In this document: positions 1-64,000 of the stretch, piece by piece
Layout of the letters: the number at the start of each line of letters is the position of its first letter
How positions within the stretch are numbered: position 1 is the stretch's first letter
Virus record (IMG/VR): IMGVR_UViG_3300011989_000257
Coordinates: 1-64,000 of that record
Strand: one strand, 5' to 3'
Source of the DNA: a virus
Lineage: Duplodnaviria > Caudoviricetes
Length of the DNA: 64,000 nucleotides
Made by a program: the position numbers and the translations under genes
Notes under the pieces: model-generated
Databases searched by the model: none
What the model saw: the letters and a program-made list of their open reading frames with translations, nothing else
Told to the model about the DNA's origin: nothing

Positions 1-3000
1 TACAATGCCTTATAGATAGCGTCTGTTCTACCGCTTACACACTGTGCTGCTGTGTTTCCAGAACCGCTAACATAAAGACCGTTGTTTCTTATTTCAATAA
101 TGTTATCACTTCCCTCGTCTGGTTTGCCATCACCATCACGGTCATCAGTGATAAGAACACGTGCGCTAAGTGTATCTGGATTACCTGGGTCTCCAATTAC
201 TTTAGTAAGTTCAACAGCACTCTTTTCTGAAGGGTTCTGTGTAATCCAGTCATTCCACAAGTCAGTAACACCGACTGTTGTTTCACGTTTACTTCCAGTT
301 CCGTCAGTATACTTGATAATAAGCATCTTATTAACTGGGTCATACTCAATGCTATCAAGCAACGTAGCACCAACTAACTGGATATATTCTTGAGCACCAT
401 TTGATGTGACAAGACGAATCTTATTTCCAGTTGGCTCGTATTCAAGAGTTGCTGAAGCAAATAGTCCATCATATGCAGTATCATCTGGGTGGATAATAAT
501 ATTGTTATCTGAATTAGCAATCTTAACATTTGCTGTCACCACGTTTTCACTTGATTTATTCAAGTCAATAGTCTTGGTATCATCGAACGTAAGCGTAGCT
601 GCATCAATCTTATCTGACAATTCATCATCCTTTGCTTCTCTTGCTGCGGTTTCTGCGGCAATTGCATTGTGAAGTTCACTCTCGGCTGTCATTGCACGTT
701 CTTTCTCTATTGATATCTTACCATCAAGCAAGTTATCTGCTGCTTCTGCCCTAGATTTCTCTGAGTCTATTGCAGCTTGCAGCCTATTTTCAGTAACGTC
801 AATTCTGCTGTTAAGTGTTGTCTCAAGACTGTCAATTTTGTGGTCAAGTGCGGTATCGCCAGAAACAAAGTCACTCCTCAATGCTGTTTCGGCTGACATC
901 GCACGTGTGGTTTCTCCACTAATTGCAACCTCAAGTTGAGTGTCTGCTGCCTCAGCACGTCTTTTCTCGTCTTGAATTGCATTATATAGCTCGGTATCAG
1001 CAGCTTCAGCACGTCTTCTTTCAGCTTCAATCTCGTCGTGTAAGCCATTTTCTGCTGCAATTGCCCTGTCTCTCTCAGTTGCAATGGTATTAGCCAAATT
1101 ATTTTCAGCTTCCTCTGCACGAGCTTTCTCTGTAATCACATCACCGCTTACAACGTCAATCCTAGAACCAAGGTCCGCAATTTCACCACTATAACTGTGA
1201 ACATAGATACCGTCATTGTGTTTTTCTATTGCGTTGTCTTCGTGGTGGCATATCTTAACTTTTGCAGTTAATACGTCTGGTCCACCGCTTACTACAAGAC
1301 TCTTGTCAAGCTCGATGGTTTCTGTGTCTTGAACAATCCATTCATCATGTATCAAGTCATGAAGGTCAATCTCCACAGTCTTGTCACCTTCGCTTGTGTG
1401 ATAGGTGATAATCAAAACCTCACGGTCTTTATCGTACCTAATATCAAACGGAGCGCTATTAAGTTGTATCTCCTTCTCTACATTCTCAGTTGAACCGTTT
1501 TCTGACCTTACGAATGTAAGCTTATTTGTATCAGAATCATATCTTAGGTCAATGAAATTATAAAGTCCATCACCTTCAAGTCTGATAGTGTTATATGGCT
1601 GATGCTCACTCAGGTTGACACTTATTACTGGCTTAACTGGGTCTGTCTTATCAACATCTATCGAGTGGTCATTATTGATGATATCCTTGAGACTAGCCTT
1701 GCTGTCAGCGCTTATTGCCTCGATTTCAGCTTGCTGCTCATCAAGTTTTTCATTAATTGCCTCATCTTCTGCTGCAAGAGTATCAAGAGCGCCCTCAACA
1801 GTAGTATCCTTGTACTTGATATTATCGGCAGTACCCCTTACAAACAATGCATGTATGTTACCTTCTCCACGTTCCTCAAGAATGTTGTTATCAGCCGTAG
1901 ATATATTTACATCTGCCGTAAGTATATCCTTGCCACTGACCTTTCTCTGCTTAACAAGTTTCACACTATGAGCGTCATTGAGAACTTCCCATTCATCAAT
2001 CAGTCCACTGACTGGAACATATATTGTCTTTGTTTCGCCCTTATCATTCTTGTATTTTACCACAAGAACCTCTCTTGTTGGGTCATAGGTAATACTCTCT
2101 ATTACTTCAACAGTATTAAGCTGGATTTCCTTTACAAAAGGCTGTCCGTTTACTGTTGATGTTGTAAATATGAGTTTATTGTCGTTGGAGTTATAATCAA
2201 GCTTTGTAGATGCAAAGAATCCGTCGGCTCTATTCCATATAATATTATCATTATCTGGAGAAATCCTAATCTTATTGAGCTTGTTCAACTGCTCCTCAAC
2301 ATTTGACCTTTCACCGTTCCAATAATATAGAATATTTGATGCAACTCCATCAACATACAAGTATCTTCCATCTGTGGTCTTCTTAAGTATATTTGCTGGT
2401 CTGTCATTAGCAAGTCTTACGTCAGCACGAAGCACGTCTTGCCAAGGCTCTACATGATGGTGGTCATCTGTATGGTCATAATCAACTTCTTCCCTTGTAA
2501 GAACAATAGGAGTCTTTGATGCATCGCCTTCAACATTCCACTCTGCTATAAGTTCTTCGCAATTTACAAGAACCTCATCGCCATTCTTCATCTTGAGATG
2601 AATGGACTCGTCTTGGCTCTTATACTCACCGCTTACGAGATAGTTGTTAGGCAGAGTAACTGCTGTTTTCTTAAGCGTACCATCTGCTTGCGATGCAACG
2701 AATGTAAACGTTTCTGTTGCATCATCGTATGTCAAGTCTACATAGATGAAAAGTCCTTCAGAACCACCCTCGTCTCCAACTGGAACCACCATTAAGTTAT
2801 TGTTCTTAACAGCGCCTTCGAATACATGGGTTTCAGCAGTCTTTACGTCACCGCTTAAAACAGTTCCTTCATCAGTCTTTTCAACGTGCAAGTCTAACGT
2901 ACTAGTGTCAAATACTGTGAGGGTAAGGCTCTTGATTATTTTCTCTATTTCCTCCTCAAGGTTTTTAATTTCCTCTTCCGTCTTATCGATGTCGATAATA

Positions 3001-3284
3001 CAGAACTTGTTCCTGTCGTGGTAGATGGTATCATTCGTTTCAGAACCAATCACAAGCATTATGTGCGGCCCTTTCTTATATTCGCAACCAGTTTCTTCCT
3101 CATCATTCTTATATCTCAGGATAGTTGGCTCTGCGAAAAGTGAATAGCTGTAGACGGAATTCTGACCACTTGCAATGCCCTCACCTTCTTCTTTTATCTT
3201 ATCATAGATATATTCGATTGCATCTTCCCTTGTTTCGAATATCTCATTATGATGTCTGAATTGTAATCTGTTTATTGTCTCCAT
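1..3284 (-). CDS. Large fibre/adhesin-like virion protein, partial (runs off the window's left edge; >1090 aa; missing from ORF track)
   Basis: Translated by eye from ATG at 3284 (METINRLQFRHHNEIF...), open to base 1. Four similar beta-rich modules (LxY...KL.F...IQL...I.YD...L...Y...L..EW) with E..RA..A(E/D) coiled coils. Antisense shadow ORFs all fall in one register, consistent with a single frame. Confidence 0.8.
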   Translation of the reverse strand, partial: METINRLQFRHHNEIFETREDAIEYIYDKIKEEGEGIASGQNSVYSYSLFAEPTILRYKNDEEETGCEYKKGPHIMLVIGSETNDTIYHDRNKFCIIDIDKTEEEIKNLEEEIEKIIKSLTLTVFDTSTLDLHVEKTDEGTVLSGDVKTAETHVFEGAVKNNNLMVVPVGDEGGSEGLFIYVDLTYDDATETFTFVASQADGTLKKTAVTLPNNYLVSGEYKSQDESIHLKMKNGDEVLVNCEELIAEWNVEGDASKTPIVLTREEVDYDHTDDHHHVEPWQDVLRADVRLANDRPANILKKTTDGRYLYVDGVASNILYYWNGERSNVEEQLNKLNKIRISPDNDNIIWNRADGFFASTKLDYNSNDNKLIFTTSTVNGQPFVKEIQLNTVEVIESITYDPTREVLVVKYKNDKGETKTIYVPVSGLIDEWEVLNDAHSVKLVKQRKVSGKDILTADVNISTADNNILEERGEGNIHALFVRGTADNIKYKDTTVEGALDTLAAEDEAINEKLDEQQAEIEAISADSKASLKDIINNDHSIDVDKTDPVKPVISVNLSEHQPYNTIRLEGDGLYNFIDLRYDSDTNKLTFVRSENGSTENVEKEIQLNSAPFDIRYDKDREVLIITYHTSEGDKTVEIDLHDLIHDEWIVQDTETIELDKSLVVSGGPDVLTAKVKICHHEDNAIEKHNDGIYVHSYSGEIADLGSRIDVVSGDVITEKARAEEAENNLANTIATERDRAIAAENGLHDEIEAERRRAEAADTELYNAIQDEKRRAEAADTQLEVAISGETTRAMSAETALRSDFVSGDTALDHKIDSLETTLNSRIDVTENRLQAAIDSEKSRAEAADNLLDGKISIEKERAMTAESELHNAIAAETAAREAKDDELSDKIDAATLTFDDTKTIDLNKSSENVVTANVKIANSDNNIIIHPDDTAYDGLFASATLEYEPTGNKIRLVTSNGAQEYIQLVGATLLDSIEYDPVNKMLIIKYTDGTGSKRETTVGVTDLWNDWITQNPSEKSAVELTKVIGDPGNPDTLSARVLITDDRDGDGKPDEGSDNIIEIRNNGLYVSGSGNTAAQCVSGRTDAIYKAL

Positions 3285-3311
3285 TGTCAATTTATATTGT
3301 TTTCAATATTA

Positions 3312-5618
3312 TTAAATCTCGCCAAAGTTTCCATCGAACTTTATTTTGATAGAATGTTCGTCATTCTTATCTTTTGAAGGAAGAACCATATTATATTCAT
3401 CAGATGTTGCTGCCACCATAGTAAATGGATTCTCAGCCCAGTCAATCAACTGGCCGTCTATCTCATCTTCCCTCTTGGTAGCTCTTTCAATCTCATCAAA
3501 TAACTCTTGCTCTATTTCATCTTCCCTTTCAGTTGCTCTTTCGATTTCAGCATCTATTTTCTCATCAAGGGCAGTCTCTGCGCTAATAGCCCTTTCAGTT
3601 TCAGCCTCAATCATTTCTTCAAGAATAGTATCAGCACTAATCCTAGCCTCAGTCTCAGCACTCAAAGCCTCCCAAAGTTCTGTATCCGCACTAATCCTTT
3701 CTTCTATTTCTTGTTCGAGGTCATCACGAAGGTCTTCAATTGCCCCTGATAAAATCTCATCGGCCTCTGTTCTTGCTGAAATTTCTTGTTCGAGGTCATC
3801 ACGAAGGTCATCTATTGCGCCAGAAAGCACCACATCTGCTTCGATTCTCTCGTTGCGTTCTTGCTCAAGCATAGGAACTATGATGCTTAGCACTCTTTCA
3901 ACCACAAGGTCATCTGTGTTCTTCAAGTACTTCTCGCAAGTATCCTCATCAATATACACTCTATACTCTACATTATGCTGCGAAACCTTTGGTATTACAA
4001 CCTCAACACAATGCTCTACATCTTCGCTGTCTATCCAACAAGCATTAACCGTTGTTGCGCTATCACCATCAAAGCAAGGATTTTCGATTACGATTGTATC
4101 ACCATCGTTCATTACCTTCTTCTCCCAATAGCGTCCGTTGAACTCGTTGATGAACATCTCAATCCTCTTATCACTGATACCGTCACCATTATTAGGAGCA
4201 AGATAATCAGGAGTAGGATATTCACTTGTTACTTCATTATATCCAATAAGACCGTCTGCGTTGGCAAAATTGCTTGCAAGCCAAATCTGACCACTTTCAG
4301 GGAACAATATGCATTTATAAAGAACACCATCAATGTATTCAGTCTCGAAATAGTTTGAACCATCATAATCCTTCACAAGTCTTACTGAATAATATGGCTC
4401 TGGGCATTCTGCAAGCTGATAGACACCACTCTTGTCACACTCAAATACCTTCAGATAAATATCTTGACCTGGGTCATCGTAGATGTGACTAGTTGTCCAG
4501 AATACAGACATCTCACCAAATCCGCTTGGACGTGGAGTACCATTCTTAAATACAGACACACCAGCAGGCAATATTGACATGCCGTATTTGTCAACACCAG
4601 TAGGATTTATGTTCTTAGGCGTTGGAGTATCATCAGTATTGTCGAATATATAGTCATCAGCATTGATAGGTTGGTTCTGATTGTTCTTTCCTTCATATGT
4701 GCAGCCACTGTAAGGCTTCGTTGACATACAAGTGCATTCAGGCTGTGGATATTCTCCACCCATACAACCACACTCTGACTTCAAGAACTTACCAGCAAGT
4801 TTACCAAGCTCTACGTGACACTGTGAAGAATTGTGGTTCTTATATTCGCAAGGCTCGATTGAATTAAGCATCTTGTCCCAGTCAGCCTTTGAAGGTATAC
4901 GCCAATAATATTTCCTATCCTTGACTTCCTTGAACTTCTCTTCGTCCTTGTATATGTTGTCAAGAATATTCTGTATCTTGTCAACACCAGCACCGTTATA
5001 AAGATAGCCATAGTCACTTACATATTCCCTTGTGACATATCTAGTACCCTTCTTTGCAACTTTAGGCAATTTCTTACCATCAAGCAAATCAATTACTTTG
5101 ATTGCTGGGGCAAGCATACCAGTCTTTTCAACGCCCGCAATACCAAGAGGAGACCTCATAGTGCCAAGACCAATAAGTGTGTTGTCACTGATTACTTTTG
5201 TAAGTATATCACTACCAATAACATCTTGAAGATTATCTGAAGTGATGATATTCTCAATGGTCATACTGTGTTCACCATTGTCATCCTTGTAGTTAATGGT
5301 CAATGTAGTACCACTCTCATCACCACATTCTGCTGAAACATCAAGGTCATAGGTAAGATTCTTACACAACTCTGTATTCATAGGAACGATTATCTTCTCA
5401 CCATTGTTCCTAGTAATAACAAGAGTGTCACCAGAATTGGTTTCACAGTTCTCACCCCTGACAAACTCAGCAGTCTTGATATCATAATCCTTGAGAGTCA
5501 AGAAGTTACTGTCAATCTCATTGATTGTCAACTTGCAGTTCTTTGTAACATCAACTGGTTTACCTTGCTCATCCACATAAGGAGATATCAGTTTATAAAA
5601 AAACAAGCTTTCTGCCAT
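3312..5618 (-). CDS. Virion protein with Fib_succ_major (FISUMP)-like domain and C-terminal coiled coil
   Basis: YGYLY..WRIPS..W..L..AGKFLKS..D.YGMSILPAG..FWTTS..SVRLVKD motifs, followed by acidic heptad/hendecad repeats. Confidence 0.7.
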   Translation of the reverse strand: MAESLFFYKLISPYVDEQGKPVDVTKNCKLTINEIDSNFLTLKDYDIKTAEFVRGENCETNSGDTLVITRNNGEKIIVPMNTELCKNLTYDLDVSAECGDESGTTLTINYKDDNGEHSMTIENIITSDNLQDVIGSDILTKVISDNTLIGLGTMRSPLGIAGVEKTGMLAPAIKVIDLLDGKKLPKVAKKGTRYVTREYVSDYGYLYNGAGVDKIQNILDNIYKDEEKFKEVKDRKYYWRIPSKADWDKMLNSIEPCEYKNHNSSQCHVELGKLAGKFLKSECGCMGGEYPQPECTCMSTKPYSGCTYEGKNNQNQPINADDYIFDNTDDTPTPKNINPTGVDKYGMSILPAGVSVFKNGTPRPSGFGEMSVFWTTSHIYDDPGQDIYLKVFECDKSGVYQLAECPEPYYSVRLVKDYDGSNYFETEYIDGVLYKCILFPESGQIWLASNFANADGLIGYNEVTSEYPTPDYLAPNNGDGISDKRIEMFINEFNGRYWEKKVMNDGDTIVIENPCFDGDSATTVNACWIDSEDVEHCVEVVIPKVSQHNVEYRVYIDEDTCEKYLKNTDDLVVERVLSIIVPMLEQERNERIEADVVLSGAIDDLRDDLEQEISARTEADEILSGAIEDLRDDLEQEIEERISADTELWEALSAETEARISADTILEEMIEAETERAISAETALDEKIDAEIERATEREDEIEQELFDEIERATKREDEIDGQLIDWAENPFTMVAATSDEYNMVLPSKDKNDEHSIKIKFDGNFGEI
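3706..3809. repeat. Coding direct repeat (ATTTCTTGTTCGAGGTCATCACGAAGGTC x2, 75-nt period) in coiled coil
   Basis: Exact repeat encoding DLRDDLEQEI twice. Confidence 0.8.
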
Positions 5619-5740
5619 AATTTATTAAATATTTTTTAATTATTATTAATTTCTTTAAAATAAATATTTTCCCACCTTAATATATTTATCTTTAAGGTCA
5701 TTTTTTATGTATAAACCCTACAAAAAATCGAAAATAAATT

Positions 5741-6064
5741 ATGAAACACCCCAAAGGCTATTGGAAAATAAAGGAAAATATGATGAATGAAGCTAGGAAA
5801 TACAGTACAAAGGAGGAGTTCCAGAAGGGAAACCTTACTGCATTCCTAGCTGCCCATAGATATGGCTTCATAGACGAAATGGATTGGCTTGTAAGACAGA
5901 AACAGCACAAGAAGGGATACTGGACTTACAAGCATATTGAAGAAGAAGCATTAAAATACGATACCAAGACTGATTTTTATAACGGAAATCAAACGGCATA
6001 TCGTGCTGCATTGAAGATGGGTGTCATTGATGACTTCTTCGTTATGAATGACTATGTACAATAA
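5741..6064 (+). CDS. Small protein of two KGYW..EEA.KY.T..F..AY.AA..G repeats (putative DNA-binding repeats of the type found on phage endonucleases)
   Basis: Internal duplication visible in the translation; no nuclease motif. Confidence 0.6.
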   Translation: MKHPKGYWKIKENMMNEARKYSTKEEFQKGNLTAFLAAHRYGFIDEMDWLVRQKQHKKGYWTYKHIEEEALKYDTKTDFYNGNQTAYRAALKMGVIDDFFVMNDYVQ

Positions 6065-6080
6065 AAAAGAGCAACCACTA

Positions 6081-6494
6081 TTATGATTGCTCCATTTTTT
6101 GTTTATTCTTCATATATTCTCTTCTCCTTACCCTTGATGATTTACTTGGTTCTCTCTCTTCTTTTTCTGGGTTGAAATAGTTATTTTCTTTTGGTTCTTT
6201 TTCATTATCTGGATAATAATAATCAACATAACTACCCCAACCTTCATCTAATATTCTATTCACCGACTCCTTCACAATCCTATGAAGGTCACTCTCTGTT
6301 AATCTTATGATGGTTTGTTCTTCCACTTTTTCTAGAAGTCCTTTATGCTTTGTTTCTGCAAAATCCTTTACATCATCCATTGACATACCCTTTGCAGCTT
6401 TCTTTATCTTGCTGCTTGCATTCTTCATTTCACCTTTCTTGTATGCATCCACCATACCGAAGAATCTCTGTTGTGCTTTACTCTTACTTGGCAT
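6081..6494 (-). CDS. DUF3008-like protein with internal IRLTESDLHRIVKE tag
   Basis: MPSKSKAQQR...MSMDDVKDFAETKHKGL resembles DUF3008 as recalled. Confidence 0.6.
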   Translation of the reverse strand: MPSKSKAQQRFFGMVDAYKKGEMKNASSKIKKAAKGMSMDDVKDFAETKHKGLLEKVEEQTIIRLTESDLHRIVKESVNRILDEGWGSYVDYYYPDNEKEPKENNYFNPEKEEREPSKSSRVRRREYMKNKQKMEQS

Positions 6495-6535
6495 ATTAGT
6501 TGTCTATTTTTAATTTGTTATTTTCGTATTTGTAA

Positions 6536-7150
6536 TTATTTAAGTTTAACCCTTGCTAAAAAATCTTTCAAACAAGCATTCACATCATAATCTATATATC
6601 TTACTATTGAATATAAATCATCACAGTCCAAATTCTGCGTTTTCAAGAATTCAACGTCTTCATCATCATCATTTCCAAATGCCCTCTTTAGTTTCCTATT
6701 AAATGCATTTCCATATGTAGGTATATACCCTCTGAAATGTTTTCCATCCCAATATATGAAAAACAATATAGGGCACTCCCAATCACCGCCAGCGTAGCAT
6801 TTCAGATATGTTATACCCTTCCGTGTTTCCACTTTACCGATTGCACCAAGATTTTCGCAATCATAGTCTATCTTAGATATATCGTCTAGCAATGTTGACA
6901 ATTCTTTGGGCTTATCGTTTCTGTAATTGTTACAAAACCTATATACAAAGCTATCTAAGGAAAATTTTCTATCATCTTCTTTATTTCTTTCATAAATATC
7001 TTTAATTTTTTCCTCAAATTCTTTTGGTGAAATCTTTGCTGCTGTTCTACCGCCATTAGGAAGTTCAACATCTAGATTAACAACATACCTTTTTCTACCA
7101 CCCTCTATAATTAATCTCAGTTGGGATTCATTTAACATTATTCTTTTCAT
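6536..7150 (-). CDS. Hypothetical protein with N-terminal tag (MKRIMLNESQLRLIIE)
   Basis: ORF track; start moved to second Met at 7150. Confidence 0.7.
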   Translation of the reverse strand: MKRIMLNESQLRLIIEGGRKRYVVNLDVELPNGGRTAAKISPKEFEEKIKDIYERNKEDDRKFSLDSFVYRFCNNYRNDKPKELSTLLDDISKIDYDCENLGAIGKVETRKGITYLKCYAGGDWECPILFFIYWDGKHFRGYIPTYGNAFNRKLKRAFGNDDDEDVEFLKTQNLDCDDLYSIVRYIDYDVNACLKDFLARVKLK

Positions 7151-9110
7151 ACTTATAATTATTTTCAATTATCAGTTGTTCCATAAAACAGTTATATATC
7201 TTAAATGACTTGATATACCCTATAAAACTACCAGCAAACGCCTTCTCAAGAGGATATACCCTAGTAGGGTTCAGCATATAGTTAGGCTGTATCGTCTCTG
7301 CAAGACCTTGTGTGCCGCCTCCAAGTGATATATTGTAAGGAATACCCTCCTGTTTCTCATAAAGCTCGTTGAGAGCCTTTAAATCAAGTGACGGAAGCTC
7401 TCTAGTTATGTATACCAACTTGCCATTAACGTAGAACATAATCTTCATCTTATCCAATGTGAAACAAAGTCTAGCCATTACAGTAACCCATTCGCAATCT
7501 GGTATGACATTCTCGAATGAATACCCTTCGATAATGCTAGTCTTGTCCCTTCCTTCCTTCTCACAGTCTATTGTAAGCATCCTATATCCTATCTCGCCCT
7601 TGTCTGTGATTCTGAATCCAAGGGCGTTGTTGTAAAGGTCGTTATATGGGTTGTAGTTATTCGCTGATTGGTCACGTAATTCATCAATATTATTTACGGT
7701 ATAGCCAGTCTTTGTGCGGTTCATAAGAATGAATAGGTTTCCAGTGAATTGACTTTTTCTTCCATAGTACATCATCTGAGTACCTTCAATCCAATCCTTT
7801 ATGGTGTGCCCTTTCTTCGTCCTATCAAATATCATAAACTTGTTATCAGTATAGAAATAGTACTGATTCGCCTCGAACAATGAGAATCCGTTGTCAGTAT
7901 GATATTCAAAATCAGTTATATCTAATTCGGGTTCAATATACTGTACTGCCTCATTACGACTCATTATCTCATCTGTGTCCAATAAATAATCATCACCGAA
8001 TTCAGCATCAACTTTTAATGGATTTGGGTCATATTCTTCCTTTTTCTTTGGTATTTTTTTATACGTAATAGGGCATCCGCAACCATGAAACCAAGGTTTT
8101 AAATAATATTCATCTTCACTTGATTCCTCTCCACAGCACCACGTAAGCCTCTTGTATGGCAAGTCATTGTCACAAGGTATTATCTTTGGTTTTCTATCAG
8201 ATTCAATCTCAAGGTAGTCTGACATATCATCCCAGTCGCACTCATCCCTCTCCCACAAGTCAACATCATATAGTTTATAATCTGTATAATCACCAAGTTC
8301 GAATGGGTCGTATCCGTCAAAGTCTGGGTCTGGTGAATAAAAGTTTCCTATGATATAGTCTTTCTTATCTATTTCACCATCTTCTACGAAGTCATCAACA
8401 CCCAATTCAAAACACTTCTCAAGACCATCTACATCGTTTTTGTCATACTGATATATCCATTTATTTTCAGACCTTGTTCCTATATAGAAAAACAAACCCT
8501 TATTTTCTGGATACTTATCATTAAGTGTCTTAGTTGATTCAGGTTCGAAGTCACATTTCTTGAGAGTGAACTCGAAATATAAATCATCACCACTATTAAA
8601 CTTTGATGGCAATATCTGATATTTGTCGCATTCAGTTTTAAAAAATCCTTGGAAGAATCCACCATTAAGTTTTGTTTGGCATTCCTCGATATGTAAAGGG
8701 TATTCATATTGTAGCGTACTACCGCTTACAGCATGAAGTTTAAGCCTCTTATCATCTTCTAGTATTTCATAACTGTTTTCTTGAAATATCCTTATGAAAT
8801 CCTTATTGGTGATTCTATCTTTACGGAAAGTAAATAAACCGTTATCAACTCCAGTATACGTTATATTGTTAAGTGTATATGCACTTGCAAGAGCTTTATC
8901 CCAAGAGTATGAATTCTTACTATACAACCATTCTGCCATATCAGTACATTCCGAATCACAAAGGTCAATGTACGATATAAGGCAATCGTCATACAACCCA
9001 TCTAATTTAAATGAGCCGTATGAGTCCTTATTAACAAAGAAGTCCCAATATTCATCTTTATTAATTCTTAGTTTGAGATTATGATAGTTATTTACCTTTA
9101 AATTTGCCAT
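7128..9110 (-). CDS. Virion protein with C-terminal LamG/concanavalin-A-like domain
   Basis: W.TV...KIMFYVNGKLV...ISLGG...FIGYIKSFKIYN; late-type motif upstream. Confidence 0.55.
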   Translation of the reverse strand: MANLKVNNYHNLKLRINKDEYWDFFVNKDSYGSFKLDGLYDDCLISYIDLCDSECTDMAEWLYSKNSYSWDKALASAYTLNNITYTGVDNGLFTFRKDRITNKDFIRIFQENSYEILEDDKRLKLHAVSGSTLQYEYPLHIEECQTKLNGGFFQGFFKTECDKYQILPSKFNSGDDLYFEFTLKKCDFEPESTKTLNDKYPENKGLFFYIGTRSENKWIYQYDKNDVDGLEKCFELGVDDFVEDGEIDKKDYIIGNFYSPDPDFDGYDPFELGDYTDYKLYDVDLWERDECDWDDMSDYLEIESDRKPKIIPCDNDLPYKRLTWCCGEESSEDEYYLKPWFHGCGCPITYKKIPKKKEEYDPNPLKVDAEFGDDYLLDTDEIMSRNEAVQYIEPELDITDFEYHTDNGFSLFEANQYYFYTDNKFMIFDRTKKGHTIKDWIEGTQMMYYGRKSQFTGNLFILMNRTKTGYTVNNIDELRDQSANNYNPYNDLYNNALGFRITDKGEIGYRMLTIDCEKEGRDKTSIIEGYSFENVIPDCEWVTVMARLCFTLDKMKIMFYVNGKLVYITRELPSLDLKALNELYEKQEGIPYNISLGGGTQGLAETIQPNYMLNPTRVYPLEKAFAGSFIGYIKSFKIYNCFMEQLIIENNYKYEKNNVK

Positions 9111-9132
9111 TTACACATTATTATTTGTCTTA

Positions 9133-9146
9133 TATAAATATTTATT
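9133..9146. promoter_or_regulatory. Overlapping divergent putative late promoters (TATAAATATTTATT)
   Basis: TATTTATA on minus strand for the 9110 gene; TATTTATT on plus strand for the 9167 gene. Confidence 0.55.
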
Positions 9147-9166
9147 AAGAAATAAAAGCAATCTAT

Positions 9167-9415
9167 ATGAAGGTAATTAATTTAAACGAATCACAATACA
9201 ATAGATTATTTGAAAGCGTGACAGACCAAGACTTTGGTACTAGCACAATTCCAGAATACGATGGATTAGATAAAGTTGAGTTGCAGCCAACAATTACTGA
9301 TAAAAATGGTAGTCCAAAAAAGGCTAATCCAATAGATAGTGATAATTTTGCAGATATGCAGACACCACAGCAATGGGGTTCTGTAGGAGGCAGAAAATCA
9401 TCAAACACAATTTAA
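9167..9415 (+). CDS. Small protein with N-terminal tag (MKVINLNESQYNRLFE)
   Basis: ORF track; tag shared with other genes. Confidence 0.75.
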   Translation: MKVINLNESQYNRLFESVTDQDFGTSTIPEYDGLDKVELQPTITDKNGSPKKANPIDSDNFADMQTPQQWGSVGGRKSSNTI

Positions 9416-9417
9416 CA

Positions 9418-10818
9418 ATGGCATTATTTTTAGAGGATTCACAGAAGGTAACTAGAAGAAAAGCAGCGATTCCATTGAAGGATAGACAATACTATAGTGC
9501 ATGGTACAATGCGCTAGAAAAAGTCATGCCCAAAAACAAATTAAAGAACCTTAAAAGCCTTGCAACTACCAAAAACTATAATAAGAAAGGAAACAATAGT
9601 TTAAATGGAAAAGAACAAAATACAAGCTATGTTAGTGTAGAGGATGCAAAGAAGAGAATGCAGAGAATGAATCCAAATGACATAACGCAAGGTGGGCAGA
9701 AGGCTTATAACTTCTATAAAAAGACTGTTGAAAGGGCAAGAAGCCAAGCAGAGGTGTCTCCAATAGAACCTCCGAAGCCTACCGCAAGTGTTAAGCCTAG
9801 CAATGTCAATATAACCAAGCAAAGTGTGCCTACATCCAAAATAAAAACTGAGAATAGGATAATAAAAGAAGATATCGAATCTAATGTATTTTGGAATTAT
9901 TTAGAAGAATATAGCCCCACTTATGTGTTTAATAGTTTCCTTGAAAACCCAAAAGGAAAACAAAATTGGGGGGTACTGATAAATCCAGATATGTATGCAA
10001 AAGCGTTAAGGGAATTTACACAATACGGAAAATTGGTTAAATTTCCAAGTAAATATGTATATCAATGGATGGGTATCATTATGAAAAATACTGCAATTTT
10101 AATTTCAAATACAGAAATAGCTGGACACTCTAGTCATTTTCCATTTGAGGATTTCGAAGATTTCTTAATAAGCTACTATGGCGATAACAGAGAAATAGAA
10201 GTTAGTCTTAACCATAATGTTAGGATAGAACTTTCCGTCAAAGAAGTGTATGAAAAATGCAATAGTGCATTATATGAGGCTGTTGATAAATACGGACAAA
10301 TATATCTACCTTGGGTGACTCAAGATGATGCTGATAGAATGGCAGAAAGGCAAGACCAAGAAAGAATTTCAGCAAAATTCAGAGAAATATACGGTGACTT
10401 GGAAACGTTGATAAACAAGTTTAATGAAGAGTCAATACGTGAAACAATAGAAATTGATTATAAAAACAATAAATTCTATTATAATATAGACATGTTTGAA
10501 TTATTGTATCAAATTGGAATAACTGATGAATGGATGCAAATGCCTGATGGTAGTGATGCTTTTTCTGACTTTGGTATAGAACCATTGGAAGAGATTCTCG
10601 CAGAATATGATGAAAATTTACCTCCAGAAAAAGTACTCGTTTTGGTTAATAGAGCACTAGACGTGTACCACCAGAGAGGTGACATGGCATCAATATTCGT
10701 TCAAGGAGGTACTAAGGCTCTTTCTAGAATTGCTGAGGAAATTAAAAGAAATAGTAAAAAGATATATATAACTGAAAATCAATTAATAAGTCTGAACAAT
10801 GGCAAACACACCAAATAA
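9418..10818 (+). CDS. Hypothetical head-associated protein with C-terminal tag (KKIYITENQLISL)
   Basis: Start moved to MALFLED at 9418, just after the upstream stop. Confidence 0.75.
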   Translation: MALFLEDSQKVTRRKAAIPLKDRQYYSAWYNALEKVMPKNKLKNLKSLATTKNYNKKGNNSLNGKEQNTSYVSVEDAKKRMQRMNPNDITQGGQKAYNFYKKTVERARSQAEVSPIEPPKPTASVKPSNVNITKQSVPTSKIKTENRIIKEDIESNVFWNYLEEYSPTYVFNSFLENPKGKQNWGVLINPDMYAKALREFTQYGKLVKFPSKYVYQWMGIIMKNTAILISNTEIAGHSSHFPFEDFEDFLISYYGDNREIEVSLNHNVRIELSVKEVYEKCNSALYEAVDKYGQIYLPWVTQDDADRMAERQDQERISAKFREIYGDLETLINKFNEESIRETIEIDYKNNKFYYNIDMFELLYQIGITDEWMQMPDGSDAFSDFGIEPLEEILAEYDENLPPEKVLVLVNRALDVYHQRGDMASIFVQGGTKALSRIAEEIKRNSKKIYITENQLISLNNGKHTK

Positions 10819-11200
10819 TACACTTAACAAGGTTATGAATACCATCGAGAATATAATGGGTGGTAGAAAACCTCAACAGCCTTCTTCAAATGCTAGTATT
10901 GGAGGTAAACAAACTTGTCTTGAGAAATTTGGTATTGAGGCTAGAAAAGAGCACTTGTATAGAAACGAATGGAAAAATGATTTGCAATATACAAAGGCAT
11001 TGGTTGATTCTGAATATATGATTCAAAAAGAATTCCCAGTTGGAAGCACTGACCAAAGCGTTCAAGACCAAGTGGAAACTGCTAGGAAAAAAGAAGAGAA
11101 AGCCAATAAAAGTAAATTGGAGAAACTAAGAGAAAAAAGAGATAAATTAAATACAAAAATAGAAACTTTAGAGGGAAAATCTAAGATTGAAGAACTATAA
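10799..11200 (+). CDS. Hypothetical protein, partial paralog of 11258..11680
   Basis: Shares MANT and QTCLEK.G.E.R...R.......QY. Confidence 0.7.
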   Translation: MANTPNNTLNKVMNTIENIMGGRKPQQPSSNASIGGKQTCLEKFGIEARKEHLYRNEWKNDLQYTKALVDSEYMIQKEFPVGSTDQSVQDQVETARKKEEKANKSKLEKLREKRDKLNTKIETLEGKSKIEEL

Positions 11201-11222
11201 TATTTATAATTAACTATTTATA
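11201..11222 (+). promoter_or_regulatory. Tandem putative late promoters TATTTATA (11201, 11215)
   Basis: Two exact copies in the intergenic gap before 11258. Confidence 0.55.
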
Positions 11223-11257
11223 TTAGAAAATAAATTACTTAAATTTTATATAAGAAT

Positions 11258-11680
11258 ATGGCGAACACAGTTCAAAATGGACAAACTTGTCTCGAAAAGA
11301 GAGGCATGGAAGAGAGACATCAAGAGATTACTCGCTCAGATTATAATATTGAAAATCAATATGGACCAACTCATCCAGATGCATTAAGTGATGGTGATGC
11401 TCAAGGTAAGGGTACTGGACATGGTGGACATACTCACTTCTTACCAGATTGTACAAAACCAACAACTCAGATTAACTACAGTAATTTCGATACTGAAAAT
11501 GGTGGAGGATATTACGATATCAAAGGCAGAAATGGAATAAGTGGCCGTGAGAGAGCATTGGCTATATCAATGTATAATAAGGAAGTTCCTTATGGCGCTA
11601 ATCTAGTTGACACAACACAGAATGTAAACGATGGACAGTATTTTGTAGGTCAGCAGATTGGACAAAAGACTACTACCTAA
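11258..11680 (+). CDS. Hypothetical virion protein
   Basis: ORF track; G/H-rich centre. Confidence 0.75.
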   Translation: MANTVQNGQTCLEKRGMEERHQEITRSDYNIENQYGPTHPDALSDGDAQGKGTGHGGHTHFLPDCTKPTTQINYSNFDTENGGGYYDIKGRNGISGRERALAISMYNKEVPYGANLVDTTQNVNDGQYFVGQQIGQKTTT

Positions 11681-11702
11681 TATATTTAAACCAAAATAAA
11701 TT

Positions 11703-12050
11703 ATGATGAATAGAAGTTATGATAGTGATAGATTACATAAACTTGCCAAAAACATCTTAATTGGTATGGAACTTGTTGATAAACGAGTTGATTCTATCAA
11801 GAAAACAAGTGTAAAGAAGGAATTAAACGAAGAGGAAACAAGACAAGCAATTGCTGAAACGAATGCATTTTTTGCTGATAGGAAGATGCAAAGAAAATTG
11901 GAGGCATTGAAGTCATTAATTGTCGATAATACATATCAGAACCAGCTTAATGAGATGGCTAAAGGACAGAATATGAGTATCACACCTCAAAGTCGTTTCA
12001 ATGAAATGAATATGAGGGTTGATTTTAACCCATACGATGAAAAAGATTAA
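11703..12050 (+). CDS. Hypothetical protein
   Basis: ORF track; operon-like spacing. Confidence 0.7.
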   Translation: MMNRSYDSDRLHKLAKNILIGMELVDKRVDSIKKTSVKKELNEEETRQAIAETNAFFADRKMQRKLEALKSLIVDNTYQNQLNEMAKGQNMSITPQSRFNEMNMRVDFNPYDEKD

Positions 12051-12052
12051 TA

Positions 12053-12781
12053 ATGGGAATAATAAAAAACTACCTTTTAAACGAGAACATTGATTTTAAC
12101 TCTGTTCTTGATGCAATTCAAAACAAATATCAAGTCCGTATCAGATATGATGACGGACAAGGAAATAGTGCTGGAAATCCAAAAGGTAGTCGTGTAATAA
12201 AGCCTTTTGCAATTGGTACAACAAAGAAAGGATATCCAGTTGTAAGAGCGTTCCAAGAAGGTGGTGGTAGTAGACGAGGAACACCAAAATGGAAATTCTT
12301 CAGACTTGACAGGATTACATCTTGGACTCCAATGAAAAATAAGAAATTCTTTGAAGCACCTCCAAGTGAATTTGGTGAGTATAATCTTACTGGAGATAAG
12401 ACAATGGGTACATTCTATGATAATGCAAAATTGGATGACTTCATAAGTCCGTTGGACAAACAAAGAATGCAATTTAAAAATGATGTTAAACTTGGTAGGC
12501 AGAATAATACAAAAAATGGTCCTGTACAACAACCAAGAATAACACAGCAAAGGAAGAATAATGTATACACGTCTCAGCCTAACAGTAAGAAATATGATAT
12601 GATAAGGAAGAACATAGAAAACACGCCAAAGAAGGATGATGATTTTTGGAAATTGTTTGACCTTAACGATGCTGAAAAAACTTTAACACAACCACAAAAA
12701 GGACCAATTCAAAACAATGGTTACGATACTAATGAAGTCGATTTTAACGAAAACGACTACTTAAACAAAAACAAAAGATAA
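12053..12781 (+). CDS. WYL-domain protein (no HTH) with low-complexity tail
   Basis: AIQNKYQVRIRY...RVIKPFAIG...VRAF...WKFFRLDRI. Confidence 0.7.
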   Translation: MGIIKNYLLNENIDFNSVLDAIQNKYQVRIRYDDGQGNSAGNPKGSRVIKPFAIGTTKKGYPVVRAFQEGGGSRRGTPKWKFFRLDRITSWTPMKNKKFFEAPPSEFGEYNLTGDKTMGTFYDNAKLDDFISPLDKQRMQFKNDVKLGRQNNTKNGPVQQPRITQQRKNNVYTSQPNSKKYDMIRKNIENTPKKDDDFWKLFDLNDAEKTLTQPQKGPIQNNGYDTNEVDFNENDYLNKNKR

Positions 12782-13467
12782 TGGCAAATTTGACTGAAGA
12801 GCAAAAGAAGGCTAGATTAAGTGATTCTATGTCTAGGGCAGCAAAACTAATGAAATTAGAAGCAAATGGTACTATCGACAAAATCGCAAAGGGACATAAA
12901 GATGGCATCAATGAATCGCTTAATGGCGGTACACTAACAAGTGATTTAATGACAACTTCTAGAAATAGAAATACCCAAGCACCGCCTTCATTTGGTGGGC
13001 AAATGGGCGAAAATGCTGCAAACGTACCAGCTGCAATCAGAGAAGCATTCATGAACAACCCAATAGATGAGACTGAATTGTATTCAGTATTTGGCGGTGG
13101 TGACGGTCGTGATGTATCATTCCTTACAGAAGCGCTTGACATTGCACCACAACCAGCATATACGCCGCCTCAGAACGTTAGACAAATTGTCAATGAGGGG
13201 ATGCAGCAACAGCAACAATATACTCCTCAATACCAGTCAGCACCTCAAATCGACTATCCAATGATTAGAACAATCGTTGAGGAAATTGTAAGAAAATATG
13301 CAACATCATTGAATAAGAGAATTGTTAATGAAGGAAAGGGGAGCGAAATCAATACAATCGCATTGGGTAAGAATTTCAGATTCTTGGCTTCAGATGGTAC
13401 AATATATGAATGCAGTATGAAAAAAGTGGGAAATGTAAATGATAGAAGAAAGAGTGTTAACGGCTAA
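12781..13467 (+). CDS. Hypothetical protein (Q/P-rich)
   Basis: ORF track; start overlaps the upstream stop. Confidence 0.75.
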   Translation: MANLTEEQKKARLSDSMSRAAKLMKLEANGTIDKIAKGHKDGINESLNGGTLTSDLMTTSRNRNTQAPPSFGGQMGENAANVPAAIREAFMNNPIDETELYSVFGGGDGRDVSFLTEALDIAPQPAYTPPQNVRQIVNEGMQQQQQYTPQYQSAPQIDYPMIRTIVEEIVRKYATSLNKRIVNEGKGSEINTIALGKNFRFLASDGTIYECSMKKVGNVNDRRKSVNG

Positions 13468-13480
13468 CACTCTTTTTTTT
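13449..13480 (+). terminator. Intrinsic terminator
   Basis: AAGAGTGTTA-acggc-TAACACTCTT followed by a T-run. Confidence 0.8.
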
Positions 13481-13553
13481 ATTTTCTCTTGAAAAACAAA
13501 TTATGGAAAATTATTTTTTATAAAAGAATAATTTATTATAAAAATAACTAGTT

Positions 13554-14771
13554 ATGAGTAAAAAGATTAAAATGTTAGTAATACCATCCGATAGGACAGG
13601 CGTAGGTAAATTTCGTTCAGTAGCTCCTCACACATACATTCAAGAACATTATGGTGATGAATTTGACGTAGATATCGTGTACAGCATGCCTAAAGGAGAC
13701 CTTGAAGCATTCCTAAAGCAATACGACCTCATACATATTCACAAACAGCTTGATAAAGAGTGCAAGATTATGGATATGATTAAATTCTTGGGTATTCCAG
13801 TAATTATTGATATTGATGACCACTTCTTGCTTGGTGATGACCACCCAATGTCAATTACTGCAAAAAAAGAAAGGTGGCATGAACCAATCATCAATCACTT
13901 AAAAAAGGCTGATTACGTCACAACTACTACACCAATATTCGCAAATGTTCTAAAGAAATACAACAAGAATGTTGCCGTATTTCCAAATGCTATTGACCCA
14001 AAGGAGGAACAGTTTAATATTCCTAAGACTCCAGAAACCGACAGACTGCGTGTTGGAATCATTTGTGGTTCATCGCATTTAAAAGACCTTCAGTTGATTG
14101 ATGGTATTGCAAAACAAATTGATAAAGATAAGGTGCAATTTGTCCTATGTGGATTTGATACAAGAGGAACAAGAACAATCTATAACCAACAAACTGGTGA
14201 AAAAACCACACGACCAATCCTACCTGAGGAGAGCGTATGGTGTGATTATGAGAAGATATTTACTGATAATTATAAGAACGTATCCAAAGAACATCTTGAC
14301 TTCTTAAAGAAATACATCGCTGGAACTGATGACCCATTCACTAATGAATCTTATAGAAGAATGTGGACTAGGGACATTAATAAGTATGCCACACATTATG
14401 CCAATGTGGATGTACTTATAGCTCCGTTGAAGGAGAACGAGTTCAACAAGGTTAAGTCACAACTGAAGGAGACTGAGTGTGGATTCACACACACTGCATT
14501 CATCGGCCAGAATTTCGGTGCTTACACCATTGACCTTGTGCCTATGATTGAGAAAGGTGGTAAGATTAACGAAGAAGGGACAGCATTACTAGTGGATTCA
14601 AGGAAGAACCACAAAGAATGGGCTAAGTATATTAATAAATTGGCAAATAATCGAGACATGCTACATAAGTTGCAAGACAATCTTGCAAAGTTCGTACAAG
14701 AGAATTATTCGCTTGAAAAAGTTTGTAAGGATAGAGTTGAATTATATAAGAAACTTGTGGGAGTTGATTAA
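13554..14771 (+). CDS. Glycosyltransferase, GT-B fold (GT4-like)
   Basis: GVGKFR..P, DIDD, ADYVTTTT, FPNAID, GSSH..DL, DVLIAPL.ENEFN..KS.LK. Confidence 0.8.
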   Translation: MSKKIKMLVIPSDRTGVGKFRSVAPHTYIQEHYGDEFDVDIVYSMPKGDLEAFLKQYDLIHIHKQLDKECKIMDMIKFLGIPVIIDIDDHFLLGDDHPMSITAKKERWHEPIINHLKKADYVTTTTPIFANVLKKYNKNVAVFPNAIDPKEEQFNIPKTPETDRLRVGIICGSSHLKDLQLIDGIAKQIDKDKVQFVLCGFDTRGTRTIYNQQTGEKTTRPILPEESVWCDYEKIFTDNYKNVSKEHLDFLKKYIAGTDDPFTNESYRRMWTRDINKYATHYANVDVLIAPLKENEFNKVKSQLKETECGFTHTAFIGQNFGAYTIDLVPMIEKGGKINEEGTALLVDSRKNHKEWAKYINKLANNRDMLHKLQDNLAKFVQENYSLEKVCKDRVELYKKLVGVD

Positions 14772-14774
14772 CAT

Positions 14775-14805
14775 AAAAAGGAGGTAGACTTTTCTACCTC
14801 CTTTT
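14775..14805. terminator. Bidirectional intrinsic terminator
   Basis: AAAAGGAGGTAGA-cttt-TCTACCTCCTTTT between convergent genes. Confidence 0.85.
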
Positions 14806-15346
14806 AAGCTTTAAACTCACTAGCATCAACTGGTGAACATTGTATTGTTCTGTATAGCGGAACTGTCCCCCATAATGAATGTGCATTATCATAATTATTT
14901 TTTCCGTCATTATTGACCACCCAATACTCGCAATGGCTTGGAGACACATATATTCCAATATAATCCCCTTTCTTTATTTCTGCACCTAGTTCATCAAGTG
15001 TTTCTTGATACACTCCAAGGGTAAGTTTACCAGTTTTCATATAAGTCCCAAGTTGTTTAGACTTATCATATGACTTAAGTTCTGGCTCCTCAATCTCATA
15101 CACACATGGTATTTCGATTGGCGTTTTAAATGCTACTTCATCTGCTGATGTTTCCCCATATACAGCATCAGTTTGTGTTTGTGAGGCATCAACTTGATAA
15201 AGTATGACAGTTTGCCCCATATCTTGTTCTATGTAGTTTTTACCTATTTCTCTTTCAATTGCAAATGTTTGTGCATCATAGAAAAGACTATTCCTATTGA
15301 TAGGGACACGTCTTACATTATTTGTGTTAAATTTTAAATTAGCCAT
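14804..15346 (-). CDS. Putative neck/head-closure protein (T4 gp14-like)
   Basis: G..V.LY.V.....D..YGE....F..P.E...KGDYI pattern resembling gp14. Confidence 0.5.
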   Translation of the reverse strand: MANLKFNTNNVRRVPINRNSLFYDAQTFAIEREIGKNYIEQDMGQTVILYQVDASQTQTDAVYGETSADEVAFKTPIEIPCVYEIEEPELKSYDKSKQLGTYMKTGKLTLGVYQETLDELGAEIKKGDYIGIYVSPSHCEYWVVNNDGKNNYDNAHSLWGTVPLYRTIQCSPVDASEFKA

Positions 15347-16085
15347 GATAATATGTCTCCCAATTTTCCAAATTCATTCCTGCGTCAAGAACCACAATCA
15401 TTGGATTACCGTCCCTATTAACCATTCCGTAATTCTCTGGTTTAGTTAAATCGCCAATTTGTGTGTCCATTATTAATTTCTTAAGATTCTTCAGCCAAGG
15501 ATTCTTCATTATATACGATTCAATTTCTCTATTATAATATCCCTCGCCAATTGTATAGTTTGTTTCCAAATAGCATACTATCTCATATACACTAAAATCT
15601 GCTTTGTCTGCAACATTTTTTAGCTTGCCAAAATATTTAACATAATCAGAATAACTTTGTTGATAATGCTTATCATAGAATGGTAAACCAATAATTTTTT
15701 CAAAATCTATAGGCTGTGCTGGAACTACATTCTCACAAATTATATATGAGTAATTATCATCATTGCCAAATATCTTGACCAATAATGGTGAACGATTCTC
15801 ATCATATAATTGGCACTCAAGACGATTCTGTGCCTTTCCAGCCTCATATCTACCATTGGCTAATTTCAAAACAAGGTTATCGCTTAACATGAATATGCAT
15901 CTAGAAGTTCCTTGTGCAACTGGTTCTCCCAACCATTTTCTACAGTATTCGAATTGACGTTTGCTAGTATTTTCGTCAGAAAAGGCATCATTCCCCAATA
16001 TTGACAACTCATCAAATGAAAATCCTTCCCTATATGCCTCAAATAATCTTTTATGCTGTGATTCGTTTATCTTAATTAATTTCAT
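15339..16085 (-). CDS. Protein-kinase-like fold protein with N-terminal tag
   Basis: AQGTSR (Gly loop), VLK, NRLE, ICE (hinge), GDLTKPENYG (catalytic loop), VLDAG. Confidence 0.65.
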   Translation of the reverse strand: MKLIKINESQHKRLFEAYREGFSFDELSILGNDAFSDENTSKRQFEYCRKWLGEPVAQGTSRCIFMLSDNLVLKLANGRYEAGKAQNRLECQLYDENRSPLLVKIFGNDDNYSYIICENVVPAQPIDFEKIIGLPFYDKHYQQSYSDYVKYFGKLKNVADKADFSVYEIVCYLETNYTIGEGYYNREIESYIMKNPWLKNLKKLIMDTQIGDLTKPENYGMVNRDGNPMIVVLDAGMNLENWETYYHG

Positions 16086-16124
16086 GAATTATATATTTAT
16101 TTTTAACAATAAATAGTTGATTAT

Positions 16125-17006
16125 ATGATAAAAGAAACATTTAATTTTGCCAATAACGGTGATGAATTTTATACTAGATTAAATGATATATCTAAGGAAA
16201 TACCCAATTACAATTGGGCTAATATGATTATATATTGTAATTGTGATGACCCAATGAAGTCAAATTTTTATAAGTATTTCAAAAGCAACTTTAAAAATCT
16301 TGGCATTAAAAAGTTATTTGCAACATATAAATCAAATAATCCATTATTATTTGAATTTGATGGAATAAACGAAAAGAAAATGCCAATTTCATCTGGAGAT
16401 TTTCAAGTTAATACAGACATACTCAATATGTGTGATGCCATTGTTACCAATCCACCATATTCTAGTGGCATGGCAGTAGAATTTATTGATATGATGCTAG
16501 GTAGTGGGAAGAAATTCTTAATTGTTGCACCTCTGAATATAATTACGAAAAAGAAAATATTCGAATATGTAAATGATGGGTTACTTCGTATAGGTTATAC
16601 ATCCATAAACTCATTTGGCAGAGAGGATGGCTCAGTATCAAACTCTCCAAGCTGTTGGTGGACTAACTTTGACGTTGAGAAACCATTTATAAATACATCT
16701 TTTAATTATGACGAAAATGTATATCCAAAATACGATAATTATGATGCCATTGATTGTAGTAGGACAGATATGATACCTAATGGTTATAGCGGAATTATGG
16801 GTGTTCCAGTTCGTTTTATAACAAAGTATAACCCAAAACAATTCACGTTGATTGGTATACTTAATCACCCAAGGATAAATGGAAAAAACATTATGTCTAG
16901 AATCCTTATTCAAAGGAATAATGTACATGAAGGGACTAAGAAAGTGAGGATAACAGAAAGCAGTTATAAAAGGATATTTAAAATAAAAAATGGTTCATAC
17001 GTATGA
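16125..17006 (+). CDS. EcoRI-family adenine-specific DNA methyltransferase with C-terminal tag
   Basis: DEFYT, IYCNCDDP, GDF, IVTNPPY, YPKYDNYDAI, GIMGVP, KYNP.QF, RILIQ; extra tail KKVRITESSYKRIF. Confidence 0.85.
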   Translation: MIKETFNFANNGDEFYTRLNDISKEIPNYNWANMIIYCNCDDPMKSNFYKYFKSNFKNLGIKKLFATYKSNNPLLFEFDGINEKKMPISSGDFQVNTDILNMCDAIVTNPPYSSGMAVEFIDMMLGSGKKFLIVAPLNIITKKKIFEYVNDGLLRIGYTSINSFGREDGSVSNSPSCWWTNFDVEKPFINTSFNYDENVYPKYDNYDAIDCSRTDMIPNGYSGIMGVPVRFITKYNPKQFTLIGILNHPRINGKNIMSRILIQRNNVHEGTKKVRITESSYKRIFKIKNGSYV

Positions 17007-17033
17007 ACCATTTTTTATTAATTTAGAGACCGA

Positions 17034-18056
17034 TTATTCTGCTGATGCTAGTGCATATATCAATTCATCATGTACAGCAATTTTTTTATTTTTTTCGTTT
17101 TTTAATTCATATTCCTCTTTAGTTATAAATTCTTCTTCACTTTTTTTAAGTGAAAAAGCCTTTACTTCTTCTTTGTTAATATAAGCATTCCATGCTCTTG
17201 CAAACATATGGTACATTTCTTTATCAGAAATTTTCTTTTTACCCTCCTTTCTATCACGTAAATATGAACGTAACGTGGTTGTTGGTTTTCCTGCTGTGCG
17301 AGTTGCATATTCGTCAACCAATTCCTCAAAAAAAGGATAAACCTCTTCGAAAGACCATCCACAAACCATATTTAAATAAGCCATTACACATCCGTAGAAT
17401 TTACCATTCGACATAAAATTTTCCTTGCCTTTTCCTTTGCACAAATTCATAGCCTTTAATGCAGCAGTAGTATATGAATTCAAATGTTCACTAGCATCCT
17501 CAAGGCATTCATCATTGTTTGATGTTGTTCTTGTCATACAACCACCATGACTACCTTTTCTACCATTTTTCCACTCCATAACCTTTTTAACAATAGAAGC
17601 AGTGTATGATTGATGTGTTGGACTAGTTTCCCCCATAATCTGTGAAGCAGATAAAGTATCACCGAATGTTCTTGTTTTACCCATGTCAATAGTAGAGAAA
17701 GCACCTTCTGGTACACCTTTTACAACTAGTGCTAACATGGGTACTCCGCTTTCAGCAACAGCAGTTAATCTACCTTGCCCATCCAAAAGTTTATCCGTAT
17801 CACTAAATATGATAGTTTGTCCATTAAACTGCCATACGTCATCAATTAATTGCCTAATGTAAGAGTTCCTTCTCCCATTGTCTAGTTTTCTGTTCATAAC
17901 ATTCTTCTTTAACCATTCTTTGGCCATTTCAGACGTTATTACAACAATCTCACATGTAACTTGTGCATTCATTTTTTCATGAAGCGCATTCAAAGTTTCT
18001 AACTTACTAGTGATAAATTCTTCACTTGCTCTAGCACCATTATTTCTTGTTGCCAT
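17034..18056 (-). CDS. ParB/Srx-like (DGQHR-type) domain protein
   Basis: IT.E.A..WL..N..NR...W.FNG..I.F....LLDGQGRL.A...V..G......D.G..R; His of DGQHR replaced by Gly. Confidence 0.7.
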   Translation of the reverse strand: MATRNNGARASEEFITSKLETLNALHEKMNAQVTCEIVVITSEMAKEWLKKNVMNRKLDNGRRNSYIRQLIDDVWQFNGQTIIFSDTDKLLDGQGRLTAVAESGVPMLALVVKGVPEGAFSTIDMGKTRTFGDTLSASQIMGETSPTHQSYTASIVKKVMEWKNGRKGSHGGCMTRTTSNNDECLEDASEHLNSYTTAALKAMNLCKGKGKENFMSNGKFYGCVMAYLNMVCGWSFEEVYPFFEELVDEYATRTAGKPTTTLRSYLRDRKEGKKKISDKEMYHMFARAWNAYINKEEVKAFSLKKSEEEFITKEEYELKNEKNKKIAVHDELIYALASAE

Positions 18057-18120
18057 TATTTTTTTTTTTACGTCCCTCCTTTTAGAGACTTTAAATTAAA
18101 CATTTTTTTTTAAATTGTGT

Positions 18121-18154
18121 TGCAAAGATATGAAAAAAAAATAGAATAACCAAA
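18121..18154 (-). promoter_or_regulatory. Bacteroidota sigmaA-type promoter (-33 TTTG / -7 TAnnTTTG)
   Basis: TTTGG-N19-TATCTTTGCA upstream of the ParB-like gene. Confidence 0.8.
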
Positions 18155-18197
18155 TTTTATTAGAAAAAAAATGTCATTTTTTAAAAACTTTTAAAAA

Positions 18198-18228
18198 TTA
18201 TATATTCCTCCGTCGGAGGAATATATAA
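18198..18228. repeat. Perfect 31-bp palindrome (15-bp arms, 1-nt centre)
   Basis: TTATATATTCCTCCG-T-CGGAGGAATATATAA. Confidence 0.9.
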
Positions 18229-18285
18229 AAAAAAATGATAAATTTGTTTATTTTATTTTATATTAAATTTATTTTTTATAAAAAA

Positions 18286-18639
18286 ATGAGTATTTTAGAA
18301 GAAATGACATATCTTTTTCTCAAAAAACAAAAGATAGAGTTTATAGCGCAAAAAAGATTTGATTTCATTGGACATAAAACACTTGATTTCTATTTGCCTC
18401 AATATAAAGTTGCAATAGAATGTCAAGGTGTACAACATTATCAGAAAAACAACAATTTTTTTAATTCTAAAGAACAGCAAAAAAGGGATAAAGATAAAAT
18501 AAAGGAGTGCCAAAAAAATGGTGTTAAAATAGTGTATTTTACTGAATATAAAAACAAAAAAATAGTACCTAAATTATATAAAAAGATAACATATTATAAT
18601 TTAAGAATAATGTTTAAAGATATATTAAATGAAATATAA
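18286..18639 (+). CDS. Stand-alone DUF559/Vsr-like PD-(D/E)xK endonuclease domain
   Basis: S.LEE...QKRF...LDFYLPQYKVAIECQGVQHY...D..K...C..NGVKIVY; start moved to MSILEE. Confidence 0.75.
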   Translation: MSILEEMTYLFLKKQKIEFIAQKRFDFIGHKTLDFYLPQYKVAIECQGVQHYQKNNNFFNSKEQQKRDKDKIKECQKNGVKIVYFTEYKNKKIVPKLYKKITYYNLRIMFKDILNEI

Positions 18640-19537
18640 CAAAAAGCTTAATGTTGCAAAAACATCCAAAATGGATGAATTTTTTACTGAATACCAAACA
18701 GTAGAAAAAGAGTTAGAAAACTATACTTCTTTTTTTGATGGAAAAACAATATATTGTAATTGTGATAATTATAAAACTAGTGCTTTTTTCAAGTACTTCC
18801 TTAATAATTTTGAGAGGTTTAAACTAAAAAAAATAATATGTACTTGGTATGATAAAAACAATGGCGGCAAATGTGAATATTATAACAACCAATATCATAT
18901 CACACAATTAGATTACGATGGTGATTTTAGAAATGAAAAAAACATTTCTATAATCAAAGAATCTGATATCATAGTAACAAACCCCCCATTTTCTCTTTTT
19001 AGGGATTTTATTAAATTAATGATGCAGTATAACAAAAATTTTATTGTTTTAGGAAATTTAAATGCTGTGAAATACAAAGACGTGTTTCCACATATTATGA
19101 ACAATCGAATTTTTATAGGAAAAAGCATTAGATATGGAGATACTGAATTCATAGTTCCAAATACATTTTTTGACCCTAAAAAAACCAAAAATTTTACCAT
19201 AGATAAAATAAGTGGTAATAAATTGGTTAAAGTGCCAAGTATTAGATGGTATACTAATTTAAAATATGATGGTTTTAATCAAACCACACTAAACTTAGTC
19301 AAAACAATTGATTCAATGGTGTATGAATTTTTTGATGGATATGACAATATTATAAATTGCGATAAAGTGTCAAATATACCTAAAGATTATAATGGAATAA
19401 TTGGTGTTCCAATTAGCTTTATTGACAAATATAACAGCAACCAATTTAAAATAATTGGTTTGATAAGAGTGCCTAAAATTAAAGGGACTGAAATATATTC
19501 TAGAATCCTTATACAGAAAAAAGAAGAAAGTGCATGA
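18629..19537 (+). CDS. Second EcoRI-family adenine-specific DNA methyltransferase
   Basis: DEFFT, IYCNCD, GDFR, IVTNPPFSLFR, GIIGVPISF..KYN..QF, RILIQ. Confidence 0.85.
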   Translation: MKYNKKLNVAKTSKMDEFFTEYQTVEKELENYTSFFDGKTIYCNCDNYKTSAFFKYFLNNFERFKLKKIICTWYDKNNGGKCEYYNNQYHITQLDYDGDFRNEKNISIIKESDIIVTNPPFSLFRDFIKLMMQYNKNFIVLGNLNAVKYKDVFPHIMNNRIFIGKSIRYGDTEFIVPNTFFDPKKTKNFTIDKISGNKLVKVPSIRWYTNLKYDGFNQTTLNLVKTIDSMVYEFFDGYDNIINCDKVSNIPKDYNGIIGVPISFIDKYNSNQFKIIGLIRVPKIKGTEIYSRILIQKKEESA

Positions 19538-19553
19538 CTTTTCTTCTTTTTTT
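19516..19553 (+). terminator. Intrinsic terminator
   Basis: Imperfect stem AAAGAAGAAAGT...ACTTTTCTTCTTT followed by a T-run. Confidence 0.6.
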
Positions 19554-19608
19554 ATTTTTAAACACTTGATTTTTACAATACATTTTATTATATTTTATAT
19601 ATACAAAT

Positions 19609-21579
19609 ATGGCATTATCATTAGCAAAGATACAGCAAGCAAATGAACTATTAAGGGATTATAAAGGCAATAATTCCTACATAATAAGGCTCAAAAACAC
19701 AGTAGTTGCCTATCAAACGAGAGCAATGAACGATTTTGAGTGCGAATACGTATTGTCTAATCACGATAAAGAACCAAAAGAAGTAAATAAGATTGTCAAG
19801 GTTGCTGATTGGTATGGTGAGAAACTAAAAGAAGAATATGAATTGGAATTCATACCAAAGGTGCTTAAGATTACTTGGTACATGGGAGAAACAAGCAAAC
19901 ACTACCATTTCTATTGCATATATAGAAAGTCACAAGATAAGGCAATTGAGTTATTTGCACCCAAAAATGGAATCCTGACTGACTTCTTGATTGAGGACTA
20001 TCACAGCCATGAATTTAATCCAACACCATATGAAGAAAAAAGTGGATACAAGCTTTTCGAACATCAAATAGATACAGTCAAGTTTCTATTGTCTAGAAAA
20101 AAAGGTATAGTTTCATTGGATATGGGGATGGGAAAAACTGTGTCAGCGATTGTGGCTGCATTGGAAGGTGATTACAAGCATGTATTGATAATTTCCCCCT
20201 CATCAGTGAAGAAAACGTGGGAGAATGAATTAAAACACTTCGTCGATGATAAGGACATAACCATTGTTCAAGGTTCAAAATGGGATGATGCAAAATTTAC
20301 AATCATTAACTTTGATATTTTAGATAACTTCTATGAGATACCAGAACAAGTGATTAAAACTAGTGAATTGAATGTAGATGATGATGGTAATGTTATAAGA
20401 GAATACAAAGACAAGAAAATCGTCTCTAGAAGCAAGAAAATCATCGATGAGGCAATGAGTAAGAGTCAATTGTTCCAGAGCCACTACGACCTTCTAATCA
20501 TCGATGAGGCACATAGATTGTCTAATAACACAAGTGGCAGATTCAAAATTATCTCTGACTTAATTAAGAGAAGTAATCCAAAGGGTATATTTGAGCTTAC
20601 AGGAACCATGATTACAAATACCTCAAAGAATCTGTATAATCTTCTTAAATTAATTGATTTGCCAATTACACGAGATTGGCAATATTTCATGGAAAGGTAT
20701 TGTGGGGCTAAGTTCTTTTACAAGAAGAATGAGAGGAACGCCTATACAGCATTGTTCCTAAAGGAGAAAAAGAAAAATACTTGGTGGGATTTGACGAATG
20801 ATGAAAAAGACGAACTTAATAATATATTGGAGAAGAAATGCAAGAAGCAATGTATCTTTGGTGAAGATACCAATATGGAAGAACTTCAAGAGATTATCAA
20901 GCCATATTATCTCAGGAGAATAAAGGAAGAACTTAATGATATGGTTAAAAAGACCATAAAGGTTATTCATTATGAGATGACTGATGATGAGCGTAAATCT
21001 TATGATGAATTATGGGACAAGTATCTTGAGTTGCAAGAAGACAAGGAAAAGACTGAAAAAAACAAGAAACTTATCGAGAGTTCACTTATGAGACAATGGC
21101 TTGCTGACAAGATGATTCCAAAGACCATAGACCTTGTAAGAAAATGTATTGAAGTTGGTAGGAAAGTTATAATATTCTGTGCTTTTGATAATGAGATAAA
21201 TAAATTCAAGGAAGAATTCGGTGATATATGCGTATATCATAATGGTAAGATAAACGAAAAGAAAAAAAATATTGCAGTTGAAAAATTCCAAAATGATGAA
21301 AATATAAAGGTATTTATTGGAAATATTCAATCTGCTGGTGTTGGACTAACATTAACTGCCGCTAGTGTTTGTGTATTCAATAATTTCAGTTTTGTGCCAG
21401 CTGATAACTTACAATGCCAAGATAGAATACATCGTCTTAACCAGACTAAACCTTGTACTATATATTATCAATCGTTTAATGGTACTTATTTCGACAAAAT
21501 GCTTGAAATTGTCAATAATAAACAAGATGTAATAGATAAAATAATAGTTACAGAAAAAGAAAAATATGGCAATAGATAA
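19609..21579 (+). CDS. SNF2-family helicase/translocase
   Basis: DMGMGKT (Walker A), DEAH, LTGT, SAGVGLTLT, QCQDRIHR. Confidence 0.9.
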   Translation: MALSLAKIQQANELLRDYKGNNSYIIRLKNTVVAYQTRAMNDFECEYVLSNHDKEPKEVNKIVKVADWYGEKLKEEYELEFIPKVLKITWYMGETSKHYHFYCIYRKSQDKAIELFAPKNGILTDFLIEDYHSHEFNPTPYEEKSGYKLFEHQIDTVKFLLSRKKGIVSLDMGMGKTVSAIVAALEGDYKHVLIISPSSVKKTWENELKHFVDDKDITIVQGSKWDDAKFTIINFDILDNFYEIPEQVIKTSELNVDDDGNVIREYKDKKIVSRSKKIIDEAMSKSQLFQSHYDLLIIDEAHRLSNNTSGRFKIISDLIKRSNPKGIFELTGTMITNTSKNLYNLLKLIDLPITRDWQYFMERYCGAKFFYKKNERNAYTALFLKEKKKNTWWDLTNDEKDELNNILEKKCKKQCIFGEDTNMEELQEIIKPYYLRRIKEELNDMVKKTIKVIHYEMTDDERKSYDELWDKYLELQEDKEKTEKNKKLIESSLMRQWLADKMIPKTIDLVRKCIEVGRKVIIFCAFDNEINKFKEEFGDICVYHNGKINEKKKNIAVEKFQNDENIKVFIGNIQSAGVGLTLTAASVCVFNNFSFVPADNLQCQDRIHRLNQTKPCTIYYQSFNGTYFDKMLEIVNNKQDVIDKIIVTEKEKYGNR

Positions 21580-21709
21580 AAACATTTATAATAACGGAAT
21601 CAAGGGTCTTTTAAGTTTATGGGAAATAGAATCATTACCTAGAGACTACGAGATGTACAAAGGCATGTTTCGTGATGCCACAAATAGGAGGGAATTGAAT
21701 GGAAGATGA
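21566..21709 (+). CDS. Small hypothetical protein (47 aa, MAIDKNIY...; below ORF-track cutoff)
   Basis: Fills the gap and overlaps both neighbours. Confidence 0.5.
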   Translation: MAIDKNIYNNGIKGLLSLWEIESLPRDYEMYKGMFRDATNRRELNGR

Positions 21710-22100
21710 AGAAAAAGTATATCTTTGCTTTATAAGATTAATTGGCGAAGAAAATGATGGGTATTATCGTTATGAATTTATCTTTACTGACAACATTGAT
21801 GAGGTATGGGGTGAAGGGTTTGAATATAAACCAGCATGCCTTATTAACAATCTAATGGTAAATGATGAATATATAACTGAAATCCACATCGTAAAAACTA
21901 AGATTAAATTGGAGTTGGCTCAAGACAATTGCTGTTTTGGCATGCAAGATTTTTATGACGGTATTTGTGCAATAGCATGGGAGGATATATCAAATTATGA
22001 TGAATATCCTGAAGACGGGAGAATTTTCTTCAAATTTGGAGAGACACTTGAAGAAGTTGAAAGAAAATTAGCAATAAAGAATGTTTTAATGGTAAATTAA
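21699..22100 (+). CDS. Hypothetical acidic protein
   Basis: ORF track. Confidence 0.75.
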   Translation: MEDEEKVYLCFIRLIGEENDGYYRYEFIFTDNIDEVWGEGFEYKPACLINNLMVNDEYITEIHIVKTKIKLELAQDNCCFGMQDFYDGICAIAWEDISNYDEYPEDGRIFFKFGETLEEVERKLAIKNVLMVN

Positions 22101-22102
22101 AT

Positions 22103-22369
22103 ATGGTTGAACCAAAATTTACAAAGGGTGATTATATAATCAATAGAAAAAATAGTTTCGAAAACAGTGATATTGCCATAGTAAAAGGAGTTACTAAAAA
22201 AGGATATTATCAATTTTCAGCCCTTTATGGCGGCATGTTCCATGAATTTAAGGATGTTAGTGATAAGAATTATGACTTACAGATAAACTATCAGAAGTTC
22301 TATGATTTATGCACTGACGAGGAAAAAGAAAAGTTTGATGCTTTACTAAAAGAAAAAGGAGGGAAATAG
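22103..22369 (+). CDS. Hypothetical protein
   Basis: ORF track; begins KFTKGDYI. Confidence 0.7.
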   Translation: MVEPKFTKGDYIINRKNSFENSDIAIVKGVTKKGYYQFSALYGGMFHEFKDVSDKNYDLQINYQKFYDLCTDEEKEKFDALLKEKGGK

Positions 22370-22385
22370 TTTCTCTCCTTTTTTT
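22353..22385. terminator. Bidirectional terminator
   Basis: AAAAGGAGGGAAA-tag-TTTCTCTCCTTTT between convergent genes. Confidence 0.7.
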
Positions 22386-22779
22386 ATTTTTTAATTGGCT
22401 GTATCACTATATAAAGCGGTTCTCTTATTGGCATTTTCAAAAGTCCAACAGGATATGTGTAATTATCATTTTTCAACGCACCATTAAAATTAATATCAAA
22501 TGTGCCAATATAGGTTCCAGCTTCTTTCGTGTCATGCGCTTTCCAATCATAGCATATGACATATTGTTCTGTACAATCATCGTTCTCACGTAATTTAATA
22601 TAAGCCTTACCCTTAGCAACCTTAGTCACATTAGTATCTGCATTTACCATTGTAAACGTAATATCGGCATTTTGTATGCATTCATGAAATTTACCGTAAT
22701 CATGCCTACCATCCTCGATTAACTCCATTCTAAGAGTGGGTAATACTGCCCCTTGATTAATATAATAGAATTGTGCCAT
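22384..22779 (-). CDS. BppU-N-like Ig-fold virion protein
   Basis: I.QG..LP.L...L...A.ITFTM...Y.W...DT..AGTY.G.F.I.F. Confidence 0.55.
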   Translation of the reverse strand: MAQFYYINQGAVLPTLRMELIEDGRHDYGKFHECIQNADITFTMVNADTNVTKVAKGKAYIKLRENDDCTEQYVICYDWKAHDTKEAGTYIGTFDINFNGALKNDNYTYPVGLLKMPIREPLYIVIQPIKK

Positions 22780-22848
22780 TTTTATACTTTTTGAATTTTC
22801 TATAAATATTACATTCTAAGAAATATTTATTGTAAAAATAAAGAATTA

Positions 22849-24183
22849 ATGTTAATACAACCAAAACCATATATGGATAAACTAAGACTCAGACATCATG
22901 CATATGGTACTGAGCGCAAAAGAAATATGTCCAAGTTAATACTTGAACATGGTACACCTATACCTAAACCTATCGAATATTCTGATATTGATGAAACTAT
23001 GTTTAAATGGGTTGATGAAAAGATTAGGATTACGTATGACGGTAAAAGACTCCCAACGTATAAATTATACAGCACACAAAGACTAAGTGAATATTTGCAG
23101 TCATGGGACAAACAAGATGATACTGGGAATCCAATCATAAATTTTAAAACTATCACACGTGAACTTAATCCTCAAAAGGGAGAAAATCAAGGAAGTTACT
23201 TCAATATTCCAGGGCATAAAAACTTTACAATGTTCTATGTTCCAGTGTTACAAGAAAACGGAACTGAGGCATTTGACAAATATACAATGAAACAACCAAC
23301 ACAAATTAATTTTTTGTATACTGTTTCAATCATTTCAAATAAAATGAATATAATAAACGAAATGAATGAACTTATGCATTATGAATTTAATGCGATTGAT
23401 TGTTACATATCTCCTAATGAACATCCAATGTCAATGACCTTGGAGGACATATCTGATGAATCTGAATATACGATAAATGACAGGAAATATTATTCTCAAT
23501 CTTATAAGATAAAAGTAAGAGGCTACATCATTCGTAAAGAAGATTATAGTGTTGAAAGGATACCTTCTAGATTGGTGATATCATCCCATGATTCTGATGC
23601 AAGTGGAATTGTTAACAAGAGAGGAAAAAATAGAAAAGAAGATGAGAAGGTTATATTTATGGAAGGTTTTAAAGAAAATCCAGAAGCATACGAAAGAATC
23701 AAAACAGAGGCACTATCAAAAGATGACCATTGCGAAGTTATTCCATTTGATGATAAAGAGAAGCCAAATCAAATATTCGAACCTTCAGATAACAATGATA
23801 TTTGCTGTGACCCAACTCCAAACAAATATTCTAATAAAATTATGAAGATAATGATGAACTTTGAGAGTTGCACAACAGAATTATCATTCATAATAGATAA
23901 GGAAATGGTACTACAGACAGTTGAGACAAACAATGTATATGATTTTAGACTACTTGTAAATGGTGAAGTTATGGATTTCGAAAGTGACGTAAGGTTTTAT
24001 CCTGAAGATGAAATAATGGTTAGGATTAGTAGAGACAATGTTGAAGAAAAGTCAGAATTATTTCTAATTGGATATGACCCTAACATTGCAATTGATAGGG
24101 AGAATATTGCTGAATCATCATTAGACGAACAAAGTGATGAGGAAGATATTATGATTAATTACGAGGAAGAAACAGAAAATTAA
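22849..24183 (+). CDS. Putative tail terminator/sheath stabiliser (T4 gp15-like)
   Basis: P..INF.Y.VSI.......NE......LEDISDE...DRK....Y.I.V.GY. Confidence 0.5.
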   Translation: MLIQPKPYMDKLRLRHHAYGTERKRNMSKLILEHGTPIPKPIEYSDIDETMFKWVDEKIRITYDGKRLPTYKLYSTQRLSEYLQSWDKQDDTGNPIINFKTITRELNPQKGENQGSYFNIPGHKNFTMFYVPVLQENGTEAFDKYTMKQPTQINFLYTVSIISNKMNIINEMNELMHYEFNAIDCYISPNEHPMSMTLEDISDESEYTINDRKYYSQSYKIKVRGYIIRKEDYSVERIPSRLVISSHDSDASGIVNKRGKNRKEDEKVIFMEGFKENPEAYERIKTEALSKDDHCEVIPFDDKEKPNQIFEPSDNNDICCDPTPNKYSNKIMKIMMNFESCTTELSFIIDKEMVLQTVETNNVYDFRLLVNGEVMDFESDVRFYPEDEIMVRISRDNVEEKSELFLIGYDPNIAIDRENIAESSLDEQSDEEDIMINYEEETEN

Positions 24184-24185
24184 AT

Positions 24186-25655
24186 ATGGTTTTTAAAAGT
24201 TATATAACAAAATTCACTACTATAATTTCAAATAGTAAATTAAACACAGGACTTAACCCAATATCTGAATTGGTATATGGAAAAAATAATATTGTTTCTA
24301 GAGCATTATTTTACTTTGACCATAATAAAGTAAAGGAACTAATTGAAGATGGAACAATGATAGACATAAAGAATATGAAACACACGCTTCATATCATTAA
24401 TGCTGGGTCAACTGACCTAACACAATTGCATACATGTGAGACTAGTTCCATAAACGATAATATGAGACTTCGTGCAACATCATTCGACATTATATTCTTT
24501 TTAATACCAAAACCTTGGGATAGTGGAAAAGGATTTGATTATACGATGAATGCATTGAACTATGGATATTATTCTCCAACACCAACAGACCCAAAAAGAC
24601 TTTATTCTACTGATGGGTGCAATTGGTTTCAGAGAATGAATGGCTTACCTTGGGAAGAAGAAGGCATATATACTAATGAAACTTTATCAAAAGAATATGA
24701 TAAGTTCTCATGTGGGGAAGAATCAATTGTAGTAGGTAGGCAACATTTTGATGTTGGTAATGAAAGTATTGACTTGGATATTACCACAGTATTCAATAAG
24801 TTCCTAAATGGTGAATTAGAAAATTATGGACTTGGTATGGCATTCTCACCATTATTGGAAAGCATGGATAGTGACTATGAGAATTATGTTGGCTGGTTTA
24901 CCAATAAAACCAATACCTTCTTCGAACCTTATGTTGAAACAAGATATTCTGACGTGGTTTCAGATGATAGGTCTAATTTTGTACTAAACAAAGATAATAG
25001 ACTATACCTTTATTGTACAATTGGAGATACATTACAAGACCTTGATAACAATCCAACGGTGACTATCAAAAATAACGATGAAGAAGAAATCACAACTCTT
25101 GAATCACAAAAACAGTTTAGGGGTATATACTATGTTGATTTAAATCTCTCTAAAAGCGATTTTGAGGCTAATACAATGCTTTATGATACATGGGGTAATA
25201 TATCTTACCAAGGAACAAAATTGGACGATGTAGAGCTTGATTTTACACTTAAAGACACCACTAACTTCTTTAACATTGGAAATTCTCTATCAACTACGAA
25301 TGTTACTTTCACTCCAAGTATTTCTGGAATCAAAGAATGTGAAGAGATTAAACGTGGCGATGTTAGGAAACTAATTATTTCAGCGAAACCTAACTATACT
25401 GTAAACACCACACAATTGGTTGATAACATAGATATTAGGTTATATGTAAAGGATGGTACTAGAGAAATAGATGTAATAGAATGGGATAACATTAATAAAG
25501 CATTTTCTGAGAACTTCTACATGCTTGATACAAACATATTGATACCTCAGAAATATTTCGTTGACATTAGGATTAAGTATGGCATGAATTCGATAATACA
25601 TCACGATGTATTGTCATTTAATATTGTTGATGATTTGAATAACAAGTATGCATAA
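24186..25655 (+). CDS. Hypothetical virion protein
   Basis: ORF track; beta-rich; follows the gp15-like gene. Confidence 0.7.
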   Translation: MVFKSYITKFTTIISNSKLNTGLNPISELVYGKNNIVSRALFYFDHNKVKELIEDGTMIDIKNMKHTLHIINAGSTDLTQLHTCETSSINDNMRLRATSFDIIFFLIPKPWDSGKGFDYTMNALNYGYYSPTPTDPKRLYSTDGCNWFQRMNGLPWEEEGIYTNETLSKEYDKFSCGEESIVVGRQHFDVGNESIDLDITTVFNKFLNGELENYGLGMAFSPLLESMDSDYENYVGWFTNKTNTFFEPYVETRYSDVVSDDRSNFVLNKDNRLYLYCTIGDTLQDLDNNPTVTIKNNDEEEITTLESQKQFRGIYYVDLNLSKSDFEANTMLYDTWGNISYQGTKLDDVELDFTLKDTTNFFNIGNSLSTTNVTFTPSISGIKECEEIKRGDVRKLIISAKPNYTVNTTQLVDNIDIRLYVKDGTREIDVIEWDNINKAFSENFYMLDTNILIPQKYFVDIRIKYGMNSIIHHDVLSFNIVDDLNNKYA

Positions 25656-25657
25656 AT

Positions 25658-25689
25658 AAAGGTGGGGAAATTAATCCTCACCTTTTTTT
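25658..25689. terminator. Bidirectional terminator
   Basis: AAAGGTGGGGA...TCCTCACCTTTTTTT. Confidence 0.7.
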
Positions 25690-26063
25690 ATGTTGTTTAG
25701 TTTCATTATAGCCCATTCTCCACAATGGTTAAATGTATCCACAGTTTTGAAACCTTCTGACAAGTACAAGTCATATGCGTTGTTATCTTTTCTACACTCA
25801 AGAAACAACTCTTTACCCTTGTACTTTTCTTTTACTAATTTAAGAATATTTCTCCCAATCCCTTGACGCTGATATTTCTCCTTCACATAAAAATTCCATA
25901 AGTAAAGAGGATTATATCTACCAATAATAAATTTTCCGAACCTTTCGTGTTTTTTACTTATTTTACTAATTAAAATCAAACCAACATCCGCACTATGATT
26001 TTTCACTTTAATAGTGTCAAACCCACCTCTGTGTGTTGTCTTGGCGAAAATATATTTATACAT
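25671..26063 (-). CDS. GNAT-family N-acetyltransferase
   Basis: FYV...YQRQGIG (motif A), L.C...N.A..LY...GF (motif B). Confidence 0.8.
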   Translation of the reverse strand: MYKYIFAKTTHRGGFDTIKVKNHSADVGLILISKISKKHERFGKFIIGRYNPLYLWNFYVKEKYQRQGIGRNILKLVKEKYKGKELFLECRKDNNAYDLYLSEGFKTVDTFNHCGEWAIMKLNNIKKGED

Positions 26064-26084
26064 TTTTCTTTCTAAAATACAGTT

Positions 26085-26390
26085 TCATACCTTTTCTAAT
26101 ATTTCGTTAGCTAACGCTATCATTTTTTCAAGAGGCTTCAAACCATCAGCAAGTTCAAAGCATTCTTCTGGAGCTTCAACATCTTTACTAGGCTTATTCT
26201 TATTTTCTTCCCACCACTTAAGGAACTTCTCATTGTCCTTGTCACAATGCTGAGGTACTTCCTTATACTTTGGAGTCCTAAACAAACTATTGCCAACTCT
26301 CTCTTCATTCCACCCATCACTAACAGTTTCCGAATGATGAAAATGCTGACAGTCCATACAACTGTGTTTTCTTTTATTACAATTACACAT
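26085..26390 (-). CDS. Hypothetical Cys-rich protein
   Basis: CxxCxH...C...PECF. Confidence 0.65.
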   Translation of the reverse strand: MCNCNKRKHSCMDCQHFHHSETVSDGWNEERVGNSLFRTPKYKEVPQHCDKDNEKFLKWWEENKNKPSKDVEAPEECFELADGLKPLEKMIALANEILEKV

Positions 26391-26398
26391 ATTACCTC

Positions 26399-26671
26399 CT
26401 ATCTCTTTTTATGCAATACTATTTTACTTTCACAGTTTTCTACTGAGAATATAATACCAACCCCTAAGCAAGCAATAACTAAAACACATAATCCAATGAA
26501 AGACATTAAAGAAAATATGAAACAATACATAAAATCTTTAAGTCTAATTTCAATCTGCTTTGTCTCTGAATACCGATATAAAACCGAAGCTAGGAGATAA
26601 AGGACAAAACAAACAATAACAAACACTAGATACCAAAAATCGTCTTGATGTACACTAAAATATTCTGCCAT
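26399..26671 (-). CDS. Two-TM membrane protein
   Basis: Two hydrophobic helices; start moved downstream of the promoter. Confidence 0.65.
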   Translation of the reverse strand: MAEYFSVHQDDFWYLVFVIVCFVLYLLASVLYRYSETKQIEIRLKDFMYCFIFSLMSFIGLCVLVIACLGVGIIFSVENCESKIVLHKKR

Positions 26672-26696
26672 ATTGATTATATTTTTTAATTTCTGT

Positions 26697-26730
26697 TGCA
26701 AATGTACGAAAAAAAATCGAGACTACCAAA
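26697..26730 (-). promoter_or_regulatory. Bacteroidota sigmaA-type promoter overlapping a terminator hairpin
   Basis: TTTGG-N19-TACATTTGCA; hairpin AAAATCGAGA..TCTCGATTTT at 26709-26746. Confidence 0.75.
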
Positions 26731-26760
26731 AGTAATCTCGATTTTTAACTTTTATTATAC

Positions 26761-26907
26761 TTAGACCTTTTTAGCAATCTCTAAAAGTTCGTCAGCATAC
26801 ATATGAACAAACTCATCAGCCCATTCATCACGTTCATCTTCATCAATGCAGCCAAATTCGGCAGCTTCGATTACCATTGCTTTAAGTTTTTCAACAAACT
26901 TTTCCAT
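26761..26907 (-). CDS. Small acidic protein (48 aa, MEKFVEKLKAMV...)
   Basis: Translated by eye; directly follows the SPFH gene. Confidence 0.6.
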   Translation of the reverse strand: MEKFVEKLKAMVIEAAEFGCIDEDERDEWADEFVHMYADELLEIAKKV

Positions 26908-26912
26908 GTGGA

Positions 26913-28193
26913 TTACCACTTGATGTTGTTCATCTTCTCAATGGTCTGCATCAGCATATTCAAACCAACCGTCTGCATTGGGTCAGAACCATTACCGTTG
27001 CTACCGTTGACCATAATCTTCGGGACCCACTCAGTATTTGAGTTAGCAAGCTCATGAGCAATGCCAATCATGGTCTCCTTCTTCATCTGTAAGAGCTGTT
27101 CTGGAGTTGCGCCTGCGGATACAAGAGCACGGTTTGCAGCAGCCTTAGCCTCACCTTCAGCACGAACCTTACGAGCAACCTCCTCAGCCTTTGCAGCCTC
27201 AAGTTTTGCCACTTCGAACTCTTGTTGTGCCTTGGTAACCTCTACTGCCTTAATCTTCTCTTGCTCCCACTTTGCCTTTTCAGCATCTGCCTTACCTTGC
27301 TCTGTAATCAGCACAGTTTTCTGAATAGCCTCAAGAGATTTTGTCTTTGCGGTCACAACTGCGAGGTTAGCTTGCTTCTGTGCGTCAATTTGGTCTTGAG
27401 TTGCCTTATCGTACTTGATGTCGGTGATTGATACGAGATTACACGTAATACCGTATTGCTGGAAAGGACACAAGTCAACCTCTGCCTTACCGTCCTTCGT
27501 CTTAATGATACGTCCAGTACCCTCTTGTCGCATATAGTTACCGTTGCGGTCAACGAGAATCTCTGCTTTGGAAATGGTTTCAGTATCTCCTGTAAGTTCA
27601 TTCACCGCCTTGATTTTCTCGACTCTCGTCTTGTACACACCGTTGTTAAGCTGGTCAGTAATGTACTGGATAAGGTCGGTACGAGTTTCAGATACAGACT
27701 CTAGAGATGACATAAGCGGTCCGCACGATGTCACAACCTTGTAAAGCGTAGGCTTGATAAGCGTGGTAATAAGAGCATCCTCAGAGCCGAATTCTTGCTG
27801 AATTTTTGCCATATGAGCAAAGTCACGAGGCAAGATAACACGGAGTGAACCGATGATGAATCCACGACCACGGTCATTGAACGTAACGGCTGCACCAGGA
27901 TTGTTGCCAGAAGCGATATAGCCTTCCTCGTTCTTCTCCACACCAGTGAACTCAACTTGCGTGGTCTTGTTGTACTCGTATACATTACCCCACCACTGGA
28001 ACTGAGCACCACCCTCAGTCCATACCTCATACTTACCAGTTACAGGGAACTGACACACGTAGTTCTTCGATTTGTCACAATCCTCCATAACTCCACTGAT
28101 GACAAACGATAACACAAACAGCGATACAATCGCAACAATACCCATAAGTACCTTCTTAGATACATTAATGGGAGAATTTTGAATTTCTTTCAT
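26913..28193 (-). CDS. SPFH/band-7 domain membrane protein
   Basis: N-terminal TM, FND.G.G, L..LI.P, YGI....V.I.DI.Y, AEA-rich coiled coil, VPKIM. Confidence 0.85.
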   Translation of the reverse strand: MKEIQNSPINVSKKVLMGIVAIVSLFVLSFVISGVMEDCDKSKNYVCQFPVTGKYEVWTEGGAQFQWWGNVYEYNKTTQVEFTGVEKNEEGYIASGNNPGAAVTFNDRGRGFIIGSLRVILPRDFAHMAKIQQEFGSEDALITTLIKPTLYKVVTSCGPLMSSLESVSETRTDLIQYITDQLNNGVYKTRVEKIKAVNELTGDTETISKAEILVDRNGNYMRQEGTGRIIKTKDGKAEVDLCPFQQYGITCNLVSITDIKYDKATQDQIDAQKQANLAVVTAKTKSLEAIQKTVLITEQGKADAEKAKWEQEKIKAVEVTKAQQEFEVAKLEAAKAEEVARKVRAEGEAKAAANRALVSAGATPEQLLQMKKETMIGIAHELANSNTEWVPKIMVNGSNGNGSDPMQTVGLNMLMQTIEKMNNIKW

Positions 28194-28228
28194 TTACTTA
28201 CTTTTTTATATGTTAATATTAAAAACTA

Positions 28229-28384
28229 TCACACGAAGAAATAATAGAACGGTATTAATACCTTCGGGAATGACACATCCTCTTTTGAAAACTTAATCGC
28301 ACCCCAACATTGTAGTGTAAGTAGTATGTAGTATATAACACTTACAACTCCAAATAAAATTCCAAGAAAAACTAAATACTTCAT
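28229..28384 (-). CDS. Small membrane protein (51 aa, MKYLVFLGILFG...)
   Basis: Translated by eye; hydrophobic; first gene after the promoter. Confidence 0.6.
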   Translation of the reverse strand: MKYLVFLGILFGVVSVIYYILLTLQCWGAIKFSKEDVSFPKVLIPFYYFFV

Positions 28385-28414
28385 TTTTTTTTGCTATTTG
28401 TTTTTTAATTTCGA

Positions 28415-28448
28415 TGCAAAGATACGAAATCTTTTTGAAATAACCAAA
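28415..28448 (-). promoter_or_regulatory. Bacteroidota sigmaA-type promoter
   Basis: TTTGG-N19-TATCTTTGCA. Confidence 0.8.
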
Positions 28449-28546
28449 ATTTAAATTGAATTATAACGTTTATTAACACTTTGCGAATATTTATATAAAA
28501 GTTTCTTTATATTATGGTACGTAAACTATTATATAATACATAATCG

Positions 28547-28585
28547 AAAGCGCATTAGTTCAGTTATGGACTGATGCGCTTTTTT
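28547..28585 (+). terminator. Terminator-like hairpin in the phoH leader
   Basis: AAAGCGCATTAGTTCA-GTTA-TGGACTGATGCGCTTT followed by a T-run. Confidence 0.65.
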
Positions 28586-28599
28586 CTAAACTAATTTAT

Positions 28600-29400
28600 A
28601 TGGGAAAAAAGAAAAATTTGAAAGATTTGTCTGACTTAGAGTTGGATTTTATCGAAGAAAAGATGAAAGGAGACAGTGCTCTCAATTATCTTACATCAGA
28701 AGGCTTATGCACTAAGTTAAAAACGTTAAGTTACAAACTAAATGTAAAATGTAAAAACCAAAAGCAAAAAACTTTTTTAAAACACTTACAAGATTTAAAT
28801 GTTAAATTAAACATATGTGATGCGCCAGCTGGTGTTGGAAAATCTCTTTTAGCTTTAACTGCTGGTTTATCTTTACTAAAAAATGGTGATATATCAAAAA
28901 TACTTGTCATTGTACCAACAGTTGAAGCTTCAGAAGCAACCAAAATTGGTTTATTACCTGGAAGCATAGAAGAAAAAATTAAGCCATTCCAAATGGCTAC
29001 AATATCAACATTAGAAAAAATATTAAAACTAAGTGGGAACATAGGCTATATAGAAATAGCACAGCAATTAGTTAATAGTGGATTAATTGAATTTGAATTA
29101 CTTAGTTATGCTAGAGGTAAAACATTTGATGACTCATTCATTATAATTGATGAAGCGGAAAACTTGTCAAAAAGGGAAACACTTCTTCTGATTGGCAGAA
29201 TGGGTGATGGAAACACTAAAATAGCACTTTTAGGTGATAAAGAACAATGTGACCGTAAAGGAATAAGGGATTTTAATGATAGTGGTTTAATACATGCAAA
29301 AAATAAATTATTTGATGTTGAAGGGGTTTCAATCGATGAATTCTCAAATGATGACATTGTTAGAAATACATTTATAACAAAAATTTTTGAAAAATGGTAA
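28600..29400 (+). CDS. phoH: PhoH-family ATPase
   Basis: APAGVGKS, IGLLPG...EK..PF, RGKTF, IIDEAEN, GD..Q.D, DIVR. Confidence 0.9.
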   Translation: MGKKKNLKDLSDLELDFIEEKMKGDSALNYLTSEGLCTKLKTLSYKLNVKCKNQKQKTFLKHLQDLNVKLNICDAPAGVGKSLLALTAGLSLLKNGDISKILVIVPTVEASEATKIGLLPGSIEEKIKPFQMATISTLEKILKLSGNIGYIEIAQQLVNSGLIEFELLSYARGKTFDDSFIIIDEAENLSKRETLLLIGRMGDGNTKIALLGDKEQCDRKGIRDFNDSGLIHAKNKLFDVEGVSIDEFSNDDIVRNTFITKIFEKW

Positions 29401-29421
29401 TTTTTTTTACTTTATCCTTGA

Positions 29422-29429
29422 TATTTATA
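29422..29429 (+). promoter_or_regulatory. Putative late promoter TATTTATA
   Basis: Between two + genes, 23 nt before the ATG. Confidence 0.55.
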
Positions 29430-29452
29430 ATTGATAAAGTTATATTTTAAAT

Positions 29453-30403
29453 ATGAGTAGAAAAATTACAATTGAAGAATTCATTGAACGAGCAAGAAAA
29501 GTTCATAACGACAAATATGAATATCCAAATGTCGTTTACAAAGGAATGCATGAAAAAGTATGCATAATATGCCCTAAACATGGCGAGTTCTGGCAAACAC
29601 CAGCCAATCATTTAAGTGGGAAGGGATGTCCAGAATGTGGAAACATTTCTAGATGGGATACAAAGGGAAGAGTAACTACTGAAGAATTCATTTGTAGAGC
29701 TAAAGAGATTCACGGTGATAAGTATGATTATTCTAAAGTAAACTACATTAACGCCCACACGAAAATTTGCATAATATGCCCTAAGCATGGTGAGTTCTGG
29801 CAAACGCCAAATAATCACCTAACAAAATATGGATGTAAAAAGTGCGCAATGGACGCTTTAACCTCTAACAAACCTAGAAGCATTGAGGAATTTGTAAAAA
29901 TGTCGAGGGAACTACATGGTGACAAATATGATTATTCCAAAGTGGAATATAAAAATTGTAAAACCAAAGTGTGTATAATATGTCCTATTCACGGAGAGTT
30001 TTGGCAAACTCCAGATAATCATTTACAAGGCAACAGTTGCCCATTTTGTTCAGAAAGCAAATTAGAAAGGGAAATACGTATGTTTCTTACTGAGCATAAT
30101 ATTAAATATGAATATAATAAATCTAAACATTGGCTAAAAAAACAAAGATTAGATTTCTATCTTCCAGATTATAATGTTGCAATAGAATGTCAAGGACAAC
30201 AACATTTTGAGCCTGTTGATTTCGGTGGTGAAGGGTATGAAAAAGCAGTTAAACAATTTTTATATGTTAAAAAATTAGATTTATTGAAAAAAGAAAGATG
30301 TTTTAAAAATGGCGTTAAAATAATCTATTATAGTGATAGAAAAAACGAAAATAATATAATAACGAATAAACAAGAGATTTTAGATTTAATTAAAAAAGGG
30401 TAG
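29453..30403 (+). CDS. Putative homing endonuclease: 3 zinc-finger repeats (DUF723-like) plus DUF559/Vsr-like nuclease
   Basis: 3x HGDKYDYS.V.Y....K.CIICP.HGEFWQ.P..HL....C..C; LDFYLPDYNVAIECQGQQHF. Confidence 0.8.
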   Translation: MSRKITIEEFIERARKVHNDKYEYPNVVYKGMHEKVCIICPKHGEFWQTPANHLSGKGCPECGNISRWDTKGRVTTEEFICRAKEIHGDKYDYSKVNYINAHTKICIICPKHGEFWQTPNNHLTKYGCKKCAMDALTSNKPRSIEEFVKMSRELHGDKYDYSKVEYKNCKTKVCIICPIHGEFWQTPDNHLQGNSCPFCSESKLEREIRMFLTEHNIKYEYNKSKHWLKKQRLDFYLPDYNVAIECQGQQHFEPVDFGGEGYEKAVKQFLYVKKLDLLKKERCFKNGVKIIYYSDRKNENNIITNKQEILDLIKKG

Positions 30404-30430
30404 AGCTTTTCTACCCTTTTGATATTTATA
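30392..30430 (+). terminator. Terminator immediately followed by late motif TATTTATA (30423-30430)
   Basis: AAAAGGGTAGAG-ct-TTTCTACCCTTTT, then GATATTTATA. Confidence 0.75.
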
Positions 30431-30437
30431 TAAAAAT

Positions 30438-31604
30438 ATGTTTTATATGGAAATTGACAAAACATTTAAGCCAAATGAAGAGTGGATGGCAAAGAAATAT
30501 AATGAAATGAACCAACAATTATTCGGTGGGTCGTTGGGAGATTGCGATTTTGCAATATTCACAAGTGGTAAAGGCTCACAAGGTGGTGTTCTTGGGTGGT
30601 TCAAGATTACTGGAAGTAATGTACGAGCAGATAGATATAGTAGAAGGATGTTTGTTGGAGGTTGGGGAACAAAAGTATTCATAGACAGAAACAATTTTGT
30701 GCGTCTTTGTAGACCTAGAATTGAACTAAATGGTAACTATACTGGTACTGAACAATCTTTCCTTGCAACATTGGCGCATGAAATGTGTCATTATTATACA
30801 TATATGGATGGCTATTGTCCAAAACAAGGACATGGTAGAGAATTTAAAGAAATAGGACAAATTGTATCACAACGTTCAAATGGTATGTTTACCATACAAA
30901 GATTAGCTAGTGCTGAACAAATGTCTCAAATGGAACTTAGCGATGAGATGAAGGCTAAACGTGAAAAAAGACTTTCAAATAGAAAATCATCAGTTACAGC
31001 TGTAATTGTATTCACACCAGAAGGCAAGATTAAACTATCAATAACATCTAATGAAAGGTTGGTTAACTTAATTAAAACAACAAGCGAAGGATACGGAGAA
31101 AAGGTAATAGTCACAAATAATGCAGATGTTATAGATTACCTTTTTGCAAAAGGATACAAAAAAAATATGAGGACTTGGAGATATTGGAGTCTTGAAGGTA
31201 AGCCTTGGATTGATGAACTAAAACAAATGCTGCCAGAAACTAGTGGAGAAACCCTTGGAGTAAAGAGGCCAACTGTTCAACCGCAGCCAAAACAGTCTAA
31301 AAGAGTCTTCTCAATTAAGACAAGTAATGGGATATTCGAATATGATGGAAGCTCATATTATGCGTTACTTAATGCATTAAAGGAAAGGTTTCCACGTACA
31401 AGTGAAGATGCAATTTTGAAACTAATAAATAACCCAAACAATTATAGAATGGTAGAAAGTAGAATGAATACAAAATCAATAATTAAAGAAGTAATTGACG
31501 AATTTATGAAAAATGAATTCAGAGGTGCAAATAATATGAATGATACTGTTGAGATAACACCAGACATGAATTTAGGATTAGAATCTCCATTAGAAATGGA
31601 TTAA
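30438..31604 (+). CDS. SprT-like zinc metalloprotease
   Basis: YNEMNQQLFGG.L, TLAHEMCHYY (HExxH), GHGREFK. Confidence 0.8.
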   Translation: MFYMEIDKTFKPNEEWMAKKYNEMNQQLFGGSLGDCDFAIFTSGKGSQGGVLGWFKITGSNVRADRYSRRMFVGGWGTKVFIDRNNFVRLCRPRIELNGNYTGTEQSFLATLAHEMCHYYTYMDGYCPKQGHGREFKEIGQIVSQRSNGMFTIQRLASAEQMSQMELSDEMKAKREKRLSNRKSSVTAVIVFTPEGKIKLSITSNERLVNLIKTTSEGYGEKVIVTNNADVIDYLFAKGYKKNMRTWRYWSLEGKPWIDELKQMLPETSGETLGVKRPTVQPQPKQSKRVFSIKTSNGIFEYDGSSYYALLNALKERFPRTSEDAILKLINNPNNYRMVESRMNTKSIIKEVIDEFMKNEFRGANNMNDTVEITPDMNLGLESPLEMD

Positions 31605-31607
31605 AAT

Positions 31608-31640
31608 AAAAAGCGAGACTCAATGGAATCTCGCTTTTTT
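31608..31640. terminator. Bidirectional terminator
   Basis: AAAAAGCGAGA...TCTCGCTTTTTT. Confidence 0.85.
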
Positions 31641-31645
31641 GTATG

Positions 31646-32560
31646 TTAAGAAATCCTTACATATTCAGATAATATTGAATCAATGTCATAACCCTCAAGT
31701 TGATTAATATAACCTGGCCAGTCACCACATTGCTCCATACCAGCCCAAGGATGTACGTGATGCATAATAGCGCCTTTCATAATTTTAAGAAGCTCTACTA
31801 ATTTATCTCCCATCGGAACTTGATGAAGTCTATCCATAACTAAATCAGAATCTTCGTCTCTTACCAAGAAATCCTTATCATGTATATTATCTGATACATT
31901 ATTATCTCTATTACTTATTAGATTAATATTATCAGCAACCATATTAATCATGCTAGAAACTTGATGATTTTGGTTCTTTGCAAGGTTAGATTTATACTTT
32001 AACTGTATATATGCTGGGTCTATATCATTGAACATTATATTCCCAATTAAACCTCTCTCTCTTGATATGGATGGTTCTGTACGTATACCAGCACGTATAT
32101 CAACCTCACTCTTTTTGGTAGCCTCATCATACTTCAAAGTCACGTCTTCTGAGCCTCTGCCAATAACCGATATATCTTCATTGTTAGGAAATGCCCCTCT
32201 AGACATATCGAAATTGGATATCTTCTCTATAGGGTTAAACTCAAAGTTCTTGAACGTAGATGTAGAATCTTCTTTTTTATCATAGGTCATATACTGTGGT
32301 TGCGCAATAACTGGGCCTATATAGTATCTCTGAGATTGATTATTATCAGTTTCCTCAGTTATAATCAACACAGCTTCGCCAACTTTAGGTAACACATGAA
32401 AAACTTTTGGCATCAGTGGAAAAGCCCAAGGAATATCTTCGAGCTTCTTTGGTTTATCTTCAGTGAGTTCGGCTCTAACTCTCATTCCATCAGAACCACC
32501 TTTCGAATATACATTCTCAACTTCTCTCACCTTACCAACCTTAACAACTAATTCACTCAT
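31646..32560 (-). CDS. Baseplate central spike (gp5/gpV OB-fold)
   Basis: G.V..V...RVR...WAFPL...LPKVGEAV....RYYIG; C-terminal HVH metal-binding motif. Confidence 0.7.
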   Translation of the reverse strand: MSELVVKVGKVREVENVYSKGGSDGMRVRAELTEDKPKKLEDIPWAFPLMPKVFHVLPKVGEAVLIITEETDNNQSQRYYIGPVIAQPQYMTYDKKEDSTSTFKNFEFNPIEKISNFDMSRGAFPNNEDISVIGRGSEDVTLKYDEATKKSEVDIRAGIRTEPSISRERGLIGNIMFNDIDPAYIQLKYKSNLAKNQNHQVSSMINMVADNINLISNRDNNVSDNIHDKDFLVRDEDSDLVMDRLHQVPMGDKLVELLKIMKGAIMHHVHPWAGMEQCGDWPGYINQLEGYDIDSILSEYVRIS

Positions 32561-32747
32561 CCTTTAAAATACCTCTCTTTTGTAATTCATCATTAGCCTC
32601 ATTATATAAGGCATCAAGTTCTTGCAATTCATGAACCAATGAGATAATCTTATCTTTTTTAACATTGTATTCATTCTCGTAACCCATAATCTTAATATTG
32701 ATTTCTGCATTACTTAATTTACTAAAATCTACTTTCTTTTTCCCCAT
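32553..32747 (-). CDS. Small coiled-coil protein
   Basis: ORF track; start at MGKKK. Confidence 0.65.
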   Translation of the reverse strand: MGKKKVDFSKLSNAEINIKIMGYENEYNVKKDKIISLVHELQELDALYNEANDELQKRGILKDE

Positions 32748-32749
32748 AA

Positions 32750-33106
32750 TTAAAATGCGCATCCAAAACCCATTCCTGGAGTACCATTACCATATGGTGT
32801 GGATTGCATGGTTCCAGGAGTTATTCCAACTTGTATTGACATATCATTTTTAATCCCTCTATATGTTTCCTTAGTCGAGGCAAACATAACGCCAACAGTT
32901 AGATTAGCACTACCATCTGGCATTGGTCCAGTTGGTATACCAAGCCTATTTAAATCCTTAACGATATTAGCCACAGATTGAATGGTAGACAAACCAGGCC
33001 TACGTATCATCGAACATACCAACAATATCCTATTTATCTGTGGAAATGGCGGTCTCATGTTATTAAAGAAATTAGTAATTGTTTGACAAATTTGTTCTAT
33101 TCCCAT
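32750..33106 (-). CDS. Hypothetical protein (baseplate region)
   Basis: ORF track; start at MGIEQ. Confidence 0.65.
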   Translation of the reverse strand: MGIEQICQTITNFFNNMRPPFPQINRILLVCSMIRRPGLSTIQSVANIVKDLNRLGIPTGPMPDGSANLTVGVMFASTKETYRGIKNDMSIQVGITPGTMQSTPYGNGTPGMGFGCAF

Positions 33107-33108
33107 AT

Positions 33109-35253
33109 TCAACATTTTTTATTCGGCTTATCGCCACTTATTGTACTACTAACATCAATATCAGCATAGTCAACAGTGTCTAACTTTGTTTCAAGGTCTT
33201 GATTTCCAAAACTAAACCAAATCGATGGACAATTCCTAATTATATCGTTAATTGCTGCTGTGTAGTTTTCAATCTGCTCCCTTAATAGTATTGATTCCAT
33301 CATCTCCTTTAAAGGCTCTAGGAACTTTAAAACAAGTTTTAAAAGTTCTTGTATAACCAAGTCACGAACTTCCTTTACAATCGATATTATGATGCTCTGC
33401 ATAGATTTCATCAAGTCTTCAGCAGTAAATGCTTTCCAGCTGCCACCCATTATCTGTCTGTTAACTTCTAAAAGCATCATTACCTTTGGAGACAGTACTG
33501 CATTCATTATGGCTAATACAAGATTCTCAATTAAATCAAAAACGAAACCAAATTCTACACCGTATTTATCGCTTTCATCAACACCTTCTGATATTGTCAC
33601 TGATGCTTGCGTTATAGCACGACTTATAACATCAACTTGTTCTTCTAGAGTTGCGGCATCGTCATATTCTTCTAATATTTGCCTAACATTATCAAATGAT
33701 GCTGACTTATTAGTAGTGTTACCAAAATTATATTGCCTTGCTCTCCTCTCTTCACTAAGTCTTAACAAATGTTCATACTTAGAATTATCGAATGAAAAAT
33801 AACAATCTTCAACTGAAGAATCATCAGAATTAATAATATTCTTGACAATCTCTTTTATTCTATCTGTTGCTTCTTGATGTTTTTTACCTAACGCAAGATT
33901 AATACCTAGTCTAGTATTAACCAAAGTATCTAAAAGTGTTGTTGCCATGACTTTTGCATCAAACAATTTCATGCCCATCACATAGTCATAATTGAATTCA
34001 TAGACTGTCAAGCCTTTATAACACTCAACAAGATTCTTAACAACTTCACTCTTATCAACTACAGTCACATTACCACTTTTAGGGTCTATTTTAACGTTTC
34101 CGTCCAAATATTCTAGTAATGTACTATCTTCTACGTCTTGTATTGTGTATTTACCGTTTGGGTCATAATTACCTTTACTATCGAATAATAGTCTTTTAAA
34201 TCTCCAAGGTGGTTCTCCTTCGCTTAAGTTTGGTATATGTATTACTGGTTTCCTTAAAATCGTAAATTTGATGATATTATTAACCAACCCATTTGAAGGA
34301 TACAAGTTACTAGAGGCTGTGTCTATATATTGTAAATTACATATACCTCTTTCCTTAGAAAAATCCCTACCTTCAAAATTTTTCTTACCAAAGCCAAGAT
34401 TCTTCGTTAGTTGGTCTGCACGCCTAATATACCAATTAACACTACAAATGTCATCAGACACTGGAACCAACGTATTACTCACAATCGTATTTCCGCTATC
34501 ATATTTCCTATCGATACACATAGATATTGGAGAATGTTGATTGTTATACTTAAACGTGTTGCCCAACAATATATTTGACGCTGTTTTACTAGTATTAACA
34601 GTTGCTGTCAACACATCCAATAGAGTACCATCACTAGGTGTAACTGTCATTTCGCCTAATCCATGTATACTATCAGAAAAACTATCAAAATTATCAAGTT
34701 CTGATGCATTAGGAAACTTACCTTTATGCATAACGAACCATATAAAGGCATCAAAGTCCTCTGCTCTTGCAAACTTGTATACGTCATTAATACCCTCAAG
34801 ACCAAAGTACATGTCCTTACCAAAGATACTAAGTGGATTTTCTGAAAGTTTATCCAAGAAATCAATCGACTCTACACTGATATCAATTCCATATCCTTCG
34901 ACCATAGCACTTTCGCATTTTAGCCTTTTTCTATACTTTTCTGGAATTCTAGGGTCAACTGAACAAGATACCATATTTTTAAGATTAGTCAACAAGATGG
35001 CTTTAACTGCTATTTCTAATACTGGAAGTATATATATCAGAAAATTAGCAAGATAATCCCTAAGTTCTTCATAAGTAACGCCTAAATGCTTTAACAACTG
35101 CAAAATGAATCCTATTGGATTTGTTGCAAATGTTAAAGATAACTTAGGAGATTCAAGCATGATGCCCATTATCACCAAAACCTTATCAACCATTGCTTTG
35201 GCAGTATCTATACTTGCCATTGCTTCTTGTTGCTTATCCTTAATGTTACTCAT
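33109..35253 (-). CDS. Large hypothetical virion protein
   Basis: 714-aa ORF in the same operon as the spike; helical termini. Confidence 0.75.
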   Translation of the reverse strand: MSNIKDKQQEAMASIDTAKAMVDKVLVIMGIMLESPKLSLTFATNPIGFILQLLKHLGVTYEELRDYLANFLIYILPVLEIAVKAILLTNLKNMVSCSVDPRIPEKYRKRLKCESAMVEGYGIDISVESIDFLDKLSENPLSIFGKDMYFGLEGINDVYKFARAEDFDAFIWFVMHKGKFPNASELDNFDSFSDSIHGLGEMTVTPSDGTLLDVLTATVNTSKTASNILLGNTFKYNNQHSPISMCIDRKYDSGNTIVSNTLVPVSDDICSVNWYIRRADQLTKNLGFGKKNFEGRDFSKERGICNLQYIDTASSNLYPSNGLVNNIIKFTILRKPVIHIPNLSEGEPPWRFKRLLFDSKGNYDPNGKYTIQDVEDSTLLEYLDGNVKIDPKSGNVTVVDKSEVVKNLVECYKGLTVYEFNYDYVMGMKLFDAKVMATTLLDTLVNTRLGINLALGKKHQEATDRIKEIVKNIINSDDSSVEDCYFSFDNSKYEHLLRLSEERRARQYNFGNTTNKSASFDNVRQILEEYDDAATLEEQVDVISRAITQASVTISEGVDESDKYGVEFGFVFDLIENLVLAIMNAVLSPKVMMLLEVNRQIMGGSWKAFTAEDLMKSMQSIIISIVKEVRDLVIQELLKLVLKFLEPLKEMMESILLREQIENYTAAINDIIRNCPSIWFSFGNQDLETKLDTVDYADIDVSSTISGDKPNKKC

Positions 35254-35654
35254 TATTTCTTGTTAAGCTGTATTGTTTTAGTCTTTTCTTTATCTTCGTA
35301 TGACTCATCAATCATCTTTTTGATATCATCAAAATTGAAATCCATACCTTTACTCTGTGTTCCATTTTCAAGAGCTTCTTTGACATCACCATTGTGATTA
35401 TGGATGTCAGTAAGTATCTTTGCAATATCTATTTTTTTAGATATAGCCTTATCTTTTACACCTAGATAATCATTTATTATTTTACCATATTTAGCCTTTC
35501 CATCAATTGATTCTTCTTGCAATTGAGTTGCGTTAGCCATCTTATTGATTTCGTTTTGCGCTTGGATTATCTGTTCATCCGCTAAATTATAGGCATTTTG
35601 AAGCAAATCCCTAATATTCTGGATGTCATTTATTTCTATTTTAAGTTTACCCAT
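35253..35654 (-). CDS. Hypothetical helical protein
   Basis: ORF track; sense-strand TATTTATA at 35659-35666. Confidence 0.7.
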   Translation of the reverse strand: MGKLKIEINDIQNIRDLLQNAYNLADEQIIQAQNEINKMANATQLQEESIDGKAKYGKIINDYLGVKDKAISKKIDIAKILTDIHNHNGDVKEALENGTQSKGMDFNFDDIKKMIDESYEDKEKTKTIQLNKK

Positions 35655-35678
35655 ATCCTATAAATATTACAACTCGAA

Positions 35679-36467
35679 TTATTCATTAATAAGTTCCCAC
35701 TTTACTTCATAATATTTTTTCTTATATATTTTCAAAGCATCCCTTATTTCCTTTGTATTCAATAATGTGGACTCTTTTAAAAAGAGTAGAATGGAACTCT
35801 TATTGAATTTATTACTTCCCATTTCCGCAAAAATATCATCCCAATTCGTCATTAGATTGATTAAAGTAGTCCCAACCTTAATTTCATTTTCAGTAAGCTT
35901 AAACCTTTCCTTGTCATTTAGAATCAACTTTATATTTTTAACAGTGCTACCAGTAAGTTCAGAAAGAAATGTTTTTCTAGGGTCTAAATCATCATAAGAA
36001 AATTTTAAACTATCATTAACATTCAAAGTCTCTTCTGAAGGACTATCGTATGACGAATTTCTCTTCTGAGTCTTTATAAACTGATTAATCTTATATATAA
36101 GATAATTCTTACATATTGTACCACAATAAGAATAAGCTTTATAGCCGCTATTAGGGTCGAAACATGATAGCTTGGTCATAAGGAACGACATTGTATCTTT
36201 AAATGTCTCATCAAATTCTTCATCTGGTGGATAAAGATTATACCTTCTTATGATTGATTCTATCATTTTCGTAAAGGCTGGTTTAAGTACCTCATTGAAA
36301 ATCTTATTCTTTTCTTTTTCATTGTCACATGAAATATAATCGGCAACAGCCTTTTCTTGTTCAGCACAAAAATAATAATTCTTTTTGTTTGGATTTGGCT
36401 TTCTACCTCTCTTTTTCTTTTGAGGCTCTTGAACAATAATTGTTTCCTCTGTCTTAACTTCTTCCAT
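35679..36467 (-). CDS. Phage sigma factor for late transcription (T4 gp55-like)
   Basis: NYYF, F.KM...I...Y, FDPNSGYKAYSYCGTICKN resembles sigma region 2 of gp55; N-terminal KKRGRKP. Confidence 0.7.
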   Translation of the reverse strand: MEEVKTEETIIVQEPQKKKRGRKPNPNKKNYYFCAEQEKAVADYISCDNEKEKNKIFNEVLKPAFTKMIESIIRRYNLYPPDEEFDETFKDTMSFLMTKLSCFDPNSGYKAYSYCGTICKNYLIYKINQFIKTQKRNSSYDSPSEETLNVNDSLKFSYDDLDPRKTFLSELTGSTVKNIKLILNDKERFKLTENEIKVGTTLINLMTNWDDIFAEMGSNKFNKSSILLFLKESTLLNTKEIRDALKIYKKKYYEVKWELINE

Positions 36468-36618
36468 TGATTAGATATTTATATTTGGGGGATATCCCTC
36501 AATTAGTTTATATTTTAATACTAAATATCACATCAAAGGCAAATCTGTGCAAAAACAGCACACTTTCTTTCACATTTCCAATCGGAAATCTCCGTGTGCC
36601 ATAATGATGTTGTTAAAA

Positions 36619-36649
36619 AATGGCATTAACCATCATAATTAATGCCATT
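36619..36649 (-). terminator. Intrinsic terminator
   Basis: AATGGCATTAA...TTAATGCCATT with an A-run on the left. Confidence 0.7.
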
Positions 36650-36659
36650 ATATGTTTTT

Positions 36660-37088
36660 TTATCTTGCAATTGTGTATGTTATCCAATCTTTATCTTTAT
36701 CTATCTGAGACACCCTATCAAATAATATGATAGGCCATTCGCCACGCCCAAAATAGTTTCTTTCTACATTAAACATACCATTTTCAAATGCTTTATCACA
36801 TTCCTCAAACGTATCTCTAAAACGTTCAAGAGTATCACCATTTTTTAGTATGGGTTTAACTTCTATTCCATAATGTTTTAACATTATATCATACATAACC
36901 AACCCACCCTTAAAAAACGGATAAAGACTCTTAATAAAATCCAATTTTATTGATAAATCTTTATATATCATCTCTAAGACAACTTCATTTGAGGTGTTTT
37001 TATCCACAGAAAATATAGATATTCTTTTACCTAAAATCTCTCTATCATATTTATTCATTTTCTTCTGCATTTTTCTTGTATTCCTCAT
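36660..37088 (-). CDS. Hypothetical protein
   Basis: ORF track. Confidence 0.65.
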   Translation of the reverse strand: MRNTRKMQKKMNKYDREILGKRISIFSVDKNTSNEVVLEMIYKDLSIKLDFIKSLYPFFKGGLVMYDIMLKHYGIEVKPILKNGDTLERFRDTFEECDKAFENGMFNVERNYFGRGEWPIILFDRVSQIDKDKDWITYTIAR

Positions 37089-37220
37089 AAGTTTTATTTC
37101 TATGGTATATGTGCCACATTATTCCCATAATATAATGTAAACGTTTTAGTGAGAAAATGAAGTGAAAACCAATGGTTTTTCATCCAATCACACCCAATAT
37201 ACCACCAACTATTTGGGGCA

Positions 37221-38354
37221 TTATAGCATCTTAATTTTATCATATTTTTTTATCTCTTCTAAAAGTTTATCAGTGTTTTTAATTAATTGTTCACCTAAAA
37301 ATAAATCATAATCTTCGTGAGTATAATACAATATTTTAACGTTATGTTCTTTACAAAGTTCTTTTTTATTTTTATCTAATTCTTTTTGGCGTTTTAATTT
37401 CTTATTACCTCCCCAATTTTTCACAATGTCAAAATGCTGTATTCCTTGACATTCAACAGCAACATTATATTCTGGTAAATAAAAATCTAAACTTTGTAAA
37501 CCTAGCCAGTTAAATCTTTTTTGCCTTTCTACAATAAAAGACATTTTGTCAAAAAAACTATTTATTTCTTCTTCAAGCAAACTTTCTTTGCACATTGGAC
37601 AACCATTCCCATCTATATGACTAAATGGCCTCTGCCAGAATTCTCCGTGTTTTGGGCATATTATACACACTTTAGTTGTCGAATCCACATATTTAACTTT
37701 AGAATAATCGTATTTGTTGTTATGAACGATTTTGGATTGTTCAAGAAAATTATTGATTTTATTTTCTTTAATACAGTTAGGACAATTACCACCTTTCAAA
37801 TGAACAGTAGGAGTTTGCCAAAACTCACCGTGTTCTGGACAAATAATACAAACTTCTTTTTTACTGTGAATATATTCCACTTTTGAGTAGTCATATTTAT
37901 CTCCGTGAACTTCTTTGGCTCTATTTACAAATGTAGTCGTATCATATACTTTCTCATTGCATTTTTTACACCCAAAGCCATTTAAGTGTGAATAAGGAAC
38001 TTGCCAAAACTCACCGTGAACTGGGCATATTATACACACTTTTGTTCGGTTATTAATATAATCAACTTTTGAGTAATCATACTTATCACCGTGAACCTCC
38101 CTAGCCCTCCTTATAAATTCATCTTTTCCGTCTCTAAAAACATCACCCCTAGTTATATTGGCACACTTTGGACAATCTTGCCCTTTAAGGTGATTATGCG
38201 GTGTTTGCCAGAATTCACCATGTTTAGGGCATATTATGCATACTTTTTCATGCATTTTTTTATATTCTACTCTTGAGTAGTCATACTTGTCACCGTGAAC
38301 CTCCTTAGCTCTATCAACAAACTCTTTATTAGTAATTTTCCTTAACATAGACAT
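37221..38354 (-). CDS. Putative homing endonuclease: 4 zinc-finger repeats plus DUF559/Vsr-like nuclease
   Basis: 4x CIICP.HGEFWQ.P..H repeat; LDFYLPEYNVAVECQGIQHF; sense TATTTATA at 38364-38371. Confidence 0.8.
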   Translation of the reverse strand: MSMLRKITNKEFVDRAKEVHGDKYDYSRVEYKKMHEKVCIICPKHGEFWQTPHNHLKGQDCPKCANITRGDVFRDGKDEFIRRAREVHGDKYDYSKVDYINNRTKVCIICPVHGEFWQVPYSHLNGFGCKKCNEKVYDTTTFVNRAKEVHGDKYDYSKVEYIHSKKEVCIICPEHGEFWQTPTVHLKGGNCPNCIKENKINNFLEQSKIVHNNKYDYSKVKYVDSTTKVCIICPKHGEFWQRPFSHIDGNGCPMCKESLLEEEINSFFDKMSFIVERQKRFNWLGLQSLDFYLPEYNVAVECQGIQHFDIVKNWGGNKKLKRQKELDKNKKELCKEHNVKILYYTHEDYDLFLGEQLIKNTDKLLEEIKKYDKIKML

Positions 38355-38398
38355 ATTTTTATATATAAATATTAAATTAGTTAAGAAAAACCACCATT

Positions 38399-39190
38399 TT
38401 ACTCTGTTTTTTCGCCTTTAAAAATGAATTTATCTTTATCACGTTTAACACTTGGGTGAAACAAATATTCACGTTTTGCCAAATCAAACCACCACTGTGA
38501 TTCCTCACCACTTACAGTTTCCTTATAGATATTTACAAGAGAACCCTTTCTATCAAGGGTATGGTTATATCCAACCTTTGGAATGACGAATACTTTTTTA
38601 CCTTTATTTGTTAGACGAAGAAGCCACTCATACCAGAATGTAACTTTGATTGAAGGCTTTAACCCACCAACTTCTTGCCAATCCTTAATGTTGAATACCG
38701 AACCAGTTAGATAGAAATCAAAATAATTTCGCAAACAATCATGGTCAATATAACCAATCTCATTGGAAAAAGATGAAGCCCAAGCAGCCTCATTTCCGAA
38801 ACCTATATACTTTCCATTATTAAAGTCTGTAATATCCTCAAGAGTCATAAATACACTTGTATCTGGCATAAATTCCACATACTTCTTTACGTTCGGCAAC
38901 CAAATTGGTGTATACGTATCATCAAACTCAAGGATTGAGAACCACTTGAAATCATTTGCTACTGCATCTACAGCAGCATTTACAAGGTCAGCAAACGTTG
39001 TACCATCACCCTCTGAGATAATACGTAGTACACTGCTTGGAATGTTCTTAATCTTAGCCTCTGAAGTACCATTTGGTACTGAAAGACAAACTGTAACTCC
39101 CTCTGGAACACTTTTAATTGCCTTATTAGCAAGTTCTATATTTTCCTTACCAAATTCATGCATTGGTATTATCACTACTAGTTCCTTCAT
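38399..39190 (-). CDS. Glycosyltransferase family 2-like (GT-A)
   Basis: VVIIP, AIKSV, ILEFDD.Y.P.W, W.EVGG, EWLLRL...G..V..IP..GY.H. Confidence 0.7.
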   Translation of the reverse strand: MKELVVIIPMHEFGKENIELANKAIKSVPEGVTVCLSVPNGTSEAKIKNIPSSVLRIISEGDGTTFADLVNAAVDAVANDFKWFSILEFDDTYTPIWLPNVKKYVEFMPDTSVFMTLEDITDFNNGKYIGFGNEAAWASSFSNEIGYIDHDCLRNYFDFYLTGSVFNIKDWQEVGGLKPSIKVTFWYEWLLRLTNKGKKVFVIPKVGYNHTLDRKGSLVNIYKETVSGEESQWWFDLAKREYLFHPSVKRDKDKFIFKGEKTE

Positions 39191-39794
39191 TCTTTAACTC
39201 TTCTTTTTTCTTATTAATTATTTCATAAAGTTTATCTGTATATTTCTTCTTGATAACTTCATCATCCTCGTCTGGATTCTTAAACTTTTCTATAATCATT
39301 TCACTAACGTAATATACAGCCTCTGCTTCAAGGTCAACATTCGCATATTTCCTATGCCAAGGATAATTAGGGTCATCATGCGTAAGAGGATTTAACTTGT
39401 CTGCCAACTCGATAAAATCATTAGAATTAAAAATCTTACAATATTTTATAAATTTTTGGAAATCAAACTCATTTGGTTCTAAACAGCTAAGTACCTTCCT
39501 TGTCAAAGGAAATCCTACAGTTTCAAAAGAACCATCTTTCTTAAATAATCTATCTGTCTGGTCATCCTCACAAAAGATTAAAAAGATTGCAAGTTGTTCA
39601 TATGCATATGCCAATTCTTCCTTACGTTCTTCTGGAAATCCTTCAGTAAATCCCAATTGCGCCCATCTATCAGCAATTTGCTTTATTTTCTCATCAAGTT
39701 TACCACTTTTCTTTGCTTGAGCGTAAGTATGAATGCATATTCCCTTATCTGGATGTATATTCCCCACGCAACCACTTTCTAAAAATTCCTTCAT
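39156..39794 (-). CDS. Protein resembling the N-terminal region of a gp23-type major capsid protein
   Basis: FLESG.VGNI...RW..LGF.EG...E.LA..YE..A..L...GSFETV.FP..RKV.S; similarity is from recall, not a search. Confidence 0.5.
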   Translation of the reverse strand: MKEFLESGCVGNIHPDKGICIHTYAQAKKSGKLDEKIKQIADRWAQLGFTEGFPEERKEELAYAYEQLAIFLIFCEDDQTDRLFKKDGSFETVGFPLTRKVLSCLEPNEFDFQKFIKYCKIFNSNDFIELADKLNPLTHDDPNYPWHRKYANVDLEAEAVYYVSEMIIEKFKNPDEDDEVIKKKYTDKLYEIINKKKEELKNEGTSSDNTNA

Positions 39795-39795
39795 A

Positions 39796-40875
39796 CTACT
39801 CCTTCTTAGATTTAACTTGTATTAATAACTCTTCCATTTCCTTCTTTCTCCTATCGAGAACATCTCTAATATAAGCCAATATGTCAGCCTTTGTACCGTC
39901 TTCAGTAAACTCATCGACAATCTTCTTGGTCTCTTCAGCAAGTATTGCTGGTACTTTATCAGTAATCCAAGAACGAACAACGCTTGCAATCTGTTTATGA
40001 AGGGTGTCATAGTCATTGAACCATACGCAACAATTTGGTAATTCATCACCACTAGCCCAATCGACAGTTGTTGTAGGTACTTTGACCATTGTGATACTTC
40101 CACTCTTCATTGCCTCAAGTGCTGAATACATAAAACTTGCAGTTTCATCAACAACAATTGTAATAGCGCCTTCTCTTAATTCCTTTGCAAACTCTTCTTT
40201 TGACAAGTTCCTAAGTTCCTTAAATGAAACCCACTTAAAATGCGGATATTTCCAATAGAATGGTTTAACAATCCTCTTAATATCACTCTGGTCTTTTGCA
40301 ATAACATTAATCACCATTTTCTTTGGCTCAATCGTAGTACCGAATATCTTTGAAATAAATGGTCTTACCTTCCTAAGTTTTACATAAGGAAAAGCCTCAT
40401 TAAGTTCTGCTGCTTGATAGTCTGAATTGGTAATACCCTCCATAATACCGAAATCACCCCATTGCGCAGCATAAGGCATCTGCTCAACCACATAGTCATA
40501 ATTCTGTAGAATTGCAACCTTCTTACAAGGAAGATTCCTTGTCTGATTCATGACTTGTGAGAAAATCTCTGGAATGAACAATACATCACTCGGTGATGTA
40601 CCAACCTCGCCTTTATTGACATTGTAATGTGGTAAATTGGTGTATTCCTCACCTAGCCATGCGCCAACACCAACAAATTCCTCTTCAGTATGCAGCATGC
40701 TGACATCATATCCTTCATTCTTTAAGATAAGTGCTAAATTGTAAATATATTCAAGCGAACCCGACGGAACACCTTTACTATCTATGACGAAGAAATATAT
40801 TCTGTTCTCTTTCTTATCTATCTTAGAAATCTCTTTCTCGATGTTTTCAATTACTTTTAAATCTTTATCACTCAT
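39796..40875 (-). CDS. Glycosyltransferase-like protein (GT-B)
   Basis: PSGS..YIY.LA..L...GY, IPE, LS.EEFA..LRE, ALEAM.SG. Confidence 0.65.
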   Translation of the reverse strand: MSDKDLKVIENIEKEISKIDKKENRIYFFVIDSKGVPSGSLEYIYNLALILKNEGYDVSMLHTEEEFVGVGAWLGEEYTNLPHYNVNKGEVGTSPSDVLFIPEIFSQVMNQTRNLPCKKVAILQNYDYVVEQMPYAAQWGDFGIMEGITNSDYQAAELNEAFPYVKLRKVRPFISKIFGTTIEPKKMVINVIAKDQSDIKRIVKPFYWKYPHFKWVSFKELRNLSKEEFAKELREGAITIVVDETASFMYSALEAMKSGSITMVKVPTTTVDWASGDELPNCCVWFNDYDTLHKQIASVVRSWITDKVPAILAEETKKIVDEFTEDGTKADILAYIRDVLDRRKKEMEELLIQVKSKKE

Positions 40876-41203
40876 TGCTAACTTCGTTTACATCTTTTAT
40901 TAATTCATATGCCTTCAAGGTATTAAGTGTTATACTTTGTCCCATAGATAAGACCTTTGGGTCATCAATGGAGTCAAGAATATCAATGAACATTCTAATC
41001 ATATCATAACGAATAGTATTTTGTCCAGTATAATCATTAACTTTAACCTCCTTCATTTCCCTTGTATTAGGTATCATTTTCTCTGTTTCCCTATCATAAA
41101 TAAAAGAGTCAGTTATCTCAACCTCATTTGTTTTATCATTTGGGTTGCCAAATATAAAACTTGTAATATTATCCAAATCAAAAATATATGATGTATTTGT
41201 CAT
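40868..41203 (-). CDS. Hypothetical protein
   Basis: ORF track. Confidence 0.7.
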   Translation of the reverse strand: MTNTSYIFDLDNITSFIFGNPNDKTNEVEITDSFIYDRETEKMIPNTREMKEVKVNDYTGQNTIRYDMIRMFIDILDSIDDPKVLSMGQSITLNTLKAYELIKDVNEVSNE

Positions 41204-41799
41204 CCTTTAATGTTTTTGAAAAAATTATTATCTTTTATGATGTCGCTCAAACTATTATAATTAAAATCTGCTTCATCCTTATGGATATTATTGAATTCTC
41301 GATTAATAAGAACAATTTTCTTCCCCTCTGGCTTATTCTTTTCAAAAAATTCATTTCTTGCAGTAATCACGACATCGCATTCGTTCCAAACTTCATCAAG
41401 ATTTTTAGGAAAAATAACTTTTCTTACTCTAGAACCAATTTTGCTCAAGAAGAAATAAGTGGATTGAATTGTCAATGCTACTTCATCCAAACTATAGAAA
41501 ATAATCCTAATTTCTTCATCTTCGATATTCTCAATTTCTGCTAACCAATTATTGATATCCCTTGGTAGATTTTTTTCAATTGCTGGACAAGCACCAAATA
41601 TCTCAAATGGGTAATCTATGTAAATAAAATTATTTTTCTGGTGCTTGCTCTCAAACTTCAAGTATTTATTAAAAATATCTACTTTATCATCCAAATCCTC
41701 CCATTCTAATGATGGGTCGAACTCTTTCGCATAATTCTTAAGAATCTGTCTGTTGATATTTCTAACGACATGATTCAATTCAATTCCAATTGTCAACAT
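41200..41799 (-). CDS. HAD/5'(3')-deoxyribonucleotidase-like protein with degenerate catalytic motif
   Basis: IGIELNHVVR in place of I.ID.DGV.; K...L....N; CDVVIT. Confidence 0.5.
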   Translation of the reverse strand: MLTIGIELNHVVRNINRQILKNYAKEFDPSLEWEDLDDKVDIFNKYLKFESKHQKNNFIYIDYPFEIFGACPAIEKNLPRDINNWLAEIENIEDEEIRIIFYSLDEVALTIQSTYFFLSKIGSRVRKVIFPKNLDEVWNECDVVITARNEFFEKNKPEGKKIVLINREFNNIHKDEADFNYNSLSDIIKDNNFFKNIKG

Positions 41800-41829
41800 A
41801 TTTTTCTTTTATTAAAAAATAATAATAAC

Positions 41830-42813
41830 TTATTCATTTTTCAATGCTTTTTTCATACAATCTTTGCAAATTGGTTTATGTCCATCTGCCTCTTGTATAT
41901 CTGCATCATAAACTGACATTTCCTTCCCACAAACTGAACAATATCTCTTTCTCTCAGCATTAACCATTTCTGGTGCGACATCCTTCTTTTCCTTCTTTGC
42001 ATATTTCTCAGCCATAGATTTTGAATAATATTTAGATTCCAAATCAACTGGAAGTCTCAAATATTCATCCCAAGTTAATGTCAATAGATATTCATAATCT
42101 TTTTGTTTAAACTCCTTGAACTTCCCCCCCTTTATGAAACTATAGTTAACAAGGTCATCCTCATTATATGCTTTATATGTCGTAAAAGATAAATTATATA
42201 TTGAAGTCGCTATTTCATTCCTAGAAATTTCGTATTCACTTTTAGCTGTTAGTAACTTTTTCAATTCATTAATGAATGGCATTGATGCCGCATCATATGG
42301 GTCTGGTTCTGTGCTAAAATGTAATGTTGTCTCAACCTTACCTATTTTTTCATCAATATCAACATCAACACTTTTTGCAAACTTATCAACCTTGAACCTT
42401 ACAAAGGTATTATAATCTATTTCAAAACGGTATTTCTCAATACCATATTTCCCAACTTGATTCATTGCGCTCAAAACAGATTCGCAGATGTTTTCATTGT
42501 CTTGTGAAAACTTAAAACGTGTCTTATCCTTTGTTTTTTTCTTTTCTTCTTTAACGGCAACGCCATTTCCCAAATACTTATACTTTTCAGACTCGTTAGC
42601 AACCTTATATGTTCTATATCTAAGTTCCTCAACCTCTTGAGTCACTTCACCTTTTAGCAAATGCTTAGCAACCCTCTTGTCGCTTACTTGTTGGTTTATC
42701 TCAGTTCCTGCTTGGTCTGCCTCTCCACCACCCATTATTTCATCGTTAGCAGCCTTTAAACCAAAAGGTAGACCATACCATAAGTTTAAAAATATTTTCT
42801 TTATTTTATTCAT
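41830..42813 (-). CDS. Hypothetical protein with C-terminal CxxC..CxxC zinc ribbon
   Basis: CSVCG...ICKDC. Confidence 0.7.
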   Translation of the reverse strand: MNKIKKIFLNLWYGLPFGLKAANDEIMGGGEADQAGTEINQQVSDKRVAKHLLKGEVTQEVEELRYRTYKVANESEKYKYLGNGVAVKEEKKKTKDKTRFKFSQDNENICESVLSAMNQVGKYGIEKYRFEIDYNTFVRFKVDKFAKSVDVDIDEKIGKVETTLHFSTEPDPYDAASMPFINELKKLLTAKSEYEISRNEIATSIYNLSFTTYKAYNEDDLVNYSFIKGGKFKEFKQKDYEYLLTLTWDEYLRLPVDLESKYYSKSMAEKYAKKEKKDVAPEMVNAERKRYCSVCGKEMSVYDADIQEADGHKPICKDCMKKALKNE

Positions 42814-43057
42814 AATCTATTTCAGTCAATAATCTTTTTTTTAATTCATTAGTTAATTTATCCTTTACTGCAAAATATTCTTGTCTTTCCCTAATCATAT
42901 TACGTATATCATTTGGGGTATCATACGTTGGGTCAAGTACATTATCTCCTGTGGCTAAAACATATCCATCAGTCATCTTCGAATATTCCCTACAAATATC
43001 ACATGCTATATTATATGCTGTAAACACTTGTTCAATACTCATTTCACTCAATTTCAT
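42806..43057 (-). CDS. Hypothetical protein
   Basis: ORF track. Confidence 0.65.
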   Translation of the reverse strand: MKLSEMSIEQVFTAYNIACDICREYSKMTDGYVLATGDNVLDPTYDTPNDIRNMIRERQEYFAVKDKLTNELKKRLLTEIDYE

Positions 43058-43077
43058 ACTGCAAAAATTATGCCAAA

Positions 43078-43767
43078 TTATTTTAAAATATCAATAGGAT
43101 AATATTTTCCAAACCTATTATTTATTATTTCCCTATTTTCATACCATGTTGGTTTCAATTTCCCAACTGAATTATGTGCTAATCTAATATTGGTAGTAAC
43201 TCCTATTTTACATTTCTTTGCTTCCCAATTAGAAAGGCAGAAATAAATATCGTAAAAGTCAAACCCAGAAAGTTCTCTACTGAAATTCTCAGCTATTCTT
43301 CTCTTATGCACAGCCATAAATAAACCATCAATTACAACAACTTCTTGCAAATCCTTATCAAGCAATGGGGAAAATGCAGTAAGCCATGACTTACCATCTG
43401 CCCTATGTAGAACTTGTCCAAACTTCTTCTCATAATTCCACCAAGCAGCATTGGTATCAAATTGAGCAGACCCTGCAACACCAATGATTCCATAATCCTC
43501 GTGTTCATTAAAAAGTCTTAACACTTCCTTTCCCCACCCTTTTTTCAAAAACTCGATGTCATCATGTATAAAAACTAATATATCACTATCAATTTCACTA
43601 TTTACAGTCATATCTGCATATATTTTTGAAATTGATACTCCTTCTGGATTGTGTATCATATATACATGTGTATCACACCCACAAGTTTCCTTAATGTGCT
43701 CAATAAAATTTTTGTTCTCTTCTGTTGTCTTTTTTGAACAAACAATAACCCCTATACTTTTATCCAT
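43078..43767 (-). CDS. Glycosyltransferase (GT2-like, Glyco_tranf_2_5 type)
   Basis: VFIHDD, GIIGVAG, V.VIDGLFMA, FDFYD..FCL; start moved to MDKSI, downstream of the terminator. Confidence 0.8.
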   Translation of the reverse strand: MDKSIGVIVCSKKTTEENKNFIEHIKETCGCDTHVYMIHNPEGVSISKIYADMTVNSEIDSDILVFIHDDIEFLKKGWGKEVLRLFNEHEDYGIIGVAGSAQFDTNAAWWNYEKKFGQVLHRADGKSWLTAFSPLLDKDLQEVVVIDGLFMAVHKRRIAENFSRELSGFDFYDIYFCLSNWEAKKCKIGVTTNIRLAHNSVGKLKPTWYENREIINNRFGKYYPIDILK

Positions 43768-43784
43768 AGTTTTATTTAAAAAAT

Positions 43785-43827
43785 AAAAAAAGTGAATAAG
43801 AAACAAACTCTTATTCACTTTTTTTTT
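43785..43827 (-). terminator. Intrinsic terminator
   Basis: AAAAAAGTGAATAAGA...TCTTATTCACTTTTTT. Confidence 0.8.
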
Positions 43828-43829
43828 CA

Positions 43830-44858
43830 TCATTTATTTACAGCATTCACTGCATTTTGTGAATTTACAAGTAAAATTGTCTTTTCTCTGACCTCATCCA
43901 ATGTGTTTGTGCCAAGATAGGACATTGCTGAACGAAGATAATCGGTAAAATTCCTTGTCCATCCTTCCATTGTATATTCAACCTTAAGAAGTTTTTTAAC
44001 GCCCTCGCTAGTCTTTGTTTTCTCACCATTCATAGCAATCTGTCCTTCCCTAGAAGCCATACCATAGAAAGTGGCAAATGATTCTCCATCTATTTCTTGT
44101 TTCGGGGCTGCTGATTCAGCCATCTTTGCGAAAACGCTTCCTATCATAACATAATCAGCACCAAGGGCAATTGCCTTTATAATATCACGGTAGCCTCTTA
44201 TACCTCCATCTGCAATAATACATGGCAGCTTTTCGTATTTTTTTTCTTCTTCCAATTTCCTCTTAATAAGATAAGTATCATTCACCAATGATGCCATAGG
44301 TTTATGAACTCCAGTATTGGAAGTGCTAAGACATCCCTTACCTCCACCGATTCCAACTCTAACATAATCAAAGCCAGCATCTGCATAAAATTCATATGTT
44401 TCCTCATTGGCAATGTTACCACCCATAAGGATTAGGTTTCTACCCCATATTGACTTTGCTTTCTTGGCTGCATCGAATAGTCTCTGCATGTGTCCGTTGG
44501 CAACATCAATCAATGCTCTCATTGGGAATCCCTTGAACATTGGAATCACTGGTGTACAGAAATAATGAATAAACTCGTCAAGTGAAAAAGCTGCCCATTT
44601 TCCTCCAGTTGCATATGTTACCCTAGTTTCAAGTGGGTATTGCTCAACTCTAGGCAATATTGCATGTATCTTGTTTGTTTCAAACAATGCAAAGTTTGTC
44701 TCATTCACAACAGTGTCCATCGGTGCTGTAAACAATGGCAACATATCATCCTTATCAAAAGGAATGCATTCTATGCGATGGTTTATATTACTAACAACAC
44801 ATGGCTTAATCGTCAAGTCTTCATATGTGTAATGTATTCTCTCATCTATTAGCCCCAT
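43830..44858 (-). CDS. IMP dehydrogenase / GMP reductase family protein (no CBS domains)
   Basis: APMDTV, IDVANGH, GGNIA, RVGIGGG.GC, IADGGI, ALGADYVM.GS, YGMAS, SEG, LRSAMSY. Confidence 0.9.
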   Translation of the reverse strand: MGLIDERIHYTYEDLTIKPCVVSNINHRIECIPFDKDDMLPLFTAPMDTVVNETNFALFETNKIHAILPRVEQYPLETRVTYATGGKWAAFSLDEFIHYFCTPVIPMFKGFPMRALIDVANGHMQRLFDAAKKAKSIWGRNLILMGGNIANEETYEFYADAGFDYVRVGIGGGKGCLSTSNTGVHKPMASLVNDTYLIKRKLEEEKKYEKLPCIIADGGIRGYRDIIKAIALGADYVMIGSVFAKMAESAAPKQEIDGESFATFYGMASREGQIAMNGEKTKTSEGVKKLLKVEYTMEGWTRNFTDYLRSAMSYLGTNTLDEVREKTILLVNSQNAVNAVNK

Positions 44859-45432
44859 TATAAATCCTCCCTTTTCGCTTTATTGAATAATCTAATTCAA
44901 TTGGTTCTGTCTCATTTATTTTCATGATGCAATCAAGACACATATATTCTCTTACATCTTTAAAGTCTTTCCCTTCAGTACCATATATATGACCATGCAT
45001 GTAACCTTCCTTAATGTTAAGTGTGTCAACAACCACTATATCTCGTTCATCAGTCCAAGGTCTTTTATATGTTACTATATCCCCAACCTTCAATATATTT
45101 TCATCTATTATTATGTTATGCACCACAAAGTAGTGCCAACGCTTTATAGCATTAATAAACTTGTCTGTAGCCATTCCAGTGATTAATGGAATAGAATAAT
45201 CATAACTTGCATACTGTATATTCATACTGTATGAACTAAGAATCCTATCCATCAGTCCTAAAAATCCATTTCTATATACAATATCATGTATCCACTTTTC
45301 AAAACTTATTTTCTCTGACTTATTGCCACTAACCAAATACCTCGTTGGGGAACATGTATAATACATTCCTCTTATGTTGGCCATTATTCCTTGTTCCTTA
45401 CAAAACCATTTAAAAACTTGTACGTCTGTCAT
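44842..45432 (-). CDS. Hypothetical protein
   Basis: ORF track. Confidence 0.7.
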   Translation of the reverse strand: MTDVQVFKWFCKEQGIMANIRGMYYTCSPTRYLVSGNKSEKISFEKWIHDIVYRNGFLGLMDRILSSYSMNIQYASYDYSIPLITGMATDKFINAIKRWHYFVVHNIIIDENILKVGDIVTYKRPWTDERDIVVVDTLNIKEGYMHGHIYGTEGKDFKDVREYMCLDCIMKINETEPIELDYSIKRKGRIYNGANR

Positions 45433-45992
45433 TTCTTATTATTAATCGTTAGATAAGTTAATTCATTTGCTTGTCTTATAATACTTGCCATTATGCTAGC
45501 ATGCCACCTTGCTTGGTCATCTGATAAATCCCTATCATTGATAGTCATTGCCTCAATCTCTTCAGTATTTAACGGAATGCCACACTCAAAACATATCGAA
45601 ACAGAATGAAGACCAGTACGAATTGAAGGTAAATCACTGTTATATTTATAAACCAACCCTCTTTTCTCAACTTCCCATTGATTATCATTTGGAATCAATC
45701 TAACTGCCTTTGCAATCTGATGCAACAAACATAATTTAACTAAAGTACCCTTATCAGCTCTTTTCTCCTCTGGAAGTAATTCATTAATTCTAACAGCATA
45801 TGGAGTTAATACCTTTAAAACAATCTCAATCAACGAGCCATCATAAGCATTTCCGAATTCATTTGAATTGGTGAAACTACCATTAAATAAATTCATTCCA
45901 TATTTCTCTTTCAAATATGAGGTATCTATACCTAATTCCTCAAGTTTCTTAAAAAATAAATTTAAGTTTTTTTTCTTTATTTCCTCTGTCAT
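45429..45992 (-). CDS. HD-domain-like protein with degenerate metal ligands
   Basis: AYDGSLIEI (usually GGL..H), LLHQIAK (usually LLHD.GK), EIEAM..ND. Confidence 0.55.
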   Translation of the reverse strand: MTEEIKKKNLNLFFKKLEELGIDTSYLKEKYGMNLFNGSFTNSNEFGNAYDGSLIEIVLKVLTPYAVRINELLPEEKRADKGTLVKLCLLHQIAKAVRLIPNDNQWEVEKRGLVYKYNSDLPSIRTGLHSVSICFECGIPLNTEEIEAMTINDRDLSDDQARWHASIMASIIRQANELTYLTINNKK

Positions 45993-46017
45993 AATTTTAA
46001 AATTTGTTAAGTTCTAT

Positions 46018-46051
46018 TGCAAAGATATACAAAATTTGTTAAAATTCCAAA
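46018..46051 (-). promoter_or_regulatory. Bacteroidota sigmaA-type promoter
   Basis: TTTGG-N19-TATCTTTGCA. Confidence 0.8.
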
Positions 46052-46266
46052 AAAATGGGAAGACTTTTTTTGTCCTCCCATTCTTTTTATATGTATTCAA
46101 CAATTTCAATAAACGCCTTATGTTCTTCCTTTTCTTTATCTTCCCACCAATTTATAACATCTTGCGGTGGTTCAAAGTTGAAAACCATTGGGTCACGTCT
46201 AAGAGGTTCCCAGACTTCTTTCTTTATGTGTACAATCTTCATACCCAATTAAATCTATTAATGCCA

Positions 46267-47457
46267 TTATTCTTCAGAATCTTCTTCAGTGAATTGTACA
46301 TCATTTTCTGTAATGTCAAGTTTCTTACCACTTGTCTCTTCAATCTTTGCAAGAATATCCTTCATGTAGGTTTTCTTGTATTCCTCTAGTGCCTTTGGAT
46401 TCAATAGACCATTATGCACACAAGACATTTCACCTTCGTATGTTACGTTCCAAGGTGTTGGCAATTGATTCTTTGTTGTCCTAATCTTAGTTGTGATGCC
46501 ATACTGATATTTGCTACCTTTTGCAGTTGCATCTAGCTTTTTTGTAGCAGCCTTACCGATACCTCCAAGATGAATAATCAATCTTGCGCCATAGAAGAAC
46601 GTCTTACCTCCCTTAAGCTCAATTGAAGGAACACCACCCATTGAATTCATTGAGTCATTCCAAATCTTATTAACACAGAAAAATGTATTAGTATATTCCT
46701 CACTAACCTTCTTTGAAGATGGAATTCTATTATTGATAATATTACTGAATGACTGAGAAATAGCACCTGCATCAAACATGTTATTACCACTCTTGCTCTC
46801 AAGTGACTTAAATGACTGAATAGAACCGATTGAGTCCCAAATAAAGCACATTGGTTGTTGAATTTCGCCTCTGTCTTGAGCATCTAGCAAGTCATTAATT
46901 GAATATGCAATATCCTCAAGAACTGCTTCCTTACGCTTAGTCTTTGACTCCTTACCAGTTGAGTAGTCACGATTACCGTACATTTCAGCAAGAATCTTAT
47001 TATCAAAATATAAGAACTCACCGTCATAGTTGATAATTCTTTTCTCAGTATGAGTTGTAATCTCTCCAGTTTCCTCATCAACATCCTCAACCTCTACGTC
47101 ATCGTAAATAGGGGTCGCTTTCATTCCACAATCAATTGCATATTGGAAATCGAAGTTATTTTCAGTCTCATATATAACTGGAAGTATTCCATTATTGATA
47201 CATGACGCAATAAGACAATTCTTAATGGTTGATTTACCAGTGTTTGACCATCCAGTTACGATTGTAAGATAACCCTTTGGAATACCTGGAAGTTTAATTG
47301 CATCTGCAAATGCCTCTGGAAGTGGAATAAAGTCTGTTGGTTTATCTGCAACAGACTTTACCAAATCCTTATTTGATTTCATTGTTAATCCATATTTTTC
47401 CTTAAAACTAGCTATACTAGGCTTTTTAAACTCTTTTTTCTTAATTGGTTGCTTCAT
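46267..47457 (-). CDS. recA: RecA/UvsX-like recombinase
   Basis: GIPKG..T...GWSNTGKS (Walker A), YETE, WDSIG (Walker B), KGG..F, K..T.KN. Confidence 0.85.
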   Translation of the reverse strand: MKQPIKKKEFKKPSIASFKEKYGLTMKSNKDLVKSVADKPTDFIPLPEAFADAIKLPGIPKGYLTIVTGWSNTGKSTIKNCLIASCINNGILPVIYETENNFDFQYAIDCGMKATPIYDDVEVEDVDEETGEITTHTEKRIINYDGEFLYFDNKILAEMYGNRDYSTGKESKTKRKEAVLEDIAYSINDLLDAQDRGEIQQPMCFIWDSIGSIQSFKSLESKSGNNMFDAGAISQSFSNIINNRIPSSKKVSEEYTNTFFCVNKIWNDSMNSMGGVPSIELKGGKTFFYGARLIIHLGGIGKAATKKLDATAKGSKYQYGITTKIRTTKNQLPTPWNVTYEGEMSCVHNGLLNPKALEEYKKTYMKDILAKIEETSGKKLDITENDVQFTEEDSEE

Positions 47458-47470
47458 AACTTAATCTATC

Positions 47471-47683
47471 TTATAAAATATTATTTCTCGGAACTGCATA
47501 AAGTTTTCCTTCATCATGGTTATTGATAATTATTGAACTAAAGATGTTATCCATATCGTTATCATCAACGACTATTCCATTTATGATTCTGAAATTATTT
47601 GGTTTGAAAAATTCATCCCTCCAGTTATCATACCATTTGAATTTAACTCTTTCTCCTTTTCTATAACAGCGTGTTAGTCTCAT
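47471..47683 (-). CDS. Hypothetical protein
   Basis: ORF track. Confidence 0.6.
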   Translation of the reverse strand: MRLTRCYRKGERVKFKWYDNWRDEFFKPNNFRIINGIVVDDNDMDNIFSSIIINNHDEGKLYAVPRNNIL

Positions 47684-47684
47684 T

Positions 47685-48302
47685 TTATTTTTCCTTTAAA
47701 AGTTTGTCTCTAACTTTGTCTTTCCAACATTTTCTGCAAATAGCTCTGTACTTATCATTACCACCAATCATTACTTGGTCACCCTCAGTGACAATTTCAC
47801 CATTTTCATCGAATCTAGCATTGATTGATGTTTTTCTGTCTCCGCACTCACAAGTTGACTTAATCTCTTCTATATCATCTGCAAGTTCAAAAAGACGTTT
47901 AGACCCTGGAAATAATTTAGATTTAAAATCTGTTCTCAAACCAAAGCACATCACATTAATATCTAGAAAGTCAACAACATCAGATAATTGGTCTACTTGT
48001 TCTTCCGTAAGGAATTGACATTCATCTATTATAACCCACTTAAGAGTTTCTAACTGTGCGTCTAAGACATTCTTGTATGCCTTTATAGCTTTATATAGAT
48101 TAATTTCTTTATCAATCATAATACATTTACGTTCAAGTCCAGCACGTGAATGAATAATTCCTTCTCCATCCCTAGTATCCAACGATGGCTTAAGTACCAT
48201 TATTTGTACGCCTTTCTCCTCAAAATTGTAAGCTGTACTCAATAGCCTCAGTGTCTTTGCTGAGGCCATTGACCCGTAATAAAATTTTAAATGCTTTGCC
48301 AT
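47685..48302 (-). CDS. tdk: Thymidine kinase
   Basis: YGSMASAKT, DTR, SRAG, IDECQFL, FGLRTDF, FPGS..L, C.CG, Y.A.CR.C. Confidence 0.95.
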   Translation of the reverse strand: MAKHLKFYYGSMASAKTLRLLSTAYNFEEKGVQIMVLKPSLDTRDGEGIIHSRAGLERKCIMIDKEINLYKAIKAYKNVLDAQLETLKWVIIDECQFLTEEQVDQLSDVVDFLDINVMCFGLRTDFKSKLFPGSKRLFELADDIEEIKSTCECGDRKTSINARFDENGEIVTEGDQVMIGGNDKYRAICRKCWKDKVRDKLLKEK

Positions 48303-48324
48303 ATTGATTTATAAACATTGCCTA

Positions 48325-49326
48325 TTAGAACGGTAAGTCATCCTCATCGTCATCATCTTTGACATCATTACCATCAATTATATTTACACCACTAGATTCT
48401 GCTATGTCAGAGAAATCTTTTGTTGGCTCTGTAAGGGATTCTTCAATCCTTTGTTTCTCAGCCTCTTCCTTCACCTTGACAAGTTCTTCCTTATCAATAT
48501 ACCTGTTTTCTTCCTTGCTAAATACTGGAACTCCACCCATAGCAATGATGCTCATATACTCATATGATTTAACCGTATATACCTCATCCCATTGCTTGCT
48601 ATCATGAATCCATTTTTCACCAAGTTCAAAATCATCTGAAAGCGCTGATGGAACACCAGCATCAATAATCTGAATTGCGGTTTTATTATCTGAGGTTCTT
48701 GAAAGAGTTACAATCAAATCCAAGCCATTATTAAGGTCGAAGATACTATAGGTATTTCCCTTCTTTGCTGCCGCTTCTGAACGAATCTTTGCCAAATTCA
48801 TAATCTTGTCATATACGCCATCCTTCTTCTTGGAAGAATTGAAAAGCCAAAATTTAACACCATCTTCTTCATGGTCACGCTCGATGCAGCGAACAATCCA
48901 CATCTCCTTAACACGATTAAGGAACTCCACATCTCCATACTTCTTCTTTGTGGGTTCATCAAGTGACTTTGACTTAAGTTCACGTGCCTTTGCAGATGTC
49001 TCGCAAAATGGACACTTATCACCCATTACAGAGCCATCTTTCTTGTTGTGCGTAGGGCACACAAAAGTCTTCCACCCACTAGGTGAAACCTCTTTATTAA
49101 CCTTTACGGTATGCATGAAAACTTTCTTGAAAGGACTACCACCTTCTGGGGAGAATGGCAACAGTCTAATTGTAAGTGTTTTTGAATCTTCGTTTGACGT
49201 AAGTCTAGCTTGTAAATAATTTTTTGTGTCAAACTGAGTCTTCTTAACAGGTTGTTTCTGTTCTTGTTCATACTGATTTCTTACTGCGTCATCATCAATG
49301 TTAACGCTAAAATTCTTGTTACTCAT
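48325..49326 (-). CDS. Single-stranded DNA-binding protein (T4 gp32-like)
   Basis: IRLLP, F.H, CP...CPFC, FD...G, acidic C-terminus DDDDEDDLPF. Confidence 0.8.
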   Translation of the reverse strand: MSNKNFSVNIDDDAVRNQYEQEQKQPVKKTQFDTKNYLQARLTSNEDSKTLTIRLLPFSPEGGSPFKKVFMHTVKVNKEVSPSGWKTFVCPTHNKKDGSVMGDKCPFCETSAKARELKSKSLDEPTKKKYGDVEFLNRVKEMWIVRCIERDHEEDGVKFWLFNSSKKKDGVYDKIMNLAKIRSEAAAKKGNTYSIFDLNNGLDLIVTLSRTSDNKTAIQIIDAGVPSALSDDFELGEKWIHDSKQWDEVYTVKSYEYMSIIAMGGVPVFSKEENRYIDKEELVKVKEEAEKQRIEESLTEPTKDFSDIAESSGVNIIDGNDVKDDDDEDDLPF

Positions 49327-49388
49327 AATTTAAATTGTTTTAAAAATATTATTGATGCACACCTGAATATGTGCTTAAAAATTTATAT

Positions 49389-49422
49389 TGCAAAGATATA
49401 GAAAAAAAATGTAAAATCCAAA
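49389..49422 (-). promoter_or_regulatory. Bacteroidota sigmaA-type promoter driving SSB-tdk-recA
   Basis: TTTGG-N19-TATCTTTGCA; terminator hairpin just upstream (49425-49460). Confidence 0.8.
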
Positions 49423-49466
49423 TAAATTCCTAGTTATTTTCCTGTATTTAACTAGGAATTTATTAC

Positions 49467-49724
49467 CTAAATTTCTGTTAAGCCACCATCAATAGTTTCC
49501 AATTCATCATTGGCAGCATTAAGATATTGCCCTATTTTGGTAACATGTGGATTAGGCTCTTGTCCTAATCTAGAACACATTGTCATATGGTCTCTGATTA
49601 CTTGTAATGCATCAGACAAACTTATCTTCAATTCATATTTCAAATTGTCCAAATCATCATTGCCATATCCTATCTCATTGAGAAGCTTGTTGTATGCCTC
49701 TTCATTTAATTTAACTGTTTTCAT
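49467..49724 (-). CDS. Small protein with N-terminal tag (MKTVKLNEEAYNKLLNE)
   Basis: ORF track. Confidence 0.7.
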   Translation of the reverse strand: MKTVKLNEEAYNKLLNEIGYGNDDLDNLKYELKISLSDALQVIRDHMTMCSRLGQEPNPHVTKIGQYLNAANDELETIDGGLTEI

Positions 49725-49727
49725 GTA

Positions 49728-50594
49728 TTAAAAATTGAACAATTTATCAAGTGTCTGGACATCATCATCATCAATTTTGAAGAATGTCTTAGCAATGTCA
49801 TCAGATGGATTGTCCACGTCATCGTTGGTAATTACGTATTCTTGTGTTGTAGGCTCTGCATTGTCAGAATAAGCTTCATAACCGCCTTCCTTTGCTTTTT
49901 CAGCCCAATACTCATTTGGTTTCACATTGAAAGGATATGAATCAAGAGAGCGCAAATTAAGTTTTTCAGTCTGGGTTGGATTTCTTTTCTCAAACTCAGC
50001 CTTCAACGCTTCTATCTCACTGTTGTTGCTATCAACCTTAGACAAAAGGTTATTGATGGTATCAATCAACGATGTAATCCTATTATCAACCTTTGACAAG
50101 TCCCTACCGATACGATTCTGCTTAACATTAAGTTTATCCTCAGCTTTGGTTAATCCATCTATATCAATAGTTTCACCATCATCCTCACTCATGTCACCAT
50201 CTGCATCAGCTAGCGGGTCTTCGCCGCCCATATCGCCTCCCATTGGGTCAGCCATTGGGTCAGCACCCATAGCGTTTGGGTCTCCTCCACCCATAGGATT
50301 TGCATTAGGGTCACCTCCCATTGGGTCAGCACCCATTGCATTTGGGTCTTGAGGCATTCCACCACCCATTGCATTTGGGTCTCCTCCACCCATAGGGTCT
50401 TGTCCTCCCATTGCATTTGGGTCTTGAGGCATTCCACCACCCATAGCATTTGGGTCTTGTTGGTCTTCACCAGCCTCCTCTATTTCTTCCTCTGGAAATG
50501 AAGTTGGTATATACGCCTCACTGAGACGCATAAAATGTTTATGTGCCTCATACAGATTATTTTCCTTAAGATACTTAACGTTAGTCTTTGCCAT
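49728..50594 (-). CDS. Putative prohead core/scaffold-like protein with DPNAMGG repeats and coiled coil
   Basis: Acidic, low-complexity repeats, LxE sites near the N-terminus. Confidence 0.5.
   Translation of the reverse strand: MAKTNVKYLKENNLYEAHKHFMRLSEAYIPTSFPEEEIEEAGEDQQDPNAMGGGMPQDPNAMGGQDPMGGGDPNAMGGGMPQDPNAMGADPMGGDPNANPMGGGDPNAMGADPMADPMGGDMGGEDPLADADGDMSEDDGETIDIDGLTKAEDKLNVKQNRIGRDLSKVDNRITSLIDTINNLLSKVDSNNSEIEALKAEFEKRNPTQTEKLNLRSLDSYPFNVKPNEYWAEKAKEGGYEAYSDNAEPTTQEYVITNDDVDNPSDDIAKTFFKIDDDDVQTLDKLFNF
50215..50460 (-). repeat. Coding tandem repeats (Q/G/A)DP(NA)MGG
   Basis: CCCATTGCATTTGGGTC and related units recur several times. Confidence 0.85.
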
Positions 50595-50601
50595 TGTTAT
50601 A

Positions 50602-50847
50602 TTAATCGTTCAAAAGTTCTTTATTGTCCTCAGTTAAAATGGTCTTTGAACTTTCAGTTCTCTCTATAAGACCCTTGTCCTTTTTAACTCTCTTTACTGG
50701 AGCTGCTACTTCTGTGCCACTAAGTACACTCTGAGCCATTGCTATCTTTTCGCTTGTAGTCATAACTTGCTTATTTTCTTGAATATTATTTTCAACCTTC
50801 TTCTGAGGTTTCATATTATTTATGTGCTTTATAATAAATCTTCCCAT
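50602..50847 (-). CDS. Hypothetical protein
   Basis: ORF track; sense TATTTATA at 50866-50873. Confidence 0.7.
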   Translation of the reverse strand: MGRFIIKHINNMKPQKKVENNIQENKQVMTTSEKIAMAQSVLSGTEVAAPVKRVKKDKGLIERTESSKTILTEDNKELLND

Positions 50848-50878
50848 ACTTTACAATTTATTTACTATAAATATCTCA

Positions 50879-51286
50879 TTAGTTGAAAAATGACGATTTG
50901 TCCTCTATTTTGGTGAGATTTGATATTGAAAGTTCGCCATTTGTGATGATAATCAGTTTATCCTTATATTCATTCCAATCAACAACAAATTCATTATTCG
51001 GTAAGTCAGAACCTTTGTTTTCTTTTTCAATCAATTTATTGAGAGCATTTATGGAAAATAACGAACCATTCTTAACATGCAATACAGTTGCGCCATGAAG
51101 ATTTTTGATAAATCTATCTTTGTCAAAAGTCTTGAATGTAATTAGATATTCTCTTTTATTGGTATCTATTGAATATATAAATAATTTTTCAAGCCTAATA
51201 CCAAAATCATTCCTTAAAGTTTCAATGAATGATAATATTTTGTTTTTCTTTACAAATGTTCCTATTATTATTCCACGTTCTGCCAT
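50879..51286 (-). CDS. Hypothetical protein
   Basis: ORF track. Confidence 0.7.
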   Translation of the reverse strand: MAERGIIIGTFVKKNKILSFIETLRNDFGIRLEKLFIYSIDTNKREYLITFKTFDKDRFIKNLHGATVLHVKNGSLFSINALNKLIEKENKGSDLPNNEFVVDWNEYKDKLIIITNGELSISNLTKIEDKSSFFN

Positions 51287-51300
51287 TATTTTTCTTTCAA

Positions 51301-51888
51301 TTAACTAGAGATAAAGTATGGAAGTGCATACTTCTTATTTCCAAGTTGTTTCGATAACTTGAAGATAAATTTATTATTATCCTCAATGATATTGATTCCT
51401 TTTGATTTAATCTTGTTTAGAACCTTACTCATTGGTATACCACAATATTCCAACATGTCCAAAGACAACCCTAAAACGTTCCCCTCATGCGGAATATATA
51501 ATATATTCTTATTTAAATAAATATTTTTTAATTCTTTATTATTTAATATAATATTATAAAATTTCTTTATATTATTATATTTTAGTTTAAATATATTAAT
51601 ATAATAATAATTTATATTATTTAATATATTATTATATATAATATTATAAAATAATTTTAAATCTTCTTCAAAGTCTGAACGGCTTTCAGATTTGCTGAAA
51701 GTCCAGAATACATTATCATCAAGTTGCTTATCCAAAATAGTCGTATACCTTGAATCATTCTTCGCTTTCTTCCAACCTACGATAAGTATAGGCTTTGTGG
51801 GGTCTGCCAATGAAATATCATTAACTTGTTCCACAAAGCCATCAATATTTGCAAGTTTCCTATCAGTAACAATATAACCCAAAATCAT
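51301..51888 (-). CDS. Hypothetical protein containing an almost pure A/T tract
   Basis: Start moved to MILGY, downstream of the promoter. Confidence 0.65.
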   Translation of the reverse strand: MILGYIVTDRKLANIDGFVEQVNDISLADPTKPILIVGWKKAKNDSRYTTILDKQLDDNVFWTFSKSESRSDFEEDLKLFYNIIYNNILNNINYYYINIFKLKYNNIKKFYNIILNNKELKNIYLNKNILYIPHEGNVLGLSLDMLEYCGIPMSKVLNKIKSKGINIIEDNNKFIFKLSKQLGNKKYALPYFISS

Positions 51889-51907
51889 AACACTTTTTAT
51901 CAATTTT

Positions 51908-51941
51908 TGCAAAGATATATAAAAAATGTTAAAATTCCAAA
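51908..51941 (-). promoter_or_regulatory. Bacteroidota sigmaA-type promoter
   Basis: TTTGG-N19-TATCTTTGCA. Confidence 0.8.
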
Positions 51942-51943
51942 AA

Positions 51944-54900
51944 TTATTTATGCTTAAATAAGTGGAATTCCATTTGGCATGTACTTTTTGAACGGTAAAC
52001 ATTACAAGTGTCTTGGACAAAATCAGAAACCCAATGTGTGCCATCAAATGCACAAGTATGGAAATGTGAACCTTTCTTACTACTCTGCGGTAATGACCAC
52101 ATTGTACAAATGTCACCCCTCGATGGCTTAATGCTCCCGAAATTGAACTCTTGTTTATTGGTTGTTACTCCTGATACTGCTTCTTTAAATTCAGAGTCAT
52201 TTACTTTTAAATTTCTGCAAACATCCCAAGGATAGTTACCCCAATATTTCCTACTTCCACCAAGGGTATCTCTTAAAGCACGATTTATAACTCCAGTACA
52301 AGTTCCACAACCTCCGTAAGATTGACGTTTCTTTCCTTGCTCTTCGCATATATTTCTTTGCCAATAATGGAGATTATTCACAAACGTATTAAGTTCCCAT
52401 GATTTTGTATTAAAAGGACCATTATTTGAAACAGTATTACTGTTAGTCCAAACACTTGCGCAATCACTTATTGCAATCTCTCCAAACTTTTCAGGGTCAG
52501 ATATTCCTTGTACCAACAGTTTAAAGTTATTCTCGCCATCTGCTTTATAACGTTTGCTGAATGACTTCTTTGCATCATCACTTAAATCTTCAACCTTAAT
52601 CTTGTTATACGTTACATCTTTGTTAGGGTTGGATGCTCTAGTACCCTTGTTATATAGCCAAACCCTCTGCTGATTTGTAGGAACATCCTTTTTATCCAAT
52701 CTAACATCGACACGAACAATAGTATTAACAGCATTGTCATAAACCCAATATAATGCCTTAACGTATCTAAAATATTCTGGTGTATTCAATATACAATCGA
52801 ATACCTTTGAAAGTTTTGGATTGTTATCAGTACTTGCAGCACTAATCATCATGAGTTTATTCTTACTCTCCTTATTTGGAAAATATTCATGTTTTAATTC
52901 AAACTTCATTGATTCCGTATTCTGTGCTGTCTGGTTTATGGCACTGAAGAACGGTTCATAAATATCCTCATTCATCTTACTAATTTCATTATTATCAGTC
53001 ACGGTATTGTCGTAAGCATCATAGAATTGCCTTGCATATTTCTGTCTATCATTATTATGAGATTTATCGCTCTTTTCGTATGATAACTCAAAACTTAATG
53101 CTGCATTTTCTGGAGTTGAACACATTAGAAGTGCATCTTTCGAATAATTTGTTCCTTCATATGTAGAATAATTCTTCTTTTTATCTTTGTTCACTACTTT
53201 ATTAAGTGTATCTCTAAGGAATTGTATTTGGTAATCAACACCTTTTTCTTGTAAACGTTTTTTAACTACGGCAACCCCCAATGATGCTGCAATTTGTCTT
53301 TTTTTCTGGCCATAATCACTTGGAGTATTTTCTAGCAAACAAGTCAATTCACCATACCCATCACGCCATTGGCATAGACCACCAGATATATTGCCCTTAT
53401 CATTACCATTGACAGCAGTATAGTCAAATGTACTAGTTTCAGTCCTCATATTTCCAACTATACCAGCAGCAGCCTTCTTATATTTATCGTCTGCTGTAGC
53501 TAAGTTATCGATATTATAAATAAACTTAGCAATTTTATCCATCAATTCCTTAGCCTTTTGTTTCTCATCTCCACTGAGAGTACCATCTCCACTGAATATA
53601 GGGAACACAGCATATGGGCAGTCATTGTCAGTATTCGCCATTGCATTATTAAATGTAACGCTGTCATTTCCAATATATTGTGTGTCATCACCATCAGAAT
53701 TAATAAAGACATCCTCAACGAATCTATTACCAACTTTTGACATACGGCATCCAGTAAAGGTTGTTGTCATGTTTCCAGGTGTTATGGTATGATTAACCTT
53801 CATAATCATATAAGAGCCTCTAAACATCGGTACGTTCAATAGTACAAAGTACATCATTGGCTGTACCCATGCGCATCCCATCATCTCTACTGTACAAGTA
53901 TATGATTGGGATGTATATAGGTCGAACATGTCTTGTCCTTGAGCACCATTCTTATTTTTGTTCGTAAGCCCTCTTAGTATGGCGTGCTTTGCCTTTATAC
54001 TCTGCTCAGTTTGTATACTGTTCTTGGTGTTTACAGATACCTTCTTGAAGAAACTCTGGTACTGTTTTCCATAAGTCACACCAAATGCTGGAATGCTATA
54101 GAAATTACCACTAGCACCCCTAGTCCTTATCGATGTCGGAGAATTGAATTCATCATTGAGCATGAAACTATCATCAGCATATTCGTTACTACTTACATCT
54201 AATGCCTTTGATGGCTCGTAGGTGTATACTATCACAAAGTCTGAAGCCTTCTTGTTGTTCCCAAATGCCATTGAATATGGCAATGGCTTAAACATGTCTT
54301 CCATTGCGTCTCTTTTTGATAAGTCTATGAAATTCTGTATACATTTGAACATACATCTGTTGTCAGTGTATACGTAACTCAGTAGTGATAGCATATTAGA
54401 TGATATGTCACTATAACTCAATATTGTCTCGATTCTCTCATATATCTTCTTTGGATTCAGCAATAACTTGTCACCAATCTTGTTATAGTATGAGTCGATA
54501 AAATAGAAACGATAGTCTCCATTTCCATCAAAGAACTTCTCATATTTCCAGTCATCAAAATTAGATGTTGGAATCCATTTGTCATATATCTGTTTCAAAT
54601 AGCGATAAAGTTCCATTCTCATCTCGTCTGATGTGTTTGTTGCCTCAGCAGACCTTCTCACCATATTTCCATTCTCATCAGCCTTGTAGTCAACACCTAA
54701 TAGCATATTCAATTCATCAATAAACCCTTCCAAATAGTTTTTGAAAATACCATTGTTTTCAACCTTATAATCACTATATGACAATGGCTTTCTTTCACTA
54801 TTGACAAAATGATTGACATTTCCATTTATCATTAAAACAGGAAGCATCATCTTATTTGTCAAATCCTTAACAAAGGTAGAGTCTTGATTCAACAATGCCC

Positions 54901-57900
54901 TTCCACCATCAATTATAAACGCAACGTTTCTTCCACGATTCTTACCATTTAAGTTGGCCTTGATATTATTGAATTCATTCTTAGTCCAATCTTTGTAGTA
55001 CTTCATTAGTACCATCCTAGAATAGATGCTTATTGCATTAAGATATTTCTCTGCAATAGGTTTCAAATTATGGTGTATTTTTATATTATCGCCAATTGTT
55101 ATCTTAGAATTGATACTATTTTCATTTACTATTGTTTGCATAAGTATCGAACCTAGCTGTAAAACCAAGAACCTAGGAAGATACACAAATGTCCTAGCAC
55201 CACTATTTTTCATACATAAGACATTTTCTAAAGTATCGTAATTCAAACAATCAATGCCCATTATAAATTCTTCTGGGGTCAAACTACCATTTAACAGTAT
55301 TGTTGAGTTGTTGTCAAGTTTATTTTCTTTATTATACCCGAAAACCTCTCCCAAGAAACAACTGTTTATATATTTGCCTTTTATCTCAGAATCAAAGTAT
55401 GCGCTTAAATTTTCCTTTGAACTAGCGAACCTTTCGAAATTGCCATCGCCATCCTTCATGACTTTGCCATCTCTTCCATAAAGAGGGAAAGCATCACTAA
55501 CAGAAGCCCTAAGAACCAATGTATTGGCACTTGTATACTTATCATTCCTCTTACAGAACGATGATATCCCATCCTCTTTGAATATGCCTTTATAGTACAC
55601 ATCCATTGCATTGTCTAATGAACAAGACTGGACAATCTTATTGGATATATCACCGTATGAATCGAATGACTCAGCCATTGCTGTATTCATCATGTTTTCA
55701 ACCTTTATGAAATCATCACATATTATTAGGTTATAATGCCCATTATACTCATCAATATACGATTCAAAGGTGAACGCATCCATATCTGTTGGAACTTGTG
55801 ATAATATAACATTATGGTTTGATACATTATCCCCACTGTTTCCAAATAATTTATAGTCATTATCAATTGTTTCGAATGATATGTTCTGAACTGGGTACAT
55901 GAATGCATTTCCATCATATCCATACCTATTATCTAGATACTTGTATCTAAACAGCCAATCATTGGTCAACAATGCCTTTGGAGTTGTTCTTGATATATCA
56001 TCAACAGTGTCAAATGACCAAGGATACCTATTATTCCTATCTGTTGATGTTACCATTTTAATGATATAATCAGAATTAAATATTCCAGTATCCAATCTAA
56101 TCCAATCTCTTAGGTTATTGTTGGCTGTTGTATCAACGCTTTTATAGAAGTTATGAGCCTCACACCTTCCTAATTTATCAGCATTTCCATGCCATTCCTT
56201 TTTATTGAATTCGTTTGCAAAGAAATTTAGAGACAGTATATCAAACATACGAATTGATACGGCTCCAGCTAATTTTTCAGTGGATTCAATAACATCACTA
56301 CCATATACGTTTGAATCTAAGAAGAAATCATAGGAAGTCAACGGGTATCTTACACTACTCCTTTCAGCTCCTTGTTCCTTAGCAGTCCTATCATTCTTAG
56401 TGGTCTCAATCATTTCGTCAGTTGTGTTAATCAACTGCCTTATCAATTCAGTTCCATTAAAGAATGTTTCAACAAGGTCAACTTCTTTTAACTGGTCTTT
56501 ATCGAACTTACCAATCCATACATCTTGTTGCTTCTGTGTACCATCCTCTTCAGTAACAGTCTCAGTGACCCTTGGGAATGGAGGTATTGGAACATTTTCA
56601 TATCCTTCCTTGATGTCTGATAAATTACCATTGATACCAACCGACATTGCAATACTGCTAGGGGTTCTTGTAGAATCATTCTTTATCTCATCCGAAACAG
56701 TATGTATCATATACATAAGAGTCTCAAGGTGTGCCATCACAATCTTAGTGAAATTGGATATTGTCGGATTAAATCCCAATTCCTTTATCAGCTTTATATT
56801 TTTGTTATGTATATCCTTCTGTTTCTTCTTCTCATTATAAGACTTATTAGCATCTGCTGTAAGTTTGTCTATTCTTTTCTGTATTGCAGTATAGTCCACG
56901 TTGATATTGAAGCAATTAGTTTTCTGGTTGCTTCCATCATTATATACAGTCTTAAGCGTTTTCTGGTGTATTGCAACAGCTCCAATGTTCTGTTCGTCAT
57001 CAGTTCCAATACGATTCATTATAGCCACATCCGCTATAGATTTTGGAATTGGAGTACCATCAGCATACCCATTGAATGTGAAACTACCCCTATCGTTTTT
57101 TGTAACAAGGTTAAATAAAGGTACATTCAAATATGCTGAATAATCTTTTGATAATTTCTCCAAAGGTTCAATATTAGGGAACTTTTCATTATACTCATCT
57201 ATGAGCGCATATAGGTCATTGTTGACCTTCTTCATTTCATTTGAAAACTGGCTTGCATCTTCTGACAAGTTCTTAGCTTTGTTATCCTTTCCTATCAGAA
57301 CAATAATTCTCTCATATTCCCCACTGTTCAATTTATTAATGAAACAGTTTTCCTTGCCATACTTGCTATACACTTCCTTCTCAAGTTGCGTATACCATGC
57401 AGTATACGTGTTTTTAATGGTTTCTAGCTGTCTTCTTTCCTCGTCATGGGTATCATCCTCACGAGTAAGAGTTGTCTCGTCAGAGTTGACTTCTGAGTTT
57501 GTTAGGATGTTTTTAATTCTGTTTCTAATATCAACCAATGTAGGCATTGGGACTTTTTGGCCAAAACTATCGGTTACTGAGAATTCTAGACTAGATGTCT
57601 TTTGTTCCCAGTATTTTTGTCCTAAATAATCTGTATATGGTGCTGTTAAAAGAAGTTCAGTGGTTATATCGCTTAAGAATGAATATTTATAGCCTATAAA
57701 CCTAACAGTAACATCAAAATCTCCAGTTTCTGAATTGAAATCAGTATCGAATTTATCGCAAGTCACTTCATATGATACTGGTCTTCCATAGAACCCTTTT
57801 ACAGTTATACTGAACTTTGGATAAGGAAATTTAAAGAAACATTGGAAAAATGCTTGCGCTGCGTTTTCCTTGCTTATTTTTCCACTTGAATGTAAATCCT

Positions 57901-58393
57901 TCAAATCACTAAATTCCCTTGGTGTGAACAACGACATACCTCTCACATCAGTAAATTTAACAGTAATAACAGGCAGTACTGCATTTTCAAAATCTATATT
58001 AACTGATTTGATACCAATCATTTCAGTAGTGCCATAATCTACTATATCAGTAACATACATGTCAGCATAATTAGTAGTCAAATATGGTATATTCAGATTA
58101 TTTTGTATACTGTCATTCTTAACTGATGGTACTAGTGTACCACTCATGAAATTAACCTTTGAATCCTCACCTAGATTTTCCCAAGAAAGTATTAAGGCTT
58201 GGGAACCAGAAGCTAAGGACTGACCTCTATTACAGAGTTCAGCCGTAATTGATAAGCCTATACAATAATCCTCTGGATTTATTATCTTATCATATATTCT
58301 GCCATCAGTTGTTATGTACTCACTGTAATTACTGATGTTTTCCAAATCGCTGTTAGGCTCTACATATTGTACACTTGAATGTGGTGTTGGCAT
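51944..58393 (-). CDS. Baseplate hub-like protein with phage-tail-lysozyme and C-terminal CHAP/amidase-like domains
   Basis: V.M.G....QPM.YF..F.G.Y.I..V.H.I..G.M.T.F.G (hub); AAGIVGNM..E, GLCQW, Q..FL, AA..F...YE (lysozyme2); C...INRAL..GDI..H..FDG..WVSDF.Q. Confidence 0.75.
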   Translation of the reverse strand: MPTPHSSVQYVEPNSDLENISNYSEYITTDGRIYDKIINPEDYCIGLSITAELCNRGQSLASGSQALILSWENLGEDSKVNFMSGTLVPSVKNDSIQNNLNIPYLTTNYADMYVTDIVDYGTTEMIGIKSVNIDFENAVLPVITVKFTDVRGMSLFTPREFSDLKDLHSSGKISKENAAQAFFQCFFKFPYPKFSITVKGFYGRPVSYEVTCDKFDTDFNSETGDFDVTVRFIGYKYSFLSDITTELLLTAPYTDYLGQKYWEQKTSSLEFSVTDSFGQKVPMPTLVDIRNRIKNILTNSEVNSDETTLTREDDTHDEERRQLETIKNTYTAWYTQLEKEVYSKYGKENCFINKLNSGEYERIIVLIGKDNKAKNLSEDASQFSNEMKKVNNDLYALIDEYNEKFPNIEPLEKLSKDYSAYLNVPLFNLVTKNDRGSFTFNGYADGTPIPKSIADVAIMNRIGTDDEQNIGAVAIHQKTLKTVYNDGSNQKTNCFNINVDYTAIQKRIDKLTADANKSYNEKKKQKDIHNKNIKLIKELGFNPTISNFTKIVMAHLETLMYMIHTVSDEIKNDSTRTPSSIAMSVGINGNLSDIKEGYENVPIPPFPRVTETVTEEDGTQKQQDVWIGKFDKDQLKEVDLVETFFNGTELIRQLINTTDEMIETTKNDRTAKEQGAERSSVRYPLTSYDFFLDSNVYGSDVIESTEKLAGAVSIRMFDILSLNFFANEFNKKEWHGNADKLGRCEAHNFYKSVDTTANNNLRDWIRLDTGIFNSDYIIKMVTSTDRNNRYPWSFDTVDDISRTTPKALLTNDWLFRYKYLDNRYGYDGNAFMYPVQNISFETIDNDYKLFGNSGDNVSNHNVILSQVPTDMDAFTFESYIDEYNGHYNLIICDDFIKVENMMNTAMAESFDSYGDISNKIVQSCSLDNAMDVYYKGIFKEDGISSFCKRNDKYTSANTLVLRASVSDAFPLYGRDGKVMKDGDGNFERFASSKENLSAYFDSEIKGKYINSCFLGEVFGYNKENKLDNNSTILLNGSLTPEEFIMGIDCLNYDTLENVLCMKNSGARTFVYLPRFLVLQLGSILMQTIVNENSINSKITIGDNIKIHHNLKPIAEKYLNAISIYSRMVLMKYYKDWTKNEFNNIKANLNGKNRGRNVAFIIDGGRALLNQDSTFVKDLTNKMMLPVLMINGNVNHFVNSERKPLSYSDYKVENNGIFKNYLEGFIDELNMLLGVDYKADENGNMVRRSAEATNTSDEMRMELYRYLKQIYDKWIPTSNFDDWKYEKFFDGNGDYRFYFIDSYYNKIGDKLLLNPKKIYERIETILSYSDISSNMLSLLSYVYTDNRCMFKCIQNFIDLSKRDAMEDMFKPLPYSMAFGNNKKASDFVIVYTYEPSKALDVSSNEYADDSFMLNDEFNSPTSIRTRGASGNFYSIPAFGVTYGKQYQSFFKKVSVNTKNSIQTEQSIKAKHAILRGLTNKNKNGAQGQDMFDLYTSQSYTCTVEMMGCAWVQPMMYFVLLNVPMFRGSYMIMKVNHTITPGNMTTTFTGCRMSKVGNRFVEDVFINSDGDDTQYIGNDSVTFNNAMANTDNDCPYAVFPIFSGDGTLSGDEKQKAKELMDKIAKFIYNIDNLATADDKYKKAAAGIVGNMRTETSTFDYTAVNGNDKGNISGGLCQWRDGYGELTCLLENTPSDYGQKKRQIAASLGVAVVKKRLQEKGVDYQIQFLRDTLNKVVNKDKKKNYSTYEGTNYSKDALLMCSTPENAALSFELSYEKSDKSHNNDRQKYARQFYDAYDNTVTDNNEISKMNEDIYEPFFSAINQTAQNTESMKFELKHEYFPNKESKNKLMMISAASTDNNPKLSKVFDCILNTPEYFRYVKALYWVYDNAVNTIVRVDVRLDKKDVPTNQQRVWLYNKGTRASNPNKDVTYNKIKVEDLSDDAKKSFSKRYKADGENNFKLLVQGISDPEKFGEIAISDCASVWTNSNTVSNNGPFNTKSWELNTFVNNLHYWQRNICEEQGKKRQSYGGCGTCTGVINRALRDTLGGSRKYWGNYPWDVCRNLKVNDSEFKEAVSGVTTNKQEFNFGSIKPSRGDICTMWSLPQSSKKGSHFHTCAFDGTHWVSDFVQDTCNVYRSKSTCQMEFHLFKHK

Positions 58394-58403
58394 ATCTTAT
58401 TTC

Positions 58404-58721
58404 TTAATTCAAACCATATAATTTATCGTATTTTTTTATACCATCTTCGTAACCTTGTATCGCAATATCCAATGGATATGGGATACGTATCTTGCTATTA
58501 TTCTCTATTCTATACTCCAAAGAACCCAATGATGGATTTGCTTGAAGAATCAGCCAACCGTAATTGGGGTCGTTATAATATTGATAAGACAACAAATCCA
58601 ACCTTGTCTTACCGATTTCATAAAATGCATAACAGTCAGTACCTCTTACTGGAATTTCAATAAAAGGTACTCTCTTATAACTGCCATTAGAAATAAATGA
58701 TTTATATCTACTATAATTCAT
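58404..58721 (-). CDS. Baseplate wedge/LysM-like protein (gp53/GpX-like)
   Basis: RLDLLSYQYY.DP..GWLIL.ANP....IRIP. Confidence 0.75.
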   Translation of the reverse strand: MNYSRYKSFISNGSYKRVPFIEIPVRGTDCYAFYEIGKTRLDLLSYQYYNDPNYGWLILQANPSLGSLEYRIENNSKIRIPYPLDIAIQGYEDGIKKYDKLYGLN

Positions 58722-58730
58722 ATTTTAACT

Positions 58731-61700
58731 TCACTTCTTATTGTACTTATCTAAAATTTCATTCAATTTTTCAAGACTGCTCTCACCAACTTCTGCTTTT
58801 CTATGTTGTAGATTAGGATATACGTAACCCTTGAACTTGGTAGGTCTTCCGCTTCCATCTGGTGCATATTCAACCATTTCAGCACGATTATCATAAACGC
58901 TAGCATTAGCATAATAATTGAATGAAACAGCGTTTTGAAGACGTGCAATAGGTCCTGAAAGGTCACTGCCACCAAGGAATGTGAACTGCAATGAAACCTT
59001 AGCAAACATTGGCATTACACCAATTCCTTCTGGATTTAAATCCCATTGAGGTGTCTCATATTGTATATTCAAACTATTGATGATAATCTTCGTATTGAAG
59101 AAATCACCAAGCCTTAATACACATACTGGAGGTCTACCAAATGCCAAGTTATATGCTGTAACTTGATTAGGGTTGCCATGTTCAATTGTAGGTCCTTGTC
59201 TTGTGCATTGATGCAAGAATGTAAGTCTAGCATTGAAACCCTCTGGAGATATTGAATGAAATGCTGGGTCAAAATACCTAATCTTCTCACTTATTAAATG
59301 GTGCAAGAATGGTGCTTCCTTATCCAATAACTCAAAAAATTCTCCCTCATTGTCATATCTACCAACACCACCAGTTACAGTGATTTCATTTGATGTGTCA
59401 TCTTTTTTCTTCTCATCAATATTGTTTCCAACAACATTATTATATGCATCAATAGTATTCTGCAATATGGTTTTGCCATTATTTCCTTTTGATAAGAATA
59501 AATTATTCCACATATTTGATGTTTGACCATTTGGAATTTCCTTTTTGTCAACCTTATTAAGAACCATATTATTATTATCCTTGTCAACCATCGGATTTCC
59601 ATCCTTATCAGTCTGAACAACGGATTTGGTTTCAACAGCATTTGATACTGACAACTCATTATATTTGATAGTTACAGATGCACTACGCCAAATTTTTGGC
59701 ATTTCATCATCTTGCCCTCCTACATTTATTTCAGTTTTTTTAGGCTGATTAATAATATTTGTAGTTCCAAATTTAATGTTATCTAGTTTTAAATTATTAA
59801 TCCAATACTTAAACGTTTCAGCTCTATTCCTCGCTAAAGTATTGTTTGTAGTCCCACTTCCTTGATAAGATGCATGACCTGTAAAGTCTATTTCTATATC
59901 AGAATATTTCTCTTTGTTGGTAAATACTTCTTTAACGAGGTTCATATCAGGTTCAGATACACAATCAATTGCATTATAGCCTTTAGAACCTCCAGTTATA
60001 TTTTGGTCATCTTTTAAGCCTTCTAATCCTAAAAATAAATCAGTAAAACTTATTAATCTAGAAGTATCACTATCGTCCTTTATCCCGAATTTATCTATAA
60101 CATTACTGTGTTTTCTAACATTAGCAAAACCACTACGATTTAAACCATATGATTTACCATCAATATAACTTTCAGGTCTTGAAAATTCTTGATTTTCATA
60201 ATCTTTATCTACTCTGTAATAATATCTCCTACGATACCAAAGATGCTTTGGCCCAGTAACATTTTTTGAAACACCACCTGGTTCATTCCCTTTTGCCTTA
60301 CTAAGTCCTAATGCTTTACTACCTATTATTTTACATAAATAAGGTTTGCCAAAAGTAGGTTCTCCATCCTCATATGAGGCATCAACTTTGTTACCATCCT
60401 TATCAGTTAAGTATTGTGCAGTTTCAGAACCATATGTGCCACTGATTACTGAATAATTTGGGGATAAAACATCACCACTAGTAACTAATGATACTCCAAC
60501 ATTGGCTTGTGTTTCATACCCACCAACCACATTACCTTTATAATATGCTTTATGTGTTACATCAGCAGCGACATCAGTATATGTCTTAAGTACTTCATCA
60601 TATCTTCTCTGAGTTCCAATACCATTCATCAGATAGTATATGGGATTCACAGTTCCTCCATTATCATCCACGCCACTATAGTTATTTGGATAGAATAACA
60701 GCACTTGTATTTGTTTCTTCGTCTTTGTAGGAGTTTCCTCTACTCCAGGGACTTCTGGCTCTGGCGTTGGGTCTTTCTTTTCCTCTTCTTTTGGTTCTTC
60801 TTTTCTAAGATAGTAATCTTGAGGCTTTGCTGTTAATACATCACATCCAGCGAAGAAACGAAGAAGCGTGTTCTCTTGATTATACACATTGTCAACACCA
60901 CCTCCATTTCCTTCAGAAAGTTGCCTTCCATTGTTCTTCATTCCATTACGCTTATGTCCAGTCCAATAGTCAAGGATAGATGGATGGTCTATAAGTAACG
61001 TAAATGACAGATTACCCCTTCTTTCAGTATTGGTGTGGGTGTAAATCTGCTCACCTCTTCCTATGAACTTATTGCCATTCCATTCAACAGAGACATCTTC
61101 ATTAAACTGCAAATCATATGGAGGAAACCACATTATACGTCCACCAAGTGGGCCTTTCTGCTCAGCAGATAACCCTTGCTGGTCATAAGTACCCATTTTC
61201 ATCTTGCTATCCCTCCATGCAAGATTCTCAATTGAGAACATACACTTTTTTATGGATACAGCATTTTCATCGTCCTCTTTACCATCGAAGTAGTCCTTAA
61301 TCTTTGCAGTTGGCGCAATATTAACAAAGCCGTTTCTATAATTTAATACACCATATTTGTCTAACCTAGTGCTGCCACCGTCAAAGTCAGCGCTTCCAAC
61401 AGTTCTGAACCCAACTGATGGTGAACCCATGCTAGTCTCGTTCTTCTCCAATTGCTCAGCAGATGATATGTCACCGAATGGCCTTATCATTCTACTGATT
61501 TGATTATACTGATGATGGTAAGTCCATACTCTACAATATGGGTTATCATATCCATTCTCAGTAGTTGGAGTAATCTTCAGCAAGTTCCTACCATGAGACA
61601 TTCCATATGTATTTGATTTCGCTGTCTGGGTGTTATTCCCACCACTCTTGGAATCATCTGAATTCGTATGGAAACGTGCTATTAGTGTATTATACTTCCC

Positions 61701-62279
61701 ATGATTGAAATTATCATTGGTTTTTTTAATCAAATCACAAGTAGATAATTCTAGGCCGTAACTGAATATAGAATTGGTATAAGTTCCAGGATTACCACTG
61801 TCCAAATCACCCTTATAGCCTATTCGTTTATTATTTGTTACACCATCATTTGACTCAGAATAGTGTATTGACGTACCACCACCGTCACTATATACTGACG
61901 TACTCTCAAACCTCATGTTTGGCATCCATCTATCCAACAATCCAAGAGGGTCTTGATATGGGTCTGCAAACCTTACGGTTGGTACTTCCTTATAGAATGT
62001 GAATTTAGGGCATCCATATATGCCGCCACCATACATCATACTAGGAACACTAACCCCTTGTTGGAAATTCCTCCTAACATGGTCAAACATGAATGGGTAG
62101 TCCTTTCCCAACAAACTGATAGGCTCACGTCCAAGCATTTGCACAATGAACATGATATCATCATATGAACTGTTCATACCTATTGTCCTAGATATGAAAT
62201 CACTGTTCGTCAATAAGTCCGAAGCAGCATTCTTTATAGCATTGCCTATATTCTTCAAGCTAGCGTCCTTGACATTCAT
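58731..62279 (-). CDS. Baseplate/tube-initiator-like protein with inserted OmpA-like domain
   Basis: W....FIGRGE.IY...NTER...LSF; PPVCVLRLGD....II.SL.I.Y....WD...PM...VSL.F; insert TGHAS...NNTLARNRAE...WR. Confidence 0.6.
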   Translation of the reverse strand: MNVKDASLKNIGNAIKNAASDLLTNSDFISRTIGMNSSYDDIMFIVQMLGREPISLLGKDYPFMFDHVRRNFQQGVSVPSMMYGGGIYGCPKFTFYKEVPTVRFADPYQDPLGLLDRWMPNMRFESTSVYSDGGGTSIHYSESNDGVTNNKRIGYKGDLDSGNPGTYTNSIFSYGLELSTCDLIKKTNDNFNHGKYNTLIARFHTNSDDSKSGGNNTQTAKSNTYGMSHGRNLLKITPTTENGYDNPYCRVWTYHHQYNQISRMIRPFGDISSAEQLEKNETSMGSPSVGFRTVGSADFDGGSTRLDKYGVLNYRNGFVNIAPTAKIKDYFDGKEDDENAVSIKKCMFSIENLAWRDSKMKMGTYDQQGLSAEQKGPLGGRIMWFPPYDLQFNEDVSVEWNGNKFIGRGEQIYTHTNTERRGNLSFTLLIDHPSILDYWTGHKRNGMKNNGRQLSEGNGGGVDNVYNQENTLLRFFAGCDVLTAKPQDYYLRKEEPKEEEKKDPTPEPEVPGVEETPTKTKKQIQVLLFYPNNYSGVDDNGGTVNPIYYLMNGIGTQRRYDEVLKTYTDVAADVTHKAYYKGNVVGGYETQANVGVSLVTSGDVLSPNYSVISGTYGSETAQYLTDKDGNKVDASYEDGEPTFGKPYLCKIIGSKALGLSKAKGNEPGGVSKNVTGPKHLWYRRRYYYRVDKDYENQEFSRPESYIDGKSYGLNRSGFANVRKHSNVIDKFGIKDDSDTSRLISFTDLFLGLEGLKDDQNITGGSKGYNAIDCVSEPDMNLVKEVFTNKEKYSDIEIDFTGHASYQGSGTTNNTLARNRAETFKYWINNLKLDNIKFGTTNIINQPKKTEINVGGQDDEMPKIWRSASVTIKYNELSVSNAVETKSVVQTDKDGNPMVDKDNNNMVLNKVDKKEIPNGQTSNMWNNLFLSKGNNGKTILQNTIDAYNNVVGNNIDEKKKDDTSNEITVTGGVGRYDNEGEFFELLDKEAPFLHHLISEKIRYFDPAFHSISPEGFNARLTFLHQCTRQGPTIEHGNPNQVTAYNLAFGRPPVCVLRLGDFFNTKIIINSLNIQYETPQWDLNPEGIGVMPMFAKVSLQFTFLGGSDLSGPIARLQNAVSFNYYANASVYDNRAEMVEYAPDGSGRPTKFKGYVYPNLQHRKAEVGESSLEKLNEILDKYNKK

Positions 62280-62326
62280 AATATTTTAAAAAATAATTTA
62301 TATTCTATCTTATTTAAATACTAAAT

Positions 62327-64000
62327 TTAACCTTTACCGTATACACCAGTTTGTGCTGGGAAGTTAGCCATTGTAGCCAAATCACTCAAGTACTTACCAC
62401 CATTAATATCCCTATTGATGGATTCCTTAATCATATTCTTAATCTGTGTCATGAATGCATAGTCATTAAGTAATTCACGACCATCGATAGACTTGGAATA
62501 ATTTCCAGCATCTAGCCTCAATGTTCCACTTATATTAATGTTGAAATCTTTAACTGTAATTGTATTGCCATTTACATTTGAAGTCTCACTCCTATTTGGC
62601 TTATAGATATACTCTGGATTTTCTCCAAGTGGCTTTGGTTTGACAACGGTATCACCAAATACTGCATTGAATTGTTGTGGAGTGATTACAGCTTCTCCAC
62701 TGTTTGCCAATATTGGTACTTTATCTCCACTGTATGAGTTTCCTCCAATAACGCCACCTTTAGCATGCTTTTCACTACCCCCAAAGAAATCTCCTATAAT
62801 TTTTGTTGGAGACCAATCTTTGCCAAATAGTTTACCAATCCCTTCAGCAACCCAAGCAATTGGGTTGTTGTCAAATAGCCATTTACCAAATTTAAATATT
62901 GTTCCGAATGCCGATTTACCTATTTCCCACACAGATTTTGCACCATCACTAAGCCATTTCCAAGCAGAGGTTGCCCCATCAACAACAACATCCCAACCTT
63001 TTGATATTGTATCTGTAATTTCACCCCAATGTTCACCAACAAATCTTCCAGCAAAATCACCAAGGAAACCTCCAATTGCAGCACCAATAGGTCCTCCAAC
63101 AACTGCCCCAAGAGCAGTTCCAACAGCTGTTCCTATTCCAGCCCCTCTATCTGCGTTATTGTCTGCTGTAATAGCATTATATGTACCAATACCAACACCA
63201 AGTCCAGCTCCTCCAAGAGTTAGGGCTTTAGCCCCTCTGCTTAATGCGCCAAATGATTGGAATGGAGCTTTAATAGCAGACATTACTCTTCCACTACTAC
63301 CCCTATTCATACTATAAGCAGCTCTATTGTTAAGAAACATTCCTTTCGAAGCGTCCCATATGCTTCTTCCTAGCCACTTACCACCACGTCCTATTGCGTT
63401 TGCAGCACCTCTAGCAGCCTTTCCTCCAAGTCCCTTACTCATTCCGAGGCTATTAGCCATCCCGAATAGTTTCTTTGCAGCTAAAACACCAAGTAGTATT
63501 TTCCAATGTTCTGTTGCAAATTTAAGAAAACCTATTACATGACTTATAAACGATTTAATTGGTTCTTTGTGTTCCTTAAGCCAATCATAAGCGCCACGAA
63601 CAGATTCACCAACATTCTTTGCCAAAGGCTCTAACTTGTTTTTAGCCCAAGCCCCAAATTGTTTTAAGTCCCCTTGCATTTTAGGGAAAAGTCCTTCAAC
63701 AAATTTAGCGAACATTGCCTTAATAGACTCTTTAATTCCAGTCAATATCTCATTAATTGATGAAAGACTTCTAGCATTCTCTTCCATAATATCACGGTCA
63801 GACATACCTTGGTATTTCATCATTTCCTCAATGACAGATTTATCAATAGTTCCACCACTACTTAAGTCAACTTTCTTACCTCCAGTTGTTGTAAACATAA
63901 CTTTCCCATTCGCAACATCTGACTTGTTAATTAAGAAGTCTTTCTGTTCTTGGGTAAGTCCAGCCATCACACTAGAACTTATATGACTCTCCTTATATGC
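62327..64000 (-). CDS. Tape measure protein, C-terminal part (gene starts beyond window)
   Basis: G/A-rich GAAIGG helices, W-periodic amphipathic repeats, HA.GG.I.G...GD.VP...SGE.V; frame open to 64000. Confidence 0.8.
   Translation of the reverse strand, partial: AYKESHISSSVMAGLTQEQKDFLINKSDVANGKVMFTTTGGKKVDLSSGGTIDKSVIEEMMKYQGMSDRDIMEENARSLSSINEILTGIKESIKAMFAKFVEGLFPKMQGDLKQFGAWAKNKLEPLAKNVGESVRGAYDWLKEHKEPIKSFISHVIGFLKFATEHWKILLGVLAAKKLFGMANSLGMSKGLGGKAARGAANAIGRGGKWLGRSIWDASKGMFLNNRAAYSMNRGSSGRVMSAIKAPFQSFGALSRGAKALTLGGAGLGVGIGTYNAITADNNADRGAGIGTAVGTALGAVVGGPIGAAIGGFLGDFAGRFVGEHWGEITDTISKGWDVVVDGATSAWKWLSDGAKSVWEIGKSAFGTIFKFGKWLFDNNPIAWVAEGIGKLFGKDWSPTKIIGDFFGGSEKHAKGGVIGGNSYSGDKVPILANSGEAVITPQQFNAVFGDTVVKPKPLGENPEYIYKPNRSETSNVNGNTITVKDFNINISGTLRLDAGNYSKSIDGRELLNDYAFMTQIKNMIKESINRDINGGKYLSDLATMANFPAQTGVYGKG

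Follow-up and report, generated by a model that had tools for sequence, protein, structure and literature searches.

Among described systems, the one closest to the locus reported here is that of phage T4, whose internal proteins carry propeptides of 10-19 residues that direct these proteins to the core and that gp21 then removes (PMC9026906, PMC5694885, PMC3012670). This capsid-targeting sequence (CTS) is found on IPI, IPII, IPIII and Alt, from which gp21 cuts it off (Mullaney and Black, 1996, as summarised in the reviews PMC9026906, PMC3012670 and PMC5694885). The internal proteins of T-even phages are diverse and have only the shared leader conserved among them, and both Alt and gp21 of T4 are processed at the C-terminus as well (PMC9026906, PMC5694885, PMC3012670). 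The giant phages phiKZ, 201phi2-1 and SPN3US have head and ejection propeptides that are cut by gp21-like proteases, and the identical 15-residue N-terminus of the SPN3US paralogs gp53 and gp54, a further point of likeness to the locus studied here, was compared with the CTS by its authors (PMC5694885, PMC10052503).

The DNA analysed here is a 64,000-nt stretch (hereafter the window) of the 412.5-kb genome of an uncultured rumen phage, in which a short peptide tag recurs on otherwise unrelated proteins. Like phiKZ, 201phi2-1 and SPN3US, this is a giant phage, and it would share with them the trait of many head-internal proteins that a T4-like protease cleaves behind Glu. In those phages, however, the cleavage motif is A/S/G-x-E, the propeptides are mostly over 100 residues long, and the shared N-termini join paralogs rather than dozens of unrelated proteins; they are not close relatives of the phage studied here. 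Encapsulin cargo-loading peptides are likewise short and portable, sit at either terminus and direct unrelated enzymes inside an HK97-fold shell, but an encapsulin is a bacterial compartment that encloses no DNA and involves neither proteolysis nor injection, and its peptides are unrelated to the tag in sequence. A precedent for enzymes that are loaded and injected with DNA is the Dar system of phage P1, which packages anti-restriction proteins including the methylase/helicase DarB into the head, although loading there proceeds by ordered protein-protein incorporation (Hdf, DarA) and not by one shared peptide tag.

Like the T4 CTS, the tag is a short leader on unrelated, fast-evolving small proteins, begins with MK, has a few hydrophobic positions and terminates in [L/I]-x-E; the protease and the capsid protein of the phage are of the gp21 and gp23 types, and C-terminal propeptides have their counterpart in T4. 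The tag is, however, longer (16-26 residues compared with 10-19) and more conserved, has no sequence similarity to the CTS, sits on about 20 or more proteins per genome compared with about 4 in T4, occurs also at C-termini and between modules, and has been carried by IS1595 into host chromosomes. A DNA methylase and a kinase-like enzyme are among its cargos, which are frequently acidic where those of T4 are basic, and the function of the CTS was shown by experiment, whereas I infer that of the tag. Judged from sequence, the tag is an analogue and not a homologue of the CTS, and by this analogy I rate it as a putative new form of the T4 capsid-targeting principle.

The tag comes in a long form of 26 residues (MKKIIRLTESDLHxIVKESVxRILxE) and a short form of 16-17 residues (MKxIx[LI]NESQxxRLFE), which prevails in the window and ends in L-F-E, I-I-E or L-N-E. 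Related contigs supplied 82 distinct long tags, in which L-T-E is invariant and conservation halts right after the closing Glu (E in 76 of 82, L at position -2 in 77 of 82), the residue that follows being variable. In both C-terminal tags, those of the methylase and the 9418-10818 protein, the closing [L/I]-x-E is absent and the inner I-[S/T]-E is the single site. A 'NESK' stretch is frequent ahead of internal tags but mismatches [L/I]-x-E and was not counted as a site. Codons differ between copies, with Ser encoded by AGT, AGC, TCA, TCC, TCT and TCG and the Leu and Thr codons varying too; this variation is synonymous, and it is therefore the peptide that is conserved. The helical hydrophobic moment of the tag (~0.4) is moderate and no higher than that of shuffles, which is why the tag is not described here as a strongly amphipathic helix, and readings as a Sec, Tat or lipoprotein signal were rejected because its sequence is charged and without a hydrophobic core.

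An earlier note on this DNA had listed seven explicit copies, all of which were recovered at the positions and with the translations it gave (Table 1), and had proposed a profile scan of the genome and its relatives. A motif HMM matched 23 carrier proteins in the genome at E<=5e-5 (next match at E=0.013) and nothing in 20 shuffled proteomes, and related genomes turned out to be tagged too. A core regular expression gave 22 matches in the genome's proteins, compared with a mean of 0.19 and a maximum of 2 in 200 shuffled proteomes. A chance origin of the recurrence is excluded. In leave-one-out searches, the tail of the 9418-10818 protein and the leader of the 49467-49724 protein were not significant alone, and both are conserved in orthologs. 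Matches in a ClpB-like ATPase, the tail sheath and the 92626 protein failed leave-one-out and were dropped, and the weaker versions that the note had seen in SprT and WYL proteins gave no match to the motif HMM even at E<10.

Profile searches of public data found 1,059 to 6,820 tagged protein clusters, the lower figure applying to a cut-off of E<=1e-10 among 1.84 billion representatives. Neither Pfam, the PDB nor the literature accounts for the tag: searches of 20 carriers against Pfam and PHROGs returned no family that extends over it, a PDB profile search with the tag returned designed helical repeat proteins only, and the motif string was found in no paper in the literature search. Megablast of window positions 6000-17100 found no match among GenBank phages, and neither did tblastn of a 30-residue tag against 50,697 GenBank phage records (T4 included) at E<=5, a short query of low power.

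Table 1. Tag copies and candidate promoter boxes in the window (positions of the window; E, leave-one-out E-value of the tag copy).
Feature	Position	Strand	Carrier or context	E
Long-form internal tag EQTIIRLTESDLHRIVKESVNRILDE	6243..6320	-	residues 59-84 of DUF3008 protein 6081-6494	2.6e-10
Short-form N-terminal tag MKRIMLNESQLRLIIE	7103..7150	-	204-aa protein 6536-7150	2e-3
Back-to-back ATATTTAT boxes (ATAAATATTTAT)	9134..9145	.	late-type promoter candidates	
Short-form N-terminal tag MKVINLNESQYNRLFE	9167..9214	+	82-aa protein 9167-9415	3.4e-7
C-terminal tag KKIYITENQLISLNNGKHTK	10756..10815	+	protein 9418-10818	1.3
Short-form N-terminal tag MKLIKINESQHKRLFE	16038..16085	-	kinase-like protein 15339-16085	2e-4
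Divergent promoter pair (candidate)	16093..16116	.	ATATTTAT(+) 16093-16100, CTATTTAT(-) 16109-16116	
C-terminal tag KKVRITESSYKRIFKIKNGSYV	16938..17003	+	EcoRI-type adenine methylase 16125-17006	4e-4
Short-form N-terminal tag MKTVKLNEEAYNKLLNE	49674..49724	-	85-aa protein 49467-49724	0.86
ATATTTAT box (candidate)	50867..50874	-	heads unit 50847->49467, last gene tagged (49467-49724)	

The tag is mostly N-terminal among its carriers, but it is also found at the C-terminus (methylase, 9418-10818 protein) and between modules (DUF3008 protein, multi-tag proteins). In the DUF3008 protein, the domain match covers residues 4-56 and the tag joins the domain to a variable tail; eleven orthologs retain domain and tag, and their sequence past the L-x-E of the tag is wholly different. 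Three orthologs of the 6536-7150 protein have an identical leader, and ten orthologs of the 49467-49724 protein keep MKT[VI].L-x-E[ED][SA]Y..L[IL]NE, in which L-x-E is fixed and x is free (N/T/S/K/R). The leader is the best-conserved part of the kinase-like protein and persists, with few exceptions, in full-length homologs with identities as low as 38%, while the body gave weak matches to protein-kinase-like folds, with a TM of about 0.3 to APH, MTR kinase and choline kinase. Orthologs of the 9418-10818 protein end in KK[VI]YITE[KE]Q[LI].[KR]L, except for two in which the tail is absent and one with a long-form-like tail. The methylase (PF13651, E 4.8e-54) has its tail only in the closest orthologs (P0080-P0102), and more distant homologs end in ...NGK..R.IIK. 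AlphaFold2 gave pLDDT values of 40-58 at residues 1-20 of the kinase-like protein and near 90 in its body; over the last 33 residues of the methylase, pLDDT fell from 96 to 79, 72, 69 and 43, with a short helix at 278-284. In both modelled enzymes, the tag is predicted to lie outside the fold.

With the exception of one pair, the carriers of the genome share no similarity outside the tag. Related contigs yielded 79 distinct cargos in 47 BLAST clusters, and searches of the 47 cluster representatives against Pfam and PHROGs matched no family; cargos are often acidic, with a pI below 5 in 47% of the representatives compared with 23% of all proteins. The same cargo was found behind different tag contexts, and 26-aa and 17-aa leaders have been exchanged on one cargo starting GVYPDGQ. 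The public protein library holds multi-tag proteins with tag-cargo-tag-cargo strings, some of which may be gene-calling read-through artefacts; real examples exist, because tags in related contigs can be preceded by open frames of 100-477 codons (translation table 11) and the 412.5-kb genome itself contains a two-tag ORF at 152316-154115. The earlier idea of a portable tag on unrelated proteins is thus well supported by the absence of similarity outside the tag, its lineage-specific addition to the methylase and the 9418-10818 protein, the leader swaps and the 47 cargo clusters. The tag is real, selected at the peptide level and added onto unrelated proteins.

The ATATTTAT 8-mer lies 20-50 nt upstream of the genes for the capsid protein, a scaffold candidate, the sheath, a probable portal and a fibre-like protein, and its putative 'late' class is assigned from these genes downstream of the box. 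The boxes at 9134..9145 head units 9110->6081(-) and 9167->(+), which hold four tagged genes between them; ATATTTAT is located 29 nt upstream of the 9167-9415 gene, and the 6536-7150 gene is second in the unit starting at 9134-9141(-). The divergent pair sits in the 39-bp gap between the kinase-like and methylase genes, and the 49467-49724 gene is the third and last of the late-type unit starting at 50867-50874(-). A motif equally common in early or non-virion genes, which the earlier note had named as counting against its proposal, is not what was found: ATATTTAT-headed units contain 17 of 20 tagged genes compared with 137 of 518 others (odds ratio 15.8, p 1.5e-7), a strong bias of tagged genes to late-type units.

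The prohead protease of the phage (genome 79306-80067) is of the T4 gp21 type, with a Peptidase_S77 match (PF03420, 90.7 bits) at 79516-79977 and a match to phrog_207, head maturation protease (E 2.6e-42). The capsid protein is of the Gp23 type (PF07068, 215 bits), and its orthologs retain [I/L]-x-E, followed by AT, at residue 59, with x variable. Protease orthologs have an invariant L-I-E near the N-terminus, which is likewise described for T4 gp21 (PMC9026906). Strong tag copies adjoin the protease, scaffold candidate and capsid genes (80072, 80511, 81424, 87827 and 96072). The protease was found in all five other genomes of 273-401 kb, each with 8-19 tags, and tag copies lie within a few kb of its gene in at least three of the five; this co-occurrence is not independent evidence, because it is confined to one clade. 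Co-folding of the scaffold candidate (genome 77676-79169; 497 aa) with the 234-aa protease and a 32-residue tag scored 0.00 in a single run, which weighs neither way.

On balance, I lean towards reading the tag as a portable address label that acts in the manner of the T4 CTS and is longer and far more widely used. Its first part would be short and extended ([K/R]-x-I-x-L-[T/N]-E) and its second a helix ending in [I/L/V]-x-E. Late in infection, the tag would dock its cargo onto the assembling prohead core, the gp21-type prohead protease would cut after the conserved Glu residues of the tag, and the freed cargo would remain in the head and reach the next cell together with the DNA. I infer all four of these events (core docking, cleavage, packaging, injection). 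The tag-coding stretch would also act as a joint for cargo exchange between genes, phages and IS1595 elements. Head loading with gp21-like cleavage fits every indirect test that was run, namely the S77 protease and Gp23 capsid protein, the [L/I]-x-E end, the late bias and the protease neighbourhood. Points that speak against head loading are the acidity of the cargos, given the basic internal proteins of T4, and the IS1595 chromosomal copies away from capsid genes, to which the C-terminal tags without a closing site, the moderate amphipathicity and the lack of homology to the T4 tag can be added.

The tag might instead be an uncleaved docking or assembly element for another late hub (a chaperone, a component of the tail or baseplate, or a site at a membrane or in a compartment) or for assembly of the tagged proteins with one another, a reading that I regard as unlikely though deserving of attention. 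Placement at the N-terminus, at the C-terminus or internally and a partly helical tag would suit a binding element, the late-unit bias would suit any late structure, and the C-terminal copies do without the closing [L/I]-x-E. Yet tag conservation stops exactly at [L/I]-x-E, with L-x-E kept around a free x, and cutting of the tags would account more readily for tag-cargo-tag-cargo strings; moreover, the strong copies neighbour the genes for the protease, the scaffold candidate and the capsid and not those of the tail, and no recognised tail protein has a significant copy, given that the sheath match fails leave-one-out. A regulatory role, in which an AAA+ protease or unfoldase of the host or the phage (for example the ClpB-like ATPase 101753-104263) would recognise the tag as a signal for degradation, for timing or for some other control, seems most improbable. 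Although degrons are typically short peptides at one or the other terminus and a Clp-type ATPase is encoded by the phage, there is no reason for more than 20 late proteins clustered near head genes to have one degron in common, and the tag-like stretch of the ClpB-like protein is internal and fails leave-one-out; it resembles a segment conserved in ClpB proteins. A length of 26 residues, fixed [L/I]-x-E ends and internal copies between modules are unlike known degrons.

Tagged genes also occur as IS1595 passengers in the chromosomes of cultured Prevotella/Segatella, distant from capsid genes. Two such elements are alike (about 90% identity) only in the transposase region, a 43-bp end block and a 92-bp tag-coding piece, the remainder of the passenger region being different, and a chromosomal copy in S. 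bryantii retains the phage promoter, 5' leader and tag. Together with the DUF3008 orthologs, whose homology breaks exactly where the tag ends, and the cargo found behind different tag contexts, these observations would suit a conserved stretch that is mainly a recombination joint, that is, a cassette boundary at which phages and IS1595 swap small genes, with a peptide that has no addressing role. I consider this quite improbable, since the peptide is fixed while synonymous sites differ, including switches between Ser codon families, where a joint at the DNA level predicts the opposite, and since the leader is the most conserved part of the kinase-like family even at 38% identity. A role as a joint is compatible with a function of the peptide and is probably secondary to it. 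The address-tag reading can also be extended to a position-independent label of the capsid interior used by the whole huge-rumen-phage clade on thousands of cargo families and in tag-cargo-tag-cargo polyproteins, and exploited by IS1595, such that host or transposon proteins could load into infecting phage heads as sabotage (a Trojan-horse defence) or for the travel of gene products; this extension is speculative and rather improbable.

If the tag does address proteins to the head, the injected protein arsenal of a large group of uncultured rumen and gut phages would be identifiable from sequence alone, and at least a thousand clusters, nearly all of unknown function, would become candidates for host takeover in the first minute and for anti-defence. 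The T4 loading principle would then have been scaled up and freed from position, operating at the N-terminus, at the C-terminus and between modules, and foreign proteins could be packaged into phage heads with a second and longer natural tag. The tagged genes borne by IS1595 link the phages directly to Prevotella/Segatella as hosts and exemplify the exchange of genes between huge phages and the bacteria they infect.

All seven copies of the short peptide tag that an earlier note had placed on unrelated proteins were recovered at their coordinates. A motif profile built from the copies found 24 copies in 23 proteins at E<=5e-5 across the whole genome (a single virus record of 412,514 bp with 34.5% G+C, of which the window covers the first 64 kb), with the next match at E=0.013. 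The tag profile had no matches in shuffled proteomes, and a core regular expression matched 22 times in the genome vs. 0.19 times expected from shuffled proteomes. On leave-one-out analysis, the copies in the DUF3008 protein, the proteins at 6536-7150 and 9167-9415, the kinase-like protein (15339-16085) and the methylase (16125-17006) were still significant; the tail of the 9418-10818 protein and the leader of the 49467-49724 protein were weak singly, yet kept in orthologs. The weaker versions suggested for the SprT and WYL proteins were unsupported. Profile matches in a ClpB-like ATPase, the sheath and one large protein were discarded. A scan of N-termini brought in two more leaders of the short form, both beyond the window (212775 and 394695).

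The tag has a long form of 26 residues (MKKIIRLTESDLHxIVKESVxRILxE), present within the window only as the internal DUF3008 copy, and a short form of 16-17 residues (MKxIx[LI]NESQxxRLFE). The two are interchangeable; the protein encoded directly after the protease gene has a long leader here and, in a relative, the 17-residue leader MKKIRLREEALRKLIRE on the same cargo at the same junction.

The tag is a portable, peptide-level add-on. That the carriers are otherwise unrelated held up, as similarity beyond the tag was seen in one carrier pair only, and the tag codons vary synonymously among copies, among them AGY/TCN serine switches. Most homologs of the EcoRI-type methylase (PF13651) terminate at ...NGK..SRILIQ, and the nearest orthologs, whose contigs reach 403 kb, are the only ones with the tail of ~22 extra residues ending in I-[S/T]-E-S-S-Y-x-R-I-F-K. 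Similarly, the C-terminal tail of the 9418-10818 protein is kept, absent or exchanged among orthologs. Eleven proteins share the DUF3008 domain with the tag but are unrelated C-terminal of it, and one of these post-tag cargos occurs elsewhere right after an N-terminal tag. In the kinase-like protein the leader is the best-conserved part and is kept in nearly all full-length homologs; AlphaFold2 placed it outside the confident body with a pLDDT of 40-58, and the methylase tail behaved likewise.

Searching IMG/VR gave 261 long-tag occurrences. In about nine-tenths of the 96 copies from 79 inspected loci the long tag lies 5-8 residues after a Met. The 79 distinct cargos, which are small and often acidic, formed 47 clusters, to none of which a Pfam family could be assigned. 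Five other genomes of 273-401 kb hold 8-19 tag copies each, all five with the protease. Run against 1.84 billion representatives, a profile returned 1,059 clusters at E<=1e-10 and 6,820 at E<=1e-3; this looser count may take in helical repeats that are unrelated. Tag-cargo-tag-cargo strings were frequent among the best matches, and some proteins (genome 152316-154115 (-), P0204 and P0237 from the profile search, and others) have 2-4 tags between unrelated modules. Because the Met of the MNKK start is retained in 29 of 62 internal copies, multi-tag proteins appear to be fusions of adjacent tagged genes. No match to the tag was found in GenBank phages, PDB entries or papers. The tag is real, very widespread, and undescribed in the families and literature searched.

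Bacterial assemblies carry the tag as well, at 30 loci; most are from rumen Prevotella MAGs, but three are from isolates in culture (Segatella bryantii DSM 11371, Prevotella sp. tf2-5 and Prevotella sp. MA2016). At 12 of these loci a transposase of the IS1595 family (PF12762 and PF12760) and the tagged gene are arranged tail to tail, with remnants at others, and in the one element examined for its ends (at locus L179) a pair of ~14-bp terminal inverted repeats encloses the tagged gene. When two such elements were compared, likeness was confined to the region of the transposase, a block of 43 bp at one end and the tag-coding piece of 92 bp, showing that this piece doubles as a swap joint. These passengers in Prevotella and Segatella chromosomes provide a host link. 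The S. bryantii gene retains a phage-type GATATTTAT promoter box and a 5' leader that nearly matches the one of phage gene 87827-88087; a transposase remnant follows downstream, and the locus offers a lead to the host of this group of phages. The transposon link alone speaks neither for nor against capsid loading.

Head genes and bacterial or viral loci bearing on the tag
Feature	Location	Remarks
Major capsid protein, Gp23-type	genome 75574-77604	
Scaffold candidate, 497 aa, very acidic	genome 77676-79169 (-)	between capsid and protease genes
Prohead protease, T4 gp21-type, Peptidase_S77	genome 79306-80067	
IS1595-family elements with tagged passenger, bacterial	L179:2722-5516; also L178, L161, L166 and nine other bacterial loci	
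IS1595-family elements with tagged passenger, viral contigs	L060, L046, L013	
Solitary 87-aa tagged gene	L166:3940-4258, Segatella bryantii DSM 11371 chromosome	between glycoside hydrolase and lipoprotein genes

The genome also encodes a large terminase and a sheath-like protein. The acidic protein in the table is presumably the scaffold; its N-terminus, MSKNIRSKVVRESLL, bears a short likeness to MANFVKSKLARESVE, the N-terminus common to the SPN3US head proteins gp53 and gp54 (PMC5694885). The capsid protein keeps [I/L]-x-E|AT at residue 59, and the protease keeps L-I-E close to its N-terminus, as does T4 gp21 (PMC9026906). In two related genomes (G002:C1:265878-267536 and G005:C1:111833-113368) the protease domain lies inside an ORF of 600-609 aa alongside another match to the family, weak and partial, so that the protease may have been duplicated or fused. 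A 212-aa protein at 39156-39794 (-) is paralogous to the N-terminal ~90 residues of the capsid protein (propeptide and N-arm; 43% identity, E 3e-17) and could be a second, different prohead-addressing route or a decoy. The 2,149-aa protein at 51944-58393 (-), with a phage tail lysozyme domain (PF18013) at residues 1639-1794, is probably of tape-measure or ejection type.

Conservation of the long tag ends exactly after the Glu of L-x-E (E in 76 of 82 copies, L two residues earlier in 77 of 82); the inner L-T-E is invariant, and in one carrier family the x of L-x-E varies although its L and E stay fixed. C-terminal tags have no closing cleavage-type site. Genome-wide, 61 of 634 ORFs have the 8-mer ATATTTAT 8-70 nt upstream (in the window, for example, at 9134-9145, 16093-16100 and 50867-50874); for the capsid, scaffold-candidate, sheath, probable portal and fibre-like genes the distance is 20-50 nt. 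In this group of phages it probably acts as the late promoter, 'late' because of the genes downstream of it. Units headed by it hold 17 of 20 tagged genes vs. 137 of 518 others (odds ratio 15.8, p 1.5e-7), and all seven window carriers, provided that the box of the kinase-like gene, which has one mismatch, counts. Strong copies cluster next to the protease gene, both here and in at least three of the five related genomes. Several tail-fibre-like genes outside the window (genome 132912, 140630, 141614 and 231447) have another sort of N-terminal address in common, MA[IV]YL[KR].F..., which is probably a common baseplate-anchor module.

Given the L-x-E boundary, the similar motifs of the capsid protein and protease, the promoter-box bias, the siting beside the protease gene and the T4 precedent, I lean towards the tag being a capsid address, by which tagged proteins would dock, undergo cleavage of the tag, be packaged and be injected. 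In T4, propeptides of 10-19 residues direct internal proteins that otherwise differ widely to the core, and gp21 cuts these propeptides off; Alt and gp21 are also cut C-terminally (PMC9026906, PMC3012670, PMC5694885). The C-terminal tags with no closing site and the often acidic cargos, whose T4 counterparts are basic, speak against this reading. The tag is best classed as a variation on the T4 capsid-targeting principle.

Follow-up and report, generated by a model that had tools for sequence, protein, structure and literature searches.

How might a phage nuclease come to cut at new sites by exchanging DNA-reading modules? The question is raised by a 412-kb phage carrying four copies of a gene type that fuses 0, 3 or 4 zinc modules to a Vsr-like nuclease. 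Three copies lie in the window, the whole 64,000-nucleotide stretch of phage DNA analysed here, and the fourth lies outside it:

18286-18639, plus strand: gene A, a Vsr-like nuclease alone with 0 zinc modules, 117 aa
29453-30403, plus strand: gene B, 316 aa, 3 zinc modules and nuclease
37221-38354, minus strand: gene C, 377 aa, 4 zinc modules and nuclease
G000:C1:235767-236915, minus strand: gene D, 382 aa, 4 repeats, outside the window

An earlier note on this DNA had placed ORFs at 18286, 29453 and 37221, with 0, 3 and 4 repeats and a shared motif (LDFYLP.Y.VA.ECQG.QH). All three ORFs are present, the motif is found in genes A, B and C, and the translations bear out the repeat counts. The genes are very probably free-standing homing endonucleases, with an N-terminal CapR/DUF4379/DUF723-like Cys4 array and a C-terminal EDxHD/Vsr-like nuclease. 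The window gave no hit in Rfam or tRNA scans; with no intron and no tRNA in it, genes A, B and C are free-standing and a reading of them as intron-encoded is ruled out. The family is large, with about 40,000 representatives at 50% identity. There are matches to PHROGs 559, 681, 4605 and 9084; those with a name are annotated as endonuclease, HNH endonuclease or homing endonuclease, and PHROG 4605 is without an assigned function. An NCBIfam search returned no family names, and a search of GenBank phage DNA with loci B and C gave no match.

The nuclease forms the C-terminal part of both array genes in the window:

30062..30403, plus strand: EDxHD/Vsr-like nuclease of gene B, aa 204-316 and the stop codon
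37221..37577, minus strand: EDxHD/Vsr-like nuclease of gene C, aa 260-377 and the stop codon

In an AF2 model of the whole of gene B (pLDDT 85), the last domain was matched by Foldseek to Vsr (1vsr and 1cw0, E 5e-4), to I-Bth0305I (3r3p, probability 1.0) and to PvuRts1I/AbaSI. The predicted fold is Vsr-like, in agreement with the earlier description of a Vsr-like cutter. Residues E205, D234, E245, Q247, H251 and D276 of gene B are of catalytic type; they are invariant in 15 relatives and are kept in gene A too. E205, D234, H251 and D276 follow the same order as E25, D51, H69 and D97 of Vsr, a correspondence of order rather than of superposed residues. Pfam DUF559 is significant for gene A only (E 1.1e-4). 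The Pfam search gave no match to a T5orf172 or GIY-YIG domain, the nuclease being Vsr-like instead. A dcm-type C5-cytosine methyltransferase, the partner characteristic of Vsr, was found beside none of genes A, B and C. Genes B and C lie beside unrelated genes.

The remainder of each array gene consists of the repeats:

29453..30061, plus strand: zinc array of gene B, 3 Cys4 modules (aa 1-66, 70-135 and 138-203)
37578..38354, minus strand: zinc array of gene C, 4 Cys4 modules (aa 1-259)

The repeat first described as about 60 aa long is real, its actual length being 61-69 aa rather than a strict 60. The metal site, which had been written as C-x2-H...C-x2-C, is most simply read as CxxC...CxxC, with four invariant Cys; two or three His are invariant as well. 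In the C-x2-H, the Cys is the second one of the first knuckle and the His is one of these. The repeats are not due to chance, because they are 54-73% identical to one another in protein (58-76% in nucleotides) and match Pfam DUF4379 (E 7.5e-9 for gene B and 1.8e-10 for gene C). DUF723 is matched as well (E 9.9e-7 for B, 1.2e-6 for C), as is CapR by gene B (E 3.8e-6). Sequence similarity supports membership of the repeats in the zinc-finger family whose founding member is CapR. CapR, a satellite repressor that has the same module without a nuclease, binds DNA and loses this binding when the four Cys are changed (PMC8096241); by homology, the arrays of genes B and C would bind DNA too.

Each unit of the gene B model is predicted to form a helix, a beta-hairpin and a helix (pLDDT 83-92). 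A model of a single repeat (pLDDT 87) gave no relative among solved structures in Foldseek (best E-value 0.87), and an exhaustive VIA-align search reached at most Z 3.4, which is short of a meaningful level; the repeat fold may be new or not. When gene B and profiles of the repeat and of the nuclease were used as queries against Protein Data Bank sequences, the matches did not rise above chance level. No C2H2 family was among the Pfam matches, and a 61-69-aa unit with four invariant Cys is not the 28-30-aa Cys2His2 beta-beta-alpha finger. To judge from their nucleotide identity (58-76%), the repeats within the genes are old; 17 of the 18 invariant residues are encoded by more than one codon, and synonymous sites between repeats are saturated.

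How do these genes relate to known nucleases? CapR/DUF4379/DUF723-like arrays joined to a Vsr-like nuclease have been described as a [quoted passage not shown], residing in phage group I and II introns and made up of three to five ~60-aa domains followed by a ~100-aa Vsr-like domain (PMC12350094; NAR 2025). The architecture of genes B and C is identical, and both groups are phage-borne; the tandem ~60-aa Pfam domains, the Vsr-like C-terminus and the patchy presence at a fixed site that define membership were all found here. The published genes are intron-encoded, whereas those described here are free-standing intergenic cassettes and, unlike that family, include a nuclease-only paralogue (gene A). 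In ICP1 and other phages, homing endonucleases of the T5orf172 type (GIY-YIG superfamily) have repeated CapR/DUF723/DUF4379 fingers, for which "beads on a string" recognition was proposed, with recombination between repeats altering repeat number (PMC10448857; 2023). The same module in tandem and the same modular proposal apply here, and the site C alleles discussed below show a like one-unit in-frame difference, but the cutting domain is Vsr-like rather than T5orf172. The EDxHD prototype I-Bth0305I (3R3P; PMC3239194) has a Vsr-like catalytic domain with the same E, D, H, D order; its DNA binding is by NUMOD/helix-turn-helix and it is encoded in a group I intron, in contrast to the zinc modules and free-standing genes here. 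An N-terminus of this NUMOD/helix-turn-helix type was not found, its place being taken by the zinc-module array, and sequence similarity to I-Bth0305I was below detection in the PDB sequence searches. As both the architecture and the idea of recombining repeats were already published (PMC12350094, PMC10448857), the novelty implied by the earlier note does not stand. The finding alone leaves current knowledge unchanged; it illustrates a published family clearly and with good documentation, and to this are added here mostly empty intergenic sites in relatives, a one-unit mosaic allele, old repeats and orthologue-conserved variable positions.

The mobility of the array genes was assessed by comparing their insertion sites with those of related phages; both sites are empty in most, and the others hold a divergent allele or, at site B, a stump. 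Gene B lies between a PhoH-like gene and a SprT-like gene. The site is empty, with a gap of ~25-100 nt, in L008, L009, L010, L011, L014, L015 and L021. It holds an allele just 50% identical to gene B in L016 and a gene decayed to a 46-codon stump in L019, and in L018 a stump of the L019 type is interrupted by a TnpB gene. Site C is empty in 9 of 12 relatives, the other three (L034, L040 and L043) having 3-repeat alleles. Gene C and the L040 allele are 80-93% identical in repeats 1-2 and only 37-60% in the nuclease, and they differ by exactly one repeat unit, the ends of the difference lying at the HGEF core. From these comparisons, the alleles at site C are mosaic and one whole repeat apart. 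The idea that specificity evolves by repeat shuffling gains support in so far as such alleles exist; recent shuffling or gene conversion of repeats within the genome was considered and is opposed by their top nucleotide identity of 76% and saturated synonymous sites. The patchy pattern (empty, occupied, replaced, decayed) supports the view that genes B and C behave as mobile homing-endonuclease cassettes.

Putative signals for transcription are found at the borders of the genes:

29422..29429, plus strand: TATTTATA within TTGATATTTATAAT, a promoter-like motif lying 23 nt before gene B
30398..30420, plus strand: terminator-like hairpin GGGTAGA/TCTACCC then TTTT, read from the sequence, closing the gene B cassette
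30423-30430: TATTTATA of the gene following B, after the gene B hairpin
38364..38371, minus strand: TATTTATA on the sense strand of gene C, 9 nt before the ATG

A similar hairpin is present 3' of the L016 allele at site B, and TATTTATA also precedes gene D. The array genes had been credited with a TATTTATA motif of their own. It is present before B and C, and it is a general upstream motif of the phage, being found on the sense strand upstream of 42 of 521 ORFs. The analogy drawn with T4 late promoters is weak: TATTTATA reads as the T4 late promoter in reverse complement, and it stands before the neighbour of gene B as well. A T4-type late promoter special to the array genes is ruled out by the 42/521 spread and the reversed orientation.

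In the mechanism that we infer, which takes in cleavage, homing and the identity of the DNA-reading residues, the array would bind an extended DNA site, each module making contact through polar residues in three variable patches on an invariant scaffold. The nuclease would cut nearby in a co-infecting relative without the gene, and repair from the gene-bearing genome would copy the cassette (promoter-like motif, ORF and hairpin terminator) with its flanks into the empty site. Recombination inside the conserved repeat core would change repeat number and domain combinations. The Seg and Mob genes of T4 are likewise intergenic cassettes with their own transcription signals, patchily distributed and thought to spread with flanking markers; they have GIY-YIG and HNH nucleases and other DNA-binding domains, and TATTTATA is distinct from the late promoter of T4.

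Alternatively, the genes could be domesticated rather than actively homing, and kept because they are useful, either as nucleases directed at host DNA, satellites or rival phages, or as CapR-like regulators. There are precedents among their kin, CapR being a repressor and Odn of ICP1 acting against a satellite (PMC8096241, PMC10448857). Orthologues of gene B persist across 99% to 78% identity, and gene A, which lost or never had an array, has its catalytic-type residues intact beside a methyltransferase gene in two phages, with similar divergence. Domestication is nevertheless unlikely, as the states of sites B and C are typical of selfish homing genes, and a pure regulator would have no need of the invariant nuclease residues. 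Exclusion of competitors and homing are, moreover, compatible with each other.

Gene A raises a separate possibility. Its ORF is open from 18235, and a start at 18286 fits the homologue in L044, which is 65% identical and has the same gene context. The last 11 nt of gene A also belong to the beginning of the following gene, which encodes an EcoRI-like N6-adenine methyltransferase. The two could constitute a restriction-modification-like pair, the nuclease cutting unmethylated DNA and not being a homing remnant. The overlap and the recurrence of the pair in L044, where both proteins are 65% identical, are in keeping with such a function, and Vsr-like folds are known in the restriction enzymes PvuRts1I and AbaSI. 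The pairing is improbable, given that gene A is most closely related to the nuclease domains that the array genes carry (44% identity to C), that the methyltransferase occurs without the nuclease in L045 and L046, and that the 117 residues have no visible DNA-recognition domain. On the homing reading, gene A, with its invariant E, D, ExQ, H and D residues, would be a nuclease-only relative kept beside the methyltransferase gene.

Which residues might read the DNA? The variable strings listed earlier for the repeats (TPAN/TPNN/TPDN/TPHN/VPYS/TPTV/RPFS and KGMHE/INAHT/KNCKT/KKMHE/INNRT/IHSKK/VDSTT) match the translation exactly. The two windows from which they come are both real, and a third exists at two positions between 'HL' and the last CxxC. 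Per-position entropy over 442 repeats from 122 proteins peaks at positions 26-27, 45-46, 49 and 51, where N, S, K, H, R and Q dominate; these hot spots reach 3.0-3.55 bits, versus 2.2-2.8 at other surface positions. In six gene B orthologues, hot columns vary less often (4/28) than ordinary variable columns (20/37; Fisher p = 0.0016), the sequences being closely related and non-independent, and the signature of each repeat is retained even where overall identity falls to 78%. The site C alleles, a second set, point in the same direction as a trend only (8/20 versus 18/26, p = 0.07). Conservation among orthologues of positions that are hot across the family fits a role as specificity determinants.

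The patches may instead be loosely constrained surface loops, with target choice residing in the nuclease domain or the invariant scaffold and the array providing unspecific affinity or spacing. I-Bth0305I reads ~14 bp around its cut, with most specificity at the cleavage site (PMC3239194), a precedent for such a division, and the other surface positions of the repeat are fairly variable too. Some hot residues of repeat 1 differ between the L034 allele and gene C, so that either the target has drifted or the hot residues are not strict determinants, and the second orthologue set is not significant. The extra conservation of hot columns in gene B orthologues argues against relaxed constraint, which predicts the opposite, as do the persistence of repeat signatures and the nearly exclusive use of polar, hydrogen-bonding residues at hot positions. 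Loose loops are thus possible but rather unlikely.

A stronger proposal is that each module recognises a short DNA stretch of fixed length via the hot patches (24-28, 43/45/46 and 49/51 of the 56-residue core), to which we give little credence. If true, the family would contain a natural recognition array, decodable and re-programmable and akin to TALE repeats, and its natural pairs of array and target site, in the tens of thousands, could serve for deriving the code. We know of no per-module recognition code for Cys4 modules. Engineered zinc-finger and TALE nucleases have the same layout of tandem DNA-binding modules and a nuclease, their modules being C2H2 fingers of 28-30 aa or TALE repeats of 34 aa as against the 61-69-aa Cys4 unit. 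Phages and giant viruses commonly carry genes of this type, which constitute a large pool of modular, long-site putative nucleases. For two genes, the phage and its relatives provide occupied sites with matching empty ones, together with natural alleles one module apart, as material for finding targets and asking about a module code.

A further ORF lies beside gene C:

36660..37088, minus strand: 142-aa ORF, no family, no phage match

It has no tblastn match in any of the 12 related loci (L032-L043), and thus probably came with or after the gene C cassette.

The phage record is 412,514 bp long, the window being its first 64 kb, and has a G+C content of about 32%. At a minimum length of 60 codons, 521 ORFs are called, and family names are absent for most genes of this phage. 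Three ORFs in the window (genes A, B and C) share the nuclease motif LDFYLP.Y.VA.ECQG.QH, and their translations agree with those of the earlier note, which was right about the kind of gene they represent. Scanning the whole genome for these motifs in six frames gives exactly four nuclease cores and eleven repeat cores, with 0 repeat cores accompanying the nuclease core at 18385 (gene A), three that of gene B, and four each those of gene C and a fourth gene, D, beyond the window:

18286-18639, plus strand: gene A, nuclease only
29453-30403, plus strand: gene B, three repeats
37221-38354, minus strand: gene C, four repeats
G000:C1:235767-236915, minus strand: gene D, 382 aa, four zinc modules and the same nuclease, ATATTTATA upstream

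In Pfam, the repeats match DUF4379 ("probable treble clef zinc finger"), DUF723 and CapR, and gene A matches DUF559. All three window proteins match PHROGs, where the named families are endonuclease or homing endonuclease. Modelled with AlphaFold2 from an alignment of 15 relatives (mean pLDDT 85), gene B shows a helix, beta-hairpin, helix unit three times over, followed by an alpha/beta domain. Only this last domain has significant matches among solved structures: E. coli Vsr (1vsr, 1cw0; E about 5e-4), the I-Bth0305I catalytic domain (3r3p; probability 1.0), and the Vsr-like domains of PvuRts1I and AbaSI. Residues E205, D234, E245, Q247, H251 and D276 are invariant across the relatives and in gene A, and judged by their order they would fit the E, D, H and D set that defines the EDxHD family (PMC3239194). 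A single-repeat model, built from 100 repeats (pLDDT 87), has no convincing relative among solved structures.

The architecture and the modular idea have both been published already. A 2025 study (PMC12350094) describes phage homing endonucleases in which three to five domains, each of some 60 aa and a distant relative of CapR, DUF4379 and DUF723, precede an EDxHD/Vsr-like domain of roughly 100 aa; it presents them as a large outgroup that had gone unrecognised and numbers thousands of members. Tandem copies of the same zinc-finger domains, likened to beads on a string, occur in T5orf172 endonucleases, where specificity is proposed to come from modules and in-frame deletion through inter-repeat recombination has been shown (PMC10448857, 2023). 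Binding of CapR to a specific DNA probe has been shown, and is lost when its four Cys are changed (PMC8096241, 2021). For the Vsr-type members, our literature search found no structure, cleavage site or recognition code; modular reading of DNA by the repeats is thus far reasonable but unproven.

The family to which genes A-D belong is very large. A word-indexed search returns at least 8000 proteins (E <= 1e-5), and an exhaustive search of 1.84 billion representatives returns 40,029 at E <= 0.001 and 13,802 at E <= 1e-30, some exceeding 1000 aa. Among the best 120 of the at least 8000, together with the window's own three, strict repeat cores number 0 to 6 per protein. In GenBank, 1119 phage records have a match, labelled endonuclease, HNH endonuclease, homing endonuclease or hypothetical. 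The same modules occur in predicted viral structures, among them some from giant viruses and some in which the partner domains are different. Three relatives on other contigs (P0033, P0097 and P0119) have five zinc modules followed by a low-complexity, acidic tail and another type of C-terminal region, in which the Vsr-like nuclease motif is not matched, indicating that the array is combined with other partner domains.

The eleven repeats align without gaps on an invariant scaffold (KYDYSKV.Y, CIICP.HGEFW, H, C..C). Variation falls on the five residues following Tyr and those around the Pro following W-Q, and further on two positions following H-L and the interior of the last C..C. The variable strings in the earlier note match the translation exactly; the unit it put at about 60 aa measures 61-69 aa. 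Per-position entropy, a check that it proposed, makes hypervariable patches stand out across 442 distinct canonical repeats from 122 proteins. In the 56-residue core, peaks of 3.0-3.55 bits lie at positions 26, 27, 45, 46, 49 and 51, followed by positions 24 and 43; ordinary surface positions in the first helix come to 2.2-2.8 bits. N, S, K, H, R, Q and T make up most of the residues at these hot positions. A mere lack of constraint would predict that the hot positions also vary most among orthologues. Among six gene B orthologues (78-99% identical), however, variation is seen in 4 of 28 cases at hot columns versus 20 of 37 at moderately variable columns (Fisher p = 0.0016), and three alleles of the gene C site show a trend in the same direction (8/20 versus 18/26, p = 0.07). 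In these few, related sequences, the pattern is consistent with repeat-specific residues that selection maintains, as would be true of residues that read a target.

Gene B stands between a PhoH-like and an SprT-like gene (site B), and 24 related loci were compared there. The two neighbours are adjacent, with a gap of about 25-100 nt, in L008, L009, L010, L011, L014, L015 and L021. L016 carries an array nuclease only 50% identical to gene B; its PhoH is 78% identical. L019 retains 46 codons of the first repeat as a stump, and in L018 the same stump is interrupted by a TnpB gene:

L018:2840-3985, minus strand: TnpB, 382 aa, OrfB_IS605 and Cas12f1-like TNB domain, in the decayed endonuclease stump

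Insertion sites in relatives, which the earlier note had suggested comparing, are thus seen empty, filled, replaced and decayed. Across L008-L021, the PhoH-like gene (window 28600-29400) falls into two classes, of 45-47% or 78-91% identity, versus a uniform 64-72% for the gene downstream of site B. This difference points to a possible recombination boundary at the endonuclease site, of a kind reported from other phages (PMC10448857).

Gene C follows gene 38399-39190 (site C). In nine of 12 relatives, nothing separates that gene from a conserved hairpin and leader region, beyond which lies the homologue of gene 35679-36467; L034, L040 and L043 have an array nuclease at this place. The insert of this phage also holds a 142-aa ORF absent from all relatives compared. 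No introns were found in the window. The states of sites B and C form the pattern expected of the life cycle of free-standing homing endonuclease genes. The matched empty and occupied sites are useful material for characterising the family.

The leader region contains a conserved element:

36468-36660, minus strand: intergenic element upstream of gene 35679-36467, shared with L032, L035, L036, L038, L041 and L042

Its terminator hairpin carries compensatory changes and is followed by a core of about 70 nt (GGCACACGRAGATTT...GAAATGTGAAAGAAAGTGTG...CAGATTTGCCTTTGAT) whose small hairpins show compensatory changes too. The core is 84-88% identical in DNA, the flanking proteins just 68-78%. The element, without a match in Rfam, may be a leader or small RNA. 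Gene 35679-36467 (minus strand), conserved in all relatives, encodes a 262-aa protein with a weak sigma-70 region 2 match (E 0.006, below the Pfam cut-off), and could be a phage sigma-like factor.

Repeat shuffling, by which the earlier note supposed specificity to evolve, is seen between phages but not as a recent event within this genome. The L040 allele at site C has three repeats versus four in gene C. The difference is exactly one unit whose ends lie at the conserved HGEF core, which indicates that repeat number changes by recombination within the scaffold. Between the two proteins, repeats 1 and 2 are 80-93% identical, repeat 3 58-73%, and the nuclease only 37-60%, so array and nuclease may have separate histories. 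Recent intragenomic change to the repeats is ruled out by their 58-76% DNA identity and by the coding of 17 of 18 invariant residues by more than one codon; the remaining one is Trp, for which only one codon exists.

Gene A lacks an array and keeps all invariant nuclease residues. It overlaps by 11 nt the start of the next gene, an EcoRI-like adenine methyltransferase, one of a paralogous pair:

16125-17006: EcoRI-like N6-adenine methyltransferase gene
18629-19537: EcoRI-like N6-adenine methyltransferase gene

The pair flanks gene 17034-18056 and gene A, the overlapped copy being the second. Gene A and the methyltransferase gene it overlaps also occur together in L044 (65% identity for both proteins), and two more distant relatives have the methyltransferase without the nuclease. 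Three readings are possible for gene A: a homing gene whose array was lost, a nuclease that became domesticated, or one partner in a restriction-modification-like pair.

The motif TATTTATA, which the earlier note assigned to the array genes as their own, is present on the sense strand ahead of genes B, C and D. It also precedes the SprT-like gene directly after gene B and, within 80 nt upstream on the sense strand, 42 of 521 ORFs genome-wide (12 for the complement), indicating a general phage signal carried by the cassettes. Over-representation of the 8-mer in the window is not significant (17 found versus 11.3 expected). TATTTATA lies mostly 15-23 nt from the start codon; position and strand are the functional evidence for this putative promoter. 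A hairpin and T-run follow gene B and the L016 allele. A second recurrent upstream motif, TATCTTTGCA, precedes 57 ORFs in the whole genome. It fits TAnnTTTG, the -7 element of Bacteroidota promoters, and suggests a host-polymerase promoter element and a Bacteroidota host. Examples of recurrent upstream motifs from the whole-genome scan are:

18121-18131, minus-strand sense: recurrent upstream motif
30423-30430: recurrent upstream motif

ATATTTAT(A) may be a phage-specific promoter class; it stands ahead of 62 ORFs in the whole genome, usually 15-23 nt from the start codon.

Follow-up and report, generated by a model that had tools for sequence, protein, structure and literature searches.

A gene in the glycosyltransferase operon of a large phage very probably encodes an internally deleted derivative of the phage's own major capsid protein

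A gene found between two glycosyltransferase-like genes of a large phage very probably encodes an internally deleted version of the gp23-type major capsid protein (MCP) of the same phage, in which two separate pieces of the MCP are retained and the shell-forming parts are gone. The gene and its product are referred to here as mini-MCP. It is located in the window, i.e. the whole stretch of DNA that was analysed, which covers positions 1 to 64,000 of an IMG/VR virus record (412,514 bp, completeness rated at 100%); the source phage is uncultured. The product of the open reading frame (ORF) begins MKEFLESGCVGNI. In regard to its database status, the ORF matched no Pfam family at E<=10 and no PHROG, and the Pfam Gp23 model (PF07068) did not recognise it, whereas the phage's own MCP scores E 5.9e-47 with this model. 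A tblastn search of 50,697 GenBank phage records gave no match either for the mini-MCP ORF or for P0075, another member of the family described below, and a sequence-profile search of the PDB with mini-MCP returned noise only. The positions of all features discussed are collected in Table 1.

When the phage's own genome was searched with mini-MCP, a single paralogous place was found, at 77338-77604(-) (E 1.1e-11), and it represents the N-terminus of a 676-aa ORF lying outside the window (G000:C1:75574-77604(-)). This ORF is the gp23-family MCP, as indicated by the above Pfam score and by the match to T4 gp23 in the PDB (E 1e-14), and its gene adjoins an acidic scaffold-like gene and a gene for a Peptidase_S77 prohead protease. 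Residues 1-109 of mini-MCP share 43% identity with MCP residues 1-89 (blastp, E 3e-17), profile-profile comparison by hhalign paired mini-MCP with the MCP N-terminus at a probability of 99.1% (E 7e-19), and family HMMs run against the 3,783 six-frame ORFs of the same genome retrieved the MCP N-terminus at E ~1e-17 to 1e-22. As judged by these comparisons, the N-terminal likeness to the own MCP goes far beyond chance. It bears out the first-pass annotation, which had recognised the propeptide/N-arm of gp23-type MCPs in the first ~105 residues, had quoted motifs that are all found in the ORF (as RW..LGF.EG, A.AYEQLA and GSFETVGFP..RKV), and had proposed a BLAST or profile alignment against the phage's own MCP, which now proved significant. 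No further mini-MCP paralogue was detected in the own genome with the broad-family HMM.

The N-terminal motifs read MKEFL.SG.VGNI, RW..LGF.EG, A.A.EQ.A..L and FET..FP..R+V. Through the alignment between the MCP and T4 gp23*, FETV.FP..R+V corresponds to T4 gp23 residues ~93-101, with FPxxRR at gp23 96-101 (PMC9546572), which would place this motif in the N-arm, directly after the propeptide. The insertion relative to the MCP, visible as a gap in both the blastp and the hhalign alignments, carries the residues D16, I19, H22, Y24 and K28, which are conserved in the close family only (alignments A1/A2).

A second, collinear blastp match, weak on its own, connects ORF residues 150-167 (YANVDLEAEAVYYVSEMI) with MCP residues 464-481 (FHNIDAEAELTAILSEQI), and it was put to the test using 83 family members aligned without filtering. 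In this alignment, hhalign placed ORF residues 150-175 onto MCP residues 464-489 over 26 columns only (P 3.7e-4, and 7e-5 for the C-half alone), while the reversed MCP profile used as a control gave P 0.56 and 30 column shuffles gave P 0.7 or higher. Likewise, the family HMM matched the own MCP twice, with i-E 3.7e-22 and 0.002, and five more phage records have MCPs that gave the same two-part match, the second part at ~1e-3. The D-x-E-A-E-L motif of the spine helix is present in mini-MCP, and the match, although short, is reproducible. Furthermore, the family member P0170 is a transitional form, in which MCP sequence is retained past the spine helix (QNDWNQTFITTINQLSHQIERK, compared with QKDWNQELMTKINQISAQIHKS in the MCP). 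The second segment of mini-MCP corresponds to T4 gp23 residues 285-297, within the spine helix, and in gp23* Met98 of the N-arm adjoins the spine-helix start, His282/Met284, of the same subunit (PMC9546572). The two pieces retained by mini-MCP are thus spatial neighbours in the capsid protein.

Neither blastp nor hhalign aligned mini-MCP with MCP residues 90-460 or 490-676, so that ~370 residues between the two pieces and ~190 residues after the second one are missing. The shell-forming parts of the MCP, namely the E-loop, the insertion domain, the P-domain sheet and the A-domain, are among the losses, and mini-MCP would therefore be unable to form a shell. The earlier view that the copy ends before the HK97 core is correct as far as this shell-forming core is concerned, but it has to be amended in that a remnant of the spine-helix start is kept.

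According to the AlphaFold2 (AF2) model built from a 50-sequence alignment (pLDDT 87.7, pTM 0.84), residues 1-203 would form a single compact all-helical domain with one short hairpin, followed by 8 disordered residues at the end. The C-terminal half, taken at first sight for an unrelated acidic tail, is not one: in the model it packs together with the N-terminal half in a single helical domain, it carries the spine-helix match, and it is mildly acidic only (pI 4.8, versus 5.4 for the N-terminal half). Foldseek comparison of the model with the PDB returned nothing at E<=1, VIA-align against 48,161 chains gave generic helical matches (best Z 5.7), and the sole return from BFVD was the uncharacterised homologue A0A8S5L9R4. 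None of the matches from these fold searches pointed to an activity, and no catalytic or ligand-binding motif was seen.

The last 11 codons of mini-MCP, NEGTSSDNTNA, are almost invariant, and the GT-A gene already begins within them, with MKELVVIIPMHE. Across eight loci, substitutions within the overlap leave the GT-A residues unchanged or replace them conservatively, and in the mini-MCP frame they are radical (e.g., ERDRNNHTDA in L007); the conservation of the tail is therefore best seen as a by-product of the overlap. A role of NEGTSSDNTNA as a docking motif or a protease site was considered and rejected, since the overlap explains its conservation and the segment is disordered in the model. 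This ending is found in no other ORF of the genome, and its likeness to MCP residues 60-69 is at P 0.64 (hhalign).

Table 1. Features of the mini-MCP locus and of the head genes mentioned in the text. Coordinates refer to the window, except those with the prefix G000, which refer to the whole genome.
Feature	Position	Strand	Basis or remark
mini-MCP gene	39156..39794	-	212 aa; very probably a paralogue of the own gp23-type MCP with an internal deletion
mini-MCP aa 1-105, homologue of MCP 1-85/89 (propeptide + N-arm helix)	39480..39794	-	blastp, hhalign
mini-MCP aa 14-34, insertion relative to MCP	39693..39755	-	HPDKGICIHTYAQAKKSGKLD; gap in blastp and hhalign alignments
mini-MCP aa 150-175, homologue of MCP 464-489 (P-domain spine helix start)	39270..39347	-	YANVDLEAEAVYYVSEMIIEKFKNPD; hhalign, HMM
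Overlap of mini-MCP tail and GT-A start, 35 nt	39156..39190	-	NEGTSSDNTNA vs MKELVVIIPMHE
GT-B-fold glycosyltransferase-like gene, 359 aa	39796..40875	-	AF2 + Foldseek; Atlas lead Glycos_transf_1
GT-A (family 2)-like glycosyltransferase gene, 263 aa	38399..39190	-	Pfam matches of orthologues; Atlas lead
HNH homing endonuclease, mobile insertion beside the trio	37221..38354	-	PHROG 559, E 7.6e-75
Third glycosyltransferase of the operon, Glyco_tranf_2_5	43078..43833	-	Pfam E 2.7e-29
Scaffold gene, beside MCP	G000:77676-79169
S77 prohead protease (T4-type)	G000:79306-80064		Peptidase_S77

Mini-MCPs are a large family for which there is no Pfam or PHROG model. A word-based search revealed 50 proteins of ~200 aa that match over their full length, the largest of their contigs measuring 430 kb. 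A HMMER scan of 1.84 billion cluster representatives gave 510 matches at E<=1e-3, 86 of them at E<=1e-10, and the family thus comprises at least 510 clusters (defined at 50% identity; family alignment A5). Most members are 110-215 aa long and cover profile positions ~35-165, and genuine MCPs cover positions 38-102 only; the scan with alignment A3 was dominated by MCP N-termini. Tandem doubles occur in P0052, P0061, P0131, P0165 and P0170, and nine small, distant members matched neither Pfam nor PHROG. Searches for related loci with P0103 and P0089 as queries found nothing, and few genomic contexts of distant members were covered. The window mini-MCP scores E 1.6e-53 with the family HMM and contains the motifs RW..LGF.EGL, FP..RR and D.EAE in this order. 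Across the 83 aligned members, the nearly invariant positions are only those common to MCPs: W44, G48, F95, P96, D154, E156 and A157, all present in the window mini-MCP, correspond to invariant MCP positions, the last three being conserved in at least 90% of the members. Family-specific positions (D16, I19, H22, Y24, F110, F112 and Y118-C119-K120) have no MCP counterpart.

In regard to its genomic setting, the start codon of mini-MCP is placed 1 nt past the stop codon of the upstream GT-B gene, whose last codons contain AAGGAG, and at the other end the ORF runs into the GT-A gene as described above. Mini-MCP is start/stop-coupled, and presumably co-transcribed, with the glycosyltransferase genes. 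The assignment of the two flanking genes to the GT-B and GT-A types, made before any search, was upheld in both cases. The modelled GT-B product (AF2 pLDDT 70) gave 374 Foldseek matches in the PDB at E<=1e-3, the closest structure being the glucosyltransferase 8xsg (E 4.5e-12), followed by GT4 enzymes; its window copy has no Pfam match. The window copy of GT-A likewise has no Pfam match of its own, and its orthologues in L121 and L125 pass the Glycos_transf_2 model with 32.9 and 30.8 bits, at a cut-off of 23.3. Besides the third glycosyltransferase, the operon includes an IMPDH/GMPR-like gene, a UvsX-like recombinase and a thymidine kinase, and these nucleotide and DNA metabolism genes suggest DNA glycosylation. 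A Shine-Dalgarno-like core was found for only ~10% of the genes, which is compatible with a Bacteroidota host.

A putative late-promoter element is provided by the octamer ATATTTAT: of its 170 occurrences, 65 are situated 15-90 nt ahead of structural genes, and these genes include those for the MCP, the scaffold, the sheath and the portal, besides many more. The octamer is absent before the GT-B/mini-MCP/GT-A trio and before mini-MCP in four other loci, which tentatively suggests that expression of mini-MCP is not late. One occurrence, at 38372, precedes the HNH endonuclease gene, which is absent or located elsewhere in relatives. A scan for sigma-70-type promoters found 66, compared with a shuffled expectation of 60.7, i.e. 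not above chance.

The order GT-B > mini-MCP > GT-A is kept in seven close relatives, among which mini-MCP is 32-62% identical, compared with 72-91% for its flanks. The MCPs of the close relatives are 92-94% identical with nearly invariant N-termini. Where synonymous sites are unsaturated, which excludes many pairs, dN/dS of mini-MCP is 0.08-0.19, pointing to purifying selection, and no evidence of dN/dS above 1, and hence of positive selection, was found. Two deep allele classes of mini-MCP do not track the GT-B tree; for example, L003 and L007 have GT-B genes 92% identical and mini-MCPs only 43% identical. In L016 (G005), mini-MCP is cut down to its last ~47 codons and its start is lost. Among more distant phages, GT-B > mini-MCP > GT-A is found in G007 and GT-B > GT-A > mini-MCP in G006 and G008, while G009, G010 and G012 have the glycosyltransferase pair alone; relatives lacking mini-MCP share the same MCP N-termini. 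One family member (L028) is located in a tail module with no glycosyltransferase gene nearby. As to the conservation and synteny proposed as a check, the order is kept in the seven close relatives, and the gene is deleted in one phage, absent in three and moved in two. Mini-MCP accompanies the glycosyltransferase pair in most cases but not in all, and the pair can do without mini-MCP. Deletion, absence and relocation in relatives indicate that the gene is accessory and probably dispensable.

Several functions could be proposed for such a protein, none of them likely by itself; three of them, a decoy for host defences, an assembly regulator and a glycosyltransferase adaptor, had already been suggested in the first-pass annotation. 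We tentatively favour, as a possible mechanism, a decoy or competitor acting on the host side. Since the residues it retains are those conserved in MCPs and it would be unable to polymerise, mini-MCP probably serves as a look-alike of newly made, still unassembled MCP. Produced before the MCP, or independently of it, it would occupy a partner that recognises the conserved surface formed by the MCP N-terminus and spine helix. This partner could be a host factor, or an abortive-infection sensor of the motif-sensing kind, with affinity for the N-terminal quarter of gp23-type proteins, and mini-MCP would compete for it, as a decoy or a buffer, without activating it. The precedent is T4, in which the N-terminal quarter of gp23, with Gol as its most conserved stretch, binds EF-Tu and sets off Lit (PMC3014915). 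Lit and CapRel sense MCPs via short motifs, while Avs7, Avs8 and Avs10 bind the A-domain (PMC13581612); the A-domain is lost in mini-MCP, and sensors of the latter kind would not be decoyable by it. An accessory, apparently non-late and fast-evolving gene leans towards a decoy or competitor. On the other hand, an early trigger-like motif could itself set off the sensor, relaxed constraint alone can explain the fast divergence, given dN/dS well below 1, and folding alone could be the reason why the retained residues are conserved. In the literature searched, no capsid decoys are known. Extending the proposal further, mini-MCPs could represent a widespread counter-defence class that, produced ahead of the MCP, blinds Lit- or CapRel-like sensors of nascent MCP or of the MCP-EF-Tu complex, but this generalisation we consider rather doubtful.

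Alternatively, the look-alike could act on the phage's own assembly machinery, binding the scaffold, the S77 protease, the portal or unassembled MCP, and thus buffering or timing head assembly, e.g., by stopping premature polymerisation or protease action. The propeptide of T4 sits inside the prohead. Mini-MCP has kept the propeptide, the N-arm and the spine-helix start, its conserved residues are those of the MCP, the phage has a T4-type protease, and an MCP-like LIxE|A site is kept by many family members, although the clade to which the window mini-MCP belongs has not conserved it and shows FCE, FCA and YNP instead. Met98 of the N-arm and His282/Met284 of the spine helix anchor the portal whiskers in T4 (PMC9546572), yet these portal-anchoring residues are not kept in mini-MCP, where A151 and V153 are present. 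The gene is also situated outside the head module, lacks the late-promoter motif, and is deleted or absent in relatives with the same MCP N-termini. An assembly role is uncertain and, in our judgement, more improbable than probable. The host-side decoy is placed slightly ahead of it in view of the accessory character of the gene, its apparently non-late expression, its patchy distribution and its shuffled alleles.

It is also possible, with a somewhat lower chance, that the MCP-derived helices are simply a stable fold reused for an unrelated activity, the retained residues being kept for folding. The compact single-domain model and the family-specific conserved positions without an MCP counterpart are in line with such exaptation, and the two retained segments touch in T4 gp23 and may be a folding nucleus (PMC9546572). 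However, the fold and motif searches described above gave no sign of an activity, and the nearly invariant positions across the 83 members are only those shared with the MCP.

The coupling to glycosyltransferase genes raises the question of a partnership with their products, in which mini-MCP would be an adaptor bringing GT-B/GT-A to the MCP, or an acceptor or regulator of these enzymes. Wherever mini-MCP accompanies the two genes, start/stop coupling links it to one of them, down to 27% mini-MCP identity, and the coupling survives the change of order. Besides 8xsg, Gtf enzymes of the Sec system, which glycosylate proteins, also score with GT-B. The same pair is, however, conserved without mini-MCP in G009, G010, G012 and G005, which weakens an obligatory adaptor role, and the tail-module member has no glycosyltransferase gene nearby. 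Moreover, a fixed position says little about a functional link, since these phages are collinear throughout this region, and the remaining genes of the operon suggest DNA as the target of glycosylation. We therefore regard this partnership as improbable.

Least probable of all is packaged cargo, i.e. a protein targeted by its MCP-like N-terminus to the prohead core, cleaved there by the protease and ejected with the DNA, possibly protecting glycosylated DNA as T4 IPI* does (PMC9958956): the propeptide with LIxE|A in many members, the T4-type protease and the adjoining, putatively DNA-modifying glycosyltransferase genes would fit, but at least five small head-module proteins carry another leader, MKKIIRLTESDLH (MKK[IV]IRLTESDLH...), which mini-MCP lacks, the gene is not preceded by a late motif, the cleavage motif varies within the close family, and the N- and C-terminal halves form one domain in the AF2 model instead of a leader and a cargo.

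Whichever partner is involved, the propeptide region of T4-type MCPs is strongly conserved, and its binding partners in the prohead and the host are poorly defined. Mini-MCP, as a soluble and confidently folded protein of ~200 residues, would be a ready-made probe for partners among scaffold, protease, portal, EF-Tu and immune sensors. The family is unannotated yet common in large T4-like phages of the rumen, the gut and other habitats, all of them uncultured. If the decoy proposal is true, it would add a new type of anti-defence mechanism, and if assembly tuning is true, a new class of head-assembly regulators.

Among known systems, the gp23-family MCP of T4 (PF07068, HK97 fold) is the closest, being alike in the propeptide, the N-arm and the spine-helix start; mini-MCP differs in being all-helical by prediction, 212 aa long, unmatched by Pfam Gp23, devoid of a late motif and apparently dispensable. 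In relation to the T4 Gol peptide, the EF-Tu-binding trigger of Lit, the mini-MCP segment FETVGFPLTRKV aligns with the start of the most conserved N-terminal region of gp23, and only part of the aligned region is kept, presumably about the first half of the stretch corresponding to Gol. The internal proteins IPI, IPII and IPIII of T4 are likewise small and accessory, with an N-terminal element in common with the head-assembly machinery and a possible L/I-x-E site, but in mini-MCP the shared element is ~105 residues long and folds with the rest of the protein, and the phage's own leader tag, the late motif and a conserved cleavage motif are missing. Finally, CpmB of SaPI1 reportedly mimics the C-terminal helix of the scaffold and redirects capsid assembly. 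Although CpmB copies a scaffold, belongs to a parasite of the phage and has no sequence relation to mini-MCP, which copies the MCP and is the phage's own, the concept would be the same: a small protein that reproduces one interaction element of head assembly.

The HNH homing endonuclease (377 aa) and its 142-aa companion ORF, found beside the GT-A glycosyltransferase gene, are a mobile insertion. Neither is present in the related loci L003 and L011-L014, and in L016 an HNH gene is located upstream of the GT-B glycosyltransferase gene instead, adjoining the deleted mini-MCP, the remnant of the internally deleted paralogue of the major capsid protein (MCP). The 199-aa protein of the operon was kept in all relatives having the operon. 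Its N-terminus, MLTIGIELNHVVRN, is a HAD/nucleotidase-like start in which the catalytic Asp pair is missing, and the protein gave a weak, sub-threshold match to prok_STING (E 3e-4).

Positions of the features discussed (window coordinates unless a contig or locus is named)
Feature	Position	Remark
HNH gene and 142-aa ORF	36660-38354	between GT-A and sigma-like genes
Sigma-like protein, 262 aa	35679-36467	directly downstream of the glycosyltransferase cluster
Operon protein, 199 aa	41200-41799	
ATATTTAT, examples	5667(-), 9141(-), 16093(+), 22823(+), 29421(+), 38372(-)	
Leader-bearing small ORFs	G000:C1:80072+, 80511-, 81424-, 87827-, 96072-	outside the window
Peptidase_S77 prohead protease	G000:C1:79306-80064	adjoins leader-bearing ORFs
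49-aa ORF	L023:1471-1620(-) = G003:C1:~250388-250492	
Matches to MCP 255-396	G002:C1:247285-247698; G001:C1:106394-106807; G004:C1:25269-25655	

Parts of the MCP were also found elsewhere. In G003, a related 295-kb phage, a 49-aa ORF about 176 kb away from the real MCP gene reproduces MCP residues 1-35 with 94% identity before diverging; here the MCP 5′ end has recently been copied to an ectopic site. The insertion domain of the MCP (residues 255-396) shows 26-28% identity to ORFs of ~470-514 aa in three related genomes, which points to a second, predicted protein with this domain that may serve at the vertices or as a decoration protein.

At least five small head-module ORFs (G000:C1:80072-96761; L017 and the genome) share the leader MKK[IV]IRLTESDLH.I[VI].ESV.R[IV]..E, which ends in an [ILV]xE-like site and is followed by complete divergence. 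The MKK[IV]IRLTESDLH leader could be a tag that targets proteins to the capsid, or a propeptide tag.

In regard to the host, a Shine-Dalgarno-like core was present 4-20 nt upstream in only ~10% of the ORFs that are 100 aa or longer across the whole genome, vs ~5% background. Such a share is compatible with the Bacteroidota-type host assumed in the first-pass annotation but does not prove it.

The sigma-like protein, kept in all relatives with 60-75% identity, gave a weak match to Sigma70_r2 (E 0.006), and could possibly be a gp55-like late sigma factor. Across the whole genome, 65 of the 170 occurrences of the octamer ATATTTAT lie 15-90 nt 5′ of a same-strand start codon; almost every head and tail gene at 62-142 kb is among the genes so preceded. 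This octamer is likely to represent a late-promoter core, its counterpart in the T4 late promoter being TATAAATA.
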